Below are positions 1-64,000 of a stretch of 64,000 nt of DNA, piece after piece; position 1 is the first letter of the stretch, and each line of letters opens with the position of its first letter. Source of the stretch: Candidatus Latescibacterota bacterium (GTDB lineage: Bacteria > Latescibacterota > UBA2968 > UBA8231); NCBI GenBank assembly GCA_965248265.1, contig CBDFJF010000001.1, positions 1,408,001 through 1,472,000 on the forward strand, written 5' to 3'. The position numbers and the translations under genes are program-made. A model generated the notes under the pieces. It did no database searches. It was not told where the DNA came from and saw only the letters and a list, made by a program, of their open reading frames with translations.

Positions 1-2
1 TG

Positions 3-221
3 TGGGGTTTCTTCTCCCCGTCCGCCGGCGATCCGACCCACGCTTTGGTCGTGAATCTGGACTACGAGCGCGAGGTCATGACAACCGCAGTCGGTCCCGC
101 AGCCATGGAAGAGTTCGACGCCGAACGCGGGAGTTGGCACCCGGCTTCGGATGGCTCGCGTGCGCAGTTGAATATTGCTCCAGGCGGCGGCAGGCTTCTG
201 CGCTTGAATGAGCGGACTTAA
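3..221 (+). CDS. 3' end of a hypothetical protein (partial at window edge)
   Basis: Frame 3 is open from base 3 to TAA 219-221 (WGFFSPSAGDPTHALVVNLDYERE...NIAPGGGRLLRLNERT*), reads as natural protein and ends 6 nt before the next ATG. Confidence 0.65.
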   Translation, partial: WGFFSPSAGDPTHALVVNLDYEREVMTTAVGPAAMEEFDAERGSWHPASDGSRAQLNIAPGGGRLLRLNERT

Positions 222-227
222 CCTCCC

Positions 228-1217
228 ATGCGCTTCGGCATCATCGGCTGCGGAGCCATCGCTTCCCAATCCTTCGCCCCGAGTCTCCTCAATTCCGAAC
301 AGGTAGATCTCGTCGCCGTGTGCCGCCGCGACGGGATCAAGGCGAAGGAATTCGCCGAGCAGTTCGGCGGCTGTGCGGCCTACGACTCTGCCAATGCCCT
401 GCTCGCCGGCCGGCAGGTTGAAGCCGTCATCGTCGCCACGCCTACCGACACGCACGCTGAGTACACCCTGGCGGCAGCGCAGGCGGGCAAGCATGTGCTG
501 TGCGAGAAGCCGATGGCTCGCAGCGGTGACGAGTGCCGTCTCATGATCGTAGCCTGCAAGACGGCTGGGGTTACGCTCGGAGTCGCCTATCGCCGCCGGT
601 TATTCCCACAGGTGCTGGCGGCGCAGGAGCTGATCGCCTCCGGTCGCATCGGCCGCGTCGTCTGCGTGCGCACCCATTACACCGGCTGGGGTGATCTGAC
701 AGCGGATGCCTGGCGGCTGCAGCCGGAAATCGGCGGCGCCCTCATGGAGATGGCCGTGCATCGCATCGAGGTCCTCCTCAATCTGGCTCCAGCCGCGCCC
801 GTCGACGTCAACGCACTAGTGGAGACCGTTCACCACACTTGGCCGGTCGACGACTCCGACGCCCTGTTGCTGCGCTTCGCCGATGGCACCATCGGCGTGC
901 ATTCCACCATCATGACGTCGAGACCTCGTCACGACTACGCACAGATCGACGGCACGGAGGGTCGGATCATCATCGACCCCCTGGAGTGTGATGTCGATCA
1001 GATTGAGATTGAGACTCCCGAAGGACGCGAGGTTGTTTCGGTACGGCCGCTGGTGCGGCCCTACTTCGATCAACCGATGATCGAGGACTTTGCGCGCGCT
1101 GCGAAGGATGGCCGCCCGCCTGTGTGCGACGCGGAGACTGGGTACCGCGTGCAATCAGTCGCGGACGCGGCAAGGGAATCGGCAACCTCCGGTCGCCGCA
1201 TCACCCTGGACCTGTGA
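228..1217 (+). CDS. Gfo/Idh/MocA family NAD(P)-dependent oxidoreductase
   Basis: GIIGCGAIA Rossmann motif, HVLCEKPMA motif, GGALMEMAVH. Confidence 0.92.
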   Translation: MRFGIIGCGAIASQSFAPSLLNSEQVDLVAVCRRDGIKAKEFAEQFGGCAAYDSANALLAGRQVEAVIVATPTDTHAEYTLAAAQAGKHVLCEKPMARSGDECRLMIVACKTAGVTLGVAYRRRLFPQVLAAQELIASGRIGRVVCVRTHYTGWGDLTADAWRLQPEIGGALMEMAVHRIEVLLNLAPAAPVDVNALVETVHHTWPVDDSDALLLRFADGTIGVHSTIMTSRPRHDYAQIDGTEGRIIIDPLECDVDQIEIETPEGREVVSVRPLVRPYFDQPMIEDFARAAKDGRPPVCDAETGYRVQSVADAARESATSGRRITLDL

Positions 1218-1244
1218 CCGTCGACACTGAGCACTCCGCCGCTT

Positions 1245-1342
1245 GGCGCCGTAGTGCTCGGTCGCACACACAGCACCAAAGGCTCTCCCCGATACTCAAA
1301 AAGCTTCCCATTCTCCGGATGAATGCGGATCACATCAGACAT
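1245..1342 (-). pseudogene. Truncated, frameshifted 5' gene remnant (MSDVIRIHPENGKLFEYRGEPLVL / CATEHYGA)
   Basis: GGAG RBS then ATG 1342; after a 1-nt shift the sequence continues TGT GCG ACC GAG CAC TAC GGC GCC; resembles the HPxNPHYFxFRGKP..EHYGA N-terminus I recall from putative glycoside-hydrolase-like proteins; no continuation. Confidence 0.5.
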
Positions 1343-1383
1343 GGCTTCTCCAATACCGCTAGTGCTCTGTTAAGAAATCGAGC

Positions 1384-1412
1384 TTGTACTTTGTCGTAAG
1401 TCGTGGTATCAT
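1384..1412 (+). promoter_or_regulatory. Sigma70-like transposase promoter
   Basis: TTGTAC-17 nt-TATCAT with TGn extended -10; AGGAGG RBS at 1435-1440. Confidence 0.55.
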
Positions 1413-1448
1413 GGATACATATGGTGAATCCGTCAGGAGGGTCATGCT

Positions 1449-2509
1449 ATGTGTCTCCATGCTCGTTCGCCGAACGCGGCGGAGTCTAAGGAACTGGGAC
1501 GGTGGCTGAAACGGCCTCGCAACGCCGTGCAGATGCGCCGTGGGCAGTTGATCTCGTTCAGCGCCCAGGGCATGCGCGTCCAGGAGATCTCGGATACACT
1601 GCATCTGCATGAGGAGTACGTTCGCCAGTTGATCCGCCAGTACAACGAAGGGGGATTGACGGTTTTGCGCACTCGGGCACGTCCGGGGCGTCCTTCGAAG
1701 TTGACGCCGGAGGACGAATCCGTGGTGGTGGAAATTGCCACGATGCCCCCCCGTGCATTCGGCCAGCCGTTCAACCAGTGGTCGTTGCGCAAGCTGACCG
1801 ACTGCCTGGTGGGACGGCAGATGATTCCCGAGGTTTCGCATGTGACCATCGGAAAAATCCTGGATCAACATAAGGTTACCTATCAACGGACGCGCACCTG
1901 GAAAGAATCAAAGGACCCGGAGTTTGTCTCTAAAAAAAACGCATCAGCCGACTCTACAAGCGGGCGCCGAAAGACACGGTCGTAGTCTGTTTCGACGAAC
2001 TGGGACCAGTCCAGATCAAGCCGCATGCCGGTGCTTCCTGGGCCCCACACAAGCGCCCGGTCCGGCATCGGGCAACCTATAGCCGCCACGGCGGCGTCAG
2101 CTATTTCTTTGGAGCCTATAACGTCCATGAGGACATCCTGTGGATGCATCACAAACCCAAGAAACATGCGTCGGTCGTACTCGATTTCCTCAAGGCCATT
2201 CGGCTCCGCTATCGCACGGCGGAGCGGATCTATGTCGTCATGGATAATCTGTCGACGCACAAGACACCGCCGATCTTGCAGTGGTGCCGACGAAACCGGG
2301 TCTCGCCGGTCTTCACCGCCACCAACGCGTCATGGATGAATCGGCTCGAATGTCACCTCACCGCAGCCCATTATTTCGTCATTAAAAACAGCGATCCCAA
2401 CGATCATCGAGAAGTCGGCCAGCGCATGCAGGAGTACCTGAGGTGGCGAAACAAGAACACGGACAACGCCAAGCTGGCCAAAGTCCAAAACTCAATGCCC
2501 ACTCTTTAA
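1449..2509 (+). CDS. IS630 transposase, two ORFs joined by -1 frameshift (~353 aa)
   Basis: ORF-A 1449-1985 has HTH, PGRPSKLT and WSLRKL; A8 run 1932-1939 (A AAA AAC); -1 frame reads KRISRLYKR..VVCFDE..VMDNLSTH..WMNRLE (DDE triad) to TAA 2507-2509. Confidence 0.92.
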
Positions 2510-2527
2510 CAGAGCACTAGTGAGCGA

Positions 2528-3796
2528 TCATGGCCGGGGCCGCCGCTGCCACCGCGGCCAATCCACCTCTTCGCGATCGCTCTCAGCTTTGAGGGGGATC
2601 TCGTACAGATGCACGGCATACGGCGCGAAAGAATCTTCGAACACGCCTCCCGCGACATCGACCAGCCTGTTTTCGAAGCGCACGGCGGCACGGTCTGCGA
2701 GGCCGCGGTCGGGTACCGCAACCGTGAACCGGGCTTCGATCGGTGAATCGAAGCCGTTGACGGCAATCAGGAAGTACCCGCCCTCGGTCTGGTGCAGTGA
2801 GTGATGCAGGGCGGTGTATCCCATTGCCCCGGGTTCGGCGAAGCCTTCCACGATTTCCACCTGAATCGCCGCAGCCACCCGCGGCGCTACGATGTATGGC
2901 GTCAGCGTTCGCAACTCCGCCGTCAGGTCCGCCCACTGCGCCCAGTATGCCGGTCTGTCGGTCACCCACCACTCGCCATAGTGGAAGGCTTTGTAGATGA
3001 CGCCGCTGATGCCGTGCGTGACCGCCATGTAGGTCATGCAGCGGACCTCTGCGATGGTCGGATGGCGCTTGTTCTCTTCTCGTCCCCCCAGCCCCATCAT
3101 CTGTAACACCATCCACCCCGGGTTGCCCGCCCCGCCTTCAACCACGGCATCGGAGTATTGGGCAACCGAGACCAGGGGGTTCGCGGGAACCGGGCGCACC
3201 AGGTCGGATTGGATGTCTGCGACTACCCTATAATCTTGATGGTCCCTGAGCCGTCCGTAGGACAGCTCAACCCGCACCGGGTGAACCGGATCGAGCCTCT
3301 TGATCAACTCGTACGCGGGCACGAAGTCCTGAGGCGGCATCCTGTAGGGACGGTCGGCGTGCGGTGTATCCTCGTGCTCGGGTCCGCTGAGGCGCAAATC
3401 GGGCTCATGTTCCAACTCCCAGGTCAGCAGTCCGGGGGCGTCGCGACAGGCCAGGACGATCTGCTCCACCCGCTCCAGGCTCTCCCACACACCGTTGGTC
3501 AGTGATGCCGCCGCGTACATGCCGTTGGCATAGGCATCATCTATGTCCATCCGGAATGTCTGTGGGTCTGCCCCCAATCCGTGGGTGGTGGCCAGGTTGA
3601 AACCCTTCTCGCCCGCCTCGGGCAGGGAAAAGTGCCAGTGCGCCGCATGGTCTATGCCTACCGGGAAGAACGGCTTCCCGTTCACGAGGAGACCCTCAGG
3701 CCGGATCTCGACACTCGCCACCGGTGGCGGCGTGTCCGCCGCTAGCGGCAACCCGCTCAGCGCCATGATCCCATTGAGTACGGACGTCTTCATCAT
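2528..3796 (-). CDS. Secreted glycoside-hydrolase-like TIM-barrel protein
   Basis: Signal-like N-terminus, LLVNGKPFFPVG, WELEHEP, EVRCMTYMAVTHG, C-terminal FEDSFAPYAVHLY. Confidence 0.6.
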   Translation of the reverse strand: MMKTSVLNGIMALSGLPLAADTPPPVASVEIRPEGLLVNGKPFFPVGIDHAAHWHFSLPEAGEKGFNLATTHGLGADPQTFRMDIDDAYANGMYAAASLTNGVWESLERVEQIVLACRDAPGLLTWELEHEPDLRLSGPEHEDTPHADRPYRMPPQDFVPAYELIKRLDPVHPVRVELSYGRLRDHQDYRVVADIQSDLVRPVPANPLVSVAQYSDAVVEGGAGNPGWMVLQMMGLGGREENKRHPTIAEVRCMTYMAVTHGISGVIYKAFHYGEWWVTDRPAYWAQWADLTAELRTLTPYIVAPRVAAAIQVEIVEGFAEPGAMGYTALHHSLHQTEGGYFLIAVNGFDSPIEARFTVAVPDRGLADRAAVRFENRLVDVAGGVFEDSFAPYAVHLYEIPLKAESDREEVDWPRWQRRPRP

Positions 3797-5220
3797 CCCG
3801 ACTCCCAGGTTCGTTCGCAGCGGGCGTAGATCCCCCGCGCTTCGCCGTTACGCGTATCCAGGGCAACGGTCAGGCGGTTCGTGCCGTGCTTGGATACCAG
3901 GCGCAGCGACGTCGCGTCTTGAACCGCCGGACTGATTCCGGGGCCCTCGAAAACTTCCTGCCCGTTCCACCACACCCTCACCGGCCCATCGTAGCCGAGA
4001 TGGATATCGACGAGGTCCCAGGGGCCCACTTCGATGTCCTTGACGAAGTAGATGAGTCCGCCACGGCCGCCGATAACATTGCCGGCATCGATGAAGTTGT
4101 GGCCCGGTGTATGAGGGGTGCCGTCCTCCGGAATGCGTACTGGGCGGAACTTCAGTGCTCCAGAATCAGGATCTGGCTCAACAGCCTCCTCCAGACCTCG
4201 ATGGGCCTCCACCAGATCGCTGACCAGCATCTCATCGATGAACTCGGCTCCGAAAAGGACATCGGCAACGTAGATATCGGGCTTGACCCACTGATCTATC
4301 TTCGGGTCTTCGTTGGCGATGGCGTTGCTGTAGAAGCTCAAGGAAAACCGATGGCTGTTGTCCTCACGGCGGGCCACGCCCATGTAGGAGTTGTCCGGGT
4401 GCGGGCCGGTAGGCAGCACGCAGATCAGGAAGCATTCGCCGTCGATGACCCTGAAGATGCCGGTGTGCGCGGCATGGTCCTCTTGTGCGTGTATGCGGAT
4501 GTCGACCGGGTCCCAGCGGCCCGAGATGTAGACCTGGCCATCCACGGTCCAGCAGGCGGGACCGGTAATCCTGACGTCCAATTGCTGCATGTCCCAAGTT
4601 TCGAACGGGTACTGGCTGCGGCACAGTTTGGGTTTCTTCAACCCGGTCTCACACCGCATCAGCATGGTCGCCGTCCCGTCTGGCAGTATCTCCAGGTAGC
4701 ACTCGTTGGCCTGGTCCTCCTCTGAGTCGTTGATGGGGCGGACCTCGACCCAGTTGTGGCCATCTTCACTCTCGAACCAGTGCACCCCGTACCCTGGTGT
4801 GTACCGGCATCCGGCGCAGTAGTGCTTGCCGCGATGCCAGACGGGACGCCACAGGGCACAACCGTAGGTCCCCTCATAGGGCTCGAAGGGCGTCCAGTGA
4901 TCACCGTCCTCCGTGACCGCACAACCCGATACCACCGGGAGGTCGCCGATGGGATCCACGTAGCAGGTGCAGTACAACCTGCACCCGTCGGTGTATAGGT
5001 GAGCATCGCGCGTGTCAAAATGACCGCGCAGCACGGCTACCGTGTCCCAGGTGACCCCGGCGTCGCGGCTGCGCTGGACGATGACTCGACCGGAATCGTG
5101 CTCCCAGTGGACATCACCCTGGCGATAGCCGACGTAGAGATCCCCCTTGAACCAGCTCGCCCCCGTAAATGCATTGTGGTGGCGATCATTCGTTATGCGA
5201 CGAGTACTCAGAACCTTCAT
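3793..5220 (-). CDS. Asp-box (BNR/sialidase-like) beta-propeller with C-terminal jelly-roll, paralogue 1
   Basis: HNAFT, SRDAGVTW, DTRDA, TEDGDHW, SEDGHNW, DNSYMG; C-terminal LGYDGPVRVWWNG; close paralogues at 40844 and 42294. Confidence 0.75.
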   Translation of the reverse strand: MKVLSTRRITNDRHHNAFTGASWFKGDLYVGYRQGDVHWEHDSGRVIVQRSRDAGVTWDTVAVLRGHFDTRDAHLYTDGCRLYCTCYVDPIGDLPVVSGCAVTEDGDHWTPFEPYEGTYGCALWRPVWHRGKHYCAGCRYTPGYGVHWFESEDGHNWVEVRPINDSEEDQANECYLEILPDGTATMLMRCETGLKKPKLCRSQYPFETWDMQQLDVRITGPACWTVDGQVYISGRWDPVDIRIHAQEDHAAHTGIFRVIDGECFLICVLPTGPHPDNSYMGVARREDNSHRFSLSFYSNAIANEDPKIDQWVKPDIYVADVLFGAEFIDEMLVSDLVEAHRGLEEAVEPDPDSGALKFRPVRIPEDGTPHTPGHNFIDAGNVIGGRGGLIYFVKDIEVGPWDLVDIHLGYDGPVRVWWNGQEVFEGPGISPAVQDATSLRLVSKHGTNRLTVALDTRNGEARGIYARCERTWESG

Positions 5221-5255
5221 AAAGATGGATCCTCCGTTGGCTGACTTAATAGCTA

Positions 5256-6074
5256 CTATTGTTTTGGCCGAATGTGCTGGTTCATTGCCCAGGCAGGATA
5301 ACTGTTGTAGAGCTCGACTCCAGGATAGGGTTGGCCCAGCGGTTGGGGAGGGACCATCATGCGACCGGTTGTCGGCCTCATGTCACTCATGACGTACCGC
5401 AGTCCCACCGACCTCATGGTGCGGGCGGATGGCACGTTCCAGGGTGCGGTGACGGCCATGACGAGCCGGCCGTTTTGCAATATCCAGCGTCCGGCCGCAC
5501 CTACAGTCGCTCGCCCCAGCCCGCGCCCCTTGGCTTGGGGAGCCGCCTCAACGCCGATTTCCCAGACCTTTTCGAAGGTCTGGTAGACCGTGGCCAGCGC
5601 CGCGAGCTCGTCGTCTTCGAAAATGCCGAATCCCATGACCGCGTCCTGTTGCGGGCAGTGCCAGAAAATGTCGAAGTCGACGGCCGTGGCCAGTTGATCT
5701 GGTGTGAGCTGGACAGGACGGTCGTCGTCGGGTGGATCAAAGCTGCGTTCGTCGCCTGCATAATACCAGCTTGGTCCCCAGACGCCTATTCCGTCGGGCA
5801 AGGTAACCCGTGCCATCTGGTAGGCACCGAGAATCGAGAACAGTTCTTCGGGAGCGAGGTGCTCAACCACCGCATGCAGTGGTTCCACCCATTGCTCGCG
5901 AGCGCTCACCACGCCACGGTCTCCTATCCTCACGGCCCACAGAGGACGCGCTTCGCTCTGTCGCTTTTCCCTCGCCACTACTGGAATGGGGTCGGCGTCT
6001 AGAGCGTCAAGGCCGACGCCCAACCTCTCCTCCAATTCAGTGCGCAGGGGCGGGAAGTCGTCGAGAGCAGTCAC
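5256..6074 (-). CDS. GNAT-family N-acetyltransferase (C-terminal GNAT domain)
   Basis: WEIGVEAAPQAKGRGLGRAT acetyl-CoA motif, NVPSARTMRSVG. Confidence 0.8.
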   Translation of the reverse strand: MTALDDFPPLRTELEERLGVGLDALDADPIPVVAREKRQSEARPLWAVRIGDRGVVSAREQWVEPLHAVVEHLAPEELFSILGAYQMARVTLPDGIGVWGPSWYYAGDERSFDPPDDDRPVQLTPDQLATAVDFDIFWHCPQQDAVMGFGIFEDDELAALATVYQTFEKVWEIGVEAAPQAKGRGLGRATVGAAGRWILQNGRLVMAVTAPWNVPSARTMRSVGLRYVMSDMRPTTGRMMVPPQPLGQPYPGVELYNSYPAWAMNQHIRPKQ

Positions 6075-7774
6075 CGGTCCTCACCTTCCACAACCACTGA
6101 ATAGGCGTTTACCGGTAAATCCTTCAGACGCTGCAAGTCCCCTCCCGGCCAATAAATATGAAGCGAATCAACTGCCGTCTCCCCACCAAGGCCAAAGTGT
6201 AACCGGCGATCGCTGCTGCTCAAGAAACTGTCACCGCAAAGCACATCCCGCCTTTGTTGCCGACCACCACTCCACAAGTACACCCTGGCCCCTACTCCCT
6301 GACTATTGGCCGCTTCCCCCACCAGACGCAGCCCCAGCCAATTGTGCTGCCCACCAACGACATTGCGCCACAGTGTCGGCCGCTGGTTGAGATTGGTGAC
6401 GAACAGGTCCAGGCGACCGTCGTTGTCAAAATCCCCCGACACCACTCCCCTGCTGATCGCTCCAGTTCGAATCGCCCCCGACGCCGGCCATACTAACGTG
6501 AACAGGCCGCCGTCGTTGTCGTAAAGGTGGTTGGCCTGCCCGTAGGTGGTGGCACTGCCCGTCACCTCGATCTGGGGATAGACATGGCCGTTGGCGACAA
6601 ACAGATCCAGGTCGGCGTCGTTGTCATGATCGATAAAAACCGTACCGAACCCGACAAAGGGCAGACTGGTGCTGGCCAGACCAACGTCAGTGCTCATGTC
6701 TTTGAAGGTGCCGTTCCCCTGATTGCGGTAGAGGGTGTTGTAGTCGTCTTCAAAATTGGTGACGAAGAGATCCGGAGCCCCGTCGTTGTCGTAGTCACCC
6801 AGAGCCGCTCCCATTCCGGCCTGGGCCAGTCCCATTTCGTTGAAGGCCGCATTGGCCCGCAGACCCATCTCGACGAAGGTACCGTCTCCGTTGTTGCGGT
6901 AGAGAAAGTTGGGCGTCGAGTCGTTGGCGATATAAAGATCGGCGTCGCCGTCGCTGTCGATGTCGGCGAACAGCACCCCAAACCCGTAGCCGGGTTCTTC
7001 TTGACCCAACCCGCTGGCAGCGGCGATCTCGGTAAAAGTGCCATCGCCGTTGTTGCGGTAGAATTGATCTGGCAGCGCCGGAAGGCTCAAAGGGCCGATG
7101 AAGACATCCTTGCCCTTCCACTGCGCGCCCAGGGGCCGAATGGCTCCAGGCTGAAAATCAACATAGTTGGTCACGTACAGATCCAGATCGCCGTCCAGAT
7201 CGCCGTCTCCCATGGCTGCCCCGGTACTCCACACCGGCACCGGTACTCCCGCCTGAGCCGTCACGTCGGCGAAGCCCCCGCCATCGTTGCGGTAGAGGAT
7301 ATTCTGCTGCAAGCAGGTGACATACAAATCGGCATCGCCGTCGTTGTCGTAGTCGGCGCTCAGCGCCCCCATACCCCAGCCGTAGCCCGTCACCCCCTGC
7401 GCTGGGGCGACATCAGTGAAACCCGTTTCGCCGTCGTTGCGGTAGAGGGCATTGCCCGCACCCCTCCCCGGGTCTTCCAGCTGGGCGCCATTGACCCAAT
7501 AAATGTCCAGATCGCCGTCCCCCTCAGCATCCAGCAATGCCGCCCCACCACCTTTGGCCTCAACGATGTAGCGCTTTTCCGGACCACCGCCCTCATGGGG
7601 CCGGGTCACACCCCACGCCGGTGACATATCGACGAACGGGCCTTGCGCGCCCGTCGCGGTTGCACGGGAAGGAAGATCGGCTGGTGGAGTTGACTGAGAA
7701 CAGGAAACCACGACGATCAGCGCCATAGCGTGGAGAGCCCACATTCCGCTCGGGCATTTTCCGGTTCCTGCCAT
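6071..7774 (-). CDS. CRTAC1 family protein (FG-GAP repeats + ASPIC/UnbV), probable lipoprotein
   Basis: Repeated DYDNDGDADLYV-type motifs, GVGARV, SFLSSSDRRLHFGLG, WPGG; start uncertain (7774 or 7744); lipobox-like VVSC. Confidence 0.9.
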   Translation of the reverse strand: MAGTGKCPSGMWALHAMALIVVVSCSQSTPPADLPSRATATGAQGPFVDMSPAWGVTRPHEGGGPEKRYIVEAKGGGAALLDAEGDGDLDIYWVNGAQLEDPGRGAGNALYRNDGETGFTDVAPAQGVTGYGWGMGALSADYDNDGDADLYVTCLQQNILYRNDGGGFADVTAQAGVPVPVWSTGAAMGDGDLDGDLDLYVTNYVDFQPGAIRPLGAQWKGKDVFIGPLSLPALPDQFYRNNGDGTFTEIAAASGLGQEEPGYGFGVLFADIDSDGDADLYIANDSTPNFLYRNNGDGTFVEMGLRANAAFNEMGLAQAGMGAALGDYDNDGAPDLFVTNFEDDYNTLYRNQGNGTFKDMSTDVGLASTSLPFVGFGTVFIDHDNDADLDLFVANGHVYPQIEVTGSATTYGQANHLYDNDGGLFTLVWPASGAIRTGAISRGVVSGDFDNDGRLDLFVTNLNQRPTLWRNVVGGQHNWLGLRLVGEAANSQGVGARVYLWSGGRQQRRDVLCGDSFLSSSDRRLHFGLGGETAVDSLHIYWPGGDLQRLKDLPVNAYSVVVEGEDR

Positions 7775-7882
7775 ATCAACGCCTGTTGCGCGACGATTGG
7801 GTTTCGTTCGCCCGGCACCTACATTTGCTTTTGCTCGTAAACGAATTTTCAACTCTGTCGCCCGTCATCCCGGAGGGATTAG

Positions 7883-9343
7883 GTGCAATTCCCGAGGCCA
7901 TACCTTCTCGCCTTGACCAGCCTGATCGCCGCCTGCGGCGCTGACGACGCGGCGCTGCAGTCCAAAGACAAGGAGCTCGCTGTCCAGCTCAACCAGCGCG
8001 GCAGCGCGTTGTTACAGCAGGGTCGGGTGCGAAGCGCCCTCACCGCTCTCGAACAAGCCGCGACCTATGACCCCACTTTGGATCGAGCTCACTTCCACCG
8101 TGGCCTCGCCCATACCCGCCTCGACCAGTACGACCAGGCCCTGGCCGCCTTCGAACGGGCCATCGACCTCAATCCCCGCGTGGCCGGCTACTATTACGCC
8201 CTGGGCAACACACTGCGGACTCAACACCGCTACGCGGACGCGGTCACGCAATTGCAAAGAGCCATCGAGCTGGCCCCCGACCAACCCCGTTATCACTTTA
8301 GTCTTGGGGAGGCTTTCCGCTCCCTGATCTCTCTCGAAAAAGCAGAAGAGGCCTATGCTGCGGCCCTCCGCCTGCAACCGGAATTCAACGAGGCCCGCTA
8401 CCGGCACAGCGACCTGCTGGGCCGCAGGGGCGACCTGGCCGGGGCGGCGGCGGGCTTTGAACGCATCCTCGCCCAGGAACCTCGCAATGTCGATGCCCAT
8501 ATCGGATTGGCCTGGGTCCATTCCAAAGCTGAACAATACGACAGGGCCGTCCGATCTTTGCAGCGGGCTACCCGACTGGCCCCCTTCAACGCCAACGCTC
8601 ACTATCTCTTGAGCCAGGCCTATGCCCAGGCCGGCCAGGAAGCCCGGGCTGATTCCGTGCTGGCGATGTTCAAGCGCCTGGGCACCACTGAGCGCCGCTA
8701 CAACGAGGGCGTCAAGCACATGAAACAAGGGAATTGGAGTCAGGCCAACGCTCTTTTAACCCAGGCTATCCAATCCGATTCCACCTACCTGAAGGCCTAT
8801 ATCCGCCTTGGCACCGTGCACCTCTTTCAAAACGATCTCGACGAGGGCATAGCCGTCTTAATGCAGGCCCTCGAGCTCGATCCAGGCAATGTCGAAGTCC
8901 AATGCTCTTTGGGCGAGGCCTACCTGACTAAAAAAACCCCCGACATGGCTCACCGCTTTTTTGCCGCCGCCCTGGACCTGGATTCCACCTCGGTGCGGGC
9001 CCAACACGGTCGGGGCGCAGCAGCCTACCAAAGCGGCGACTGGACGAGTGCGGCAGCCGCTTTCCAAACGGCGCTAACCATCGATCCCGACTACCGCGAC
9101 AGCCACTACCAATTGGGCTTGACCTACTTGAAACTGGGTAAACACCGCAAAGCGGGATACAGCCTGCAGCAGTGCCTCGAAATCAACCCTGACGACGTCC
9201 AGGCCAACTACGTGCTGGGCACCATGTTCTTGCGATACGGCCCTGCGAAGCTGGCGCGGCAGGCCTTCGACAAGGTGCTTGAACAAGATCCCAACCACGT
9301 CAGAGCACGGGAGAAGCTGGCGCAACTGGATCAGAAAGAATGA
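7883..9343 (+). CDS. Tetratricopeptide repeat lipoprotein
   Basis: GGAGG RBS + GTG; LIAAC lipobox; about 12 TPR units (A..L.P pattern). Confidence 0.9.
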   Translation: MQFPRPYLLALTSLIAACGADDAALQSKDKELAVQLNQRGSALLQQGRVRSALTALEQAATYDPTLDRAHFHRGLAHTRLDQYDQALAAFERAIDLNPRVAGYYYALGNTLRTQHRYADAVTQLQRAIELAPDQPRYHFSLGEAFRSLISLEKAEEAYAAALRLQPEFNEARYRHSDLLGRRGDLAGAAAGFERILAQEPRNVDAHIGLAWVHSKAEQYDRAVRSLQRATRLAPFNANAHYLLSQAYAQAGQEARADSVLAMFKRLGTTERRYNEGVKHMKQGNWSQANALLTQAIQSDSTYLKAYIRLGTVHLFQNDLDEGIAVLMQALELDPGNVEVQCSLGEAYLTKKTPDMAHRFFAAALDLDSTSVRAQHGRGAAAYQSGDWTSAAAAFQTALTIDPDYRDSHYQLGLTYLKLGKHRKAGYSLQQCLEINPDDVQANYVLGTMFLRYGPAKLARQAFDKVLEQDPNHVRAREKLAQLDQKE

Positions 9344-9371
9344 ACTCTACTACCTCGTGCTAGTGACCGTG

Positions 9372-11300
9372 TCACTCGTTCTCTTCAATCCACAGCACTC
9401 GGTTGATTTCGGAGCTGCCGGCGACGGTCTGTTTCTTGCCGTTGGCCCAGGTGACGTTGATGGAAGAAAATTCGCTGTTTTCACCCAGGCCGATGTAAAG
9501 TGGATAGTCACTTTGGGATAGGAAACCGGATTTGCCGTCGTAGACCCGGTGAAGTGTCTGCCCGTCAGGCAACAACACCTCAATCGTTGTGCCGACGCCA
9601 CTGCGATTATTCTTCACCCCTCTAAACCGCAACTTCAAATAGTTGATGCTCTTCTTCTGTGCCAGATCGCTTATGAGAATTTGTGGGCGAGAGTAATGCT
9701 CATTGGTCACGATATCGAGATCACCGTCATTGTCTATATCGAAAATCGCCGACGAACGTGAGCCGAGTGAACCAAAAACCTGAATAACACCGGTGCGCTT
9801 TTCGCTACAGTCGCGCTTTGAGTATTCGGTGGCACAATCTCTAGAAAAAATAGGTACCATTGTTTTCTCGTTCTCACGTGGTTCAATATTCAAAAGGCCA
9901 GCCACTTCGGTGAACTTCCTCCCGCCCTCATTGAGTCGCAGAGAATTTGGCCAGTATGACCATGGGTAGTTCATGCTGGAGGTGATAAAAACGTCCTCGA
10001 AGCCATCGGCATTGACATCTTCAACACTCACGCCCCATGGCCAGTAATTTTCCAAACCCAGGTCATCGGATTTTTCTTGATAAGTTATCCCGTCCGCACC
10101 CCGAGTACCCTGAAAGAGGGCGTTGCCCCAAATAATCTGCTTGTCTTTCAGCTTCATTGAGAGATGAGGGTTGAGCTCCTGCCCGGGCTCTTGCGCGGCA
10201 ACGACATCGGACTTCGTATTTCTTTGATCGGGGTGAAAATTGAAAATCATGTCGGCGTGCATATCAGTGACAAGCAGATCGAAGAGGCCATCATTGTTGT
10301 AGTCGAAGCTCTTGACCCCTTGTGAACCGTGCGGATTCTTCGGGAAATACTTCTGCGTCATGCGCTGAAAGGATTTACCCTCTTGATTGATGAAAACTGC
10401 GTCACCGCGATGCATGCTCAACACGTAAAGATCCATCCACCCGTCTTGATTGACGTCCATCGCGGTGGCATCTCCCGACCACATCCGATCGCTCAACCCC
10501 ACTTGTTCAGTGACATCCACGAATTGGCCATTGACGTTGCGGTAGAGCTTGTTGCTTTCATGAGTTCCCTCGTTCATATGGGCCATCGGTGCGTGGACGA
10601 TGGGTATGTAATACCCCTTTGCGCTTTTCTCACCAGAGAATTTGCCGGTATTTGTGACGTAGAGGTCGAGCCAACCATCGTCATCATAGTCAAAGAACAC
10701 GGGTCCTGATGAATGAAAGAGCGACTCCAACCCCACTGCTTGGGTAACGTCTTTGAACGTCCCATCGCCTTGATTGTCGAAGAAGATGTTTCCAATACGC
10801 GTGGTAGTGACGTACAGATCTGGATCGCCGTCATTGTCGTAATCGGCGAAGCCGGCGCTGGCGGCGACCTTGCCGTCGGTGCCCACACCGGCTGACTCTG
10901 TAACGTTCTGGAATTTTCCATCACCCAGGTTCCGCCACAGTTGGCTGCTGCCCATCTGAGTGACAAAGTAAATGTCGAGCCATCCATCGTTGTCGTAGTC
11001 AGCAATGGCGAGGCCGTTGTGGTGTCGATAGTAGAAAGCCTTCCCTTTGTCCTTATAGAGATCCATCATGGCCTGGTGCTTGAAATCTATGCCTGATTCC
11101 ACACGGCGGTCTTTGTACTCAAACCGGTTGTACACCAGTATTCTGTCGCGATTCTTGATCTGTTCCTTCTTGATTTCTTTGATCCACTGGTCGTCGTAAC
11201 CAAGGCCTTTGAATTCTTCTTTTTGTACATCTTGTACATCAGAGCATGCAGCGATGGCCGCGGTGGCCACCAATAGCGGAGTAAGAGGTTTTCTTGTCAT
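9372..11300 (-). CDS. CRTAC1 family protein (FG-GAP + ASPIC/UnbV), lipoprotein
   Basis: AIAAC lipobox; DYDNDGWLDIYF repeats; SGFLSQSDYPLYIGLG; visibly more AT- and Lys-rich than neighbours. Confidence 0.9.
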   Translation of the reverse strand: MTRKPLTPLLVATAAIAACSDVQDVQKEEFKGLGYDDQWIKEIKKEQIKNRDRILVYNRFEYKDRRVESGIDFKHQAMMDLYKDKGKAFYYRHHNGLAIADYDNDGWLDIYFVTQMGSSQLWRNLGDGKFQNVTESAGVGTDGKVAASAGFADYDNDGDPDLYVTTTRIGNIFFDNQGDGTFKDVTQAVGLESLFHSSGPVFFDYDDDGWLDLYVTNTGKFSGEKSAKGYYIPIVHAPMAHMNEGTHESNKLYRNVNGQFVDVTEQVGLSDRMWSGDATAMDVNQDGWMDLYVLSMHRGDAVFINQEGKSFQRMTQKYFPKNPHGSQGVKSFDYNNDGLFDLLVTDMHADMIFNFHPDQRNTKSDVVAAQEPGQELNPHLSMKLKDKQIIWGNALFQGTRGADGITYQEKSDDLGLENYWPWGVSVEDVNADGFEDVFITSSMNYPWSYWPNSLRLNEGGRKFTEVAGLLNIEPRENEKTMVPIFSRDCATEYSKRDCSEKRTGVIQVFGSLGSRSSAIFDIDNDGDLDIVTNEHYSRPQILISDLAQKKSINYLKLRFRGVKNNRSGVGTTIEVLLPDGQTLHRVYDGKSGFLSQSDYPLYIGLGENSEFSSINVTWANGKKQTVAGSSEINRVLWIEENE

Positions 11301-11375
11301 TGGAGTGACCTGTGTAAGAGGGCTGGTTCTCCCTATCTAGCGACGATCGGAGCCCACTGTCAAACGGAACTTTGC

Positions 11376-11404
11376 TTGACAATCTGGTGATACCGGGATA
11401 GCCT
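11376..11404 (+). promoter_or_regulatory. Sigma70-like promoter for the MFS gene
   Basis: TTGACA (11376-11381)-17 nt-TAGCCT (11399-11404). Confidence 0.55.
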
Positions 11405-11460
11405 TACGCCGCCGGGATAACCCGGCGGACTGGTGGTATCCCTCTCAGGAGCGATAGGAG

Positions 11461-12654
11461 ATGAACGAGAGCACGGAGACTGCGGCTCCCGGCGGTCTGT
11501 ATGTACTGATCGCCGGCTTTGCGCTGTTCGTGACAGCCCACACCATGCAGCTGAGCGTGGCCAGCCTCATCGGCGCCCAGTACGCGCCGGACAAGTCCAT
11601 GGCGACGCTGCCGCTGTTCACGGTGATGCTGGGCACGGCCCTGGCCACGATTCCAGCGTCCATGCTCATGAAGTACGTCACTCGTCGCGTCGGCTTCATG
11701 TGCGGGTCCGTGCTGGCTATTCTGGGCGGCGGCACCGCGGTCTATGCGGTCCGAGCGGAAAACTTCTGGCTCTTCATCATCGGCACCGGGCTCATCGGCA
11801 TGTTCAATGCCTTCTGCCAGCTCTACCGGTTCGCCGGGGCGGAGTTGGTTCCGCCCGAGCGCAAGGGCAAAGCCATTTCCTTCGTCCTGGCCGGCGGCAT
11901 CCTGGGGGGACTGCTGGGCCCCAATCTTGAGAGGCTGTCCAGGGGTTGGTTCGAGATCGACTTTATGGGCCCCTACGTCGTAATCGCCGGTCTGGGGTTC
12001 CTCACCATGTTCCTGATGAGCTTCCTTCACATGGGCAAACCGCCCGCCCAGCTGGAGGCACCCCCACAGCGATCCCTGGGAGAGATCGTCAGGCAACCGA
12101 CATTCATCGTGGCTGCGGTGAGCGCCACGGTTGCGTTCGGGGTTATGGCCAGTTTCATGGCGGGATCGCCGATGATCATCGAGAAGTTCCATCACAGCCA
12201 TCACCAGGCAACCTCCGCAATATCCATCCACACTATGTTGATGTACACCCCGGCCTTGTTCGTGGCCGCTCTGATCACTCGCTTCGGTGTCCTCAACATC
12301 ATCGGCATGGGCATCCTCTTCAAAACAGCCGGCTTCATCGTGCTCTATGCGGGCAAGAGCTATGCCCACTTCATGGGATTCATGATCCTGCTGGCACTGG
12401 GTTGGTCGTTCATGTTCATCGGCGGCACCGCCCTGGCCACACGCGCCTTCACCCCGGCGGAACGGCCCAAGACCCAGGCCCTGCACGACTGCATTCTATT
12501 CACATGGGTGGCGGTCTGCGCCCTATCGAGCGGCTGGATGGACCACAACTTCGGCACGGACGCCCTGCCGGTCGTGGCGATCGGTTTTCTGCTGCTGACG
12601 ACCCTGCTCATCTTGCTGTTCAGGAAACGGGTCGCGGCCGCGGCGACGACCTGA
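11461..12654 (+). CDS. MFS transporter
   Basis: About 12 hydrophobic segments; YRFAGAE, KAISFVLAGGILGGLLGP, LGWSFMFIGGT. Confidence 0.9.
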   Translation: MNESTETAAPGGLYVLIAGFALFVTAHTMQLSVASLIGAQYAPDKSMATLPLFTVMLGTALATIPASMLMKYVTRRVGFMCGSVLAILGGGTAVYAVRAENFWLFIIGTGLIGMFNAFCQLYRFAGAELVPPERKGKAISFVLAGGILGGLLGPNLERLSRGWFEIDFMGPYVVIAGLGFLTMFLMSFLHMGKPPAQLEAPPQRSLGEIVRQPTFIVAAVSATVAFGVMASFMAGSPMIIEKFHHSHHQATSAISIHTMLMYTPALFVAALITRFGVLNIIGMGILFKTAGFIVLYAGKSYAHFMGFMILLALGWSFMFIGGTALATRAFTPAERPKTQALHDCILFTWVAVCALSSGWMDHNFGTDALPVVAIGFLLLTTLLILLFRKRVAAAATT

Positions 12655-12663
12655 GCGAACGAT

Positions 12664-13953
12664 TCAACCTATGGTGCCGGGCGTGGATGGCCTGTCCCAC
12701 AGTGGATGATGCTGTGCGTCGCCGCTGACGCTGGCAGCCTGCAGCTGCTCCTCGCTGAAACGTGAGTGGAGGAAGGGTTCGACCGGCACCGGCGGTGTCG
12801 CGCCGACCATCAACGCGGTGAGCATCTCGGCCGTAATCGGCGCATTCAGGATGCCCGTCCTGAAATGCCCGGTAGCGTTGAGGTATCCGCCATAGCCGTC
12901 CACCGGCCCCAGAATGGGCAGCTCGTCCGGGCTGCCGGGACGAAACCCAGCCCACACACGCTTGACCCCCACATCGTTGAGGAAGGGTAGACAGCGCACC
13001 GCACCGCGCACCAGGTCGACGAGGGCGGAGGAGGTGACGCCGTATTCGAATCCGACGTCCTCGGTCGTGCTGCCGATGATGATCTCACCGTTGCCTTTCT
13101 GTGCGAGGTAGCAGTCGCTGGTGGAAATGCTGGCCCCCAACACGTCGGTGGGCAGCGTGTCGGTGCAGACGATCTGGCCGCGCACAGGGTGCACGGGAGT
13201 CCTCAAACCAATCGAGCGGGAGACCTGATCCGCCCAGGCGCCAGCCGCGTTCACTACCCAGTCAGCGTGCAGGCCACCGGCCGAGGTTTCTGCTCCTACC
13301 ACTCTCTCCCCTTGCAGGATCAGTTCGGTGACCTCGATATGGGTCAGGATCCTGGCCCCGAGTTTGCCGGCTCCAGCACGCAGGGCGTCGGCGAACTTGT
13401 ACGGGTTGAGCTGGTTGTCGTCGGCCATACGCAGGGCGCCGCGGTTGTCCCGGTTTATCGCCGGCTCCTGTGCCGCTAATTCGCTGGTCGAGACCAATTG
13501 CATCGACTTCGACGCGTTCTCGTTGGCGGATGTCAGAGTCTGCGCAAACAGCTCGTCCGCCTCGTCGAACATGACGAACAGCAGGGAGTTCTCCTCGTAC
13601 TCGATGTTGATGCCGGTGACCTGTTCGAGCTCTTGTGCCAGCGGTTTGAAGAGGGTGTTGCTTTGGAGAGAAAAATCCAGGAAGCACTGAGGCAGGGGAT
13701 CGAGCCCGTGAAGACCCTCGCGGTCAATCTTGCCCTCGGCGACGAGGGCTTTGAAGAAGATCACGCCGCATCCCAGTCCCATCGACTCGCCCACGGGCCA
13801 CAGGCCGCCAGCCGACGCGGCGGTGGCGCGGCCGCGCCTTGGTTGATCCACAAGCGTCACCGCCAATCCCCGACGGGCGGCATAGTACGCCACGGCACTA
13901 CCGATTACACCTCCTCCCACGACCAGGACGCTCGGCGAATCTGTCACAGCCAT
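12664..13953 (-). CDS. hcnC: Hydrogen cyanide synthase subunit C-like FAD oxidoreductase (DAO family)
   Basis: GGGVIG; ASAGGLWPVGESMGLGCGVIFF, TSDCYLAQKGNGEIIIGSTTED, RPGSPDELPILGP and GHFRTGIL closely match Pseudomonas HcnC as I recall it. Confidence 0.85.
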   Translation of the reverse strand: MAVTDSPSVLVVGGGVIGSAVAYYAARRGLAVTLVDQPRRGRATAASAGGLWPVGESMGLGCGVIFFKALVAEGKIDREGLHGLDPLPQCFLDFSLQSNTLFKPLAQELEQVTGINIEYEENSLLFVMFDEADELFAQTLTSANENASKSMQLVSTSELAAQEPAINRDNRGALRMADDNQLNPYKFADALRAGAGKLGARILTHIEVTELILQGERVVGAETSAGGLHADWVVNAAGAWADQVSRSIGLRTPVHPVRGQIVCTDTLPTDVLGASISTSDCYLAQKGNGEIIIGSTTEDVGFEYGVTSSALVDLVRGAVRCLPFLNDVGVKRVWAGFRPGSPDELPILGPVDGYGGYLNATGHFRTGILNAPITAEMLTALMVGATPPVPVEPFLHSRFSEEQLQAASVSGDAQHHPLWDRPSTPGTIG

Positions 13954-13969
13954 CCGCTACCTGATCCCC

Positions 13970-15769
13970 TCAATCCGCGGTGAGCTCGACCGGCGGCAGA
14001 TGACACCGGGCCAGGGCGCCCATGGTCACGGGCTTCACCGGGGGTTGCGGGTTGACGCGCCCGCAGGTTTCGGGGTGACAGGACAGCTTACCGCTCATGT
14101 ACAGGGCACAGGCAGGTCCGCAGTAGCGTCCCTGACAGGGCCCCATCCCCAGACGGGTCGCCAGTTTGACCGCCTGCAGATCCTGCGCGCCCATGGCCAT
14201 GGCCGTGTCCACGTCGCCACGTCTCGCCTCTTCGCAGCGGCACATCAGGGTCTCCTCGTCGGCCAGCATTGCTAGTCCCGGGCGCAGCCGGGACAGCTCG
14301 TCCAGATAGTGCCGGGGCCTAGTCAGCGAACGGAGCTTCTTCATCGGCTCCTTCAGGCGAGAGACGGTCTCCGCACGGGTCAGCGCGCCTAGTTGCTCGG
14401 CGGCGACGATGCCGGCCACGCGTCCCTCCTGTTCAGCGACCAGCGCGCCGGCAACCCCACTGCCGTCGCCGGCCGCCATGACTCCGGGCACACTCGTGCA
14501 CATATGCTCATCGGTGACGGGTACCCACCCGCCCAGGGCTTCGTCGTAGCGGTGCTGGCATCCAGCCAGGGTAGTGAGCTGGGTATTGGGCACGAAGCCG
14601 TAACCGACGACCAGCAGATCCACGTCAACGCGGCTGGCCTGATCGAAGTCGGGTGTCCAATCGTCGGTGTTGACCGGACCGTACTCGACGCTCGCGACCG
14701 CCTCGGTGCCATCGGCCCTGAAGACGACGTGGTTGTACAGCAGGGGGATCCGATGGCGGCGCAGGCCGGCGAAATAGCCCCAGGCATCTCTCATCAGGCT
14801 CCCGTGGCCGCGCAAGGCGGCAGCGGCCCTCATCTTGCCGGGTCGTCGCCCCGCCTCCAGGACGGCCACGACCTCCACACCGGACTCCGCCAGCTGGTTG
14901 GCGACGACCAGCAGCAGTGGTCCAGTCCCGGCAATCAGGGCGCGCTTGCCCGGACGGACCCCCATGGTCTTGACGAGGCTCTGCACACCGCCGGCCGTCA
15001 TCACCCCCGGCAACGTCCAGCCTGGAAACGCCACCGGTCGGTCGTAGGCTCCTGGGGCAATGATCAGCTTGCTCGCCTCCAGCAGCTGACAGTCGTCGTC
15101 ATGACCACACAGAGCCTGCAACCCGGGGCCGTTGTTCCACACTCCGAGCACGGCCGTGTTCGACATCACCTCCACCCGGCCGGCAAGTGCTTCGAATTCG
15201 CCACGCAGGGCCTCGCCTCTGATGAAATCCACGTTGGCACGGGGTTTATCGCCGGGGCTCCATTCGGCGGGCATGGACCGGTAGATCTGTCCGCCGAGCG
15301 CCGGGGCCTCGTCGATGAGAACACATTCATGCACACCGGACTTCGCCGCTTCCACGGCAGCACTCATGCCCGCCGGACCGCCACCGACGATGACGAGCTG
15401 ACTCTTTTGCCGCGGGCGGCTCTCCGCGGACGGAACGCCAACCCCGTCGCGGCTGCGATCGCCGAAATCCGCTGCCCAGTTGCCACTCGTGCGCAGGTTC
15501 ATGCCGTCGCGCACCGGCAGATTGCACGTGCGCACGTTGGGCCTGCCGTCCACGGTGAGGACGCACTCAAAGCAATTACCGATGCCGCAGTACGGGCCGC
15601 GAGTCTTACCGAGACGGCTCTTCCCGAAGGTCTGCACCCCGCCAGCCATGAGCGCGGCGGCGACGCTCTCACCGCTGTAGGCACGTATCGGCCTGTCGTC
15701 GAGATGGATCGTCATCTCGATGCCTCGCGCTGCGCTCCCGTGGATGCGGCTGTCTCGATCCTCATTCAC
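13970..15769 (-). CDS. hcnB: Fused HcnA (2Fe-2S) + HcnB (FAD/NAD oxidoreductase, BFD-like) protein
   Basis: N-terminal YCGIGNCFEC..RTC 2Fe-2S; GGGPAGMSAA, GGQIYR, PGWTLPGVMTAGG, AAGDG; C-terminal CRCEE..TRLGMGPCQGRYC; GTG start 15769 with GGGAG RBS. Confidence 0.8.
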   Translation of the reverse strand: MNEDRDSRIHGSAARGIEMTIHLDDRPIRAYSGESVAAALMAGGVQTFGKSRLGKTRGPYCGIGNCFECVLTVDGRPNVRTCNLPVRDGMNLRTSGNWAADFGDRSRDGVGVPSAESRPRQKSQLVIVGGGPAGMSAAVEAAKSGVHECVLIDEAPALGGQIYRSMPAEWSPGDKPRANVDFIRGEALRGEFEALAGRVEVMSNTAVLGVWNNGPGLQALCGHDDDCQLLEASKLIIAPGAYDRPVAFPGWTLPGVMTAGGVQSLVKTMGVRPGKRALIAGTGPLLLVVANQLAESGVEVVAVLEAGRRPGKMRAAAALRGHGSLMRDAWGYFAGLRRHRIPLLYNHVVFRADGTEAVASVEYGPVNTDDWTPDFDQASRVDVDLLVVGYGFVPNTQLTTLAGCQHRYDEALGGWVPVTDEHMCTSVPGVMAAGDGSGVAGALVAEQEGRVAGIVAAEQLGALTRAETVSRLKEPMKKLRSLTRPRHYLDELSRLRPGLAMLADEETLMCRCEEARRGDVDTAMAMGAQDLQAVKLATRLGMGPCQGRYCGPACALYMSGKLSCHPETCGRVNPQPPVKPVTMGALARCHLPPVELTAD

Positions 15770-15922
15770 AAGCGAAAAACTCCCACTGGTCGGTTGTGGC
15801 CGAATAGGTAGAAATGTACTCCATTCTCTTCCCGGAGACGTGGGTACGGCGGCCGTCGCCGAGGCTCGCCGCCTGGTTGCCGGTCGGACTGACAAACAGA
15901 TTCAATCTTTCTGGGGGACCGG

Positions 15923-17647
15923 TTACTCATCTCGGCTTCGCTCAGATCGTGTATTCTCTTTGATCACGGCCAGCGTCGCGGCCTGCCGCTCGACGTACGC
16001 CACTGGCCGGCCAGGAACGCGGCGATCCAGGTCCCAGCGGGTAAAGGAAATGATGAAGTCTGCGCGATCGGCTAACGACACGGGCACGAAGTTGTCCGGA
16101 AAATAGTAAGTGGCCGAACGCTCCGGCCCCACCGCCCATACGTTATACGTCTGGACCTGTGCAGCAGCTCCGTCCCGCTCGACGACGTATTCTCGCAGCC
16201 GTTCGACCGCTTCCTTGTAGGAATTGCCCCAGTAGTCCAGCTCGTAGCGCCCTTGGGCGCCCTCCACCCCCCCGACCAGCTCGTTGTAGTGGACGTACTG
16301 GTGTGGATGCAGCTGCACCATCCTATAAGCCTGAGGAGACAGCAGCAGGCAAACGGCGGCGGCGGCCAGGAGCTGGCGACGACGAGACCATGGCCGGCAC
16401 CAGCGCTCGAGCACTGCACTCCACCCTAAACCGCCAACCACGCATAGAGGCGGCACGACAAAGAGGAAATGCCGCATGGTGTCGTAGAGGACCGAGTTGA
16501 CGGCAACCACATAGCAGATGGGAAAGATCACGCTGAGCACCAGCAACGACACCCGGGCCGCATGTAACGGGTCGGCGCGCAATCGACCCCGAGCCAGACA
16601 GAGCATGGTGGCGGCCACCACCAGGCCGGCCAGCAGGGTCTCCGGCAACTTGACTACGAGATAATGCGGCAGGTACGTGGCCGGCAGGTCTTTGGCCTTC
16701 ACGTACTCTCCGCCGATGAGCACCTGATTGAGCAGGCCTTCATCGGTCACCTTGAAGTGCGACATGTAGGACAGGGCCTCGAAGGGTCGCAGCAACGGGC
16801 TCTGCTGCGCCCACGGCCAGAAAAGCAGCATCACGGCGTAGGCCATGACCGCAATGACCAGCAGCGACCGCACCAGACTTCGCAACCGCCGGGTCCCACT
16901 GACTCCCCGCACGCCAGGTCCGGGCACCAGCGAGCTCGGAAAAGCCAGGAAGAGAGCGGCTGCCAGCCCGAGATAGCCAAGCAGGACCAGTCCACCGATA
17001 CGCACCCCCAGTGTCAGGCCTATCGCCAACCCGAGTTTGAGCTGCAACCGGCCCGGTATGGTTGGCAGGTGGCCGAAGCTGCACATGAGATAGTAGACTG
17101 ACCAGGCGTAGCCGACGGCAAAGGGGATGTCTTTGGGATTGTTGAACATGTGGCCGAAATAGGAAGGCTCCAGCAGTAGCAGGGCGGTAGCCAACCAGGC
17201 CGCGCCTTCACCCCCCGCCAACCTGGCCATCTTCCAGACGGCGAGGATGCCGGCTAGGCCGACCAGAGCGTTGAACAAATGGCGCGTCTCGAATATCCCC
17301 AGAGGGGATACGCGCGCGAGGAGGGCAGCCACCGCATCGAATAACGCGCCGTAATAAAAGGCGTCGAGGTAGGCCAGCGCCGCGTGGTCAGCGAAGAAGG
17401 ATTCGTAGTATCGCAGGACATACTTGCCGTATTGGTGCTGGTTGGGCGCGTCCCAAGTGATCCCGTAGTCGCCGTGGAGACAGACCACGACGGCGATAGT
17501 TCCCAGCGCCAGCCCCGCGTGAAGATACCGATTCAAAGCCGCAGCGGAGACTCTATGAGCCTGCCCCGCAGCCCAAATGGGATACTCGGACAGGCTCCTA
17601 ACGAAACGGTTGATGGTATTGTCCCGGTTCTGGTTGAAACAGTGCAT
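15923..17647 (-). CDS. GT-C fold (ArnT/GT39-like) membrane glycosyltransferase
   Basis: DYGITWDAP, GHMFNNPKDIPFA, LYDTMRHFLF, YELDYWG; many TM helices; start uncertain. Confidence 0.75.
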   Translation of the reverse strand: MHCFNQNRDNTINRFVRSLSEYPIWAAGQAHRVSAAALNRYLHAGLALGTIAVVVCLHGDYGITWDAPNQHQYGKYVLRYYESFFADHAALAYLDAFYYGALFDAVAALLARVSPLGIFETRHLFNALVGLAGILAVWKMARLAGGEGAAWLATALLLLEPSYFGHMFNNPKDIPFAVGYAWSVYYLMCSFGHLPTIPGRLQLKLGLAIGLTLGVRIGGLVLLGYLGLAAALFLAFPSSLVPGPGVRGVSGTRRLRSLVRSLLVIAVMAYAVMLLFWPWAQQSPLLRPFEALSYMSHFKVTDEGLLNQVLIGGEYVKAKDLPATYLPHYLVVKLPETLLAGLVVAATMLCLARGRLRADPLHAARVSLLVLSVIFPICYVVAVNSVLYDTMRHFLFVVPPLCVVGGLGWSAVLERWCRPWSRRRQLLAAAAVCLLLSPQAYRMVQLHPHQYVHYNELVGGVEGAQGRYELDYWGNSYKEAVERLREYVVERDGAAAQVQTYNVWAVGPERSATYYFPDNFVPVSLADRADFIISFTRWDLDRRVPGRPVAYVERQAATLAVIKENTRSERSRDE

Positions 17648-17689
17648 GCTCCAATCGTATGATATGCTCGAAGTCGGTAGCCGATATCT

Positions 17690-19645
17690 GTGGAAGTGGG
17701 GAGTCCCTTGGCGCTAACCATAACATCGTTTCGTGAGAATCGCTCACAAGGGCAGAGCGCGGAGTATGCGCTCACGCACCTCGACAATGTTCCTGCTCAA
17801 AACGTCGTACGCTTTCATTTAACCTTGGGCCCGATTGAACACCGCACTGGTTCGCAGTATCAGTGGATTCTTCTCGAAGGGGTAAAACAAAACGGGGACA
17901 CCTATGCCTGTTGGGTGTCAGTCGACCGGTTGCCATGGGCTTCCACGCACGAAGACCATGTCCACACGGCTCGTTACCTGCTTCGAGAGGGAGATCAACA
18001 GCCGCTGGAGTACGTCACCGCATTGACAGGCGAGGCGTTGCTGCCGGAATTCCGCGGCTGGGACATCCTCCTTCCCAAACCCTTGCGCGATTCCAAGACT
18101 CTTTTCCCTGAACGAATGCACTACCTGGGTTTCGATTTTTCGCTCGCTGCGACAAGCGAAGATAAATCATTTTCGATACCTGACGCTGAACGCCTTGCGC
18201 TTCGTCCAGACATGCTCGTGGGCACGGGGCGGAACTTCCGCGATGTACAGGGAGCCCGTCTGATCGGTAACGAAGACTACGATTATACCCCCTATTCCCG
18301 CGAAGACATCGATGAACTCATCGACGCGGGAGTCAATCATTTCTGGCCGGATGAAGAGCAACGTGAATGGATGCTTCGCCGCCCGATTTTCTATATCCAT
18401 CGAGGCAATGACCGATATCCTGAGTTACTCTATCGCAGCAATCTGCGCGGAGGACATGCTTACTACGACGAACCGGGACACATAGCGCGCGGCGACATGC
18501 AGGCTGATCAGTCACCGGCTGAAATGGCACAATGCGTGGTTGAGCGCACTCGGGATTCGACCCGCGTGGACGGATTGAATCAGTCACTAAAAGAACGCTC
18601 TGATATCGATCTTGGTGATCTGAACTTGCGCCATCCGCTCCCGAGTTGGGAAACGTCGGTGAGTACCGTCTGGTATCAGATGCGCGCGGGCGCAATCGGA
18701 GCTATTCATGAAGGTCGGTACGCAACGTGCAACGAGCCGCTGACGCTCAACATGCACTATGGATGTACCATACCGCCGTATCCGGAATACATCTTCCGCT
18801 ACTACTACGCGTTTTTGCGTGGCGCGGCACGCCATTTTGGCTGCGACTGGGGCATGTCCATATACGGTCAGACCGAGGAAGCTATCGCGCCGCACGCTCT
18901 CACGTTGGCCTATGACATGGGGGCGCGCTACTTGTGGTGCTGGACTTCCGACGGTGGGCATCATGTGCCCTATCCAGAGCAGGTCAACCTTGCCCGTTTG
19001 CTGAAAGCTCACGCGGCAGAGCGCGATGAACGAGATATGGAAGCGTTGCTGCACAACGCCAGGGCTGCCATTGTCTTGCCGGATGGGTATACCTTCGAAC
19101 CCTCGGGGCTGCTGTACAACCAGGCTACGCACCATGCAGAGCGCGCCAATGAAAACGGAATACCCTACCGAAAAGTGCTGCACAACGCTGCCGTTGAAAT
19201 GGAGCGTTTGCTGCGCTTGGGGATAGAGTTTGACATCGTTGTGGACGCTGATGGATTCGATGGAGATGGTTATGAAGAGGTATTATTTGTGCGTCCTGAA
19301 GTGCCCTCCGGTCCACGCACTCCACCCAGGCCGCGGCATCTATCGAAACCACTCTTGAAACCAACGGTTGAGCAGAATCCGGATTCTGCAGAGCTGGTGA
19401 CCCTTCGAGCGCAAGTGACCGGCGGCTCTCCGCCACTGGGATTCGACGCAGGAAGAGATTCAAAAACCGGAATACGGGAGCGCCACGCGGTTGTCTGGGA
19501 ATATTACAGCCCCGACGGTGGCTATAAGTTGCTCTACGGCGCGGAGCATACTCTTACCCTGACAGGTACGGGACGGCATCGCTTCCGCGCCGTGACTGCA
19601 GATTCGTATGGAAGTATTGTCGACGAATGGTTGGTGCATGGTTAA
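17690..19645 (+). CDS. Hypothetical protein, possible GH-like catalytic core
   Basis: 651-aa ORF; YYDEP, LRGAAR..DWGMSIYGQ, AYDMGARYLWCWTSD; start may be TTG 17708. Confidence 0.6.
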   Translation: MEVGSPLALTITSFRENRSQGQSAEYALTHLDNVPAQNVVRFHLTLGPIEHRTGSQYQWILLEGVKQNGDTYACWVSVDRLPWASTHEDHVHTARYLLREGDQQPLEYVTALTGEALLPEFRGWDILLPKPLRDSKTLFPERMHYLGFDFSLAATSEDKSFSIPDAERLALRPDMLVGTGRNFRDVQGARLIGNEDYDYTPYSREDIDELIDAGVNHFWPDEEQREWMLRRPIFYIHRGNDRYPELLYRSNLRGGHAYYDEPGHIARGDMQADQSPAEMAQCVVERTRDSTRVDGLNQSLKERSDIDLGDLNLRHPLPSWETSVSTVWYQMRAGAIGAIHEGRYATCNEPLTLNMHYGCTIPPYPEYIFRYYYAFLRGAARHFGCDWGMSIYGQTEEAIAPHALTLAYDMGARYLWCWTSDGGHHVPYPEQVNLARLLKAHAAERDERDMEALLHNARAAIVLPDGYTFEPSGLLYNQATHHAERANENGIPYRKVLHNAAVEMERLLRLGIEFDIVVDADGFDGDGYEEVLFVRPEVPSGPRTPPRPRHLSKPLLKPTVEQNPDSAELVTLRAQVTGGSPPLGFDAGRDSKTGIRERHAVVWEYYSPDGGYKLLYGAEHTLTLTGTGRHRFRAVTADSYGSIVDEWLVHG

Positions 19646-19758
19646 TCCCAATTGCGCCTTCTGGCGCCTTATCTCCTGGGCACCGGAAGTGCCAGGGTGG
19701 GCGCGCAGGCCACCGGGTCGTAAACACACACATCTTCCCCGATAAAAAGGGACCGGAC

Positions 19759-20493
19759 ATGATAAGGAACAAGATTCTCGAACGCATACGTGCGGGCGAG
19801 AAAGCGCTCGGCGTATTGATGATCGACCCGTCTGAGTTACTGGTGGAGCTGGCGGGCAGGATGGGGCTCGATTTCGTCATGTTCGACGGCCAGCACTGGC
19901 CGTTGACACCGCAGCGGGTGGGAACCCTGTGCGCGATCGCGGATGGCTTCGACATCACCCCGATCATGCGCGTGCCCGACCAGTCCGAGACCTCCATTCT
20001 CAGCTACCTCGACAAAGGCATACGCCTGATCATCGTGCCGAACCTGCGCACGAAGGAGGAGGCCCAGGTGCTGGTCAGGTACACGTTTTTCGCGCCCATC
20101 GGCGCGCGCAGCGCGACCAGCAAACGCACCGTGTTGGCTGAGGGCAAGGGTGGCCGGAGCGAACTCTACGAGCAGGCGAACGCCAACACCATGCTCGTCC
20201 CCCAGCTGGAACACATCGAGGCGCTGGAGAATGTGGAAGAGATACTCAGCGTGGACGGGATCGACTACTTCGAGCCCGGTTTCGAAGATCAGGCGCAGTC
20301 GATGGGATTGCCGGGGCAGGCCGGCAGCGCCGTAGTGCACGACGCCTGGAACCAGTGCACCCAGAAGGTGCGGGCCGCGGGCAAGCACCTCCTAGCCGAC
20401 CACATCGAGTTCGTCGACGCGTTCAACAGCGTTGTGAAAGACGCTCAGGCCTTGCTCGAAAAGCACGGGCGCAATTCGCAGCTCGCTTCCTGA
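19759..20493 (+). CDS. HpcH/HpaI aldolase family protein
   Basis: NKILERIRAG, GLDFVMFDGQH, LDKGIRLIIVP, PQLEHIEALENVEEILSVDGID. Confidence 0.85.
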   Translation: MIRNKILERIRAGEKALGVLMIDPSELLVELAGRMGLDFVMFDGQHWPLTPQRVGTLCAIADGFDITPIMRVPDQSETSILSYLDKGIRLIIVPNLRTKEEAQVLVRYTFFAPIGARSATSKRTVLAEGKGGRSELYEQANANTMLVPQLEHIEALENVEEILSVDGIDYFEPGFEDQAQSMGLPGQAGSAVVHDAWNQCTQKVRAAGKHLLADHIEFVDAFNSVVKDAQALLEKHGRNSQLAS

Positions 20494-20518
20494 GCCCCCG
20501 GGGAGTGGGGATTTTTTC

Positions 20519-20547
20519 TTGACATGCTGATTCATTGTATTGATAAT
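20519..20547 (+). promoter_or_regulatory. Sigma70-like promoter of the secreted-protein operon
   Basis: TTGACA (20519-20524)-17 nt-GATAAT (20542-20547) in an AT-rich intergenic stretch. Confidence 0.55.
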
Positions 20548-20649
20548 ATTGCTAACTGTGCCGTAATCAGTGGTGTGAGATAATGTTCAATGTACAATAA
20601 GTTGCTGTTTTACCAGCACTTATCACCAGAACCCGTAGGAGGATTCGGA

Positions 20650-21495
20650 ATGAAGAAGTTAGTTGCTTTATCAGCCATAGTCTGTCTCGCCGGCGCCAGT
20701 TTTGCCCACGAGCCGGCAAATGAGGAATTCTTGGTGTATCAGTTTGCTGACGGGAGCACCCCAACCGCAGACGGGCTTGATGACGATTGGGATGGTGTCC
20801 CGGATTCGTACACTATCGGCATCGACAAACTCTACGACCCGTCCCAGTATCAGGAGGCCGACCGCGGCGGGAGCGACATCAGCGACATGAATATCACGCA
20901 CCGGGTCGGGTGGAACGAGACCGACAACAGGCTCTACGTCGTCACCACGGTGTTCGACGATATCCACGATCGGACCGGTGAGGGGTGCTTCTGCACTGAT
21001 GACTCCTATGAGCTCGAAGTGAACATGGACCACTCTGCCCATGCAGATGAAAACCCAGAGGACTTCGTCAGCAGGATCGCCTATAAATACGCTGTTCCGC
21101 CCGTTGACGGCGCGTACGCTTTCTCGCGCCCCGTCGCCGCGGTAGCTGATGAGTGGCTCTTTCCCGGCAGTGAGTGGCTCGACTTTGGGTGGAGCTTCAC
21201 CGGGGCAGAGTTCGGGGAGAGCACCTACACCTACGAGCAGTCCATCCTTCCCATCGAGAACTTTGCATGGGATGGTAGTGAAGGATCAGCAGTAATTTGG
21301 GACCTGGAGGAAGGCGATCTCTTCCATCTCGCTATCGGTGTGGGCGATGTAGACGTTCCATCTGACGCTTACCATGGCTTCTGGAGCACATCGCCGACGG
21401 CCTGGACTACCGACTTCGTCCTGGACGAAATCGTTGACTCGCCGACTGCCGTCGAGAATGATACTTGGGCTCGCATCAAGGCTCAGTACAAGTAA
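20650..21495 (+). CDS. Secreted acidic CBM9/DOMON-like protein with C-terminal TWARIK motif
   Basis: AGGAGG RBS; signal peptide MKKLVALSAIVCLAGASFA; PTADGLDDDW, VGWNETDNRLYV, DDSYELEV; ends TAVENDTWARIKAQYK. Confidence 0.7.
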   Translation: MKKLVALSAIVCLAGASFAHEPANEEFLVYQFADGSTPTADGLDDDWDGVPDSYTIGIDKLYDPSQYQEADRGGSDISDMNITHRVGWNETDNRLYVVTTVFDDIHDRTGEGCFCTDDSYELEVNMDHSAHADENPEDFVSRIAYKYAVPPVDGAYAFSRPVAAVADEWLFPGSEWLDFGWSFTGAEFGESTYTYEQSILPIENFAWDGSEGSAVIWDLEEGDLFHLAIGVGDVDVPSDAYHGFWSTSPTAWTTDFVLDEIVDSPTAVENDTWARIKAQYK

Positions 21496-21542
21496 CTGCC
21501 TGACTGGTAGTTGCCTGACGAGGAGTTGCAGTGAGGAGTTAG

Positions 21543-21576
21543 AAACCCGTGTCCCACTCTGTGGGACACGGGTTTT
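21543..21576 (+). terminator. Intrinsic terminator-like hairpin
   Basis: AAACCCGTGTCCCAC-TCT-GTGGGACACGGGTTT perfect 15-bp inverted repeat followed by T-rich TATGTTTT. Confidence 0.8.
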
Positions 21577-21601
21577 ATGTTTTGCTGGCAGGAGGACGAC
21601 G

Positions 21602-23725
21602 GTGTCTCAAGCAGTTTTCTGGGTCGGTCTGGTAAGCCTGGCGTTGACCTCTTCGGCCATGGCTGCAAGGTCGGAATACGTCCTGTCCGGGGACAGCGGA
21701 ATCCCCGGCCGACAGCCCTGGCAGACAGCCCTGGCGGCAGACCCCGGCGTCTACGTCGTTTTCGACAACGACGGTCAGCTCATCGACTCCGTGCCCATTG
21801 CCCTGGCGCCCCGGGGGGCCGGCGCCGATACCCTCATCGATTACAGCGGCGGCACCCTCCAATCCGTGTGGATTGATCCCACCTGGAACCTGGCCCGGCG
21901 CCTCGAGCTGGCGGATGGACAAATCACCTCGAGCGAGCAGTATGGCTATCTGTACGCAGAGCTGGAAAGCATTGTCTGGTCCTTCGACGGCGACCCGAAG
22001 ACCGCCATGAACCGCAAGTTTGTTCAGGATCCCTTCGGGCTTCCAGGCATAGGCGCGGGGTGGCGGCAAAACATAATCGTCGACCTGGGAGCCGACTTCC
22101 CGATCAACCGGGTCCGGTTCTACCCCCGCCTGGGCCATGACGATGCCCGGATCATCGAGCAGATGGACGAGCCCAGACCGGATCCGGAAACATTCGGCAG
22201 CCTGAGCTTTTCTGAAAATTACCTCGAATGGTACGAGCTCAGCGTTGCCGAAAATGCCAGGCCGTTCTCCCCAGATGCCACCCCCGAAAACTTTGCGCCG
22301 GGCACGCGCTGGTTCAAGGACGTCAAGGCCTGGGGGGCAGCCCTCGACCCGTGGTTCACCAGCCTCAAACTGACCACCGAAAATCTGGACGTGGTAGTCG
22401 ATCACCACTTCCCGCTGCGCCACGAGCGCTACGTAGCCCTGCGTCCCATCAAACCACTGCGTAATTGGGAAGTCGCCGAGATGGAAGTCTACGGAGAGGG
22501 CTACACAAAGAAAGGGGTGTTCCTCACCAATATCCTGGACTTCGGGCAGCCAGTCAGTTGGGGCAAGATCCGTTGGGCGGGCGAGATCCCTCCTGGCACC
22601 AGGGTGACTATCAGAACCCGCACGGGCAATGATCCGCACCCGACCCTTTACTGGCAGCCGGACCGTATCTCCGGTGAGCTGAAGTCGATCACCCGTGAGG
22701 AGTGGTCACGAATTCGCGGAAACCTTCGTCTGGCCCCCACCTACGACTGGAAAAACTGGAGCTTCTGGTCGCCACCCTACGATTTCGAATCCGGCCTGCG
22801 CGATCCGGCTGCTCCGGCCGCTTCGTGGGAGGATGGTACGTCCCTGCAATCGCCCAGCCCCAGCCGCTACCTCCAGCTCGAGATCATACTCTGGTCAACG
22901 CGCAACGCCACGCCTCGCCTGGACGCTCTGTGGCTCCAGTTCTCTCAATCTCCCGCCGCCTCCGAGCTGGTTGGGGAAATCTGGCCGATCGAAGTGGATT
23001 CTTTCGAGCCGCGCAACTTCACCTACACAGTCCGTCCGGATTTTATCGAGGGCGATATCGGGTTCGACCGCCTCGAGATCCTCACTTATACCACGGTAGA
23101 AGAGGTCCGCTCAGTCAAGGTAGACTCCCGGGAGATCGATCTGACCGATACGAATTATACCCCCGAGATACTCGACGACCGAATCATCGTGAAGCTCGAC
23201 AGAAAGCTACAGGATCCGACCGATGACCGCCTCAAGCAGGTGGAGGTCAATTTCGACGTCGCCGTGCTGCGCTTTGGCGCCGACTTCAAGGGGTGGGTAT
23301 TCAACAGCGACGATCCAGATCGCCTGAAGCAGCAGGTTCAGCCCGGCAACGCCACCTTCCGCTTTGCCGGAGACGTGCTGTCCGTGCGCACTGCGGTGGG
23401 GGGAGATCTGCTCGTCTTCACAGAGACTGCTCCCAATCCCTTTTCCCCCAATGGAGACGGGATCAACGACGAGATGTCCTTGTCCTTCAAGGTGCGAGAG
23501 GTGGCGCTGCGTCGATCCATTCAGGTGGAGATCTACGATCTGGCCGGTAACAACGTCCGCACCCTGACAAACATAGACGCCGTAACGGGTGCGTACTCTT
23601 TTACCTGGGACGGGGTCGATGACGGCGGTGTCAGAGTTTCCCCCGGTCTTTACCTCTACCGTATCAATCTGGAATCTGACGAGAACAACGAAGAGAAACT
23701 GGGCAGTATAGCCGTGGTCTATTGA
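21602..23725 (+). CDS. Large secreted protein with discoidin-like domain and C-terminal FlgD-Ig/CHU_C-like domain
   Basis: AGGAGG RBS + GTG 21602; signal peptide; VDLGADFPINRVRFYPR, EVAEMEVYG, RTRTG, WSFWS, PNPFSPNGDGINDE..IYDLAG..WDGVD..PGLY. Confidence 0.8.
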   Translation: MSQAVFWVGLVSLALTSSAMAARSEYVLSGDSGIPGRQPWQTALAADPGVYVVFDNDGQLIDSVPIALAPRGAGADTLIDYSGGTLQSVWIDPTWNLARRLELADGQITSSEQYGYLYAELESIVWSFDGDPKTAMNRKFVQDPFGLPGIGAGWRQNIIVDLGADFPINRVRFYPRLGHDDARIIEQMDEPRPDPETFGSLSFSENYLEWYELSVAENARPFSPDATPENFAPGTRWFKDVKAWGAALDPWFTSLKLTTENLDVVVDHHFPLRHERYVALRPIKPLRNWEVAEMEVYGEGYTKKGVFLTNILDFGQPVSWGKIRWAGEIPPGTRVTIRTRTGNDPHPTLYWQPDRISGELKSITREEWSRIRGNLRLAPTYDWKNWSFWSPPYDFESGLRDPAAPAASWEDGTSLQSPSPSRYLQLEIILWSTRNATPRLDALWLQFSQSPAASELVGEIWPIEVDSFEPRNFTYTVRPDFIEGDIGFDRLEILTYTTVEEVRSVKVDSREIDLTDTNYTPEILDDRIIVKLDRKLQDPTDDRLKQVEVNFDVAVLRFGADFKGWVFNSDDPDRLKQQVQPGNATFRFAGDVLSVRTAVGGDLLVFTETAPNPFSPNGDGINDEMSLSFKVREVALRRSIQVEIYDLAGNNVRTLTNIDAVTGAYSFTWDGVDDGGVRVSPGLYLYRINLESDENNEEKLGSIAVVY

Positions 23726-23727
23726 GT

Positions 23728-25797
23728 ATGGCCCGCCGCAACCTCTCGCTTGTGTACGGCTGGCTCGCGACCGTGTGTATGCCATATTCGGCCGCCGCGC
23801 TGGAAACGCTAACTATCGGCAACGATGCCCGGATCGATTGGGACGGGTCGGGCTCGCGCTTCACGACCATCGATCCGGAGTACCGCGCCCTGAATCCCAA
23901 CGAAATCCTCACCGGCAACCTGCCGGGCGCTCTGATCTACTTCGAGCACCCTGATTTTCCGGGCAGCCTCATTCCCAGGCAGCTCGAGGAGGGCGAGAAC
24001 GTAGCCGCCCAAACCATAGCGCGAGGCGGCAACATCGAGGCTCCATCGGTACTCGATGTCGCCGACGCAGCCCTCCAGACTGCCCTACAGGAACTGCTCA
24101 CCGACGACAATGGTGGCCAGCTCCTGGCCTTTGAGAGAAAGAATGTCAACGCCCGGGGCGCACTGATCATAGGCGATCTGGGGGGCCGCTTCGGGGTCAA
24201 CCGGATCCGCTTCTACCCTCGCAACTCGGGAGTCATTGACTCGACCGTAAAGCGTTCTCCCTCAACCCCTTTTCATCAGGACTATATCAGGGGTTTCGAA
24301 CTCTTCGTCAATGATGGGCTCAACCTGACCCAAGACGGTTTCCCCGTCTGGGATCTTCTGTCGGAAAACAAAGACAACACCGACCCGGTGGTCGAGGTGA
24401 TTCTCGACCCGCCTCAGTATATCCAGTCCTTCCGGTTGAAGTCGACCTCGTCGGTCGATTTCGAGATCGACGAGATCGAGGTTTTCGGCACTGGTTTTGT
24501 GCCCACCGCCCGCTACCTTTCCGATGTATTCGACCTGGGCCTGGCCGCGTGGGGCAACATCCGCTGGACCGAACGAGTCACGGGCGATCCGTCCCTGACT
24601 CGTCTGCTGATCTCTACCCGGACTGGCAGCGATGCAACACAGTTCGTGTACACGCGCAAGCTGGCCGACAAAGAGGATGCTCCGGAAGTTTCGACGTCCC
24701 TGCGCAACCGCGGCCAGCCGATGACCCAGGAGGAATATGACGATCTACCCGAACGTGATGCCGCGGGCCTGGAATGGGAAGCTGGTTCGGTCAGGGACGA
24801 TCTGCAGAACTGGAGCCCCTGGAGCACAGCCTATCCGCCCGAGGGGGGTACGCCAGACGGCACCCCGATCCTATCGCCGGGACCCCGGCGCTACATACAG
24901 TTTCAGGTACAGGCTTTGAGTGACGACCTGGCATCTGCCCGCCTTCTGGAGGACGTCTCCTTAGAGTATCTGGTGCCGCCCCTGGCCGATCAGTTCGAAG
25001 CCGAGATATTTCCGCGCGAAGTACCGGCCTCCACCATCACGACCTTCACCTATGCCGTGCGACCCACCATGGGGACCGACGGCTTACTCGGTTTCGACGC
25101 CTTTGAGATTTCAACGCCCCTGCGGGTGGAGGGTGTGGACCGCATCGAAATCCTGAATCCCGATGGATCCCTGGCGGACGCACATGACTTTACCGCGGAA
25201 GATCCCGCCGCTGACAGCCCCTTCGGGATAACCGCCATCGAGGACGATCGCTTCACCGTCCACTTCCCGCTCATTCATGAAGATCAAAGCCTGCTCAAGA
25301 TCACCTTCCGTGCCGCCGTACTCGTCTACAGCACCAGTTTTAATGGCCGAGCCGCCCTCTCCGCAGAGCAGGGGGCTTTCCAGGCTACTGTCCCGGGAAA
25401 TGCCGCCAACTTGGGCGAAACCGACGAGCCTACGCAGTCTGGGAATACGGTCTTCAGCCCTTCTGTCCTCAAAGGTCGGCTGATCGATGCGCTGGAGACG
25501 GTTCCGAATATCATTACCCCGAACGGGGACGACATCAACGATCGGGTTTCCATTGCCTACAACGTTCTCGCCCTGACCAAGGCGGGCAGAGTGACGGTGC
25601 GGATCTACGATCTGTCCGGTCGGCTCGTCCACACGTTGCAAGATGAGAACCTGCGCAGTGGCCGCTACTTCGACGAGTGGAACGGACGCGACGCCGAGGG
25701 GAAGCTTGCTCTTCCAGGAATCTATTTGCTCTCGGTCTCGGTAGATGGAGACAACCGCGACGGTGCGCTGATAAAGCCCCTATCGGTGATCTACTGA
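23728..25797 (+). CDS. Large secreted protein with discoidin-like domain and C-terminal FlgD-Ig/CHU_C-like domain
   Basis: Signal peptide; DLGGRFGVNRIRFYPR, EIDEIEVFG, STRTG, WSPWS, PNIITPNGDDIND..IYDLSG..WNGRD..PGIY. Confidence 0.8.
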   Translation: MARRNLSLVYGWLATVCMPYSAAALETLTIGNDARIDWDGSGSRFTTIDPEYRALNPNEILTGNLPGALIYFEHPDFPGSLIPRQLEEGENVAAQTIARGGNIEAPSVLDVADAALQTALQELLTDDNGGQLLAFERKNVNARGALIIGDLGGRFGVNRIRFYPRNSGVIDSTVKRSPSTPFHQDYIRGFELFVNDGLNLTQDGFPVWDLLSENKDNTDPVVEVILDPPQYIQSFRLKSTSSVDFEIDEIEVFGTGFVPTARYLSDVFDLGLAAWGNIRWTERVTGDPSLTRLLISTRTGSDATQFVYTRKLADKEDAPEVSTSLRNRGQPMTQEEYDDLPERDAAGLEWEAGSVRDDLQNWSPWSTAYPPEGGTPDGTPILSPGPRRYIQFQVQALSDDLASARLLEDVSLEYLVPPLADQFEAEIFPREVPASTITTFTYAVRPTMGTDGLLGFDAFEISTPLRVEGVDRIEILNPDGSLADAHDFTAEDPAADSPFGITAIEDDRFTVHFPLIHEDQSLLKITFRAAVLVYSTSFNGRAALSAEQGAFQATVPGNAANLGETDEPTQSGNTVFSPSVLKGRLIDALETVPNIITPNGDDINDRVSIAYNVLALTKAGRVTVRIYDLSGRLVHTLQDENLRSGRYFDEWNGRDAEGKLALPGIYLLSVSVDGDNRDGALIKPLSVIY

Positions 25798-27986
25798 CCG
25801 CCCTTTTCCATCATCGTTTCCATTATCTTGCCGGCCCGCTCCTGTGCAATCTGCTGCATCCGGTGCCTGCGGGCCGCGCGCTGATGGCTCTCAAACGCCG
25901 CCCTAGCCTGGTCCTTTTGCCCGGTCTTGAGATAGAGTTTTCCCAGCTCCTGGTGGACCTGGTAATCATCCGGAGCCAGACTGAGAATCGCCGAAAAGTG
26001 CTCGATGGCCGCCCCATATTGCCCCCTTCCCGCCTCCAACCTGGCCATGCTCCGCAACGCCGGTATAGACTGGGAATCCGCTACCAGCGCTGCTTTCAGG
26101 TAGCGCTCGGCCTCGGCTTCGTTACCTCCGCCCTCAACGAGCAGATCGGCCAGCTGGCACAACCCCTCGACATGATCGGGTTGCTGTTCGACCAACGTTC
26201 TGTACTCCCGTAGGGCCTCGGCATCATTCCCGTGAGCTTGATAGAGCTGGGCAAGCTGATGCCGCACCAGCAGGGAGTCCGGCTTGAGTTCCAGAACCCT
26301 GCGGTAGGCTGCTTCGGCTTTAGTGGGAGCATCACTCATCAGATAGGCATAGGCGAGACGTCCGTGCAGCGCCGCCCAGTCGCCGCGCCGCACAACAAGG
26401 TCCTCATAGAAATCGATGGCCCGCCGGTATTCGGTCTTCTTCAGGAACAGATCCGCCACAACCATGCTCACATCATCTCGATCCGGATGGTACTTCAGTA
26501 GCTGCCGACCGGCCGCAATGGCATCGTCATCCTGCCGCCGCGCCGCGTACATGCCGGTTAGCGCCATCAGCGCCTCCTCGTGGGCGGGATCGATCTTGAC
26601 GGCGCGCCGGTATTGGGCGAGCGCGTTGGCCTCCATCCCCCTCTCCTGGAAAGCAACGGCCATCCAGTAGTGTTGGTACGCATCGCCTGCTGAGTTCATG
26701 TCTCCCACCCCCCGGTTTGTCCCGAACAAGAGTAGAAGCAGGAGCACTCCCGCAAGCGCCAGCCGGGTACCGCGCTGACGAAAAAGGATCACGAGCCCGT
26801 GCGCGGCGAACAGCAGGAGGACCGGCACCACCGGCAGCCGATAGCGTGCGTTGACGAAAAACAGTATCACCGAGAAGGAGTACGTCGCACTGAAGAGCAG
26901 TAACAGAGCCCCGGCCGGACTTCGCCGCAAGGGCCCCACCAGGCAAGCACCCAGACCGAACAGGGCGAGGGGGGCAATCAAGCCAAAGGGAAAGGCCAGG
27001 CCGTACTTCCACAGCAATCCCTGCAGCAAGGAGGAGTCCTTACGGGCGTAGTACGGATCCAGGTTGTGGAGTATCTCGTCGCCGCGCCAGAACAGACGAG
27101 CCTTGTGCAGCAGCAAGCCGACATACCCCACTGGATCGGATGAGATGTAGGACCAGGACGAGCGGCCAGTGATGTCCGCATCGCTTTCGGGGCGATTGAC
27201 CAGCTCGTGCCATTCCCGACCCGGTCTGAAATCGATGCCGGCATCGGACGAGACCAGCACCCATTCACCGCCCACGATGCGGTTGCGCAGGGTCACCGGC
27301 GCCACCACCAGAGCGACTCCCAGGCAAAAGGCGGCCACTTGCACCAGGCGTCGGCGGCTCCCCGAATCCGCTGTCGGCAGAAAACGGAGAGCCCACAGGA
27401 GGACAACCGGGGCGAACAGGAATACATTCGCAACCAGCAGTCCCGAGCAGGCCAGCAGAAGGCCGGCCAGCAACCAACGGACTGCGCCGGGGCCTCGGGC
27501 CGCCCACAGCAAGGTGAGCAGCAACACTACATTGAGGCACACTGCCGGACCGACGGGCAGCAGCTCTCCCTCAAAATAGATGAAGGGGCCGTAGATCGCG
27601 GCCGTACAGGCCGCCAGCCAGCCTGTGGCCGGGGAGGAGAATGTCCTGTTTCCCAACCAGAAGAGCGACACACAGGTGATGGCACCCAGGACGGCCTGCA
27701 CGAAGCGCGGCAGGTAATAATCTTCGCCAAAGAGGGTGAAGAGCAGGCCGAGAAAGTAGGGGTACAGCGGCGGCGGCCAGAAGGGCTCCCCCGAATCACC
27801 TGCCCGAATTCCGCTCGCCAGACGCAGTCCCTCTTCCACGTAGGTCCTGGCATCGACCACCGGGGTGTCGAACAGAAGACTTTCAGACGTCTGAAGCAAA
27901 TAGAACAGCCGGATCGTCAGGGCGAGCCCGCCCACCAGCGCCAGCCCCGCCCCTGTGCTGCGCCATCGTATACTGCCGTCGGTCAA
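25791..27986 (-). CDS. GT-C (GT39-like) membrane glycosyltransferase with C-terminal TPRs
   Basis: PVVDARTY, FWPPPLYPYFL, APVTLRN, RYRLPV, then about 8 TPRs; TTG start overlaps upstream stop (TTGA). Confidence 0.8.
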   Translation of the reverse strand: MTDGSIRWRSTGAGLALVGGLALTIRLFYLLQTSESLLFDTPVVDARTYVEEGLRLASGIRAGDSGEPFWPPPLYPYFLGLLFTLFGEDYYLPRFVQAVLGAITCVSLFWLGNRTFSSPATGWLAACTAAIYGPFIYFEGELLPVGPAVCLNVVLLLTLLWAARGPGAVRWLLAGLLLACSGLLVANVFLFAPVVLLWALRFLPTADSGSRRRLVQVAAFCLGVALVVAPVTLRNRIVGGEWVLVSSDAGIDFRPGREWHELVNRPESDADITGRSSWSYISSDPVGYVGLLLHKARLFWRGDEILHNLDPYYARKDSSLLQGLLWKYGLAFPFGLIAPLALFGLGACLVGPLRRSPAGALLLLFSATYSFSVILFFVNARYRLPVVPVLLLFAAHGLVILFRQRGTRLALAGVLLLLLLFGTNRGVGDMNSAGDAYQHYWMAVAFQERGMEANALAQYRRAVKIDPAHEEALMALTGMYAARRQDDDAIAAGRQLLKYHPDRDDVSMVVADLFLKKTEYRRAIDFYEDLVVRRGDWAALHGRLAYAYLMSDAPTKAEAAYRRVLELKPDSLLVRHQLAQLYQAHGNDAEALREYRTLVEQQPDHVEGLCQLADLLVEGGGNEAEAERYLKAALVADSQSIPALRSMARLEAGRGQYGAAIEHFSAILSLAPDDYQVHQELGKLYLKTGQKDQARAAFESHQRAARRHRMQQIAQERAGKIMETMMEKGGQ

Positions 27987-30664
27987 TTGCCCAGGCCGGC
28001 GTACATGGTAATGAATCCCTCGGTGGTGGTATCGGAGTCCCGCTCGTTGAAATCTCTACGGTCTATCTTCATGCCTATCTGGGTCGTCAGCTCATAGCCC
28101 AGGTATGCGCTGACATTGGCAAATTGCACAGCCACCGCCTGGCCATTGAAATCGTTTGCGTCTTCACGGAAGTCGTTGGCCACGGTGTATTCGATCCCGG
28201 CTTGCACCGTGGTGCTGTTGAGCACGGGAAAGCTCAGCAGAAATCCGAAAATCTCCGTCAAGACCCGCTCCTTTTCCGTGGAGAGCAATCCTCTCGATTG
28301 CCAGCGCCACTCGCTCTTCCACCTCGGTTCCAGGGTGAGATTCCCGATCGGGTAGCGGTAGCTGGCCTTGTTGATGAGGCCGAAGAAAAAATCGGTGGCC
28401 CGCGCCAGGCCGAGGACTTCCCGCGTTTCCCTGTCCTTGCGCTGATGGTAGATGTCGTACTTCAGATGGTTGGCAATTTCCAGCATTCCCGGGCTGTAAT
28501 CATGGCCGAGCCAGAGCGAATTGATCCACGTATCGCGGGCGATCAGGGGATCCTCAACCTTCCTCTGCTGTCCGTCCTTCACGGTCACATCCGGAAACCA
28601 CTGGAGCAGGTCGTTGGGAATATCGTCTTGCGCCCGTTTGACCATCTCCATCATGCGAAATCGGCCCAATGTCGGTGTGTCCTGGTCTGCAGTGAAAAGA
28701 GCATAGGCCGTGTGGTTCTTCTGGTTGGAGGAGATCAGATCTTCGCGCAGATAGCCTACCGTAACCCGGGTTTGGGGGGTCAGGTGATAACCCACGTAGG
28801 CGTTGAATCCGCGGTGATCCTTCGCGTAGGGGTAGTCCGGCTCCTCGTCGTTTTCGAACCGGTCCACCCATTGGTTGTTGTTCATGTCGACACCGAACAG
28901 TTGTTCGGGACGATCGACGTTGTGCCTCAGAAAGGCCTCTTCGTAATCCGGGGTATCATTGGTGCGAAAGGTGTTATCATTCTGGTTGAAGTCGGGGACG
29001 AAGTCATTGTTCTCGTCCCACCCGGGAAATACCGTGCGGTCCCCCGGGCGCCAGTCTGCCCGGATTGTATCGGGAGCGCGGTCCTGGTCGTCGTTGTCTT
29101 CAACCAGCTCTAAGACATGCTGGCGTTCGTCTTCATAGTCGATGGATCCATCTGAATGCGTAACAAAGGTCCGGGTGGTGTAGAGCGGATCCATGCTGTA
29201 GGCCTCGCCGAAGAAGAACCAGGGGCCGGCGACCTTGCTGAGATTCATCATCCAGGCCGGTGCCGTCCGGCGCCCGGAGACGCCCGAGGAAGTCGAGTGC
29301 GACTTGCGGGTGATATTGGGGTACTGGCGATAGGTCAGACTCAGATCATACTCGCCGTAGAAATTGAAGCCGAGCACATTGTTCATTTCAACGGTGCCAC
29401 CGACGATCTGGTTGGCCGTGGGCAGGCCGTATTCAAACCTGAGCACCCGCAAATTGGTGTTGTCCTGTACATTGCCCTCGGCACGGGCGATCAGCAGCGG
29501 CACCGATCGCCCCGAGTCGTTAGTCTGGCGGTCGGAGCTCATCCAGACCTGGTAATCGTTGCCGATCGTCATGGCGAATTCAACCTTCTCGATTTCTTCC
29601 TTGGCTCCGCTGGAACGATTCACGAACGCGGGAGAGTCGAAATCGAAGAGGATGCGGATCTCTTCCGTGCCATCGGCCGAAAGAAATCCCTCCTGCACGA
29701 ACCCCCCCTGGATGAGCGGCTCGAAGCGGATGTCCCTTCCCTTGTCGGTCTCGCCATTGGTGTAGGTGATGAAGATGTCCAGGGCGTCCGGGAAGAAGGC
29801 GGCCCCGCCCTCCCCGTCTTCCGGGGAATCGTCCCTGAGCAGGATTTCGATAATGGAGACAGTCGAGTTCTGGTCGATGGTCAGAGCCCCCGCTACGGGG
29901 TTTCCCTTGAACCCGCTGACCAGGGTGTTCGACTGGTGGGTGTTTACGAAGTGGAGCCCGACGGTTGTGAAGTCCCCCACCTGAGCCGTGGCGCGTCCCC
30001 CCAGCAAGGTGGTGAGGTTGGTCCTGAGCAATTCCTGGTCGCGCGTGGTGGTACCCCCGGGACTGCTGATGCGCGAGTAGATCAACGTCCCCTGGTACTT
30101 ATCCATGGCGAAGTCGAACTGGGTTCCATCCCAGCGCGGCTTCGTGAAGGTCATGGGCGTCAGGGTTGTGCGGAGCGCGTTCGAGATGGTCAGGGCGTAG
30201 TGGTACTGACCTTTCTGATCGGAAGCAATAGCCACTCCCGAGAACCATTTGTCAAATTTTTCCGTCTTGGTCAGGGAACTGCCAAACTGACGAGGTTGGG
30301 TCTGGGTGTTGTCAAAGATCAACCAACCGCGAGTGACGAAATTTCCGAACAGGTCGTAGAAGTAGTCTCCTTCCAGGGAGGTGTCGACGTAGCGCTGGTA
30401 TCGGTTTCTGGCGTAGTTGCTATACTCCCATTGCCTCCACTTGTACTCATTGTAGAGTTCCTGTGGCACGTACCACTTCTTCACCGCCGGATCCAGGGCA
30501 CCGAACAAAACGCCCGGTCCGTACGGAGCAAAACTGACCCTTCCACCCCGCTGAGTGCCGAGGCGGGTTCCGTAATCCTGGGCGGCAACCCGGTCGACGA
30601 CCCCTGCACCCCCAAGACACGCGACACAAGCGGCGAGCAAGACAAACCCGTTTCTCGCTTTCAT
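27983..30664 (-). CDS. Large secreted/outer-membrane hypothetical protein (893 aa)
   Basis: Signal peptide then QDYGTRLG; acidic DxDD/DxNxD repeats (DNDDQDRAPD, DENNDFVPDFNQNDN, DMNNNQWVD); alternating amphipathic strands near the C-terminus ending FITMYAGLGN. Confidence 0.7.
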   Translation of the reverse strand: MKARNGFVLLAACVACLGGAGVVDRVAAQDYGTRLGTQRGGRVSFAPYGPGVLFGALDPAVKKWYVPQELYNEYKWRQWEYSNYARNRYQRYVDTSLEGDYFYDLFGNFVTRGWLIFDNTQTQPRQFGSSLTKTEKFDKWFSGVAIASDQKGQYHYALTISNALRTTLTPMTFTKPRWDGTQFDFAMDKYQGTLIYSRISSPGGTTTRDQELLRTNLTTLLGGRATAQVGDFTTVGLHFVNTHQSNTLVSGFKGNPVAGALTIDQNSTVSIIEILLRDDSPEDGEGGAAFFPDALDIFITYTNGETDKGRDIRFEPLIQGGFVQEGFLSADGTEEIRILFDFDSPAFVNRSSGAKEEIEKVEFAMTIGNDYQVWMSSDRQTNDSGRSVPLLIARAEGNVQDNTNLRVLRFEYGLPTANQIVGGTVEMNNVLGFNFYGEYDLSLTYRQYPNITRKSHSTSSGVSGRRTAPAWMMNLSKVAGPWFFFGEAYSMDPLYTTRTFVTHSDGSIDYEDERQHVLELVEDNDDQDRAPDTIRADWRPGDRTVFPGWDENNDFVPDFNQNDNTFRTNDTPDYEEAFLRHNVDRPEQLFGVDMNNNQWVDRFENDEEPDYPYAKDHRGFNAYVGYHLTPQTRVTVGYLREDLISSNQKNHTAYALFTADQDTPTLGRFRMMEMVKRAQDDIPNDLLQWFPDVTVKDGQQRKVEDPLIARDTWINSLWLGHDYSPGMLEIANHLKYDIYHQRKDRETREVLGLARATDFFFGLINKASYRYPIGNLTLEPRWKSEWRWQSRGLLSTEKERVLTEIFGFLLSFPVLNSTTVQAGIEYTVANDFREDANDFNGQAVAVQFANVSAYLGYELTTQIGMKIDRRDFNERDSDTTTEGFITMYAGLGN

Positions 30665-30707
30665 GATCCCTCACTTTGTACGACCTGCCACCCGGTCTGA
30701 TGGATAT

Positions 30708-33700
30708 TCAGTAGGCTACGGCCACGATTCGGGACAAGCTCAAATCATCTGCATCTGCATCCATGTGGAGCTGGCAGATATACAGTCCGGGCGGGACCTT
30801 CAGCCCGGACTGGTCGACCCCAGACCAACGCAGCGAGTGCGCGCCCCCGCGCACCAGGCTCGATCCTTCCCACACTCGGCGACCGTTCAGATCGTAGATC
30901 CGCAACCGCACCTGTCGGTCTGCTGTCACCTGGAACACCGAGAACTGGATGGTCAGTTCATCGTTGATGCCGTCGCCGTTGGGGGTGAAGGGATTGGGCG
31001 TCAACACCACGTCGTCGAGCACCTTGCCCCCCACGGGCACGCTGAGGGACAGGTCCTGTCCCTCGGCCAAGGCGGTGGCATTGCCGCCGTCTACCTGCTG
31101 CCACAGTGGTTCGCCCGCCGGCGTGAACTGGTCGGACTTGCGCACCTGCGCCCGCACGGTCGTTCCATTCAGAAACACCGTCGCCGCCACGCGCACGTGC
31201 ACCAGGCGGCCTTCTCCCCGGGTGGTGCCCCGCTGTGAGCGACTCAATCGGTTGTAATCCGCCTGGGTCAGTGAGTCACCCTGAACGGTGAAGGGGAATT
31301 CGGCTCCTGCGCCCAACAGCTTGCGGAAGTAGCGGATGGGGCCCTGCTCCTCGGGGGCCAGTTCGTCGTAGGCAAACTGATCGTCAACCTCGTCCAGGCG
31401 CACCTCACCAGCAGTGTCCGTGATCTGTCGGAAAAAGAGCGTCTGTCCGCGCTCATTATCGGACAAAAGCCCATAGGCTGCTTCAGACAACACCTCGCCG
31501 GCGTGGTCGACGACGACCTCGTCGCCATCGCCGGAAACGCGGTAGTAGCGTTTGGGCACCAGGTCGGCCTCAACGCTGTGCACCAGCTCCGGAATGCGAA
31601 ACATCACGGTGCCACCGCTACTCTCCAACAACTCGAGGGTATCGCCGGCCGCGCTGACAAAACCGCCGTCTATGGGTTCAAAGACCTGATCAGGCTGCTG
31701 CTGCGATAACTCGGCTTCTGTGCCGGTGCGCACCCCCACCAGACTCAGATCCAACTCGGCCGGTCCCTGCAGGAATACCTCGTCGAAGCCGGGGGTCCGA
31801 GAGGCAAAGGGAGCTTCGACAAAGGTCGAATGCAAATAGATATCAAAGGTGTCCCGCAATCCGGCTATGGCTTGCTGCGGCCAGATCTCGCCGATGAGGC
31901 GGCGGGCGACCGGATCGAACATGTCAACTTCGATCGAGCTCAGCGCCGCGGCCTGCTGGCGGTCCCGCGTGACGAATGTGGCCTGGATCTGCATAAACTG
32001 ACGTAGGCTGGGCGAGGTTACGTGATCGCCCTGCTGGTATGTGCGACTCCACGCGCTCCAGCCACTGCCCACGGCAAAGGATGTATCGATGGGGCCTTTG
32101 AACTTGTCGCGCAGATTATCCCAGTCTTCAAAGGTCTCCTTCTCGTTGCCCGAAGAGTCTAGGTAGCGGATGTTTTCCACCCGCAGATCGCCGGTGCGGG
32201 TACGGATTTCTATTTCGGTGCCGGGCGGTTGCTCGTCGGGACCGGGACTCCAGCGGATGGCGCCCAGGTTGCGCGGTTCGGGCATGAGGATGATGTCCGA
32301 GGTCATGCTTGCCTCGGCCACGTAGCCGGCCGAATACAACAAGATCTCACCAAGTTCGAAACCGTAGCCGCCGCTCCGGAGGTTGGTAGTTAGATTTCTC
32401 ATCTCCAGGTAGCGCACCTTGAGCGGCGGCTCGTAGATGTCGGAGATGAAGGCGAACTGGTTGATCAAGTTGTCCTCCCGTTCCGAGGGACTGACATTGC
32501 GCCACTTGAATGCTCCCGTTGCATCCCGTGTCCCGTCCGAGCCGCGCAGGATATACCCTTCTATATACGTACCGTCTTTTTTACTGACGCCACTGGCCGA
32601 TGCAACGCGCATGTTGTCCAGCCACATCAGCGCCCCCAGATCTACCGTCATTACCCCCCGCGTATTGAAGGGAGACCAAACCAGGAACCTGAAGCTGGTG
32701 CCAAAGTCGGCGTCGAAACCGGCTCCGCCCTTGTAGGGGCCGGTCACGTCCACGCTACCCCCTCTACCCAACACACCCGGTGAGAAGTTGTCGCCCCAGC
32801 CCCATACCTCCACCTCGCTCAGCCGGGGCCGCTCGCGCACATAATGCTCCCGCTTGCCCTGACGCTCCGGACCCAGACTCTCGTAAATCTCCCGTGGCAC
32901 CGGTTCCTCGAATCCGGCCTCGTCCCGGATGTAGTAGACGATTTCGCCTCGTTCCCCCACTGGCAGCTCCTCCCATACCTCCGGCGTCACCTGACGCCCC
33001 CGAAATCGCTTGCTGTCCGTCACCAACACCCGAATCGTCTGCACCATCCGCCCCGTCCATGACGGGTCCGTCCCTGGCTGGACAAACCGGGGCTCGCTTT
33101 GTGTAGTCAGTTCAAAAACCCGCTGCTCCGTGTTAGGCACAACCGTCCCGCCCACCACACTGAAGCTGCCCCACTGGTACTCGTTGGACGAGCCAAATTC
33201 GCTGTCCTTCGCCTCCAGCACCTGCTGCTCCGGCGAAGCCAGCACCCGAAACTGGCGAAAGGGATCCCCCAGGGCCTCATCGACGAAGTGCAGGACGACC
33301 TTCTCGACCACCACGACCCGGCCCAGGTCGATCTCCACCCACCAGTTGGCTGAAGTGTCCGCCAGATCCGGCTCCCAGTACGTCGACGGATCTCCATCGA
33401 AAATGTCGGCCGCGGAATCGATATTCGAACCGGCACGGCTGATGCCCGGACGTACGAAATAATCGTACTCGGGAAACATCTCTTTGGACTTGATCCCGAA
33501 GTTCTGCCGCGAGGTGCGCCCGGTGCGCTCGTTGCGCAGTGACAGTCTCACCTCATCGTCGCCCGTCATCGTCGTGTCCGTGATCGTGAACATCTCCCCG
33601 TCCAGGACGATCCGGGTGGCATTGCCTGGATAGCGGCCTAAGTCCGCATCCAGGTACTTGCCGATTCTCTCCTCCACCAGCTTGAGCTCCTCTGCCCTGG

Positions 33701-34013
33701 TACGAGCCAGCGTCCGTTCCACCGTGAGGATGGACCGGTCTGCCTTGCGGATCCTGGGCTTCTCGATGGGACGTACGAAGCTGTCCAGGTCCTCGGCCAG
33801 GATACTGTAGACGTGTCGGAAGAAGTGGGGTCGGATCTGCCCATCGACTAAATCAAGGATGTGTTCGGGCCGGCTCCATTGGGCCCAGTGCTCCGGGGTC
33901 TCGACAATGATCCGGGTGTCGGTGACGTCCGCCGACTGGGCCTGCGCCGGGGAAGCGCACAAACCCGCGATTGCCGCCCACACCAGTCCGATCCAAAGCC
34001 CTGCCCGCTGCAT
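30708..34013 (-). CDS. Large secreted protein with two discoidin-like units and C-terminal FlgD-Ig/CHU_C-like domain
   Basis: AAGGAGG RBS + ATG 34013; signal peptide; FDGDPSTYW..WVEIDLG, TVDLG, RTRTG, WSAWS, PNPFTPNGDGINDE..IYDLNG..PPGLY. Confidence 0.8.
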   Translation of the reverse strand: MQRAGLWIGLVWAAIAGLCASPAQAQSADVTDTRIIVETPEHWAQWSRPEHILDLVDGQIRPHFFRHVYSILAEDLDSFVRPIEKPRIRKADRSILTVERTLARTRAEELKLVEERIGKYLDADLGRYPGNATRIVLDGEMFTITDTTMTGDDEVRLSLRNERTGRTSRQNFGIKSKEMFPEYDYFVRPGISRAGSNIDSAADIFDGDPSTYWEPDLADTSANWWVEIDLGRVVVVEKVVLHFVDEALGDPFRQFRVLASPEQQVLEAKDSEFGSSNEYQWGSFSVVGGTVVPNTEQRVFELTTQSEPRFVQPGTDPSWTGRMVQTIRVLVTDSKRFRGRQVTPEVWEELPVGERGEIVYYIRDEAGFEEPVPREIYESLGPERQGKREHYVRERPRLSEVEVWGWGDNFSPGVLGRGGSVDVTGPYKGGAGFDADFGTSFRFLVWSPFNTRGVMTVDLGALMWLDNMRVASASGVSKKDGTYIEGYILRGSDGTRDATGAFKWRNVSPSEREDNLINQFAFISDIYEPPLKVRYLEMRNLTTNLRSGGYGFELGEILLYSAGYVAEASMTSDIILMPEPRNLGAIRWSPGPDEQPPGTEIEIRTRTGDLRVENIRYLDSSGNEKETFEDWDNLRDKFKGPIDTSFAVGSGWSAWSRTYQQGDHVTSPSLRQFMQIQATFVTRDRQQAAALSSIEVDMFDPVARRLIGEIWPQQAIAGLRDTFDIYLHSTFVEAPFASRTPGFDEVFLQGPAELDLSLVGVRTGTEAELSQQQPDQVFEPIDGGFVSAAGDTLELLESSGGTVMFRIPELVHSVEADLVPKRYYRVSGDGDEVVVDHAGEVLSEAAYGLLSDNERGQTLFFRQITDTAGEVRLDEVDDQFAYDELAPEEQGPIRYFRKLLGAGAEFPFTVQGDSLTQADYNRLSRSQRGTTRGEGRLVHVRVAATVFLNGTTVRAQVRKSDQFTPAGEPLWQQVDGGNATALAEGQDLSLSVPVGGKVLDDVVLTPNPFTPNGDGINDELTIQFSVFQVTADRQVRLRIYDLNGRRVWEGSSLVRGGAHSLRWSGVDQSGLKVPPGLYICQLHMDADADDLSLSRIVAVAY

Positions 34014-34189
34014 GTGGTCCTCCTTGGACATCATGTTGCACCTCTCCATCTCTTCAGAGGGCAGGCTGCTCCTTCCCGTTGCCGAGCGCGGCGAACGACC
34101 GACCATCTGGCCCTTCTCTGCCGACAAAACGGCGGACACCAGTTGCGTTACCCGTATTTTGTCAGTGGAGTACATACAAGGACTACAAT

Positions 34190-34219
34190 ACAATAGGAAA
34201 AGACAGAATAGCGTGTCAA
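34190..34219 (-). promoter_or_regulatory. Sigma70-like promoter for the minus-strand operon
   Basis: TTGACA (34219-34214)-18 nt-TATTGT (34195-34190) in an AT-rich divergent intergenic region. Confidence 0.4.
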
Positions 34220-34389
34220 CGATAGTTTCCGGCTCGAGAAGATATCATAACATTCTTATTTTTACGTAGTTATGCGCTGCAATTTGGACGATACGCCATC
34301 GCGGATTGCATTGACGGTTTCCATCCATCTGACTACGCTTCGCGCCCGTTCCCAGGGCCCCCGACCCGGAGACCCCGGTCTGAACGCGA

Positions 34390-36345
34390 ATGAGTGAGTC
34401 TTCCCCCCTCCAACCTACCCTTCGCGCACTGCTGATCGGCGCTGTGGGAGCGGCCGCCATCGGCGGTGGGGTGCCTTACTGTCATATGGTGCTCCACGGC
34501 TCCGTCCTCGCCTCCTATTTCAACACCCCCGCCGCCATCATCCTGTTCTTCTTCCTGGCGCTGTTTTTCAACACCTTCCTGGGGTTGCTGAGACGTTCGT
34601 GGATGCTGAACCGGGCCGAACTGGCTCTCGTCTACATCATGTGGATCGTCGCCACTGCCATTCCCGCAAAGGGCTTCACGGCCTTCCTGCTCCCCGACAT
34701 CACCAGCGTCGTCTACTACGCCACGCCCGAAAACGGTTGGCGCGAGCAGTTGCTGCCGCACATTCCGCAGTGGATCATGCCGTTCCGGCAGTTTGCCGAT
34801 GTCCAGGATTTCTACGAGGGCGCGCCTCTGGGGCAGGCCATACCGTGGGGCCGATGGATTCCATCGTTGATCTACTGGCTGTCCTTCATCACCGCCGTGT
34901 ACCTGGCCATGATTTCCATCACCGTCATCCTGCGCCGGCAGTGGGTCGAGCGCGAGCGGCTGGTTTATCCCCTGGTACAATTGCCCATCTCGATGATCCA
35001 CAACGAAGATGGTCGTCCATCGATCATCAGCCCCCTGTTCAAGAGCCCGGTGATGTGGATCGGCTTCGCCGTTCCCGCAATCCTTCAGACCCTCACAGGT
35101 CTCCACCACTACTACCCGAGTATCCCGGCATTTTCTTTTTACGGCCTCTCGGTTCCGCTCTTCCGCGACTCCGTGCACGTGCCCCTGAACCTGAGCTTCC
35201 AGATGCTCGGGTTCTCCTATTTCATCAGCCGTGAGATCGCCTTCGGCCTCTGTTTCTTCTACCTGCTCAACACCATCGAGCAGGGTGTCCTCAATGTGCT
35301 CGGCGTGCAGGAATTCGACTCGCTCCTGGCTGGCTACAGCGCCTACACCGGCCCCATTGTCGTGCACCAGGGATTCGGTGCCATCATCATGCTGGTCCTG
35401 TTCGGTCTGTGGATGGCCCGCAGCCATCTGCGCCAAGTTTTCACTAAAGCTTTCGGTCGGGGGCCGGAAGTAAATCAAATAGACGATAGTGACGAGATCC
35501 TCTCCTACCGGGCGGCAGTCTTGCTGCTTCTGGGCAGCCTCCTCTTCGTCGGCGTCTGGTTGTGGCAGTCGGGCCTGCCGGGTTGGATCACGCCGATTTA
35601 CCTGTTTTTCGCTTTCGTCCTCTTCATCGGCATCACCCGAGTCGTCGCCGAAGGTGGGCTGGCCTTCATCTTCCCCCCCATGATCGCCTCCGATTTCGTC
35701 ACGGCGGGATTCGGCACGAGGGCTCTTGGGGAGTCCGGTATCATGGCCCTGGCTTTCACCTACATCTGGGCCAGCGATATACTGACCTTCGTCATGGCAT
35801 CCTCGGCCAATGCCCTGAAGCTGGCCGCAGAGACTATAAAAAAGGGCGTGCGGTTGGTTTTCTGGGCCATGCTTGTGTCGATTATCGTCACCCTGTGCAG
35901 TTCGGTGTGGGCGATCATCGAGGTGAGTTACCACTACGGCGGCATCAACGCGGACGTCTTTTTCCTGGGGTCAGCCCAGATGCCGTTCAATGTTGCCGCG
36001 GCCCGCCTGGGGTCGATCGAAGGCCCACACTGGCAGAACTGGGTCTATACCGGCATCGGCGCCACCGTCATGGGCTTACTGATGCTGGCCCGGCAACGCT
36101 TCTCGTGGTGGCCCATTCACCCGCTGGGTTTTCCAACATCCGCCGTTTTCGGCACCATGTTCTTCAGCGTCTTCCTGGCCTGGCTCCTCAAGAGTATCGT
36201 GATCAGGTACGGTGGACCCCAACTCTACCTGCGCAGCCGCCCCTTCTTCCTGGGGCTGATCCTGGGCCAGTTCGTCACCGCCGGCATCTGGTACGGGATT
36301 GACTACATAGTGGGCGGGAGTCACAACCAGGTGATGACGTTCTGA
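34390..36345 (+). CDS. DUF6785/DUF6784-type polytopic membrane protein (putative peptide/oligosaccharide transporter)
   Basis: YYATPENGW, RRQWVERERLVYPL, TRVVAEGG, WWPIHPLG, RYGG..Y..SRPFFLGLILG. Confidence 0.8.
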   Translation: MSESSPLQPTLRALLIGAVGAAAIGGGVPYCHMVLHGSVLASYFNTPAAIILFFFLALFFNTFLGLLRRSWMLNRAELALVYIMWIVATAIPAKGFTAFLLPDITSVVYYATPENGWREQLLPHIPQWIMPFRQFADVQDFYEGAPLGQAIPWGRWIPSLIYWLSFITAVYLAMISITVILRRQWVERERLVYPLVQLPISMIHNEDGRPSIISPLFKSPVMWIGFAVPAILQTLTGLHHYYPSIPAFSFYGLSVPLFRDSVHVPLNLSFQMLGFSYFISREIAFGLCFFYLLNTIEQGVLNVLGVQEFDSLLAGYSAYTGPIVVHQGFGAIIMLVLFGLWMARSHLRQVFTKAFGRGPEVNQIDDSDEILSYRAAVLLLLGSLLFVGVWLWQSGLPGWITPIYLFFAFVLFIGITRVVAEGGLAFIFPPMIASDFVTAGFGTRALGESGIMALAFTYIWASDILTFVMASSANALKLAAETIKKGVRLVFWAMLVSIIVTLCSSVWAIIEVSYHYGGINADVFFLGSAQMPFNVAAARLGSIEGPHWQNWVYTGIGATVMGLLMLARQRFSWWPIHPLGFPTSAVFGTMFFSVFLAWLLKSIVIRYGGPQLYLRSRPFFLGLILGQFVTAGIWYGIDYIVGGSHNQVMTF

Positions 36346-36379
36346 TGCCGCCGCAACCTCAACCGATCAGGTGATGCTC

Positions 36380-36745
36380 ATGGACAAGATCGATTTCCGC
36401 GAAAAGCTCGAGTTGTTCGACCAGTACTGGGTTCCCAAGATTGTCGGCGAAGTGAACGATCAGTACGTCAAGGTGGCCAAAGCGAAAGGATCCATGGATT
36501 GGCACAGCCATCAGCAAGAGGATGAACTGTTTCTGGTTTTACACGGCGTACTGCGACTCGAACTCAGGGACCAAACCATTGAACTGTCTCCTGGAGAGTG
36601 TTTCATCGTGCCACGGGGTGTCGAGCACAAGCCGATCGCCACGGAAGAGACCCATTTCGTTCTCGTGGAACCCAAGGCGACGGTAAACACCGGAAATCTG
36701 CAATCCGAGCAGACCATCGACGTCGAGGACCTGGAGTGGATCTGA
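36380..36745 (+). CDS. Cupin domain protein
   Basis: WVPKIVGEVND, WHSHQQEDELF, VPRGVEHKP. Confidence 0.88.
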   Translation: MDKIDFREKLELFDQYWVPKIVGEVNDQYVKVAKAKGSMDWHSHQQEDELFLVLHGVLRLELRDQTIELSPGECFIVPRGVEHKPIATEETHFVLVEPKATVNTGNLQSEQTIDVEDLEWI

Positions 36746-36752
36746 GCGACCT

Positions 36753-38615
36753 TCAGTCCCTCTTCTCTCCTACCAACTTTACCGACTTCCAGATGCCGCC
36801 ATACCACGCGCGGTCGCGGACGCGAACAGCCAGGGTGTTCTTCTCACCGATGCGCACTGCATCACCGAGGGCGATCTCGAAACGCTTGTCCCATCCCCAA
36901 TCATTGAGATCATGCTCGCCGATCAGCACGCCGTTGAGGTAGACCCAGGCCGATTCATCAACCGCGCCGAATGAGAGCGCCAGTTTGTAGCCCTGCGCTG
37001 CTGCCGGTACGTCGAAATCGACGCGATACCAGGCGACGCCGTCGTACTGATGGCCCTGCGGTTCCCACCATTCGCCGATCTTGATCGGTTGGTATTGCGT
37101 CTTGTCAACGACAACGCCGCCCCAGTCCTGCTGCTGCCCTTCATCTTTGAAGTCAAGCCTGAACCGCCAGACTTTCGGCAAATCGACGATGAAGTCATGC
37201 GTCTGCCACAGCTCGCCGAAGGTAGCCTCGTCGTCGTAGCCTGGTTGATCGACCGCACGCCGGTCGAGGGCCGGCATGGTCCGTCCCGCCACTTCTGCCG
37301 GCCCCGACATGCCGACTGCCTCTGCACTCCTGCTGTCGACGACAGAAAGGTTAACATTGACGCCACGCGGCTCCGAAGCGATGCGAGCGCCGTGTCTGTT
37401 GTGCACCGTGATCGCGCCAACGACATCGTCACCGTAATCGTTGCCCCGCAGTGTCATGACCTGAACGGTCGGACCCGTTTTCTCCTCGTACACCGAGCAG
37501 TTCACGAACTCGATGCTGCCCGTACCCGTCGCCGACGGCTCTTGCATATTGAGCACCACCGCCGTGCCCTGCGAGTCGATCCAGTTGCAGCCGACGAAGC
37601 GGATGTTCAAGTGGCCGACCGAATGACCATAGACGTTGGCCCCTGCCTGCCCGCTGTTCTCCGACAGGCAGTTGATGAACTCGATCGTACCTGGTGGGCC
37701 TTCATCACCCGGCACCCGCACGCACATCCCGGAATCGCCGCCCGTACCCGGTTTGGTCATCCGGCTGATACAGTTCTCGAAGCGAATCGAAATCGGGGGA
37801 CTGTCGGCGGTGATGCGATCGTGAGCACGAACAAACATCCCGTGTCCGGCGTTATCCTCGAAAAGACAGTTGCGGAAGACACAGTTGACCAGCAACTGTG
37901 TCGGGTTGTCCGGCTCGTAGTCGATACCGGCTGATGGCCCGGTGCCCTCCGTTCCCGAGAAGACACAATTCTCCACCAGCAGGTTCTTGGCGTCGGTCAC
38001 GCTGATCCCCTGCCGGTGGTTGTCGTGCGAAACGCAGTCGCGGATCACGATGTCTTCGCTGCTTCGGCCCGCGCCGGATCCGATGTAGATCCCGTCGCCG
38101 CCGCTGCTTTCAATTCGAAGACCTTCGACGTGTATCCTCCTGCTGCCCTCAATTTTCAGTCCGTGCTTCCACTCCTCCTTCGGTGGATAGGGCGGGTTGC
38201 GATAATCCCTCTTCCGCATCCGTAGAGTTGCGCCGTAGCCGCGAATGGTGATATCCGACAAACCGATTGCGGTCAGGAGACAATCCCATCGCTCCTTGAA
38301 TTCCCCCTTCTTGGCCAGCACCAGGACGCCGGGCTCGAAAACCAGTTCCAGATTGCTGCGCAGGAAAATCGGCCGCACAACCCACGGCTTGCCCATGAAG
38401 GGAACGATGACCGTCTTCGCCTTCGAGTTGATCGCCGCCTGCAGCGCCTCGGTGGCATCCTCGCTGTCGAACCCCCACCAGGAAGCGTTGGCTACCGCCA
38501 GTTCGCCAGCGGCCACCTCCGCAACGGCTTCAGGATTCTCCCCTTTACCGGGAACGACGCCAGCCCAGCAAGTACCCGCGACCATGAACCCGATAAGCAC
38601 CGGCACGATCTTCAT
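36753..38615 (-). CDS. Secreted right-handed beta-helix protein with C-terminal GH2-N-like jelly-roll
   Basis: DATEALQAAI, SSGGDGIYI, NHRQGISV, PSAGIDYEP; C-terminal DGVAWYR..FGAVDESAWVYLNG..GGIWKSVKL. Confidence 0.8.
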   Translation of the reverse strand: MKIVPVLIGFMVAGTCWAGVVPGKGENPEAVAEVAAGELAVANASWWGFDSEDATEALQAAINSKAKTVIVPFMGKPWVVRPIFLRSNLELVFEPGVLVLAKKGEFKERWDCLLTAIGLSDITIRGYGATLRMRKRDYRNPPYPPKEEWKHGLKIEGSRRIHVEGLRIESSGGDGIYIGSGAGRSSEDIVIRDCVSHDNHRQGISVTDAKNLLVENCVFSGTEGTGPSAGIDYEPDNPTQLLVNCVFRNCLFEDNAGHGMFVRAHDRITADSPPISIRFENCISRMTKPGTGGDSGMCVRVPGDEGPPGTIEFINCLSENSGQAGANVYGHSVGHLNIRFVGCNWIDSQGTAVVLNMQEPSATGTGSIEFVNCSVYEEKTGPTVQVMTLRGNDYGDDVVGAITVHNRHGARIASEPRGVNVNLSVVDSRSAEAVGMSGPAEVAGRTMPALDRRAVDQPGYDDEATFGELWQTHDFIVDLPKVWRFRLDFKDEGQQQDWGGVVVDKTQYQPIKIGEWWEPQGHQYDGVAWYRVDFDVPAAAQGYKLALSFGAVDESAWVYLNGVLIGEHDLNDWGWDKRFEIALGDAVRIGEKNTLAVRVRDRAWYGGIWKSVKLVGEKRD

Positions 38616-38708
38616 ATCGTCCATCTCCTGATTGGTGGTGAAACCGCAATAAAGGTCACCATCTAGGCCTCCATGGAGGGGGCCCATGCTCTCGTATAGG
38701 ACAACTCG

Positions 38709-40814
38709 TTACCGTTCGCCGCTGTGCACGACAGCGACGCCCCAGGGCTCGATTTCTAACTCGAAGCCGCCGTCCTGCAGCGCCAGCTCAGATTCATTGA
38801 TGAGATCCTGGACGCTGCCGCTCTGCCAGCGGGGCTGCAGCCGTACGCGAACGGGAACGCGTTCCAAATTAAAGGCAAATACCAGCCAGCCCCCGGCAGC
38901 CGATCGCCGTGATACCACGGAGACTTCTCCCTGCCCCAGCACGGCCACCTGCGGCTTGATGCCGGCCTCCTCAGTCAGTCCTGAAACGATTGTTCGCTCG
39001 GCCACATCACCGAAACCGGTAGACAAGGTCAAGCCCAACCAGATGAAACGTCCGTCGGCACTGCGTACCCCAACCGTTTCATCGCCCAGCCAGGCAATCG
39101 CCACAGTGTCCTGCTGCGGTTCCAGGACGGCATAGCCACACGGGGAAACTATGGGCACCTGGCCGTATGGAGTCTGCAGCACATTTCTGCCGGCGCCGAT
39201 ATCGACCTCCGTTACCGCTGAGAAATCGGCCACCCGGACCCCCAGGCGATCACTCAGACCCTCGGGTGGCCCATAGCTCGACTGGCCATCCGACCCATAG
39301 AGACCAAAATTTCCCTCTGCGACCAACCTTGTCTGTGGGCTGTCATCCAGTGTCCGCTCGATCCGCGAGAGCAGCGAATCGCTCATCAGCGCCGCATTGG
39401 GAAGGAACAACAACCGGTAGCCCGACCAATCCATCGCCGGCGTAAGGATGTCGGCATTGATACCGGCGCGCCATAGAGTCCGGTAGACCCCGAGCAGATC
39501 CGTGTTGAAGCGCTGGGCTTGGTCGTTGAAGCCGAATAGCTCCTGGGATTGGGCATCATAGACGATGCCGACCTCGGCGCGCGGACACTCCAACGGCAGA
39601 TGATCGCTCATGCCTTCGATCCGCGCTACCGCTTCCTTTACCGCCTCGAAGCGCGGTGTCGAAGCACCGTCCAGCGCCGCCAGGTTGTACCCCGGCGACT
39701 CAAAGCTCAGGTACTCGGGCCGGTACTGCCAGAACATGGCTCCGGCAGCACCGCCGGCCAGCGACATCCACAGTAGCGCCGTCAGCTCGCACGGGTCCGA
39801 TTGCTTGTTCCAGGTGACCCCGCCCCGTGCCATGCCGGCGTAGATTTCCTCATTCCACCAGCGCCCGTTGACCCCCATGGCTCGGGCGATGTCGAAGCTA
39901 AAAGCCCGGTCCGCGATAACACTGGGATCTTTTGAGGTTAATAGATTGTTCGACGACATCGACATGCCCCAGCTGTCTACTTCCCTCGCGCACATCTCGT
40001 CCCAGGGTCTGGGCATGTTGCCGGAATGGGCTCTGACCTCGGTTGTGGGGTCGATCGCACGGGTCTCTTCCACCATCCACTTCAGCTTCTCGATCAGATT
40101 CTCATAGTGGAAACGGCGGTAGACGAGCATCTCGAGAACGGTGTTGTTGTTGCGCGGTGGCTCCACATCCTCCCAGTTGCAGTAACGTCGCTGGAAACGC
40201 TGGTTGAGGTCCTCGATTGAGAATCGTTCCTGCAACCACGCCTTGTACTGCGCCTGGGTGTAATCGCAAAAACACAGCGTGTTGGGGACGGCCTTCGTAC
40301 CTGTATCGATCGGACTGACGCCATCCCACAGGCCCCAGATCAGCAGATTGTCGCGGTCCTTGTAACGCGACACCACATGGCGCAGTAGCTCACCGCCGTG
40401 TTCAAGCCAGGCCGGATGGTCGTAGCAGTGCATGATGCCGCCCTGCGGGTACGCCGGATGCGCGCGCGCCACCGTCGGCTGGCCCTGCGGGTTGACGGAG
40501 CGGATATCGGGATGCTTCCGCATCAGCCACTCGGGGCAAGACCCGTGCGTGGCCAGCGTGATGTCCAGCCACACGTAGAGGTCGTGCTTCGCCGCCAGAT
40601 CGAACAGCCGGTCAAAGTCATCCAACCGGTACACGCCCTTCTGTGGCTCCATCCAGTTCCAGTAGGAGAAGCTGCGCACGACGCGCAGGCCGGCGTCGCG
40701 AATTCGGGCGAAATCCTCGTCCCACACTTCCTGTTTCGGCGTGGGGGCCCGGTAGTACTCGACGCCGATCGGAAACGGCGTATCGGGGTGGAGCTTGAAA
40801 CGGGTCTCTGACAA
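38709..40814 (-). CDS. GH42-like beta-galactosidase
   Basis: GVEYYRAP, WNWMEPQKGVY, CPEWL, CYDHP, CFC, MFWQYR, trimerisation-type domain (YRLLFLP). Confidence 0.75.
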   Translation of the reverse strand: MSETRFKLHPDTPFPIGVEYYRAPTPKQEVWDEDFARIRDAGLRVVRSFSYWNWMEPQKGVYRLDDFDRLFDLAAKHDLYVWLDITLATHGSCPEWLMRKHPDIRSVNPQGQPTVARAHPAYPQGGIMHCYDHPAWLEHGGELLRHVVSRYKDRDNLLIWGLWDGVSPIDTGTKAVPNTLCFCDYTQAQYKAWLQERFSIEDLNQRFQRRYCNWEDVEPPRNNNTVLEMLVYRRFHYENLIEKLKWMVEETRAIDPTTEVRAHSGNMPRPWDEMCAREVDSWGMSMSSNNLLTSKDPSVIADRAFSFDIARAMGVNGRWWNEEIYAGMARGGVTWNKQSDPCELTALLWMSLAGGAAGAMFWQYRPEYLSFESPGYNLAALDGASTPRFEAVKEAVARIEGMSDHLPLECPRAEVGIVYDAQSQELFGFNDQAQRFNTDLLGVYRTLWRAGINADILTPAMDWSGYRLLFLPNAALMSDSLLSRIERTLDDSPQTRLVAEGNFGLYGSDGQSSYGPPEGLSDRLGVRVADFSAVTEVDIGAGRNVLQTPYGQVPIVSPCGYAVLEPQQDTVAIAWLGDETVGVRSADGRFIWLGLTLSTGFGDVAERTIVSGLTEEAGIKPQVAVLGQGEVSVVSRRSAAGGWLVFAFNLERVPVRVRLQPRWQSGSVQDLINESELALQDGGFELEIEPWGVAVVHSGER

Positions 40815-40843
40815 TTCCTATTCTCCAGTTCGCTTTTCGGCTG

Positions 40844-42268
40844 CTACGCTTCCCAGGTCCGTTCCCACCGAGCATAAATGCCACGCGCTTCGCCTCCCTT
40901 GGTATCGAGGCACACCGCCAACCGGTTCGTGCCGTGTCTGGATTCGAGACGCAACGACGTCGTGTCCTGTACCGCCGGAGAGCTGCCGGGACCATCGAAG
41001 ACCTCTCTCCCATTCCACCACACCTTCACCGGACCGTCGTAGCCGAGATGTACGTCGACGAGGTCCCACGGTCCCACCTCGATGTCCTTGACGAAGTAGA
41101 TCAACCCGCCGCGGTCGCCGATGACCTTGCTGGCATCGATGAAGTTGTGGCCCAGTGTATGAGGGGTACCGTCGTCCGGGATGCGCACGGGGCGAAACTT
41201 CAGAGCTCCCGAATCAGGATCCTGTTCAACGGCCTCTTCCAGACCGCGAGGGGCCTCTACCAGATCGCTGACCAGCATCTCATCGATGAAATCGGCCCCG
41301 AACAGGACATCAGCCACATAGATGTCGGGTTTGATCCACTGATCCAGCTCCGGGTCTTCGTTGGCGATGGCATTGCCGTAGAAACTGAGGGCGAAGCGAT
41401 GGCTGTTGTCCGGCCACCGGGCCACACCCATGTAGGAGTTGTCCGGGTGTGGACCCGAGGGCAGCACGCAGATCAAGAAACACTCACCGTCGATGACCCT
41501 GAAGACACCCGTGTGCGCCGCATGGTCTTCTTCTTCATGTATGCGGATATCGATCGGATCCCAGCGGCCGGAGATATAGACCTGGCCATCGACCGTCCAC
41601 ACAGCGGGCCCGGTCAGGCGCACATCCAGCTGTTGAATCTCCCACTCATCGAACGGGTAGCTGCTGAAACACAGTTTGGGTTTCTTCAACCCGCATTCCA
41701 GGCGCATCAGCATCGTCGCCGTGCCGTCTGGCAGGATCTCGAGGTAGCACTCGTCTGGATGCTCCTCTTCTGAATCATTGATCGCTCGCACGTTGACCCA
41801 GTTGCGGCCATCTTCGCTCTCGAACCAGTACACGCCGTACGGCGAAGTGTGATGGTATCCGGCGCAGTAGTGCTTGCCTCTGTGCCATACGGGACGCCAC
41901 ATCACGATGTTGTCAGTCCCTTCGTACGGCTGCCAGGGCGTCCAGTGATCTCCGTCCTCGGTGACGGCACACCCCGACAGCACGGGGTGCCTGTCATTGG
42001 GCACGACCTGGCAGGTGCAGTACAACCTGCTGCCGTCCGTATAGAGATGCGCGTCGCGCGTGTCGTCGTCACCGCGCAGCACAGCCAGGGTGTCCCAGGT
42101 GACGCCCGCGTCCCGGCTGCGCTGGACGATCACGCGACCTGAGTCGTCCTGCCAATGGACATCGCCTTGTCGATAGCCGACGTAGAGATCCCCCTTGAAC
42201 CAGCATGCTCCCGTGAACGCATTGTGCCGGCGGTCATTCGTGATGCGCCGGGTGCTCAAAACCTTCAT
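40844..42268 (-). CDS. Asp-box beta-propeller + jelly-roll, paralogue 2
   Basis: Starts MKVLSTRRITND at 42268 with GGAGG RBS; full-length similarity to 3793 and 42294. Confidence 0.8.
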   Translation of the reverse strand: MKVLSTRRITNDRRHNAFTGACWFKGDLYVGYRQGDVHWQDDSGRVIVQRSRDAGVTWDTLAVLRGDDDTRDAHLYTDGSRLYCTCQVVPNDRHPVLSGCAVTEDGDHWTPWQPYEGTDNIVMWRPVWHRGKHYCAGYHHTSPYGVYWFESEDGRNWVNVRAINDSEEEHPDECYLEILPDGTATMLMRLECGLKKPKLCFSSYPFDEWEIQQLDVRLTGPAVWTVDGQVYISGRWDPIDIRIHEEEDHAAHTGVFRVIDGECFLICVLPSGPHPDNSYMGVARWPDNSHRFALSFYGNAIANEDPELDQWIKPDIYVADVLFGADFIDEMLVSDLVEAPRGLEEAVEQDPDSGALKFRPVRIPDDGTPHTLGHNFIDASKVIGDRGGLIYFVKDIEVGPWDLVDVHLGYDGPVKVWWNGREVFDGPGSSPAVQDTTSLRLESRHGTNRLAVCLDTKGGEARGIYARWERTWEA

Positions 42269-42293
42269 GACAATGGACTCCTCCGTGTGGCCT

Positions 42294-43724
42294 TTACGAT
42301 TCCCATGTCCGCTCCCACCGAGCGTAAATGCCACGCGCCTCTCCTCCCCTTGTATCAAGGCACAGCGCCAACCGATTGGTGCCGTGTCGGGATTCCAGGC
42401 GCAGCGACGTCGTGTCCTGCACCGCCGGAGAGCTGCCGGGGCCCTCAAAAACCTCGCTCCCATTCCACCACACCTTCACCGGACCGTCGTAGCCGAGGTG
42501 GACATCCACCAGGTCCCACGGCCCTACCTCGACATCCTTGACGAAGTAGATGAGCCCGTCACGGCCGCCAATGACGTTGCCGGCATCCAGAAAATTGTGA
42601 CCCGGCTTGTGTGGAGTACCGTCATCCGGGATGCGCACGGGGCGAAACTTCAGTGCCCCCGATCCGGGATCGGGCTGCGTTGCCTCCTCCAGGCCACGAG
42701 GGGCCTCTACCAGATCGCTGACCAGCATATCATCGATGAAATCGGCCCCGAAAAGGACATCGGCCACGTAGATGTCGGGTTTGATCCACTGATCCAGCTT
42801 CGGGTCTTCGTTGGCGATGGCGTTACTGTAGAAGCTGAGAGCGAAGCGATGATTGTTGTCCGGCCACCGGGCTACGCCCATGTAGGAGTTGTCGGGGTGG
42901 GGGCCTGAAGGCAGAACGCATATCAGGAAACACTCACCATCGATGACCCTGAAGACCCCCGTGTGTGCGGCATGGTCTTCTTCTTCGTGTATGCGGGGGT
43001 CGATCGGGTCCCAGCGGCCGGTGATGTAGACCTGGCCATCGACGGTCCAGCAGGCGGGGCCTGTCAGGCGCACATCCAACTGCTGCATGTCCCACGTCTC
43101 GAACGGGTACTGGCTGCGACACAGTTTGGGTTTCTTCAACCCGCTCTCGCACCGCATCAGCATGGTCGCCGTGCCGTCTGGCAGGATCTCGAGGTAGCAC
43201 TCGTTCGCCATGTCGTCTGGTGAATCGTTGAGAGGTCTGACATCGACCCAGTTGTGGCCGTCATCACTCTCGAACCAGTGCACGCCAAACTGCTCGTGGT
43301 CGTAGAAATATCCCGCACAATAGTGCTTACCCCGATGCCATTCAGGTCGCCACAACACATAGTTGTCGTAGGCCCCCTCATAAGGTTCAAAGGCCGTCCA
43401 GTGATCGCCGTCTTCCGTGACCGCGCAGCCCGACAGCCCTACGGCGTTGGCCTTGACCTCAACGTAGACGACGCCGTACAACCTGCTTCCATCCGTGTAG
43501 AGATGCGCGTCGCGCGTGTCGCCGTGACCGCGCAGCACCGCCACGGTATCCCAAGTGACGCCGGCATCGCGGCTGCGCTGGATGATGACGCGACTGGTGT
43601 TTTCGTGATGGTGGATATCGGCCTGACGATAGCCCACGTAAAGATCCCCCTTGAACCAGCACGCACCCGTGAATGCGTTGTGCTTGCGGTCGTTCGTTAT
43701 ACGACGGGTACTGAGGACTTTCAT
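42294..43724 (-). CDS. Asp-box beta-propeller + jelly-roll, paralogue 3
   Basis: AAGGAG RBS; tandem duplicate of 40844-42268. Confidence 0.8.
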   Translation of the reverse strand: MKVLSTRRITNDRKHNAFTGACWFKGDLYVGYRQADIHHHENTSRVIIQRSRDAGVTWDTVAVLRGHGDTRDAHLYTDGSRLYGVVYVEVKANAVGLSGCAVTEDGDHWTAFEPYEGAYDNYVLWRPEWHRGKHYCAGYFYDHEQFGVHWFESDDGHNWVDVRPLNDSPDDMANECYLEILPDGTATMLMRCESGLKKPKLCRSQYPFETWDMQQLDVRLTGPACWTVDGQVYITGRWDPIDPRIHEEEDHAAHTGVFRVIDGECFLICVLPSGPHPDNSYMGVARWPDNNHRFALSFYSNAIANEDPKLDQWIKPDIYVADVLFGADFIDDMLVSDLVEAPRGLEEATQPDPGSGALKFRPVRIPDDGTPHKPGHNFLDAGNVIGGRDGLIYFVKDVEVGPWDLVDVHLGYDGPVKVWWNGSEVFEGPGSSPAVQDTTSLRLESRHGTNRLALCLDTRGGEARGIYARWERTWES

Positions 43725-43743
43725 CGCTCGCTCCTTGGATACC

Positions 43744-44460
43744 TCAATCGACTGGTCTGCGAAAGTAGCGCTCGACCTGCTCTCCCACCTCGTAGCCGAG
43801 AATCCGCCGCGCCTTATCCATCGGGTATTTCCCGTGTTCGAGATAGCTGTTGAGATTGAACCATTGGAAGTGATCCGGCAGATCTTCGACCTCCAACGCC
43901 AGGCGGCAGGCCGTGACGAGATCCTCCCACACCAGCGTGAACGGTGGGTGGGAACCTTCCTCCTGATGCTTCTGCGGCTTGGGGCCGAGCTCGTTGAACA
44001 GAAACCACACCGTGTCGATGCCGTACTCGCGCGCGTAGGCTCGTGAGATCTCCATCCCCAGAAATTTCGTCAGATTGTAATGTGCCGTCCCCGGCATCAG
44101 CGGCACGTCGTCCACCCGGAACTGGTGGTCGAACCAGAGACGCACCATTTGAGGACCGGTGTGCAGAACTCGCTTGATGCCGTGCTCCATCACGGAGCGA
44201 CTGATATTCTCGACGCCCCGGGTATTGACTTCCCAGCTGAGCACGGGATCGTTGCGAACCACACACAGATTGAGAACCGCATCCTGCCCCTGGCAAGCCC
44301 GGTGCACAGCATCGTAGTCGCAAATGTCGACGATGTCCGATTCGTGTCCATCAGGATGAGGGATGACGTCCGTCAACGTCAGCTCGTACTGCTGCGCCAA
44401 CCCGGGCGTGACGGAGGGCCCGATGTGACCGAGGGCTCCGAAGACGACGACGCGCTTCAC
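43744..44460 (-). CDS. NAD-dependent epimerase/dehydratase (uronate dehydrogenase-like extended SDR)
   Basis: GALGHIG, YNLTK; GTG start overlaps upstream stop (GTGA). Confidence 0.8.
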   Translation of the reverse strand: MKRVVVFGALGHIGPSVTPGLAQQYELTLTDVIPHPDGHESDIVDICDYDAVHRACQGQDAVLNLCVVRNDPVLSWEVNTRGVENISRSVMEHGIKRVLHTGPQMVRLWFDHQFRVDDVPLMPGTAHYNLTKFLGMEISRAYAREYGIDTVWFLFNELGPKPQKHQEEGSHPPFTLVWEDLVTACRLALEVEDLPDHFQWFNLNSYLEHGKYPMDKARRILGYEVGEQVERYFRRPVD

Positions 44461-45197
44461 TTCCCGCCCCCGCTTCCTGCCCACAATTTGGCGAACATGT
44501 GCTTGAACCCCTGCTGTATCTCAGGTTGGACAAGGAAGCGCGGGTTCGGCGGTTTGGCGCACACGTGATGAATCTGCCAGCGCCGGACCCAGTTGTGCAT
44601 ATCGGAGGAATCGCGCGCCAACGCCGTGCGTACCGCCCGCGCGGCGTCGCGAGGGTCGAGCCAGCTGTGGTCGAGAGCGTCTGAGCTGGCCTCGTCTTCG
44701 GCGACCAGGGTCCCCAGCCGCAGTGACGTGCCCGTGATCGCGTGGTCGCGCACGAACTCGCGGACCGTGAACTCGCCAAGGTAGCGCCACATCCTCTCGC
44801 CGGAGGGCGGCGGAAATGGCTCGTGATATTCCGTTATGTAGGTGTCCTCGGGGTAGACGTCGAACAGGTGGAGGGTACCACAGTAGATGAAGCGTTTGAC
44901 TCCGGCTTCGATGGCGGCCGCCATGAGGTCGTAGGTGCCGCGCGTGTACCAGTCGAGCTGGGCGGCATCGTCTGCCGGCGGGGTCAGCGGTAGCTCTCCG
45001 GTGTGTATGACAGCTTCGACGCCAGCCACCGCTGCTGGCAGGGTCTCGGACCGCAAGAGGTCGCCGATGATGGCACCAGTGCCGGGTGGCCCCTCGATCG
45101 GCTCTGTTTCCAGCAGATGCAGCTGGTGATCGGTCACCAGTTCGCGAGTGACGGCCCGGCCCAACACACTCTGCGCCGACACGATGAGAATCTTCAT
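44457..45197 (-). CDS. Degenerate NAD-dependent epimerase/dehydratase-like protein
   Basis: AVAGVEAVIH, AGVKRFIY, SLRLG, RDAARA; lacks GxxGxxG and YxxxK. Confidence 0.7.
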   Translation of the reverse strand: MKILIVSAQSVLGRAVTRELVTDHQLHLLETEPIEGPPGTGAIIGDLLRSETLPAAVAGVEAVIHTGELPLTPPADDAAQLDWYTRGTYDLMAAAIEAGVKRFIYCGTLHLFDVYPEDTYITEYHEPFPPPSGERMWRYLGEFTVREFVRDHAITGTSLRLGTLVAEDEASSDALDHSWLDPRDAARAVRTALARDSSDMHNWVRRWQIHHVCAKPPNPRFLVQPEIQQGFKHMFAKLWAGSGGGK

Positions 45198-45240
45198 GCT
45201 GCTGTGCCCTCTATGGAGTGTCCGCCCACGACTGCTTCGC

Positions 45241-46059
45241 TTACTGCACGTCCAGCAGGACGCGCATCTCCTCTGTCAGGCGCGCCGCAGTCTCAGCTCG
45301 CAGATAGGTCCTTTGATCTGTCTGTTGCGATAGTTCGCGGCGCACAAACGCCATGTGCATGACCCGTCTGGGTTTATCGCTGCGATTCAACGTGCCGCCG
45401 TGCCAGGTGTGCGCATTGAATACCACCACAGTACCTGCCCGGGCGGTCACCACCATCTCATCGGGATGCGGCTTCTCGGGATCCTGCTTCATCTCGGCCG
45501 GTGTTTTCTTGAACCGGTGTGATCCTGGAACCAGGCGCGTCGCACCGTTTTCCTCGGAAAGATCATCGAGCAACCACAGGGAGTTGGCGACGAAATACTC
45601 TCCGGTCTGAAACCGTTGTTGTTCTTGCCGGTTTGACGGTGCCCAATCCATGTGCAACGCCTGGAATCCCTGCCCGGGAAGGGGAAAACGACAGTTTAGC
45701 GAATGCACTTTGAAATCGGACGTCAGTACGTGCCGGATGGCTGCCAGAAGCCGGGGGTGGGTGTAGCAAAGATCGAACATGGGATCCTTGTTGATCAGAT
45801 CACTCAACCGTATTGAACCCGCCTCCTGACCCACTTCTTCGCCAGCATCCTCCCCTTCTGCCCTGATGATTTCCTCCACGCGATCTCTGAATGACGTCAC
45901 TTGAGCAGGTGTTATCATATCCGGTAAAGGGAGGTAGCCCTCTTCATCCAGAAACTGTTTCTCGTCGTCGGATAGTGTTTCGCCCCGTACACCCAGATCG
46001 TACAGGACGGGATCCATGTTCATCGCGATCGCCTTGTGGGACGGTGTCATCAACTGCAT
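45241..46059 (-). CDS. Phytanoyl-CoA dioxygenase (PhyH) family Fe(II)/2OG enzyme
   Basis: LHMDW, LDD..ENGAT..VPGSH, TWHGG..N..R; start uncertain. Confidence 0.88.
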   Translation of the reverse strand: MQLMTPSHKAIAMNMDPVLYDLGVRGETLSDDEKQFLDEEGYLPLPDMITPAQVTSFRDRVEEIIRAEGEDAGEEVGQEAGSIRLSDLINKDPMFDLCYTHPRLLAAIRHVLTSDFKVHSLNCRFPLPGQGFQALHMDWAPSNRQEQQRFQTGEYFVANSLWLLDDLSEENGATRLVPGSHRFKKTPAEMKQDPEKPHPDEMVVTARAGTVVVFNAHTWHGGTLNRSDKPRRVMHMAFVRRELSQQTDQRTYLRAETAARLTEEMRVLLDVQ

Positions 46060-46098
46060 GAATGTTCGCCTTGCCGTAGGTGAAACGCAAGGTTATTG

Positions 46099-48675
46099 CT
46101 ATGACGCAGCCGTTTTCCGGAGGTACGCCGCGACGGTGCGGCCGGCCCGATGTCCATCCTGGTAGCACCAATGCGCGCCATGGAATCCGCCAATCTGCGC
46201 GCCTGCGACAAACCAACCTGGTTCGGACAGCTCGTTGCCACCCAGCCTCGTAGGAATCCGGCCCGATTGTGACACGGCCAGGCCAGCGGCCGTGATCAGT
46301 TCGATGTTGGGCACGAGTTCGCCGCTGATCACTACGCCGTCACAGTCGACGTGTTCCTGGCCGACCTGGAGCTCCGTGACGCGCAATTCATCCCGGATCG
46401 TGATGGCGTCGACCGCTGTACGCAAAACGGGCCGACCCCACCTGCCGAAATAAAACCGCACCAACAGTCCAGTTGCGGGACCAGACCTTTGATCGAACAT
46501 GAGCGCTTGGTGCGATCCCGCCGACCTCAACTTGGCCGCCGCCGAGAAAGCGATCAGATCCGAACCGATAATTGCGGGACGTTCCATCGGCATTGCCTGA
46601 CAACCGTCGAGCAGCTGCAGCAGCTGCATCGTGGAAAATTCGCGTGCTGGCCGATGACCAGCAATCCAACCCGCTTCGCTACGTGTTTTTTCGCGGGCAC
46701 CACACGCAAACACCACGGCGTCCGCCGCGACCTTTATCTTGCCGGTGTTCGGACCAACCAGTGTCAATGAATTCGTTATCTTGTCGACGTCGATGACCTG
46801 ACATTCGAGCCCGATGTCGGTGCTGGTACCATCGAGCTTGGCTCGCAGGATATCGACGAATTGGCTCCCGAATAAGATCCGCCCGCGAGACCACACGGCG
46901 AAGGTGGGAACACCGCCGCGTTTGACCTCGTATTTCGCCGGTACACCGCCAACCTCGGCTGCTCGGTCGATCAACAGCACTGGCGAGATGCCCGCCTTGG
47001 CCAGACCCACAGCCGCTCCGATGCCGGCCGGCCCCGCGCCCACGATCACGACACGGTAACGAGTTTTTATCGCAGCTTTTTGGGACCGTGCTGCTGGAGG
47101 AGGTCTTTCCTGTACGCCCTCACCCGCAACAATGAATTCCGAACCTGGTCCCCGCTTGGTGACATTTGCCAGCGGTATTCGAAAATGATGGCTGATCATC
47201 TCCGCGACCGGGATGCAACAATTGAATCCCTGGCAACGTCCCGTCAGCACGCGCGTTCGACGTTTGATTCCGTCGAGAGTCGCGGCTCCGCGGCACGAAT
47301 CGATGGCATCCTGAATTTCGCCACGCGAAATGTTTTCGCACGAGCAGACGATGCGTCCGTAGTCGGGGCGTTCGACGATTCGTTGCGGATCGTCGAACGG
47401 GCGACTCCACCAGCCGGGCCACTTGGTTTCGGGGCGACTGTCTGAAGCGGTTTCCTTCTTCCGTAACTCCAGGCCGCACTGTTCCTTCATCTGACGAACG
47501 ACGTACTGGGCGGTTGAAATCGAGGCGGTTAATCCGGTCGAGCGAATCCCCGCAAGCGTTACGATGCCACGATAGCCGTCGTTGAAACGAATCCAGTAGC
47601 TTCCTTGCGCGCAGTTGCAACGCAAACCCGCATACGTGGTGATCACTGGCTGGTCGGACAAGGCCGGGCACATCTGGACGCTACTTTCACGCACAGCGGA
47701 GAGCCCCTCGATCGTCGTGTTGGTGGCATGGACGTCTTCGGGTGGCAGGTCTTCAGCAGTTGGGCCAGCGAGCAAATTGCCAAAGATAGTCGGACTGACA
47801 AGCATTCCTTTTGTCGTTGCGGTCGGGATCGGCAGCAAGATTCGGTCCACGAGATGTGAGCTGTCGCGGTCGTAGATGACGAACTGACCGCGTCTCGGAT
47901 TCAGGTCCATCTGCTCGCCATCATAAACATCCACGAGCTTGCGGCTGCCAAGTCCGGAGGCATTGATCACGAATCGAGCTGGGATACGAATCCCCCCGTG
48001 TGTTCCTATGACAGACTTGATTCCCGCAGCCGGGCCATCGATCGTTGACACGTCCAGGCCAAAAACGATATCAACTCCGTTGCGCACCGCGACTTCGGCA
48101 TACGCAATGCTTGTCGTGAACGGATCCACGATGCTCTCACGCGGTACCACGAGACCACCGAGTACACAGGACGAAATATTCGGTTCCATCCGTTTCGCGA
48201 CTTGCGCGGAAACCAGCTCCACATCGTCGACTCCGTTGGCCAATGCTTTGTCTCGCAGCCCGGGCAGTTGCGCGAGCTGTTCTTCGTTGAGCGCAAGCAT
48301 CAGCGCCGAAACCTGTTTGAACGGTATCTTCAGTTTTTCTGCCAGCGTCGGCCATTGGCGAGATGCAGTGGTGACAAGCTGCGACTCGAGCGTTTCCGGT
48401 ATAGCGTCAAACCCGGTGTGAATGATGGCGCTGTTTCCCTTGCTGGTGCCTTCGCCCACATCGAAGGCCCTATCAATCATTACGATTCGCAGCCGGTACT
48501 GCGACAACTCATAGGCGAGTGCACAGCCGATTACACCGGCGCCGATAATCGCAACGTCGTATGGAGAATCGCTGGTGAACAAACTGGGGGACAATCGGTG
48601 CGTTGAATGACAACCAGGACCGGGCCAGTTGTACCAGATACTTCCAGGGGCGGACTCTGTTTCAGCGTGATTCAT
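46099..48675 (-). CDS. Fused GlpA/LhgO-like FAD oxidoreductase + BFD-like 2Fe-2S + NADH-oxidase-like domain (putative glycerol-3-phosphate dehydrogenase)
   Basis: GAGVIG, TSKGNSAIIHTG, TKGMLVSPTIFGNLLAGPTA, IRSTGLTA; CSCE..RRTRVLTGRCQGFNC; second GAGPAG and ACGARE; adjacent to glpK. Confidence 0.8.
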   Translation of the reverse strand: MNHAETESAPGSIWYNWPGPGCHSTHRLSPSLFTSDSPYDVAIIGAGVIGCALAYELSQYRLRIVMIDRAFDVGEGTSKGNSAIIHTGFDAIPETLESQLVTTASRQWPTLAEKLKIPFKQVSALMLALNEEQLAQLPGLRDKALANGVDDVELVSAQVAKRMEPNISSCVLGGLVVPRESIVDPFTTSIAYAEVAVRNGVDIVFGLDVSTIDGPAAGIKSVIGTHGGIRIPARFVINASGLGSRKLVDVYDGEQMDLNPRRGQFVIYDRDSSHLVDRILLPIPTATTKGMLVSPTIFGNLLAGPTAEDLPPEDVHATNTTIEGLSAVRESSVQMCPALSDQPVITTYAGLRCNCAQGSYWIRFNDGYRGIVTLAGIRSTGLTASISTAQYVVRQMKEQCGLELRKKETASDSRPETKWPGWWSRPFDDPQRIVERPDYGRIVCSCENISRGEIQDAIDSCRGAATLDGIKRRTRVLTGRCQGFNCCIPVAEMISHHFRIPLANVTKRGPGSEFIVAGEGVQERPPPAARSQKAAIKTRYRVVIVGAGPAGIGAAVGLAKAGISPVLLIDRAAEVGGVPAKYEVKRGGVPTFAVWSRGRILFGSQFVDILRAKLDGTSTDIGLECQVIDVDKITNSLTLVGPNTGKIKVAADAVVFACGAREKTRSEAGWIAGHRPAREFSTMQLLQLLDGCQAMPMERPAIIGSDLIAFSAAAKLRSAGSHQALMFDQRSGPATGLLVRFYFGRWGRPVLRTAVDAITIRDELRVTELQVGQEHVDCDGVVISGELVPNIELITAAGLAVSQSGRIPTRLGGNELSEPGWFVAGAQIGGFHGAHWCYQDGHRAGRTVAAYLRKTAAS

Positions 48676-50197
48676 GATCGAAAAACAGACCTTCGTCCCC
48701 CATCTGGACAACCGCCGAGCAGAATCGTTTCCATCTTTCGAATGCGGCCGCGTAGGCGTTGGCGACGGTTGCATCAGGTTCGAATGAAACCCGCTCGCCC
48801 ATAGACTGCGGAAGCTGCTGGGGAGATTCCCAGAGTCCACAGCCTAAACCGGCCAGATATCCTGCACCTAAAGCCGTGCACTCCGACAAGCTGTTGCGCC
48901 TCAAGGATACATTTAGCAGAGCGGCTTGAATCTGCATGAGAAGATCGGATTGGGCCAATCCGCCATCCACATCGACGCACTCAGGACGTATGCCGGATTC
49001 CTCCATGGCATCGAATACCTCCCTGACGCGAAAGGCGATGGCCTCAAGTGCCGACCGAATCAAGTGGCGGCGATCCGTACCCTGGTCCATGCCCAACCAA
49101 CAGGCGCGGGCCCGGCTGGACCATCGTGGTGCGGCCAGGCCGCTGAGGGCTGGGATGAGCATGACCTGTGATGGCGGATCGATTTCCTGTGCCAACCTTG
49201 CTACCTCATCGACATCCGTTGCCAATCCAAGATCACACAACCAGTCCACGAGTGATCCTGCACTGTAGACGCCGCCATCGAACACGTAGGTTGTCTCACC
49301 GCCAATACTCCAACCAACACTGGTGAGCAGGCCAGACGCGCGAAGGGTGGAATCGGTACCGATGTTGGCCAGCAGAAAGCATCCTGTGCCGTAAGTGATT
49401 TTGGCTTGCCCGGTGTCCAGGGCTCGCTGCCCGAATAAGGCTGCCTGCTGGTCCACACAGATTCCAGTTATGGGAATCTCGGACCCGAACATCGCTTGTG
49501 TGGTGACCCCTATCCGTTCCGCATTCGGAACGACCCTGGGGAGGCAATCGATCGGTATGCCAAATGATTCGGCCAGGTGTGGGCTCCACTGCAGCGTCGC
49601 CAGCTCCAACAACATGGTGCGTGACGCCGTGGAAACATCAGTGATGAAATGCTCTCCGCCGGTCAGTTGCCAGAGTAGCCAGGCATCGCTGGTTCCGAGG
49701 CGCAATCGCCCGGCTTCCTGAAGTCTGTGTGCTTCGCCGACATTTTCCAGTATCCAGGCCAGTTTGGCCGCGGAAAAATACGGGTCCAAACGGAGGCCGG
49801 TGGTCGCGGATATGGTTTCTTCCATGCCGCTGGAGCGCCAGCGTTCCGTGAGATGCTCGGTACGCCGATCTTGCCAGGAAATAGCGGGGCAAATCGTACG
49901 CCCACTGGCGCCGTCGAAAGCGATGACGGTTTCCCCCTGATTGGCCAGGCCGATTCCCGCAATTTCGGTAAAGCCTATCCCGGCATTACGGACCGCTGCC
50001 GTTGCGCTTTGGCGAACCGTATCCAACATCCGATCCGGATCAAACTCCACCCAACCTGGCTGCGGGTAAGTTGCCTCGATGCCAAACAGCTCTGGCCAGG
50101 ACGTTCCTATGATGGCTCCATCCTGGTCGATCACGAGCGCTTTCGTGGACGTCGTGCCCTGATCAATAGCCAGAATGTATTTCGCGGTGGTGGCCAC
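48662..50197 (-). CDS. glpK: Glycerol kinase (FGGY family)
   Basis: AIDQGTTS, PQPGWVE, WQDRRT, LDPYFSA, TDVSTASRT, DQQAALFGQ, KITYGTGCF, DGG. Confidence 0.8.
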   Translation of the reverse strand: MATTAKYILAIDQGTTSTKALVIDQDGAIIGTSWPELFGIEATYPQPGWVEFDPDRMLDTVRQSATAAVRNAGIGFTEIAGIGLANQGETVIAFDGASGRTICPAISWQDRRTEHLTERWRSSGMEETISATTGLRLDPYFSAAKLAWILENVGEAHRLQEAGRLRLGTSDAWLLWQLTGGEHFITDVSTASRTMLLELATLQWSPHLAESFGIPIDCLPRVVPNAERIGVTTQAMFGSEIPITGICVDQQAALFGQRALDTGQAKITYGTGCFLLANIGTDSTLRASGLLTSVGWSIGGETTYVFDGGVYSAGSLVDWLCDLGLATDVDEVARLAQEIDPPSQVMLIPALSGLAAPRWSSRARACWLGMDQGTDRRHLIRSALEAIAFRVREVFDAMEESGIRPECVDVDGGLAQSDLLMQIQAALLNVSLRRNSLSECTALGAGYLAGLGCGLWESPQQLPQSMGERVSFEPDATVANAYAAAFERWKRFCSAVVQMGDEGLFFDHESR

Positions 50198-50206
50198 CGT
50201 TACGCC

Positions 50207-50665
50207 CTACTGCCCCGTCGGTCCACCCATCCCGAACTTTTCCTGTAGCAGAGCGAGATCGCGTGCCAGAACCGCTCGCTCCAACGATGTGCGAATACGC
50301 GCGAGCAACTCTTCCTTGCTGAAGGGTTTCGTCACGTAGTCATCTCCACCCGCCTCGAACGCCTGTGTGATCGCCTGCAGATCGTGTCGCGCGGTCACGA
50401 AGATAACGGGCACGTCCTCCATCTCTTCTAGCGTTTTAAGCCGGCGGCAAGTCTCGTAACCATCGATGCCCGGCATCATCACGTCCAACAGAATGAGGTC
50501 GGGCTTTGCCGCCGAAACCACTTGCAACGCCTGCTCGCCTGTGGTGGCCACCGATATCCGGAATCCGGCGGTTTCCAACATCTCTACCAGCACGTCGAGA
50601 TTGGCCGGCGTATCGTCGACGACCAGAATCGTGCATCCTGTCAGATCGGGACTGGTTCTCGCCAT
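50207..50665 (-). CDS. Single-domain response regulator
   Basis: ILVVDD, ILLDVMMP, IFVT, YVTKPF; no output domain. Confidence 0.88.
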   Translation of the reverse strand: MARTSPDLTGCTILVVDDTPANLDVLVEMLETAGFRISVATTGEQALQVVSAAKPDLILLDVMMPGIDGYETCRRLKTLEEMEDVPVIFVTARHDLQAITQAFEAGGDDYVTKPFSKEELLARIRTSLERAVLARDLALLQEKFGMGGPTGQ

Positions 50666-50693
50666 GGTTTCACCTTTCTCCGCAGACGGTTCA

Positions 50694-53600
50694 CTACAGC
50701 TGTTCAAGTGTCTCTCTGATCGCATCCATATCGTAACGCTGTGCCAGCTCGCGCAGGTGAGAGGCCAGGCTCTGCCCTTCCTCCCCGAGATCCTCGACGC
50801 GCGTCAAATGCCTGCGCAGATCGGTAACACTTTGACCTTGGACCGCTGCGAGCAGGTCGTCGCGCAACGCCCCCGGCAGCTCAACTTCGTGCCAGTCAAC
50901 AACCACTGACTCCACGACCTCGGGCTCCGTTGTGTATTCGTACTCCACGCCTATCTCTTCGGCCAGGCATTGGTAGACGGCTTCCGCGCGTATCGGTTTT
51001 TCGATCAATCGGGCGAAACCCAGTTCCAGGAACCGCTTCCGCTGATGGTCGAACACCGATGCGGTCACCGCCACGACCTTCGCGGTACTCGCTCCGTATT
51101 CGGCGATCAAGCGCTCGAGCGTAGCCGGACCGTCCAGCACCGGCATGCGAATGTCGAGAAGAATGATATCCGGCATACCCTCCCGTACCCTCTCCAAAGC
51201 CTCTTGCCCATCCTCGGCCTCCACGACGTCTACTCCGATTTTGCGCAGAAAAAGAGCGAGGACGTCACGATTCGTCGCCACGTCGTCGACGACGAGAGCT
51301 CGCACGGAAGTGCCCGCGGCGAGATGTCGCACCTTCGACCAGTCCATCCTTGTTTCCCGTGCTCCTGCGACATGCCCTGCTGCAGCGGGTAGTGGCAGGG
51401 TGAAGGAAAACCCTGCACCTTCGCCCGGCCTGGACTCCAGCTCGATGTTCCCCCCCATCATCTCGACGAAGCGGCGCGAGATGGTAAGGCCCAACCCTGT
51501 GCCACCCTGGCGTAATCCTTCCCCTTCTTGCCGGAACGCATCAAAAATGGTCGCCTGCTGCTCCGTGGCAATGCCCGCACCGGTGTCGACGACCTCAAAC
51601 GTGTGCGAATCGTCATCCGGCCGCACCTTCACCCGCAATAGTACCTCGCCTTCACGCGTGAACTTGACGGCATTGCTCAGCAGATTGATCAGCACCTGGC
51701 GCAGCTTGCCCCCGTCGCCGTGCACGGGGAGGTCGGGTAAGCTTTCCTCGAAGCGCCAATCCACATTCTTCCGGTGGCACTGCATGGCGAACATTAACTC
51801 CAGTTCGTGCAGCATGCCCTTCAGGTCAAAATCGGCTTCATGCAGCTCCTCGCGCCCCGCTTCAATCTTAGAGATGTCGAGCACGTCGTTGATCAACCTC
51901 AGCAGTTGCTGTCCGCTGCTTTCGATGGTGCTGATCGCTTTCCGCTGGCTGTCGTTTAGACGGCTGTCGTCACCGAGAATCTGGGTGTAGCCGAGAATGG
52001 CGTTCATCGGGGTCCGCATCTCGTGGCTCATGTTCGCGAGAAACTGACTCTTGGCTTGACTGGCAGCCTGGGCGTGCTGCTTAGCGCGTTGCAACTCATC
52101 ATCGGCCCGCTTGCGCTCCGTGATATCCCGGAACGTACCGACGTAGAATCCCAGATCCTGCCCCGTCTTTGCCTCCGTCACCATCGCTTCCATCGGAAAT
52201 ATCGATCCGTCGGCGCGCCGACCTGTCATCTCGCGATACGTCTGGAGGGCTGCTAGCTGCTTTGGGTCGGGTTCGTCCGCCTTCCCCCCCTCTGCACCGA
52301 ACAGACGCGTCAAGGGCCGGCGAGCCATTTCCTCCTCGCTGTATCCGAAAATCGCTTCGGCGGCCGGATTCCATGTAAGGATGGCGAACGACTCCTTGGC
52401 ACAGGTGACGATGCCGTCCATGGCCGTCTTCACTGTAGCCTCGGTCCGGGCCGTTGCTCTCTCCAGCGCTTCCATCACGAGATTGTATCGCTGGGCGATC
52501 TGCCCGATCTCCGTGAACGGTTCCACCGGTACCCGTAGGTCCAGCGCGCCCGACTTGGACTGGCGATCCATCACCTCGAACAGCTCCAGGAGATCTGTAG
52601 TGGCGCCGTGTTCCGATACGTTTAAACCGACCTCTTCCTGTTCGGGCGTGACTCTGAGTTGAGTGAAGTAGTTGATCGCGGAAAATAGAATGAAGGTTAC
52701 CCCGAAAGCCCAGACGAAGCAGGCTGCGATGCCTGTCGTTTGCGCATTTATCTGATCCCAGAAGCCGAGTCCCGTACCCAGCAAGTCTGGCTCACCGAAG
52801 AGGGCTACAGCCAGTGTTCCCCATATACCTGCGCCCAGGTGAACGGGGACGGCGCCCACGGCATCGTCGATTCGTAGGCGCAGCAGCAGATGGTCCACCC
52901 CCACCATCACTACTCCACCTGCGGCCCCGATGGCAACGGCCGACACCGTCGTCACGGCGAAGGCACTGGCCGTGATGGCCACAAGACCCGCCAGCGAGCC
53001 ATTGAGCATCAGGTCCACGTCTGCACGGTCTCGCGTCAGCCAGCCCAGGGCCACCGCCGCCACCATGCCCGCCGCACCTGCAAACACCGTGTTGGCGATG
53101 ATCCCCGGTACCTGGCCGTTCATGGCGAGCGTACTGCCGCCGTTGAAACCGAACCAGCCCATCCACAGCAGGATGACGCCCAGTGTCGCAACGGGCACGT
53201 TGGCTCCGGGGATCTTGCGTGGCGGTCCATCCTCAGGAAAACGACCGCTGCGCGGACCGATGATCAACAGAAGAGCGAGGGCGCACCACCCGCCAACGCT
53301 GTGAACGACGGTGGAACCGGCGAAATCGACAAATCCCCTCATACCCAACCAACCATTCGGCGCCTCCACATCCACACCACTCCAGGCCCAGTGACCGAAA
53401 ACGGGATACACCAGAACCGCCACTGCCGCAGCCACTAAGAGATAGCTCGAAAACCGAAGCCGCTCCGCGATGGCGCCGGAGATGATCGTCACCGTAGTTC
53501 CACAGAACATGGCTCCAAACAGGAGGAAGACGGCGAACCAGGCTCCAGCTCGACCGAAATCGGGAACGAAATCACTCGTTCCTATCCACCCACCATTCGA

Positions 53601-53801
53601 CGCCCCCCACATGAGCCCGTATCCGACTGCCCAGTACAGGACGATGGACAACCCCAGGTCAGCCAGGTTTTTGACGGCGACATTGATGTTGTTCTTGCTG
53701 CGCGTCAGCCCCGTTTCCAGACACAGAAAACCGCCCTGCATCAGGAAGACCAGGCCGGCGCTGACTGTCACCCAGAGGATGTCTATCAGTGGTTTGTCCA
53801 T
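50694..53801 (-). CDS. amt: Ammonium transporter (Amt)-PAS-histidine kinase-REC hybrid sensor
   Basis: Amt: FLMQGGF..LE, ISGAIAER, DFAGSTVVH, GWFGFNGGS, IDD..VPVH; PAS; H-box ANMSHEMRTP; NLLSNAVKFT; GTGLGL; REC VVDD/ILLD. Confidence 0.92.
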   Translation of the reverse strand: MDKPLIDILWVTVSAGLVFLMQGGFLCLETGLTRSKNNINVAVKNLADLGLSIVLYWAVGYGLMWGASNGGWIGTSDFVPDFGRAGAWFAVFLLFGAMFCGTTVTIISGAIAERLRFSSYLLVAAAVAVLVYPVFGHWAWSGVDVEAPNGWLGMRGFVDFAGSTVVHSVGGWCALALLLIIGPRSGRFPEDGPPRKIPGANVPVATLGVILLWMGWFGFNGGSTLAMNGQVPGIIANTVFAGAAGMVAAVALGWLTRDRADVDLMLNGSLAGLVAITASAFAVTTVSAVAIGAAGGVVMVGVDHLLLRLRIDDAVGAVPVHLGAGIWGTLAVALFGEPDLLGTGLGFWDQINAQTTGIAACFVWAFGVTFILFSAINYFTQLRVTPEQEEVGLNVSEHGATTDLLELFEVMDRQSKSGALDLRVPVEPFTEIGQIAQRYNLVMEALERATARTEATVKTAMDGIVTCAKESFAILTWNPAAEAIFGYSEEEMARRPLTRLFGAEGGKADEPDPKQLAALQTYREMTGRRADGSIFPMEAMVTEAKTGQDLGFYVGTFRDITERKRADDELQRAKQHAQAASQAKSQFLANMSHEMRTPMNAILGYTQILGDDSRLNDSQRKAISTIESSGQQLLRLINDVLDISKIEAGREELHEADFDLKGMLHELELMFAMQCHRKNVDWRFEESLPDLPVHGDGGKLRQVLINLLSNAVKFTREGEVLLRVKVRPDDDSHTFEVVDTGAGIATEQQATIFDAFRQEGEGLRQGGTGLGLTISRRFVEMMGGNIELESRPGEGAGFSFTLPLPAAAGHVAGARETRMDWSKVRHLAAGTSVRALVVDDVATNRDVLALFLRKIGVDVVEAEDGQEALERVREGMPDIILLDIRMPVLDGPATLERLIAEYGASTAKVVAVTASVFDHQRKRFLELGFARLIEKPIRAEAVYQCLAEEIGVEYEYTTEPEVVESVVVDWHEVELPGALRDDLLAAVQGQSVTDLRRHLTRVEDLGEEGQSLASHLRELAQRYDMDAIRETLEQL

Positions 53802-53918
53802 AGATGTCCGGAGTATAGGTAGGACACAGCTGTATTGATAGCAGCTTGCTTGGCTGCGGTCCCTGCATGATACTTCGAGAGCTACCGAAAGACAACCTGT
53901 TACCCTGGACAAGATGTC

Positions 53919-54869
53919 ATGAGAAAATTGTTCGTGACCGTCCTTCTCGTGAGCGTTACGTGGAGCAGTAAAGCGATGACTCAGTCGGCATCAACGGTTT
54001 CCTTTCACGGCTACGACGACTGTATTCGGCTCGAGAATGAAAGCAGCCGGGTTACGCTCTCTCCCGCCAGCGGCGGCCGGGTATTGGAGTACACCCTGAA
54101 TGGAAAAAATGCGATGTTCCTGCCTCCTGGCCAGGAAGGCGGGCTCTACGCAGGGCGGTTTGATATCGGTCCCGAACAGACTATACCTGCGCATCCGGAC
54201 CTGTGGGGCGGGCAGTGGACAGGCGAGATTACCGGGCGCGGGTCGGCTCGCCTGACCAGTGTCCAAGATCCTGCGACCGGCGTGCAGCTGATTCGCGATT
54301 TTGAACTCGACGCGAAGTCTTCGCGTCTGACGTGTACGCAGATCATGACGAATGTGTCGGATCGACCCAACGCGTACTGCTATTGGAGTCGAACGCTGGC
54401 ACTCGGTGGCGGCATTTGCGTAATCCCGGTGACAGAACCCAGCCGTTTTCCAAACTCCTACGTCATGTATGAGCCCGATAACGCGATCAATTTCCTTCCC
54501 GTAGATCCGAACATTCGAATGCGCGATGGATTTATCGAGATCGTGGGGGCTCCCAAGTATCCCAAGGTGGGTATGGATACCTTTGACGGCTGGATGGCCT
54601 ATGTGATGAAGAACGATGTCATGTTCGTGAAGGGGTTTCCCGTCTATCCCGACCGCGCTTACAACGAGATCGCGGGCTTTACCCTGGCCATCTACTACCC
54701 GGAACACATGTGCGAGCTCGAACCGATTGGCCCCCGTGAGAGCTTGCAGCCCGGTGAGAGCGCGTCCTTCACGGAGACATGGGTCTTGCTGCCCCATGAG
54801 TATCCTGCACCTGGGAAACAGCTGGACCTGCAGAACGTGGCTGCCAAGGCCATCGCTGCCATTGAGTAA
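53919..54869 (+). CDS. Secreted galactose-mutarotase-fold / DUF4380-like protein
   Basis: Signal peptide; GGRVLEY, RFDIGPE, CELEPIGP..LQPGESASFTETW. Confidence 0.6.
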   Translation: MRKLFVTVLLVSVTWSSKAMTQSASTVSFHGYDDCIRLENESSRVTLSPASGGRVLEYTLNGKNAMFLPPGQEGGLYAGRFDIGPEQTIPAHPDLWGGQWTGEITGRGSARLTSVQDPATGVQLIRDFELDAKSSRLTCTQIMTNVSDRPNAYCYWSRTLALGGGICVIPVTEPSRFPNSYVMYEPDNAINFLPVDPNIRMRDGFIEIVGAPKYPKVGMDTFDGWMAYVMKNDVMFVKGFPVYPDRAYNEIAGFTLAIYYPEHMCELEPIGPRESLQPGESASFTETWVLLPHEYPAPGKQLDLQNVAAKAIAAIE

Positions 54870-54968
54870 TCCCTCGCCTACGTGGCCTGTTGAACCGACT
54901 GACGAGGCGCAGCATTGGCTCGAGTTGGCCGAGGCCTCAACCGACCACTTCGTCAAAGGAGTTGATAA

Positions 54969-56138
54969 GTGAAGATGTATCGTGTGGCTATTCTGGGTTG
55001 TCGAGGACGGGGGACAGCTGCCGCCAGAGGATACGATCAGCACCCCCGCACCGAGCTAGTCGGCCTTTGTGATCTGGTCCCGGAACGACTCGATGCGATG
55101 GGGGAAGAATTCGGTGTACCTGCGCGGTTTAACGACTACCACGAGATGATCGAGCAGACAAAGCCGGACATCGTCGCCATCCCGACAGGGACCGAGTTTC
55201 ACTACGAGTTGGCCATGGGCGTACTCGAACACGGAGTGCACATCGACGTCGAAAAGCCGATGTGCGTCGATCTGGAGCAATCTGACAAGCTACTGGCACG
55301 GGCGCAATCGCAAGGGGTGCGAATCGCCGTCCATCACCAGGGCAGGACAGGCGGGCATTTCAGAGCCGTGCAGCGAGCGCTACATGAAGGGCGCATCGGC
55401 GAGCTCAGGTATCTCCTCGGTAGCGGTAAGGGGTACTACGCCGGTTACGGACTGATGAACATCGGAACCCACATGCTCAACAACATTATCGGAGTCGCCG
55501 GCCACTGTCGCAGCGTCTCGTCGACGGTGCTCACAGACGGACGCCGTATCACTCCGAACGACGTGGTTCCAGCCGCCAGCGGCATGGGGTACGTGGCGGG
55601 AGAGCGTGCGACTGCGTCACTGGAGTTCGAGGGGAACGTCACCGGAACGCTGCTACAGCACCGTTTCCCCAAAGTGGATTCCACAGGTTACTGTCTGGAG
55701 ATCTACGGCACGGAAGGCAGGTTGTTCTGGAAGAGCGGAGCCGCGTATTACCTTCCGGTCCCGCACGACGTACCAACAGGCGACGGTCAATGGCAGGCGC
55801 TCGAACCGATCTCAGCGCAAACATACGACCCTGACGGCGCAGCCGATGAAGCCGACTACTGTTTTGCCGACGAATACGTACAGGCCCTGGACCAGAATCG
55901 CGAGCACGAGTGCAGCGGCAAAGAGGCCCGGCACGTGATCGAGATCCTGATGGCCATTTTCGAATCGGGAGCGTACGGCTGCCGCGTGGATCTGCCACAG
56001 GAGGATCGCCGCAACCCATTGCTGCGGTGGCGGGAAGAAGCCGGTCTGGGCTTGCCTGAGCCTCTGCCGCGGCCCTACTACGAATGGCTGGCCGCCGAAG
56101 ACGCCAGACTGGGCCGCCTGGCAACGACCCCATCGTAA
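54969..56138 (+). CDS. Gfo/Idh/MocA family oxidoreductase
   Basis: AAGGAG RBS + GTG; ILGCRGRG, VEKPM, GTH. Confidence 0.88.
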   Translation: MKMYRVAILGCRGRGTAAARGYDQHPRTELVGLCDLVPERLDAMGEEFGVPARFNDYHEMIEQTKPDIVAIPTGTEFHYELAMGVLEHGVHIDVEKPMCVDLEQSDKLLARAQSQGVRIAVHHQGRTGGHFRAVQRALHEGRIGELRYLLGSGKGYYAGYGLMNIGTHMLNNIIGVAGHCRSVSSTVLTDGRRITPNDVVPAASGMGYVAGERATASLEFEGNVTGTLLQHRFPKVDSTGYCLEIYGTEGRLFWKSGAAYYLPVPHDVPTGDGQWQALEPISAQTYDPDGAADEADYCFADEYVQALDQNREHECSGKEARHVIEILMAIFESGAYGCRVDLPQEDRRNPLLRWREEAGLGLPEPLPRPYYEWLAAEDARLGRLATTPS

Positions 56139-56404
56139 CCCCGCACAGCCTACCCCCAATCCGCGGGGGCCAGCGACGAGCACTGCTGACGGCTGCTCGC
56201 AGCCAATCTGCCGTGGCGAGCTGCTCTGACCGCTAGATGTCGCCGTCGTGGAGCACGGTCACGTAGGCACAGAAGGCACCCTCCCAGGGCCGATCGAATC
56301 TCAGGGCCACTTCTGCCGGTCGAGGGTGGTGGAGGACGAGTCGAGTCCCAAGCAGCTCGTCATCCGCTGCCACAGTAAGGGCCATCATGGGGTTCTGGCG
56401 CACG

Positions 56405-56560
56405 TCAGCATTCCACAGGAATAGGACTGATTACATCCTTGAGCAAGATCCCCCGCCCGTCCCGCCAGACGTAATACTTGTCAGTCTCCTCGACGATTTC
56501 CTCACCGCACGCGAATGGGCATCAAACCCGAAGTAGGTGTGAACATCATTTTCCACGACA
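56405..56560 (-). pseudogene. Frameshifted fragment resembling the N-terminus of URO-D/methylcobamide-family proteins
   Basis: DVHTYFGFD followed in another frame by GEEIVEETDKYYVWRDGRGILLKD; similarity from memory only. Confidence 0.35.
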
Positions 56561-56991
56561 CGAGGCTTTGCCGACGAGGGTTTCCTCTCTTCAATCCGTT
56601 TCCCATGTTTCTCTCTTTCCTGTTGTGGCCGGTCCGGGCCCAAGCCGAAGGGTGCTGGGAACGGGCTGACAAGCGTCCATTCGACCGACTCGCCGGCCCT
56701 GATCCACCCCCGATCCACTACCTCATCTCACGCTGCATCCATCCCGCCGCTCACAACCCATCTCGACACCATCCCGCCGCCGACCTAGACTAATCATAAT
56801 TGTGCCCGTTTTATAATCACTACCATTGGCCAGGTGGCACGTTTCACCGCGCCACCACACCAGCTATCAGGACAAGAGCACATTCGATCGCGAGTTCTAC
56901 CTCGTCCGCGGCGAGGACCCGCACAATCGCGGACTGAAAAGAAACCCGGATGAATGAGCGCATGGCCGCAGTCGCCACGGAGGAGTAACGG

Positions 56992-59043
56992 ATGAGCATG
57001 CGTCTTCAGGGCAGGGTGACCTGCACGGAAACGGGCCGCGATCTCGCGGATGTACTGGTGTCCAATGGCGAGCAGGTGGTGAAAACGGGCGCGGATGGTT
57101 CCTACCATATCGCGGTCGAGGTGGGCGTGCATCGGTTCATTTGGGTCTGCTCCCCGGCCGGCTACCGCGCCGCTGACTTCTACAGTCGGATACCTGCCCA
57201 CGGCAGCGACGTCGATTTTGGTCTGACGCCGGCGCCAGAGCGCGTGGCTGGCTCGTTCCGGTTCGTCCAGATCACCGATTCCCACGTGGGCAAGGACTCG
57301 TCTCCCCACGGAGTCTACCGGGATGCCATCCACGATGTGGTCGCGCAAGTCGACCCCGCCTTCATCATCCACAGTGGTGACCTTACCAACCGCGGCACGA
57401 TCGCCGAGTTCGAGAGCTACCAGCTCGCCATTCGCGGCATCCAGACACCGATATTCTCCCTCTTCGGCAACCATGACGGCGTCACTAACCGCGCCGACGC
57501 CGATGGGGCCGACGTCACCCACACCACGAATTTCAACGAGGTGCTTGGTCCGGCCTACTTCAGTTTCGACTGGGGACCACTCCATTTCTGTCTCTACGCC
57601 GACTTCGACCTGTTCTTCTCCACGGCGGACCAGCAGAGACGCCGCGACTGGCTGCGCGCCGATCTTGAGGCGCAACCAGCCGGCCGCGCTACCGTCCTCG
57701 CGATTCACAAACCGGCGCCGGATGAGTTCATCGCCGACATGAACCGGCTCGGCGTGGCCGCCGTTCTCTGCGGGCACCTGCACGCGAACAAGGCCTACGA
57801 CCATGAAGGCACGACCGTGCTGACGACCTCGACCTTCTGTTTTGGCGGCATCGACTCGTCGCCACGCAGCTACCGCGTCCTCCATGTTGACGGCCAGACC
57901 ATCGTCAGCGACCTGCGGGCCCTCCAGGCACCGCGACTGAAACCGTGTACCCCCGAGGGTGTGCGCGTTGGTGAGTACCGACTCGAACGCGTGTGGAGCA
58001 CGACGTTGGCCGGAAATCTTCATCGGGCATCCCCCGTCGCCCACGACAACCGGCTCTTCGTCAGCCAGCGCGACGAGGATCTGACAGGGGGTCCGGGCGT
58101 AACTTGCCTCGACGCTGTCACCGGCGCACGCCAGTGGGAGACCGTCACGGAAAGCGCCGTCAAGAACCGGGTCGCCGTGGGGGGGGACGGCCATTGTGCC
58201 GCGCTGGGCGTCTCGGGATGTCTGTTCCTGCTCGACACCGACAGCGGCCAGGTTCGTTGGAGGCGCGATCTTCCACGGTTTCCGCAGCGCTGGCTCTTCG
58301 GCTCTCCAGTCGTCGATCAGGGACACGTATACTGCGGTGGCCGAGGAGGCTACGGGGCATGGCGCATCGACACCGGCGATGTCGCCTGGTACACGGAGCT
58401 GGATACGACCGACATCTACGCGTGCTATGCGATCCCCGTACTCACCGAGCACCTGCTCATCAACGTCGTGCAGGGCAATGGCGGTGCGGTGGCGCTCAGG
58501 CGGGGCACGGGGGAAATCGCCTGGCGCCGCGAGGAACAGGGTGGAGTCCACTACATGGCCGCCGGCCCCGTGCTGATGAACGGAAACCGCGTGATTCTGC
58601 CAGGCGCACAGAACATGCTTTTGTGTCTGCGGGCGGATACCGGCGAGGAGATCTGGCGGTCAGCGTTCGACAATGGTGTAGCAACCGGTCTGACTGGCGC
58701 TGGCGATCGTATCCTGGTAAGCACCGAAGCGGACGGAGCCCAGTGCATCGATGCGGACAGCGGCGAACCCATGTGGCGTTTCGATCCTGGACCTGATCTG
58801 ATGGATGCGACGCCCATGCACAGAGGCGATGCGACGTTGCTGGCGGCCCCGGTTTGCTGGGAAAGCTACGCGCTGATCGGCGGCAACGACGGCGTGCTGT
58901 ATTTCCTGGACGCCTCCTCCGGTGAGTGCGCGGCGCAGCTGTTTGTCGGCGCGCCAATCACGGCCGCCCCCTGCGTGCTGGCCGACGGCCTGTGCGTGGC
59001 CACCTGGGATGGCCGACTGATACGCTACGGCGTTGTGGACTGA
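56992..59043 (+). CDS. Calcineurin-like metallophosphoesterase fused to PQQ-like beta-propeller
   Basis: GGAGG RBS; MetallophosN-like VSNG..TGADGSY; TDSH, GDL, GNHD, GHLH; LDAVTG..W repeats. Confidence 0.88.
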   Translation: MSMRLQGRVTCTETGRDLADVLVSNGEQVVKTGADGSYHIAVEVGVHRFIWVCSPAGYRAADFYSRIPAHGSDVDFGLTPAPERVAGSFRFVQITDSHVGKDSSPHGVYRDAIHDVVAQVDPAFIIHSGDLTNRGTIAEFESYQLAIRGIQTPIFSLFGNHDGVTNRADADGADVTHTTNFNEVLGPAYFSFDWGPLHFCLYADFDLFFSTADQQRRRDWLRADLEAQPAGRATVLAIHKPAPDEFIADMNRLGVAAVLCGHLHANKAYDHEGTTVLTTSTFCFGGIDSSPRSYRVLHVDGQTIVSDLRALQAPRLKPCTPEGVRVGEYRLERVWSTTLAGNLHRASPVAHDNRLFVSQRDEDLTGGPGVTCLDAVTGARQWETVTESAVKNRVAVGGDGHCAALGVSGCLFLLDTDSGQVRWRRDLPRFPQRWLFGSPVVDQGHVYCGGRGGYGAWRIDTGDVAWYTELDTTDIYACYAIPVLTEHLLINVVQGNGGAVALRRGTGEIAWRREEQGGVHYMAAGPVLMNGNRVILPGAQNMLLCLRADTGEEIWRSAFDNGVATGLTGAGDRILVSTEADGAQCIDADSGEPMWRFDPGPDLMDATPMHRGDATLLAAPVCWESYALIGGNDGVLYFLDASSGECAAQLFVGAPITAAPCVLADGLCVATWDGRLIRYGVVD

Positions 59044-59049
59044 TGGCTC

Positions 59050-59199
59050 TCACGGCTGGTTCGCCACCATCATCTCACTGATGCGCGTCACCAATGTGTA
59101 CCCCAGCGTCGTTACCGCAGCAATGGCAATGGCCAGCAACACCAGAATGAGCTGCTCACGCCTGGGTCGTTTCGGGGGTGGCGTTGGTTCTCCAAACAT
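59050..59199 (-). CDS. Small (49 aa) single-TM protein
   Basis: MFGEPTPPPKRPRREQLILVLLAIAIAAVTTLGY: basic patch then hydrophobic helix; GAAGG upstream; fills an intergenic gap. Confidence 0.45.
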   Translation of the reverse strand: MFGEPTPPPKRPRREQLILVLLAIAIAAVTTLGYTLVTRISEMMVANQP

Positions 59200-59380
59200 G
59201 ACCTTCAGCTCCGGGTTGACTCCGCGGTAGCGGCTCGACACGACTATCGCGTTGTGTGCCCTTGTCGGCAATAGCGCGGACCTTTCGCTTGACTATCCCA
59301 CCGATAACGTCGTTCATGTCTCGTGGCTGATGCAACAGGTTCCCCAACTGAATTGTCGTCCTCACTGAATCGGAGTCTCG

Positions 59381-60208
59381 ATGCCCAAGTCAGGAGAAAA
59401 ACCCAGCGCCCATCTCTACCCGGAAGGGGGACCGGGGCGGCAGTTGAAGGGGCGGTTGAAAGCGGGCGAGGTGTTGGTGGGGGGGATCATCTTCGAATAC
59501 ACGCGCCCGCCGCTCGTCAGATTTTACCAGCAGGCCGGTTTCGATTTCATCTACATCGAGTATGAGCACATGTTCATGGACCCGTCATCGCTCGTGGATA
59601 CGGTTCAGTGCGCTCGCGACAATGGGCTGCCCGTCATCGCCAAGCCACCGACGTTGGACCAGGCCGAGGTGGCCAAACTCATGGAATGTGGCGTCGTCGG
59701 CCTGCAGTTGCCGCGCACCGGGTCGAGGGAGGAGATAGCCACGCTTATCGATTGGGCGCGGTACACCCCGCTCGGCCACCGCTCCATGGCTTCCGGGTAC
59801 GGTAACAGCGACTACGTGCGGCCCGATGACAAACGCGCCTGGATGGATGAGCAGAATCAAGAGATAACGGTCGTGGCCATGATCGAGACACGGCTGGGAT
59901 ACCAGAACGCGGAGGAGATCATCAGCACACCCGGCGTCGACATGCTCTACGTCGGACCTGGCGATTTCTCGGTGGAGATGGGCCAACCCGGCAATGCCGA
60001 GCACCCCGACGTCAGGGGGCCTGCAGAGGAAATCCTGCAGATCTGCAAGAAGTACGGCGTCCCCTTCGGGACCACGGCAGCCACTCTGGAGGCAGCCAAA
60101 CGCTACGTCGACATGGGCGCCCAGTTTTTCCTGACGGAGGATGAACGCACATTCATCACCACGGGCGCAGCTAGATTGGTCGAAGATTATCGCGGGATAC
60201 TGGCCTGA
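59381..60208 (+). CDS. HpcH/HpaI aldolase family protein
   Basis: AGFDFIYIEYEH, PLGHRS, AMIET, DMLYVGPGDFS. Confidence 0.88.
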   Translation: MPKSGEKPSAHLYPEGGPGRQLKGRLKAGEVLVGGIIFEYTRPPLVRFYQQAGFDFIYIEYEHMFMDPSSLVDTVQCARDNGLPVIAKPPTLDQAEVAKLMECGVVGLQLPRTGSREEIATLIDWARYTPLGHRSMASGYGNSDYVRPDDKRAWMDEQNQEITVVAMIETRLGYQNAEEIISTPGVDMLYVGPGDFSVEMGQPGNAEHPDVRGPAEEILQICKKYGVPFGTTAATLEAAKRYVDMGAQFFLTEDERTFITTGAARLVEDYRGILA

Positions 60209-60237
60209 AGACCAGGACTCCGGCGAGCTTGATTAGC

Positions 60238-61590
60238 TCAATCTATTCTGAAGAACGTTCCCGCGATGTGGCGGACGATCTGGACTTCCTCTATCGGTTC
60301 GTCCTGCTCCTTGGCGCAGAACCAATAGGCCACGAAGATTCGACCGTCCGGTAGCTCCGTCGGCATCTGGTAGCCCAGGTCGTAGCTGTAGCCATCGCCA
60401 CGCACGACGAACTCCTCGCTCCACGTCTCGCCCAGATCCTCGCTGATGACGCCGAGGATCCCGCGGCTGCCCAGGTTGGCGGTACGCCGGGCAAAGAGCA
60501 CGAGAATGCGACCGTCCCGCAGCACCAGGGCCGAGGGACACCGCCATCGATTGGCGAGCGCCACATCGTTCAACGGGCGCTCCGGCTCTGGATCGGCCAT
60601 GTTCCCGAATTGATTCCCCGGGCTGGTGAAGAAGCGGGGTGGTGACCAGGTCATGCCGTCGTCGTCGGAAAAGGCGACGCAGGGCATTTCCGGAGGGATC
60701 TGGTACATACAGCACATCAGGCGTCCGTCGGGCAGCCGATGCACGCCGCCGTAGGTGTAGCCGTATTTGTCGACACCCGGTGCGTTACGGATGAGGTGGG
60801 GGCTGACGCGGACCACTTCGCTGCAGTACTCCCACGAGATGCCGTTGTCGTAGCTGACATAGTAGCACAGGGCGTGGCGCCAGTAGATGGCACCGACGAT
60901 ACCCAGGACACCGTTGTCGAAGCGGACATGACCCAGATTGACTCCCAACCACCCACCGTCAGGGGCCCAGACCGGGTGGTCGATCGCGGTGGCGTGTTGT
61001 TCCCAGGTGCGCCCCCGGTCCCTGCTGCGCAGACTGAATGACGGCGGGTGTTTCCGGTGACCCAGGTCAAAACCGCCGTCCGAGCCGATCGTACCGATAG
61101 GCGGTTTCAGATAGACCCCGTGGCAGAAGTGGATGATCGAGTCCGTCTCGCCCAGATCGATCTCTTCGCGCTCGGCACGGGGTCTGGGCCGCAACCAGTC
61201 GAGAATCTCGTCGGTCGTGCGATCGTTGTTCCAGATCCACTGACGCTCCTCGTCCGGCCAGGTCTCGCCGTTGTCGAAGGAACGGCTGATGATGCAGCCC
61301 GATTCACTTCCCCAACGCTCGTGCCGACTCCACATGCTGCGGGGGCCGCCGCAGTGCCGGCTCCAGCGCTGGTTGGGACCGTCCTTCATAACGCTGTAGT
61401 CCATGGGCACGGCCAAGTAGGCCACGGCGATCTCGCCATCGCCGAAATTCCAAATGCCGCCTCGGTTGGTGGCATACAGGTACATGTTTTCATCGCGATG
61501 GACGATCATGTGGCGCACATCCTCGAGCGCCACTCTGCGCACGCCCACGGTTCGCTTCGGCGAATCTCCTCTCATGACTCGTTCTCCCAC
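60238..61590 (-). CDS. Sialidase-family (BNR/Asp-box) protein
   Basis: SFDNGETW, SRDRGRTW, SYDNGISW, SDDDGMTW, SEDLGETW, DLGY. Confidence 0.82.
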   Translation of the reverse strand: MGERVMRGDSPKRTVGVRRVALEDVRHMIVHRDENMYLYATNRGGIWNFGDGEIAVAYLAVPMDYSVMKDGPNQRWSRHCGGPRSMWSRHERWGSESGCIISRSFDNGETWPDEERQWIWNNDRTTDEILDWLRPRPRAEREEIDLGETDSIIHFCHGVYLKPPIGTIGSDGGFDLGHRKHPPSFSLRSRDRGRTWEQHATAIDHPVWAPDGGWLGVNLGHVRFDNGVLGIVGAIYWRHALCYYVSYDNGISWEYCSEVVRVSPHLIRNAPGVDKYGYTYGGVHRLPDGRLMCCMYQIPPEMPCVAFSDDDGMTWSPPRFFTSPGNQFGNMADPEPERPLNDVALANRWRCPSALVLRDGRILVLFARRTANLGSRGILGVISEDLGETWSEEFVVRGDGYSYDLGYQMPTELPDGRIFVAYWFCAKEQDEPIEEVQIVRHIAGTFFRID

Positions 61591-61597
61591 GGATCAG

Positions 61598-62623
61598 TCA
61601 GTCCTGCCACAACACGACTCCCATGTGATAGCGCTGGTGCGTGGCTATGCGCTGGCAGTAGTACGCGGTGATGATGGTGCCGTCCGCCAACTGTACGCTG
61701 GAGGGGTACCCACCGTCCACTCCGCCCGGACTGGCGTTGGCGCGGTTGACGGTCGTGTTGAAGAGAACCCGCGGGGCATCCCAACTCAAACCCTCGTCCC
61801 TACTCACGCGAGCGCACACGCCGAGCATGCCCCTGTTGCGCACACCGTAGGTCAGCAGGATCGCCCCGTCCTGCAACGCACACAGGTGCGCCGGCATCTG
61901 CAGCGCCAGCGTGACCGGCCCACGATTTGTCCAGGTCTGCCCGCAGTCGTCGGAGGCGAACATGAAGGTCTCTCCACCCCCGGTTGATCTGGCGGCAGCC
62001 AGAATCTTGTCATCTCCCAGGTAGAGTAGATCGGTCTCGTTGTACCTGTCCGCCCCGATCAACCGCGCATCCCCCCAACTGCGACCATCGTCCTCGCTGA
62101 AATAGATCCAGGCGCTGTCCCTGCCGCCTTCCTCCATGGAGTAGCAGGACACACCCAGGCGCCCTTGTGGGAGCTTGACCACATCGCCAAAGGGAATGGC
62201 ACCGGAGATGTTCGCGGGCACGGTCACACTCGGCGTGCAGGACCAGGTCCTGCAACCATCCTCCGAGAGACAGACCATCGACTCCTGGTCCCCCTGCTCT
62301 TCGGGCGTCAGCGGTCGATTCAGGCGTTCGCCTCTGGGCGCGGCGAATTTGCGGCCAGCACAAAGAACCACGAACGCATTCGCGTGGGTCAGGCCGGCGG
62401 CCAGATCTCCCCGGCACGTTCCGGGCTCGTGGTGGACAGGAACGGACAGAAAGGACCAGAGCCTGCCCCCATCGTGGCTGATCCAACATTCGGAGGACCC
62501 TTCCCACAGCTGGTGGCACGGTTCGCCGAAAATGGTCGCCACGATGCTGCCGTCGGACAGCAAGGTGAGATTGGGCCAGGCGCACTTGTTGTCGATGGCG
62601 ATGTAGCGTTCGAGATTTTCCAT
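61598..62623 (-). CDS. Sialidase-family (BNR/Asp-box) protein
   Basis: SHDGGRLW, SEDGCRTW, SEDDGRSW, SDDCGQTW, SRDEGLSW, DGGYPSSV. Confidence 0.85.
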   Translation of the reverse strand: MENLERYIAIDNKCAWPNLTLLSDGSIVATIFGEPCHQLWEGSSECWISHDGGRLWSFLSVPVHHEPGTCRGDLAAGLTHANAFVVLCAGRKFAAPRGERLNRPLTPEEQGDQESMVCLSEDGCRTWSCTPSVTVPANISGAIPFGDVVKLPQGRLGVSCYSMEEGGRDSAWIYFSEDDGRSWGDARLIGADRYNETDLLYLGDDKILAAARSTGGGETFMFASDDCGQTWTNRGPVTLALQMPAHLCALQDGAILLTYGVRNRGMLGVCARVSRDEGLSWDAPRVLFNTTVNRANASPGGVDGGYPSSVQLADGTIITAYYCQRIATHQRYHMGVVLWQD

Positions 62624-62647
62624 CCGATGTCTCGATTTAGTTGCAAG

Positions 62648-64000
62648 TCAATATTGGCTGTCCTTGTTGGTAAGCGGACACCACCTCGCCGTATTGAGAT
62701 GCCTGATCAACGTATCGGTAGCGTCCTCCGTGCCGATGCGCTGCAACGCCAGCGCCGCCTTCGCCCGCACGTAGCGACTCTCGTGGCGCAGGTACCGGGC
62801 AAGTCTCGGCGCGGCCTCGGCCGCCTGAGCCCCCAGCTTCGCCAGTGCCAGTAGAGAGTCGCGGACCACCCAGTCCTCAGAATCGTCGAGCGCGTCGATG
62901 AGTGACGGGACCGCGGTCGCCGCCGCGTCACCGACGTTGCCGAGTGCGCGGGCGGCGTACATGCGTACATCGCCGTTCTCGTCCTTGAGTGCGGTCTGCA
63001 GGGTTCCGGTCGCCGGTGCCGCAGGGCGGCCCATGTCGCCCAGGGCATCTACGGCGACAGCTCTGGTCTCGACGCGCGCAGCGCCGGCCGCTTCCTCGAG
63101 CGCCGGCACTGCGGCCCGGCCGATTGCCGCGAGACTGTAACCGGAGTTGCGCCGCAAATCCTCGTCGTCGGACGACAACCGCGTGATCAGCTCAGGTACC
63201 GCTCGTGCGCCCATGCCAGCCAGCGAATAAGCGGCCTGAAAGGAGGTGGTCTCATTGGCATCTTCGAGTCGTCCCATCAGTTCCGCGACGTCGCCGTCAC
63301 CCTCCCCATCAGAGCCGTTGCCAGTGCCGCCGGCACTCCACTCCCACATGGTTTTCCACATGCCATTGCGGCGGTCGTCTGCATCCTGCCAGTTGAGGTC
63401 GTCACAATCCCAGGCCGGTGCGACAGGTTCCTCCAAGCGCGTAAAGAGGAACTTGTACATGAAGCGCTGCCCGTTGCCGATTTTCTCGGATCGGCGATGC
63501 CACAGATCGTAGTGAACGACAGTGACGGAGCCGGCAGCTCCGCAAAAAGGCGTCTCTTCCCCCACCTCGGCGTCCGGCTCGTGGTTGTAGTACTGGGACC
63601 CCGGGAACACGTTGGTGGGGCCGAGCTCGACGTTCGTTTTCTGCGGATAGTAGAAAATCTGGCAGCGGCGGGTACGGTGACCCTCGTTGCGACCGTCTTT
63701 GTGCAGGGGCGATTGCGCTTCGGCGCCAACCGGGCGGCGGTGACAATAACGGTTCGCGTTCAGCACGTACCCGGGCCCCAGAACGCTGCTGAGCGTGCCC
63801 GCGACCTTGGGATGGTCCAAGACCTCCTGCAGCTCCGGAATAACCGCCATGATGTTGTTTCCCGGATTGCCCGCCGTTTCCATCACATGCTCCGTCCGCT
63901 CAAAGACGGTCTCGTGAAAACCGGCGGGCATGTCGGCATCGAGCGTGATGAAACCCCTGCGGATAAACTCCCGCATGCTCTCGTCGCTCAACAGTTCCTG
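62648..64000 (-). CDS. PhyH-family dioxygenase fused to HEAT repeats (5' end probably outside window)
   Basis: LHKDG, GPTNVFPGS, DLWHRR; HEAT repeats (VRMYAARALG); frame open to the window edge. Confidence 0.85.
   Translation of the reverse strand, partial: QELLSDESMREFIRRGFITLDADMPAGFHETVFERTEHVMETAGNPGNNIMAVIPELQEVLDHPKVAGTLSSVLGPGYVLNANRYCHRRPVGAEAQSPLHKDGRNEGHRTRRCQIFYYPQKTNVELGPTNVFPGSQYYNHEPDAEVGEETPFCGAAGSVTVVHYDLWHRRSEKIGNGQRFMYKFLFTRLEEPVAPAWDCDDLNWQDADDRRNGMWKTMWEWSAGGTGNGSDGEGDGDVAELMGRLEDANETTSFQAAYSLAGMGARAVPELITRLSSDDEDLRRNSGYSLAAIGRAAVPALEEAAGAARVETRAVAVDALGDMGRPAAPATGTLQTALKDENGDVRMYAARALGNVGDAAATAVPSLIDALDDSEDWVVRDSLLALAKLGAQAAEAAPRLARYLRHESRYVRAKAALALQRIGTEDATDTLIRHLNTARWCPLTNKDSQY

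Follow-up and report, generated by a model that had tools for sequence, protein, structure and literature searches.

A conserved, many-times-duplicated envelope locus largely confined to Latescibacterota

Genes and signals of the locus

The window, that is, the whole 64-kb stretch of DNA analysed, contains seven genes (A to G, positions 20650-36345) that are arranged in two converging operons (Table 1). The stop codons of genes C and D, TGA at 25795-25797 and TAG at 25791-25793 on the minus strand respectively, confirm the 7-bp overlap (25791-25797) through which an earlier note on this DNA, made from the sequence alone, had described the two operons as converging. The start of gene D in turn overlaps by 4 bp the end of gene E, which lies on the same minus strand. 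Promoter-like sites are no more numerous in the region than in shuffled sequences (6 vs 5.4 +/- 1.8), and the two candidates listed in Table 1 are therefore suggestive by position only. Position of the weak match 5' of gene F favours a start codon at 34013 over one at 34193, and the N terminus of the family, aligned over 28 F-type sequences, agrees with the start at 34013. This copy of the locus is flanked by GH42, beta-helix/GH2N protein and aldolase genes.

Table 1. Genes and candidate signals in and next to the locus (positions in the window)
Feature	Position	Strand	Description
Terminator-like hairpin	20482-20509		Hairpin of the preceding aldolase gene
Candidate promoter	20519..20547	+	5' of gene A; sigma-70-like, TTGACA-17-GATAAT, 11/12
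Gene A	20650..21495	+	281-aa secreted acidic protein, weakly CBM9/DOMON-like
Terminator-like hairpin	21542..21576	+	Between A and B; 16-bp stem, 9 G-C pairs, T-run
Gene B	21602..23725	+	707-aa secreted multi-domain β-sandwich protein, CHU_C/FlgD_ig tail
Gene C	23728..25797	+	689-aa paralogue of B, same architecture and tail
Gene D	25791..27986	-	731 aa, polytopic N-terminal domain and C-terminal TPR domain
Gene E	27983..30664	-	893-aa acidic protein, signal peptide, unnamed family, modelled outer-membrane β-barrel
Gene F	30708..34013	-	1101-aa longer paralogue of B/C, extra discoidin domain, CHU_C-type tail
Candidate promoter	34190..34219	-	5' of gene F; sigma-70-like, TTGACA-18-TATTGT, 10/12
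Gene G	34390..36345	+	651-aa polytopic inner-membrane protein, DUF6785 and DUF6784, divergent from F

Tailed paralogues, a modelled barrel and their companions

Proteins B, C and F are true paralogues, as had been proposed, with BLASTP values of 4e-52 over about 600 residues for B and C, 3e-27 plus 7e-14 for B and F, and 1e-17 plus 2e-11 for C and F. All three exceed the Pfam gathering score of 27 for CHU_C (PF13585), with 41.8, 35.8 and 36.7 bits respectively, while FlgD_ig passes its Pfam cut-off in B and C only; CHU_C is matched by 37 of the 39 homologues of B/C type, and FlgD_ig by all 39. In B, this domain corresponds to residues about 604-707, and its terminal Tyr is invariant. The ordered motifs previously noticed in the three proteins recur in the family consensus of the 39 B/C-type and 28 F-type sequences. 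Scores against the NCBIfam type B model TIGR04131 are only 23.0, 21.7 and 17.0 bits (cut-off 35) for B, C and F, and those of tailed proteins against the type A model TIGR04183 only 19.3 and 21.3 bits (cut-off 23). A profile of the family matches FlgD and the C-terminal domain of PorU in the PDB. The AF2 model of B has a pLDDT of 82.3 and a pTM of 0.74. F exhibits, at residues 200-268, an F5/8 type C (discoidin) domain detected by both PF22633 (34.5 bits, cut-off 27.8) and PF00754 (29.4 bits, cut-off 28.2), which is weakly matched in just 6 of the 39 B/C-type proteins. By inspection, the N termini of B, C and F are hydrophobic with Ala-x-Ala-type sites and are not those of lipoproteins. Conservation is fairly even along B, C, F and A, none of which shows a hypervariable binding domain. 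All homologues bear automatic names only ("hypothetical" and "gliding motility-associated C-terminal domain" are examples), and the members of the locus do not map to already characterised T9SS cargo.

As for E, whose pI of 4.88 bears out its description as acidic, it belongs to no Pfam or NCBIfam family, its sole NCBIfam match (AcfA, 0.0058) being at chance level. In an AF2 model of moderate quality (pLDDT 62.5, pTM 0.60), E folds from about residue 167 to 890 into a ladder of long β-hairpins with at least about 22 strands, and a β-sandwich (about 271-377) is inserted early in the modelled barrel. When this model was compared with the PDB using Foldseek, all 47 matches listed were outer-membrane barrels (best E-value 2e-7), with TM-scores that are low, 0.10-0.27 when normalised by query length. 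The model thus agrees with the β-barrel expected by the earlier note, and E is best described as a large modelled outer-membrane barrel of an unnamed family. The protein is highly conserved from end to end (column identity averages 62%), as would suit a component of a machinery more than a mere anchor. One acidic segment rich in Asp and Asn (about 521-615) is invariant.

Three known barrel types were considered for E and rejected. It is not PorP/SprF (PF11751), to which it shows no sequence match and whose members are FadL-type barrels of 14 strands and about 300 aa, as against at least about 22 modelled strands in a protein of 893 aa. Nor is it a TonB-dependent transporter of the SusC type, since neither E nor its 27 relatives match Plug or TonB_dep_Rec; TonB-dependent transporters do appear in the Foldseek listing, as generic barrel matches with TM-scores of 0.16-0.24. 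A fimbrial usher (PF00577) was discarded because there is no Pfam match and because the chaperone of the locus is a PPIC-type PPIase, not PapD-like; PapC and FimD are found among the Foldseek matches listed, from an E-value of about 5e-6 (rank 9) and with TM-scores of 0.16-0.24, and the fold resemblance to ushers is non-specific. At E <= 1, none of 27 E-family members matches any Pfam outer-membrane family, DUF560/Slam and Usher included, or PapD.

Protein D had been described as GT-C/TPR, of which the second half stands. Its TPR domain (about 420-715) has solid Pfam support, whereas its N-terminal domain of about nine hydrophobic segments reaches only 24.7 bits against PMT_2 (PF13231), under the gathering score of 26.1, and that of its orthologue in the related locus L040 only 21.8 bits. 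An alignment of 55 long D proteins shows E304 to be nearly invariant, and within residues 30-60 (first periplasmic loop) it has no Asp or Glu that reaches 90% conservation. Since 18 D-type proteins among the 76 related loci considered below are TPR-only (300-380 aa) and have no membrane domain, the conserved part of D is the TPR domain. D also matches TPR_Slam (45.5 bits, cut-off 35.2), which is weak evidence because TPR models cross-match widely. The fusion of a GT-C-like polytopic domain to TPRs is reminiscent of TMTC1-4 and TMEM260, eukaryotic GT-C/TPR protein O-mannosyltransferases for which Ig-like or β-sandwich proteins would be the possible substrates; D differs from these in its sub-threshold PMT_2 score, in its first loop, and in having relatives devoid of a membrane domain.

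Protein A (pI 4.05) has a His residue (H20), at its predicted mature N terminus, that is invariant in 26 of 26 sequences. The likeness to CBM9/DOMON proteins claimed for it finds a weak echo in homologues, 10 of 26 of which touch CBM9_1 (PF06452; best E-value 0.0011), but not in A itself, which matches no Pfam family at E <= 1 and, by sequence, nothing in the PDB. In a language-model search, clusters with 13%, 37% and 100% CBM9_1 members scored 0.98, 0.96 and 0.93; the 13% carriage in A's own cluster is a lead. G, previously considered a divergent DUF6785-like protein, is instead a strong match to DUF6785 (420.4 bits, 1.1e-125) and to DUF6784 (93.8 bits, 8.1e-27), both above the Pfam cut-off. 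The nearest clusters to G in the language-model search are peptide/OPT transporters (0.79), which is a lead only.

Recurrence of the gene set in related loci

We fetched 76 related loci by homology to E, so that the set is sampled through E, and 58 of these are labelled Latescibacterota. In a species-level genome set there are at least 515 confirmed matches, and one 7.3-Mb chromosome contributes, among the 76 loci kept, at least seven loci with nine E-family genes. By strict labelling, E is present in 76 loci, C in 65, F in 62, B in 60, and D with its membrane part in 57, while a homologue of A is found in 56-57 of 76. Two further members are core elsewhere and missing from the copy in the window: a PPIC-type (parvulin-type) PPIase lipoprotein (54 of 76 loci) and a second paralogue of E, which we term E2 (36 of 76). 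Being absent from the window, they were invisible to the earlier reader. The full gene set consists of lipoprotein PPIase, F, E, D, C, B, second E and A, sometimes with G first.

Adjacencies recur as well. In 59 of the 76 loci the gene immediately upstream of E is of the F type, and in 53 the gene immediately downstream of it is a TPR or GT-C/TPR (D-type) gene; a B-type gene directly precedes the second E in 32, and A comes after the second E in 34. As to the tailed paralogues, 46 of 76 loci contain three genes of the B/C/F type. The gene set is kept through several rearranged architectures and at E identities down to 53%, in keeping with the co-occurrence in other genomes that was anticipated; because many loci come from related genomes, the order they share is in part inherited from common ancestors. 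In contrast, five flanking genes of the window, glycosidase neighbours included, have no match in any of the 76 loci, and the conserved block is therefore bounded at A to G. The flanks of the other loci are heterogeneous and contain few CAZymes. G itself is found in only 18 (strict labelling) to 23 (tblastn) of 76 loci, in the same orientation and upstream of the PPIase (with gaps of 75 and 13 bp in L040), and is thus accessory rather than core. We read the region in the window as a single copy of an envelope locus that is conserved, has been duplicated many times and belongs largely to Latescibacterota.

Possible functions of the locus and their significance

The closest known counterparts are the sets of Bacteroidota T9SS comprising cargo that carries a type B CTD (C-terminal domain), PorP/SprF and PorE, for example SprB-SprF and PG1035-PorP-PorE. 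According to passages of PMC9143113, type B cargo binds cognate PorP-like barrels of 14 strands; Flavobacterium johnsoniae encodes 12 cargo proteins of this kind alongside 10 that are PorP-like, six porP-like genes adjoin porE-like genes, and a PPI co-purifies. The abstract of PMC12618676 likewise states that genetic linkage to PorP/SprF-like shuttle genes is frequent among type B substrates. As far as these passages describe them, such sets resemble our locus in the succession of a gene for a CHU_C-tailed surface protein, a barrel gene and a TPR gene, in their many copies per genome and in the association of a PPIase. Tail removal is expected in neither case since the tail is, or in our locus would be, the anchor. 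Unlike PorP as described there, the barrel E is unrelated in sequence, about three times larger and modelled with at least 22 strands instead of 14, and, unlike PorE, the TPR protein has no WD40 or OmpA_C domain: it carries a GT-C-like membrane domain in some loci and is short and TPR-only in others. The locus also encodes an extra CBM9-like protein, and its cargo paralogues number three to one or two barrels, a ratio that speaks against a display function when set beside the one-to-one pairs in Flavobacterium.

By analogy with these sets, we tentatively favour, at somewhat under even confidence, a surface-display module following the logic of type B cargo, cognate PorP/SprF barrel and PorE-like TPR protein. 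F, C and B would be exported by Sec, and their discoidin-type and Ig-like β-sandwich domains would be suited to binding glycans or other polymers as putative ligands. Their CHU_C/FlgD-Ig C-terminal domain would act as a sorting and anchoring tag, and it is the outer-membrane barrel E that would receive the tagged proteins and keep them at the surface. The membrane-anchored periplasmic TPR domain of D, together with the PPIase where present, may provide scaffold and chaperone, and the GT-C-like domain of D may also glycosylate the cargo. Speaking for this reading are the recurrent gene set and its order, the CHU_C tails, the modelled barrel, the 4-bp overlap of E with D, the published parallel and the presence of type A tails in these genomes (see below). 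Speaking against it, besides the cargo ratio, are the lack of any PorP likeness in E, the sub-threshold TIGR04131 scores, the moderate model of E with its low TM-scores, the strong conservation of E from end to end and the failure to find T9SS core genes in the sequences scanned.

Whether the cargo would cross the outer membrane through a T9SS translocon separates this display module from the alternative that survives best, itself unlikely, in which E (with E2) is the translocon for F, C and B, the PPIase their chaperone and the TPR domain of D an adaptor, in a self-contained pathway of the chaperone-usher or Slam type built from unrelated parts. T9SS core genes (SprA/Sov, PorK/L/M/N, PorV) were found neither in the 64-kb window nor among 76 neighbour proteins scanned from related loci, and the literature searched holds no documentation of a T9SS in Latescibacterota. 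Yet the tails match CHU_C, a T9SS signal family, and the same genomes encode proteins with type A tails (Por_Secre_tail, cut-off 27; 37.0 bits in L026:723-2678 and 29.1 bits in L018:3798-4406), sequence matches which suggest that a T9SS is present. Chaperone-usher systems (PapC/FimD) offer these points of resemblance: a barrel of usher size (about 890 aa) with a conserved N-terminal region and an early β-sandwich insert, PapC and FimD among the structural matches listed, conservation over the whole length of E, a periplasmic chaperone-type gene in 54 of 76 loci, Ig-like secreted subunits and, as is usual for chaperone-usher loci, many copies per genome. However, there is no sequence relation, the TM-scores reach only 0.16-0.24, the chaperone is a parvulin-type lipoprotein that the copy in the window does without, and the subunits are multi-domain proteins of 700-1100 aa, not pilins. 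Slam, the surface lipoprotein assembly modulator, combines a TPR domain with a DUF560 barrel, and our locus would similarly use a TPR domain and an outer-membrane barrel to place β-rich proteins on the surface. The above-threshold TPR_Slam match of D points the same way but is of a cross-matching kind, none of the 27 E-family members matches Usher, PapD or DUF560/Slam, and here the TPR domain and the barrel sit on two different polypeptides, with an unrelated and far larger barrel and with cargo that, by inspection, are not lipoproteins. A fuller version of this pathway, doubtful and ranked behind the import channel considered next, is a self-sufficient export and anchoring machine with E/E2 as translocon, an inner-membrane-anchored TPR protein spanning the periplasm, a PPIase chaperone and the CHU_C-like tails, with their invariant Tyr, as secretion signal; the whole unit would then have been duplicated in Latescibacterota for displaying different binding proteins.

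Also improbable, and placed between these two versions, is a SusCD-analogous uptake system in which B, C, F and A bind a surface polymer, E is the import channel and G the inner-membrane transporter. Such a role would account for the discoidin-type domains of F (and, weakly, of 6 of 39 B/C-type proteins), the CBM9 leads for A, the position of G next to the locus and its tentative likeness to peptide/OPT transporters, the many paralogous copies, as in PULs, and the GH42, beta-helix/GH2N and aldolase genes around the copy in the window. SusC/SusD loci are indeed multi-copy and pair a large barrel with surface carbohydrate-binding proteins, putative here, sometimes beside an inner-membrane transporter. 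But E has no match to the plug, TonB-box or TonB-dependent receptor families, the locus lacks both a SusD-like gene and a consistent complement of enzyme genes, G occurs in just 18-23 of 76 loci, the glycosidase neighbours recur in none while other flanks are heterogeneous and CAZyme-poor, and B, C, F and A are evenly conserved instead of having a hypervariable binding domain. Of the single module of barrel, surface proteins and transporter first envisaged, the barrel and the tailed proteins stand and the transporter is an accessory part. The earlier interpretation is partly supported, and none of the refuting outcomes that the earlier note had named came about: the families do co-occur elsewhere, E is modelled as a β-barrel, and the members do not correspond to characterised cargo. 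Finally, that these are independent secreted proteins and a porin brought together by chance is very improbable, since, for all that the contacts are those we infer and that E alone served to collect the loci, the gene set and its adjacencies recur in most of the 76 loci through several rearrangements, even where E is only 53% identical, genes E and D share a 4-bp overlap, and the unrelated neighbours are never retained.

Our literature searches found no paper describing the locus, in agreement with the earlier view that no characterised system has this composition. To return to the display module, the locus looks like an undescribed way of displaying putative binding proteins on the cell surface. 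The uncultured Latescibacterota are widespread, but knowledge of their envelope is scant. Copies of the locus occupy a large share of their genomes, and yet neither Pfam nor NCBIfam names E and A, two of the core families. If the module is self-sufficient for export, it would constitute a new outer-membrane secretion route, a secretion-system-like module outside the numbered types. If instead display proceeds via a barrel unrelated to PorP, the logic of tagged cargo, cognate barrel and TPR protein would have a longer history or more flexibility than is apparent from the Bacteroidota examples, and the locus would offer a concrete handle on how Latescibacterota attach to polymers or harvest them.

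Gene layout and recurrence of the locus

The seven genes, A to G, have the layout given in the table below, with A-B-C and F-E-D forming two convergent units. The 7-bp convergent overlap described in the earlier note is correct: the TGA stop of C occupies 25795-25797 and the TAG stop of D, on the minus strand, 25791-25793. The E and D genes also share 4 bp. A consensus scan placed one promoter-like site upstream of each unit but, since such sites are no more numerous in the region than in shuffled sequence, they are positional hints only.

Genes and candidate expression signals of the locus, with the recurrence of each family among 76 related loci
Feature	Coordinates	Strand	Length (aa)	Basis	Loci with family, strict labeling (of 76)
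A, weakly CBM9-like secreted protein	20650-21495	+	281	ORF listing and translation	56
B, tailed protein	21602-23725	+	707	ORF listing and translation	60
C, tailed protein	23728-25797	+	689	ORF listing and translation	65
D, membrane and TPR protein	25791-27986	-	731	ORF listing and translation	57 (with membrane part)
E, barrel candidate	27983-30664	-	893	ORF listing and translation	76
F, tailed protein	30708-34013	-	1101	ORF listing and translation	62
G, DUF6785/DUF6784 protein	34390-36345	+	651	ORF listing and translation	18
Promoter-like site upstream of A	20519-20547			Consensus scan	
Promoter-like site upstream of F	34219-34190			Consensus scan	
Terminator-like hairpin, strong, between A and B	21542-21576			Consensus scan	

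Whether these families recur as a set was the critical question. To answer it, we used the E alignment to scan a species-level collection of genomes, which gave at least 599 pattern matches, at least 515 of them confirmed by tblastn, and kept 76 distinct loci with 10-kb flanks each. By title, these are 58 Latescibacterota, 14 Gemmatimonad-labeled, one Bryobacterales, one Woeseia and two unnamed loci; all were selected through E, many come from related genomes, and a single chromosome supplies seven of them. In tblastn searches with the window proteins, E was matched in 76/76 loci, B, C and F in 74 each, D in 73, A in 57 and G in 23, while five flanking window genes used as controls were matched in none. 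The families thus do recur together. Strict labeling, which takes the best phmmer label under coverage rules and excludes tail-only and TPR-only matches, finds F directly upstream of E in 59/76 loci, D directly downstream of E in 53 and exactly three B/C/F-type genes in 46. Contig ends truncate a quarter or more of the loci, so these strict counts are lower bounds.

Where the set is complete, its genes most often run (G) PPIase F E D C B E2 A; two of these parts are not found in the window copy. The first, directly upstream of F in 54/76 loci, is a protein of ~545 aa of the PPIC type of PPIase, with two parvulin-type matches and an N terminus resembling a lipoprotein signal (signal peptides and lipoboxes were assigned by eye). 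Tblastn with 40 PPIase queries found no such gene beside F in the window; two queries, from L015 and L027, matched other window genes, namely FG-GAP/ASPIC genes and a TPR gene at 7883-9343. The second part is E2, a full-length E paralogue that sits between B and A in 32-34 of the loci; two or more E genes are present in 36/76 loci. The window E belongs to the first type: its mean identity is 65.6% to 25 E1 sequences versus 54.0% to 25 E2 sequences. The window is nearest to the type represented by loci L001-L003, in which the A-B-C block and the (PPIase)-F-E-D block are arranged differently.

Other genes are more loosely associated. The window carries an FG-GAP/UnbV_ASPIC gene, a TPR gene and a second FG-GAP/ASPIC gene at 6071-11300, 9 kb upstream of the locus; these may be loosely linked accessories since the same families occur inside or beside 17/76 loci. 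Some loci carry insertions of foreign or unknown genes. A TdeIII restriction enzyme and a methylase are inserted between C and B in one related locus (L070:8308-10031). Two others have a four-gene block at that position (L031:16593-20139 and L062), and of its three genes scanned against Pfam, two have no match and one has weak sub-threshold matches only. Proteins of ~820-1060 aa that unite an MFS-like membrane region with a spermine/spermidine synthase domain and TPR repeats adjoin nine of the loci, one example being L004:14879-18061.

The tailed proteins and the barrel candidate

B, C and F are paralogues by BLASTP (B versus C, 4e-52 over ~600 residues; B versus F, 3e-27 and 7e-14; C versus F, 1e-17 and 2e-11). 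A consensus drawn from 39 B/C-type and 28 F-type sequences shows the ordered motif series that the earlier note had read in the three proteins, with the C-terminal Tyr invariant. Pfam CHU_C scores above threshold in all three proteins, FlgD_ig in B and C, and the F5/8 type C domain in F; among the B/C-type homologues, 39/39 match FlgD_ig and 37/39 match CHU_C. Scores of B, C and F against the NCBIfam type B and type A sorting-domain models (both for T9SS tails) are below the cut-offs. AF2 modeled B well (pLDDT 82.3, pTM 0.74), as an all-beta protein with ~5 sandwich or jelly-roll domains, and neither the model nor its Foldseek matches reveal a catalytic domain. These matches are partial only, to multi-domain beta-sandwich proteins (galactose oxidase, alpha-2-macroglobulin, adhesins, C5a peptidase and PorU), with TM-scores of 0.10-0.16 when normalized to query length. 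The B/C profile matches PDB sequences only through the tail, to FlgD, C5a peptidase and PorU.

The tails end at last codons 23723-23725 (B), 25795-25797 (C) and 30708-30710 (F) with the invariant Tyr (family alignments A2 and A4), preceded by an alternating hydrophobic strand (..VAVAY, ..SVIY and ..AVVY). These ends resemble the outer-membrane beta-signal. The C terminus of E, ..YAGLGN, is without a terminal aromatic residue.

E belongs to no Pfam or NCBIfam family, none of 27 E relatives matches a Pfam outer-membrane family at E <= 1, and the family profile has no match among PDB sequences. The family is nevertheless large, with 960 matches among 8000 candidates scored in one search and, in another, which extended to relatives of roughly 30% identity, 730 clusters (50% identity) passing E <= 0.001, 212 of these with E <= 1e-30. 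All named members are called "hypothetical"; a taxon is given for only a few, either Latescibacteria or the label Gemmatimonadetes. The AF2 model of E, built on 27 sequences of at least 54% identity, is of moderate quality (pLDDT 62.5, pTM 0.60). It consists of long antiparallel hairpins (residues ~167-890) with a beta-sandwich insert at ~271-377, while two highly conserved segments, N-terminal (~25-176) and Asp/Asn-rich (~521-615), are poorly modeled. The suspicion that E is a barrel gains support from this model, since all of the 47 Foldseek PDB matches listed are outer-membrane barrels, including SlpA, MtrB, LptD, the ushers PapC and FimD, TonB-dependent receptors and porins; among these matches, E-values reach 2e-7 and TM-scores are only 0.10-0.27. 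Because the predicted fold matches barrels and sequence families do not match, E is best described as a putative large outer-membrane barrel whose sequence family is new, and we could not assign it to any known barrel class. A complex prediction for E (25-893) with the F tail (985-1101), each supplied as an alignment, gave a score of 0.00 and a mark of 0.32, which speaks neither for nor against binding.

Partner proteins and surroundings

D had been described as a GT-C/TPR enzyme. Its C-terminal TPR domain is solid, whereas the GT-C assignment is weak, the PMT_2 similarity of the part with ~9 hydrophobic segments falling just below threshold; residue E304 of D is conserved. There are 18 short D-type proteins (300-380 aa) among the 76 loci, and the eight with listed matches align only to residues ~417-718 of D, its TPR part, which makes the TPR domain the constant feature of D-type proteins. 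G matches DUF6785 (1.1e-125) and DUF6784 (8.1e-27) strongly and no PDB sequence; its closest clusters in a language-model search are those of peptide/OPT transporters (0.79), a lead only.

A is without a family match of its own. CBM9_1 is weakly touched by 10/26 homologues, the language-model search likewise points toward CBM9_1, and the family profile matches no PDB sequence. Two residues, His20 (window 20707-20709) and H106, are invariant in the 26 aligned A proteins (alignment A3). His20 directly follows a predicted Ala-x-Ala cleavage site, so that mature A would begin with His. Copper "histidine brace" proteins are characterized by an N-terminal His; we considered A as an LPMO-like copper protein, but it shows no sequence similarity to such families and the idea is noted only in passing.

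The flanks of related loci are heterogeneous: the 76 neighbor proteins scanned include housekeeping enzymes, ABC transporters, restriction systems and a few sulfatase or glycosidase-like genes, and no T9SS core family. Type A tails (Por_Secre_tail) score above threshold in a PAD_porph protein (Porphyromonas-type peptidylarginine deiminase; L026:723-2678, minus strand, 37.0 bits) and in a small protein (L018:3798-4406, minus strand, 29.1 bits), which hints that these genomes use a type IX-like sorting signal. The excerpted text of PMC11285876 lists other FCB phyla that may have T9SS and does not name Latescibacterota.

Several window genes outside the locus deserve mention. A small Cupin_2 protein (36371-36745, plus strand, 124 aa, 3.9e-15) is encoded 26 bp beyond the end of G and in the same direction. 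An acidic 651-aa protein (17690-19645, plus strand) has no Pfam or NCBIfam match even at E <= 1 and no relatives in the 76 loci. A 1072-aa fusion of ammonium transporter, PAS, histidine kinase and receiver domains (50694-53912, minus strand) is followed by a separate response regulator (50207-50725), and a transposase-type HTH_32/HTH_29 helix-turn-helix protein (1449-1985, plus strand) lies near the window start.

Proposed surface display and its alternatives

We tentatively favor, at somewhat under an even chance, the reading of the locus as a surface-display module, by analogy with Bacteroidota type B cargo, because the gene syntax is parallel: a CHU_C-tailed surface protein, then a barrel, then a TPR protein, in many copies per genome and with a PPIase alongside. 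As described in excerpts of PMC9143113, PorP-like barrels bind and anchor cognate type B cargo, Flavobacterium johnsoniae encodes 12 cargo and 10 PorP-like proteins, six porP-like genes adjoin porE-like genes, and PPI co-purifies with SprB. Excerpts of PMC12618676 add that type B substrates are often genetically linked to shuttle genes and that secretion requires five tail motifs. By this analogy, F, C and B would be exported by Sec, their tails would be recognized, and E (and E2) would hold the tailed proteins at the surface, while the D TPR domain and the PPIase would work in the periplasm and the D membrane domain may glycosylate the cargo. All contacts in this scheme, like the ligand and the direction of transport, are inferred. 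E does not belong to the PorP family by sequence or by size.

The usher-like size of E, its inserted sandwich, its unusually even conservation and the chaperone gene in the locus would also suit an export machine complete in itself, with E serving as the translocon; we consider this reading unlikely, and it lacks any family link. An uptake module is about as unlikely: the discoidin and CBM9-like domains and G point that way, but E is without TonB-dependent features, G is an accessory and enzyme genes are not conserved. A PUL reading, drawn from the glycosidase neighbors in the window, is weakened because these neighbors are missing from all 76 loci and flanks elsewhere are heterogeneous. A chance neighborhood is highly improbable, contradicted by the tblastn controls and by the gene set and order under strict labeling.

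In the literature searched, we found no mention of DUF6785 and no paper linking Latescibacter with type IX secretion or T9SS. Judged by titles and abstracts, none of the listed papers on Latescibacter and gliding motility treats this locus; excerpts of the Latescibacteria genome paper covering outer membrane and secretion (PMC4454575) do not mention it, and none of the FCB phylum names looked for is present in PMC7323717. There is a real, if small, chance that the locus is a separate export system. We rate it as a new barrel family at the core of a known scheme, that of a cargo, its cognate barrel and a TPR partner.
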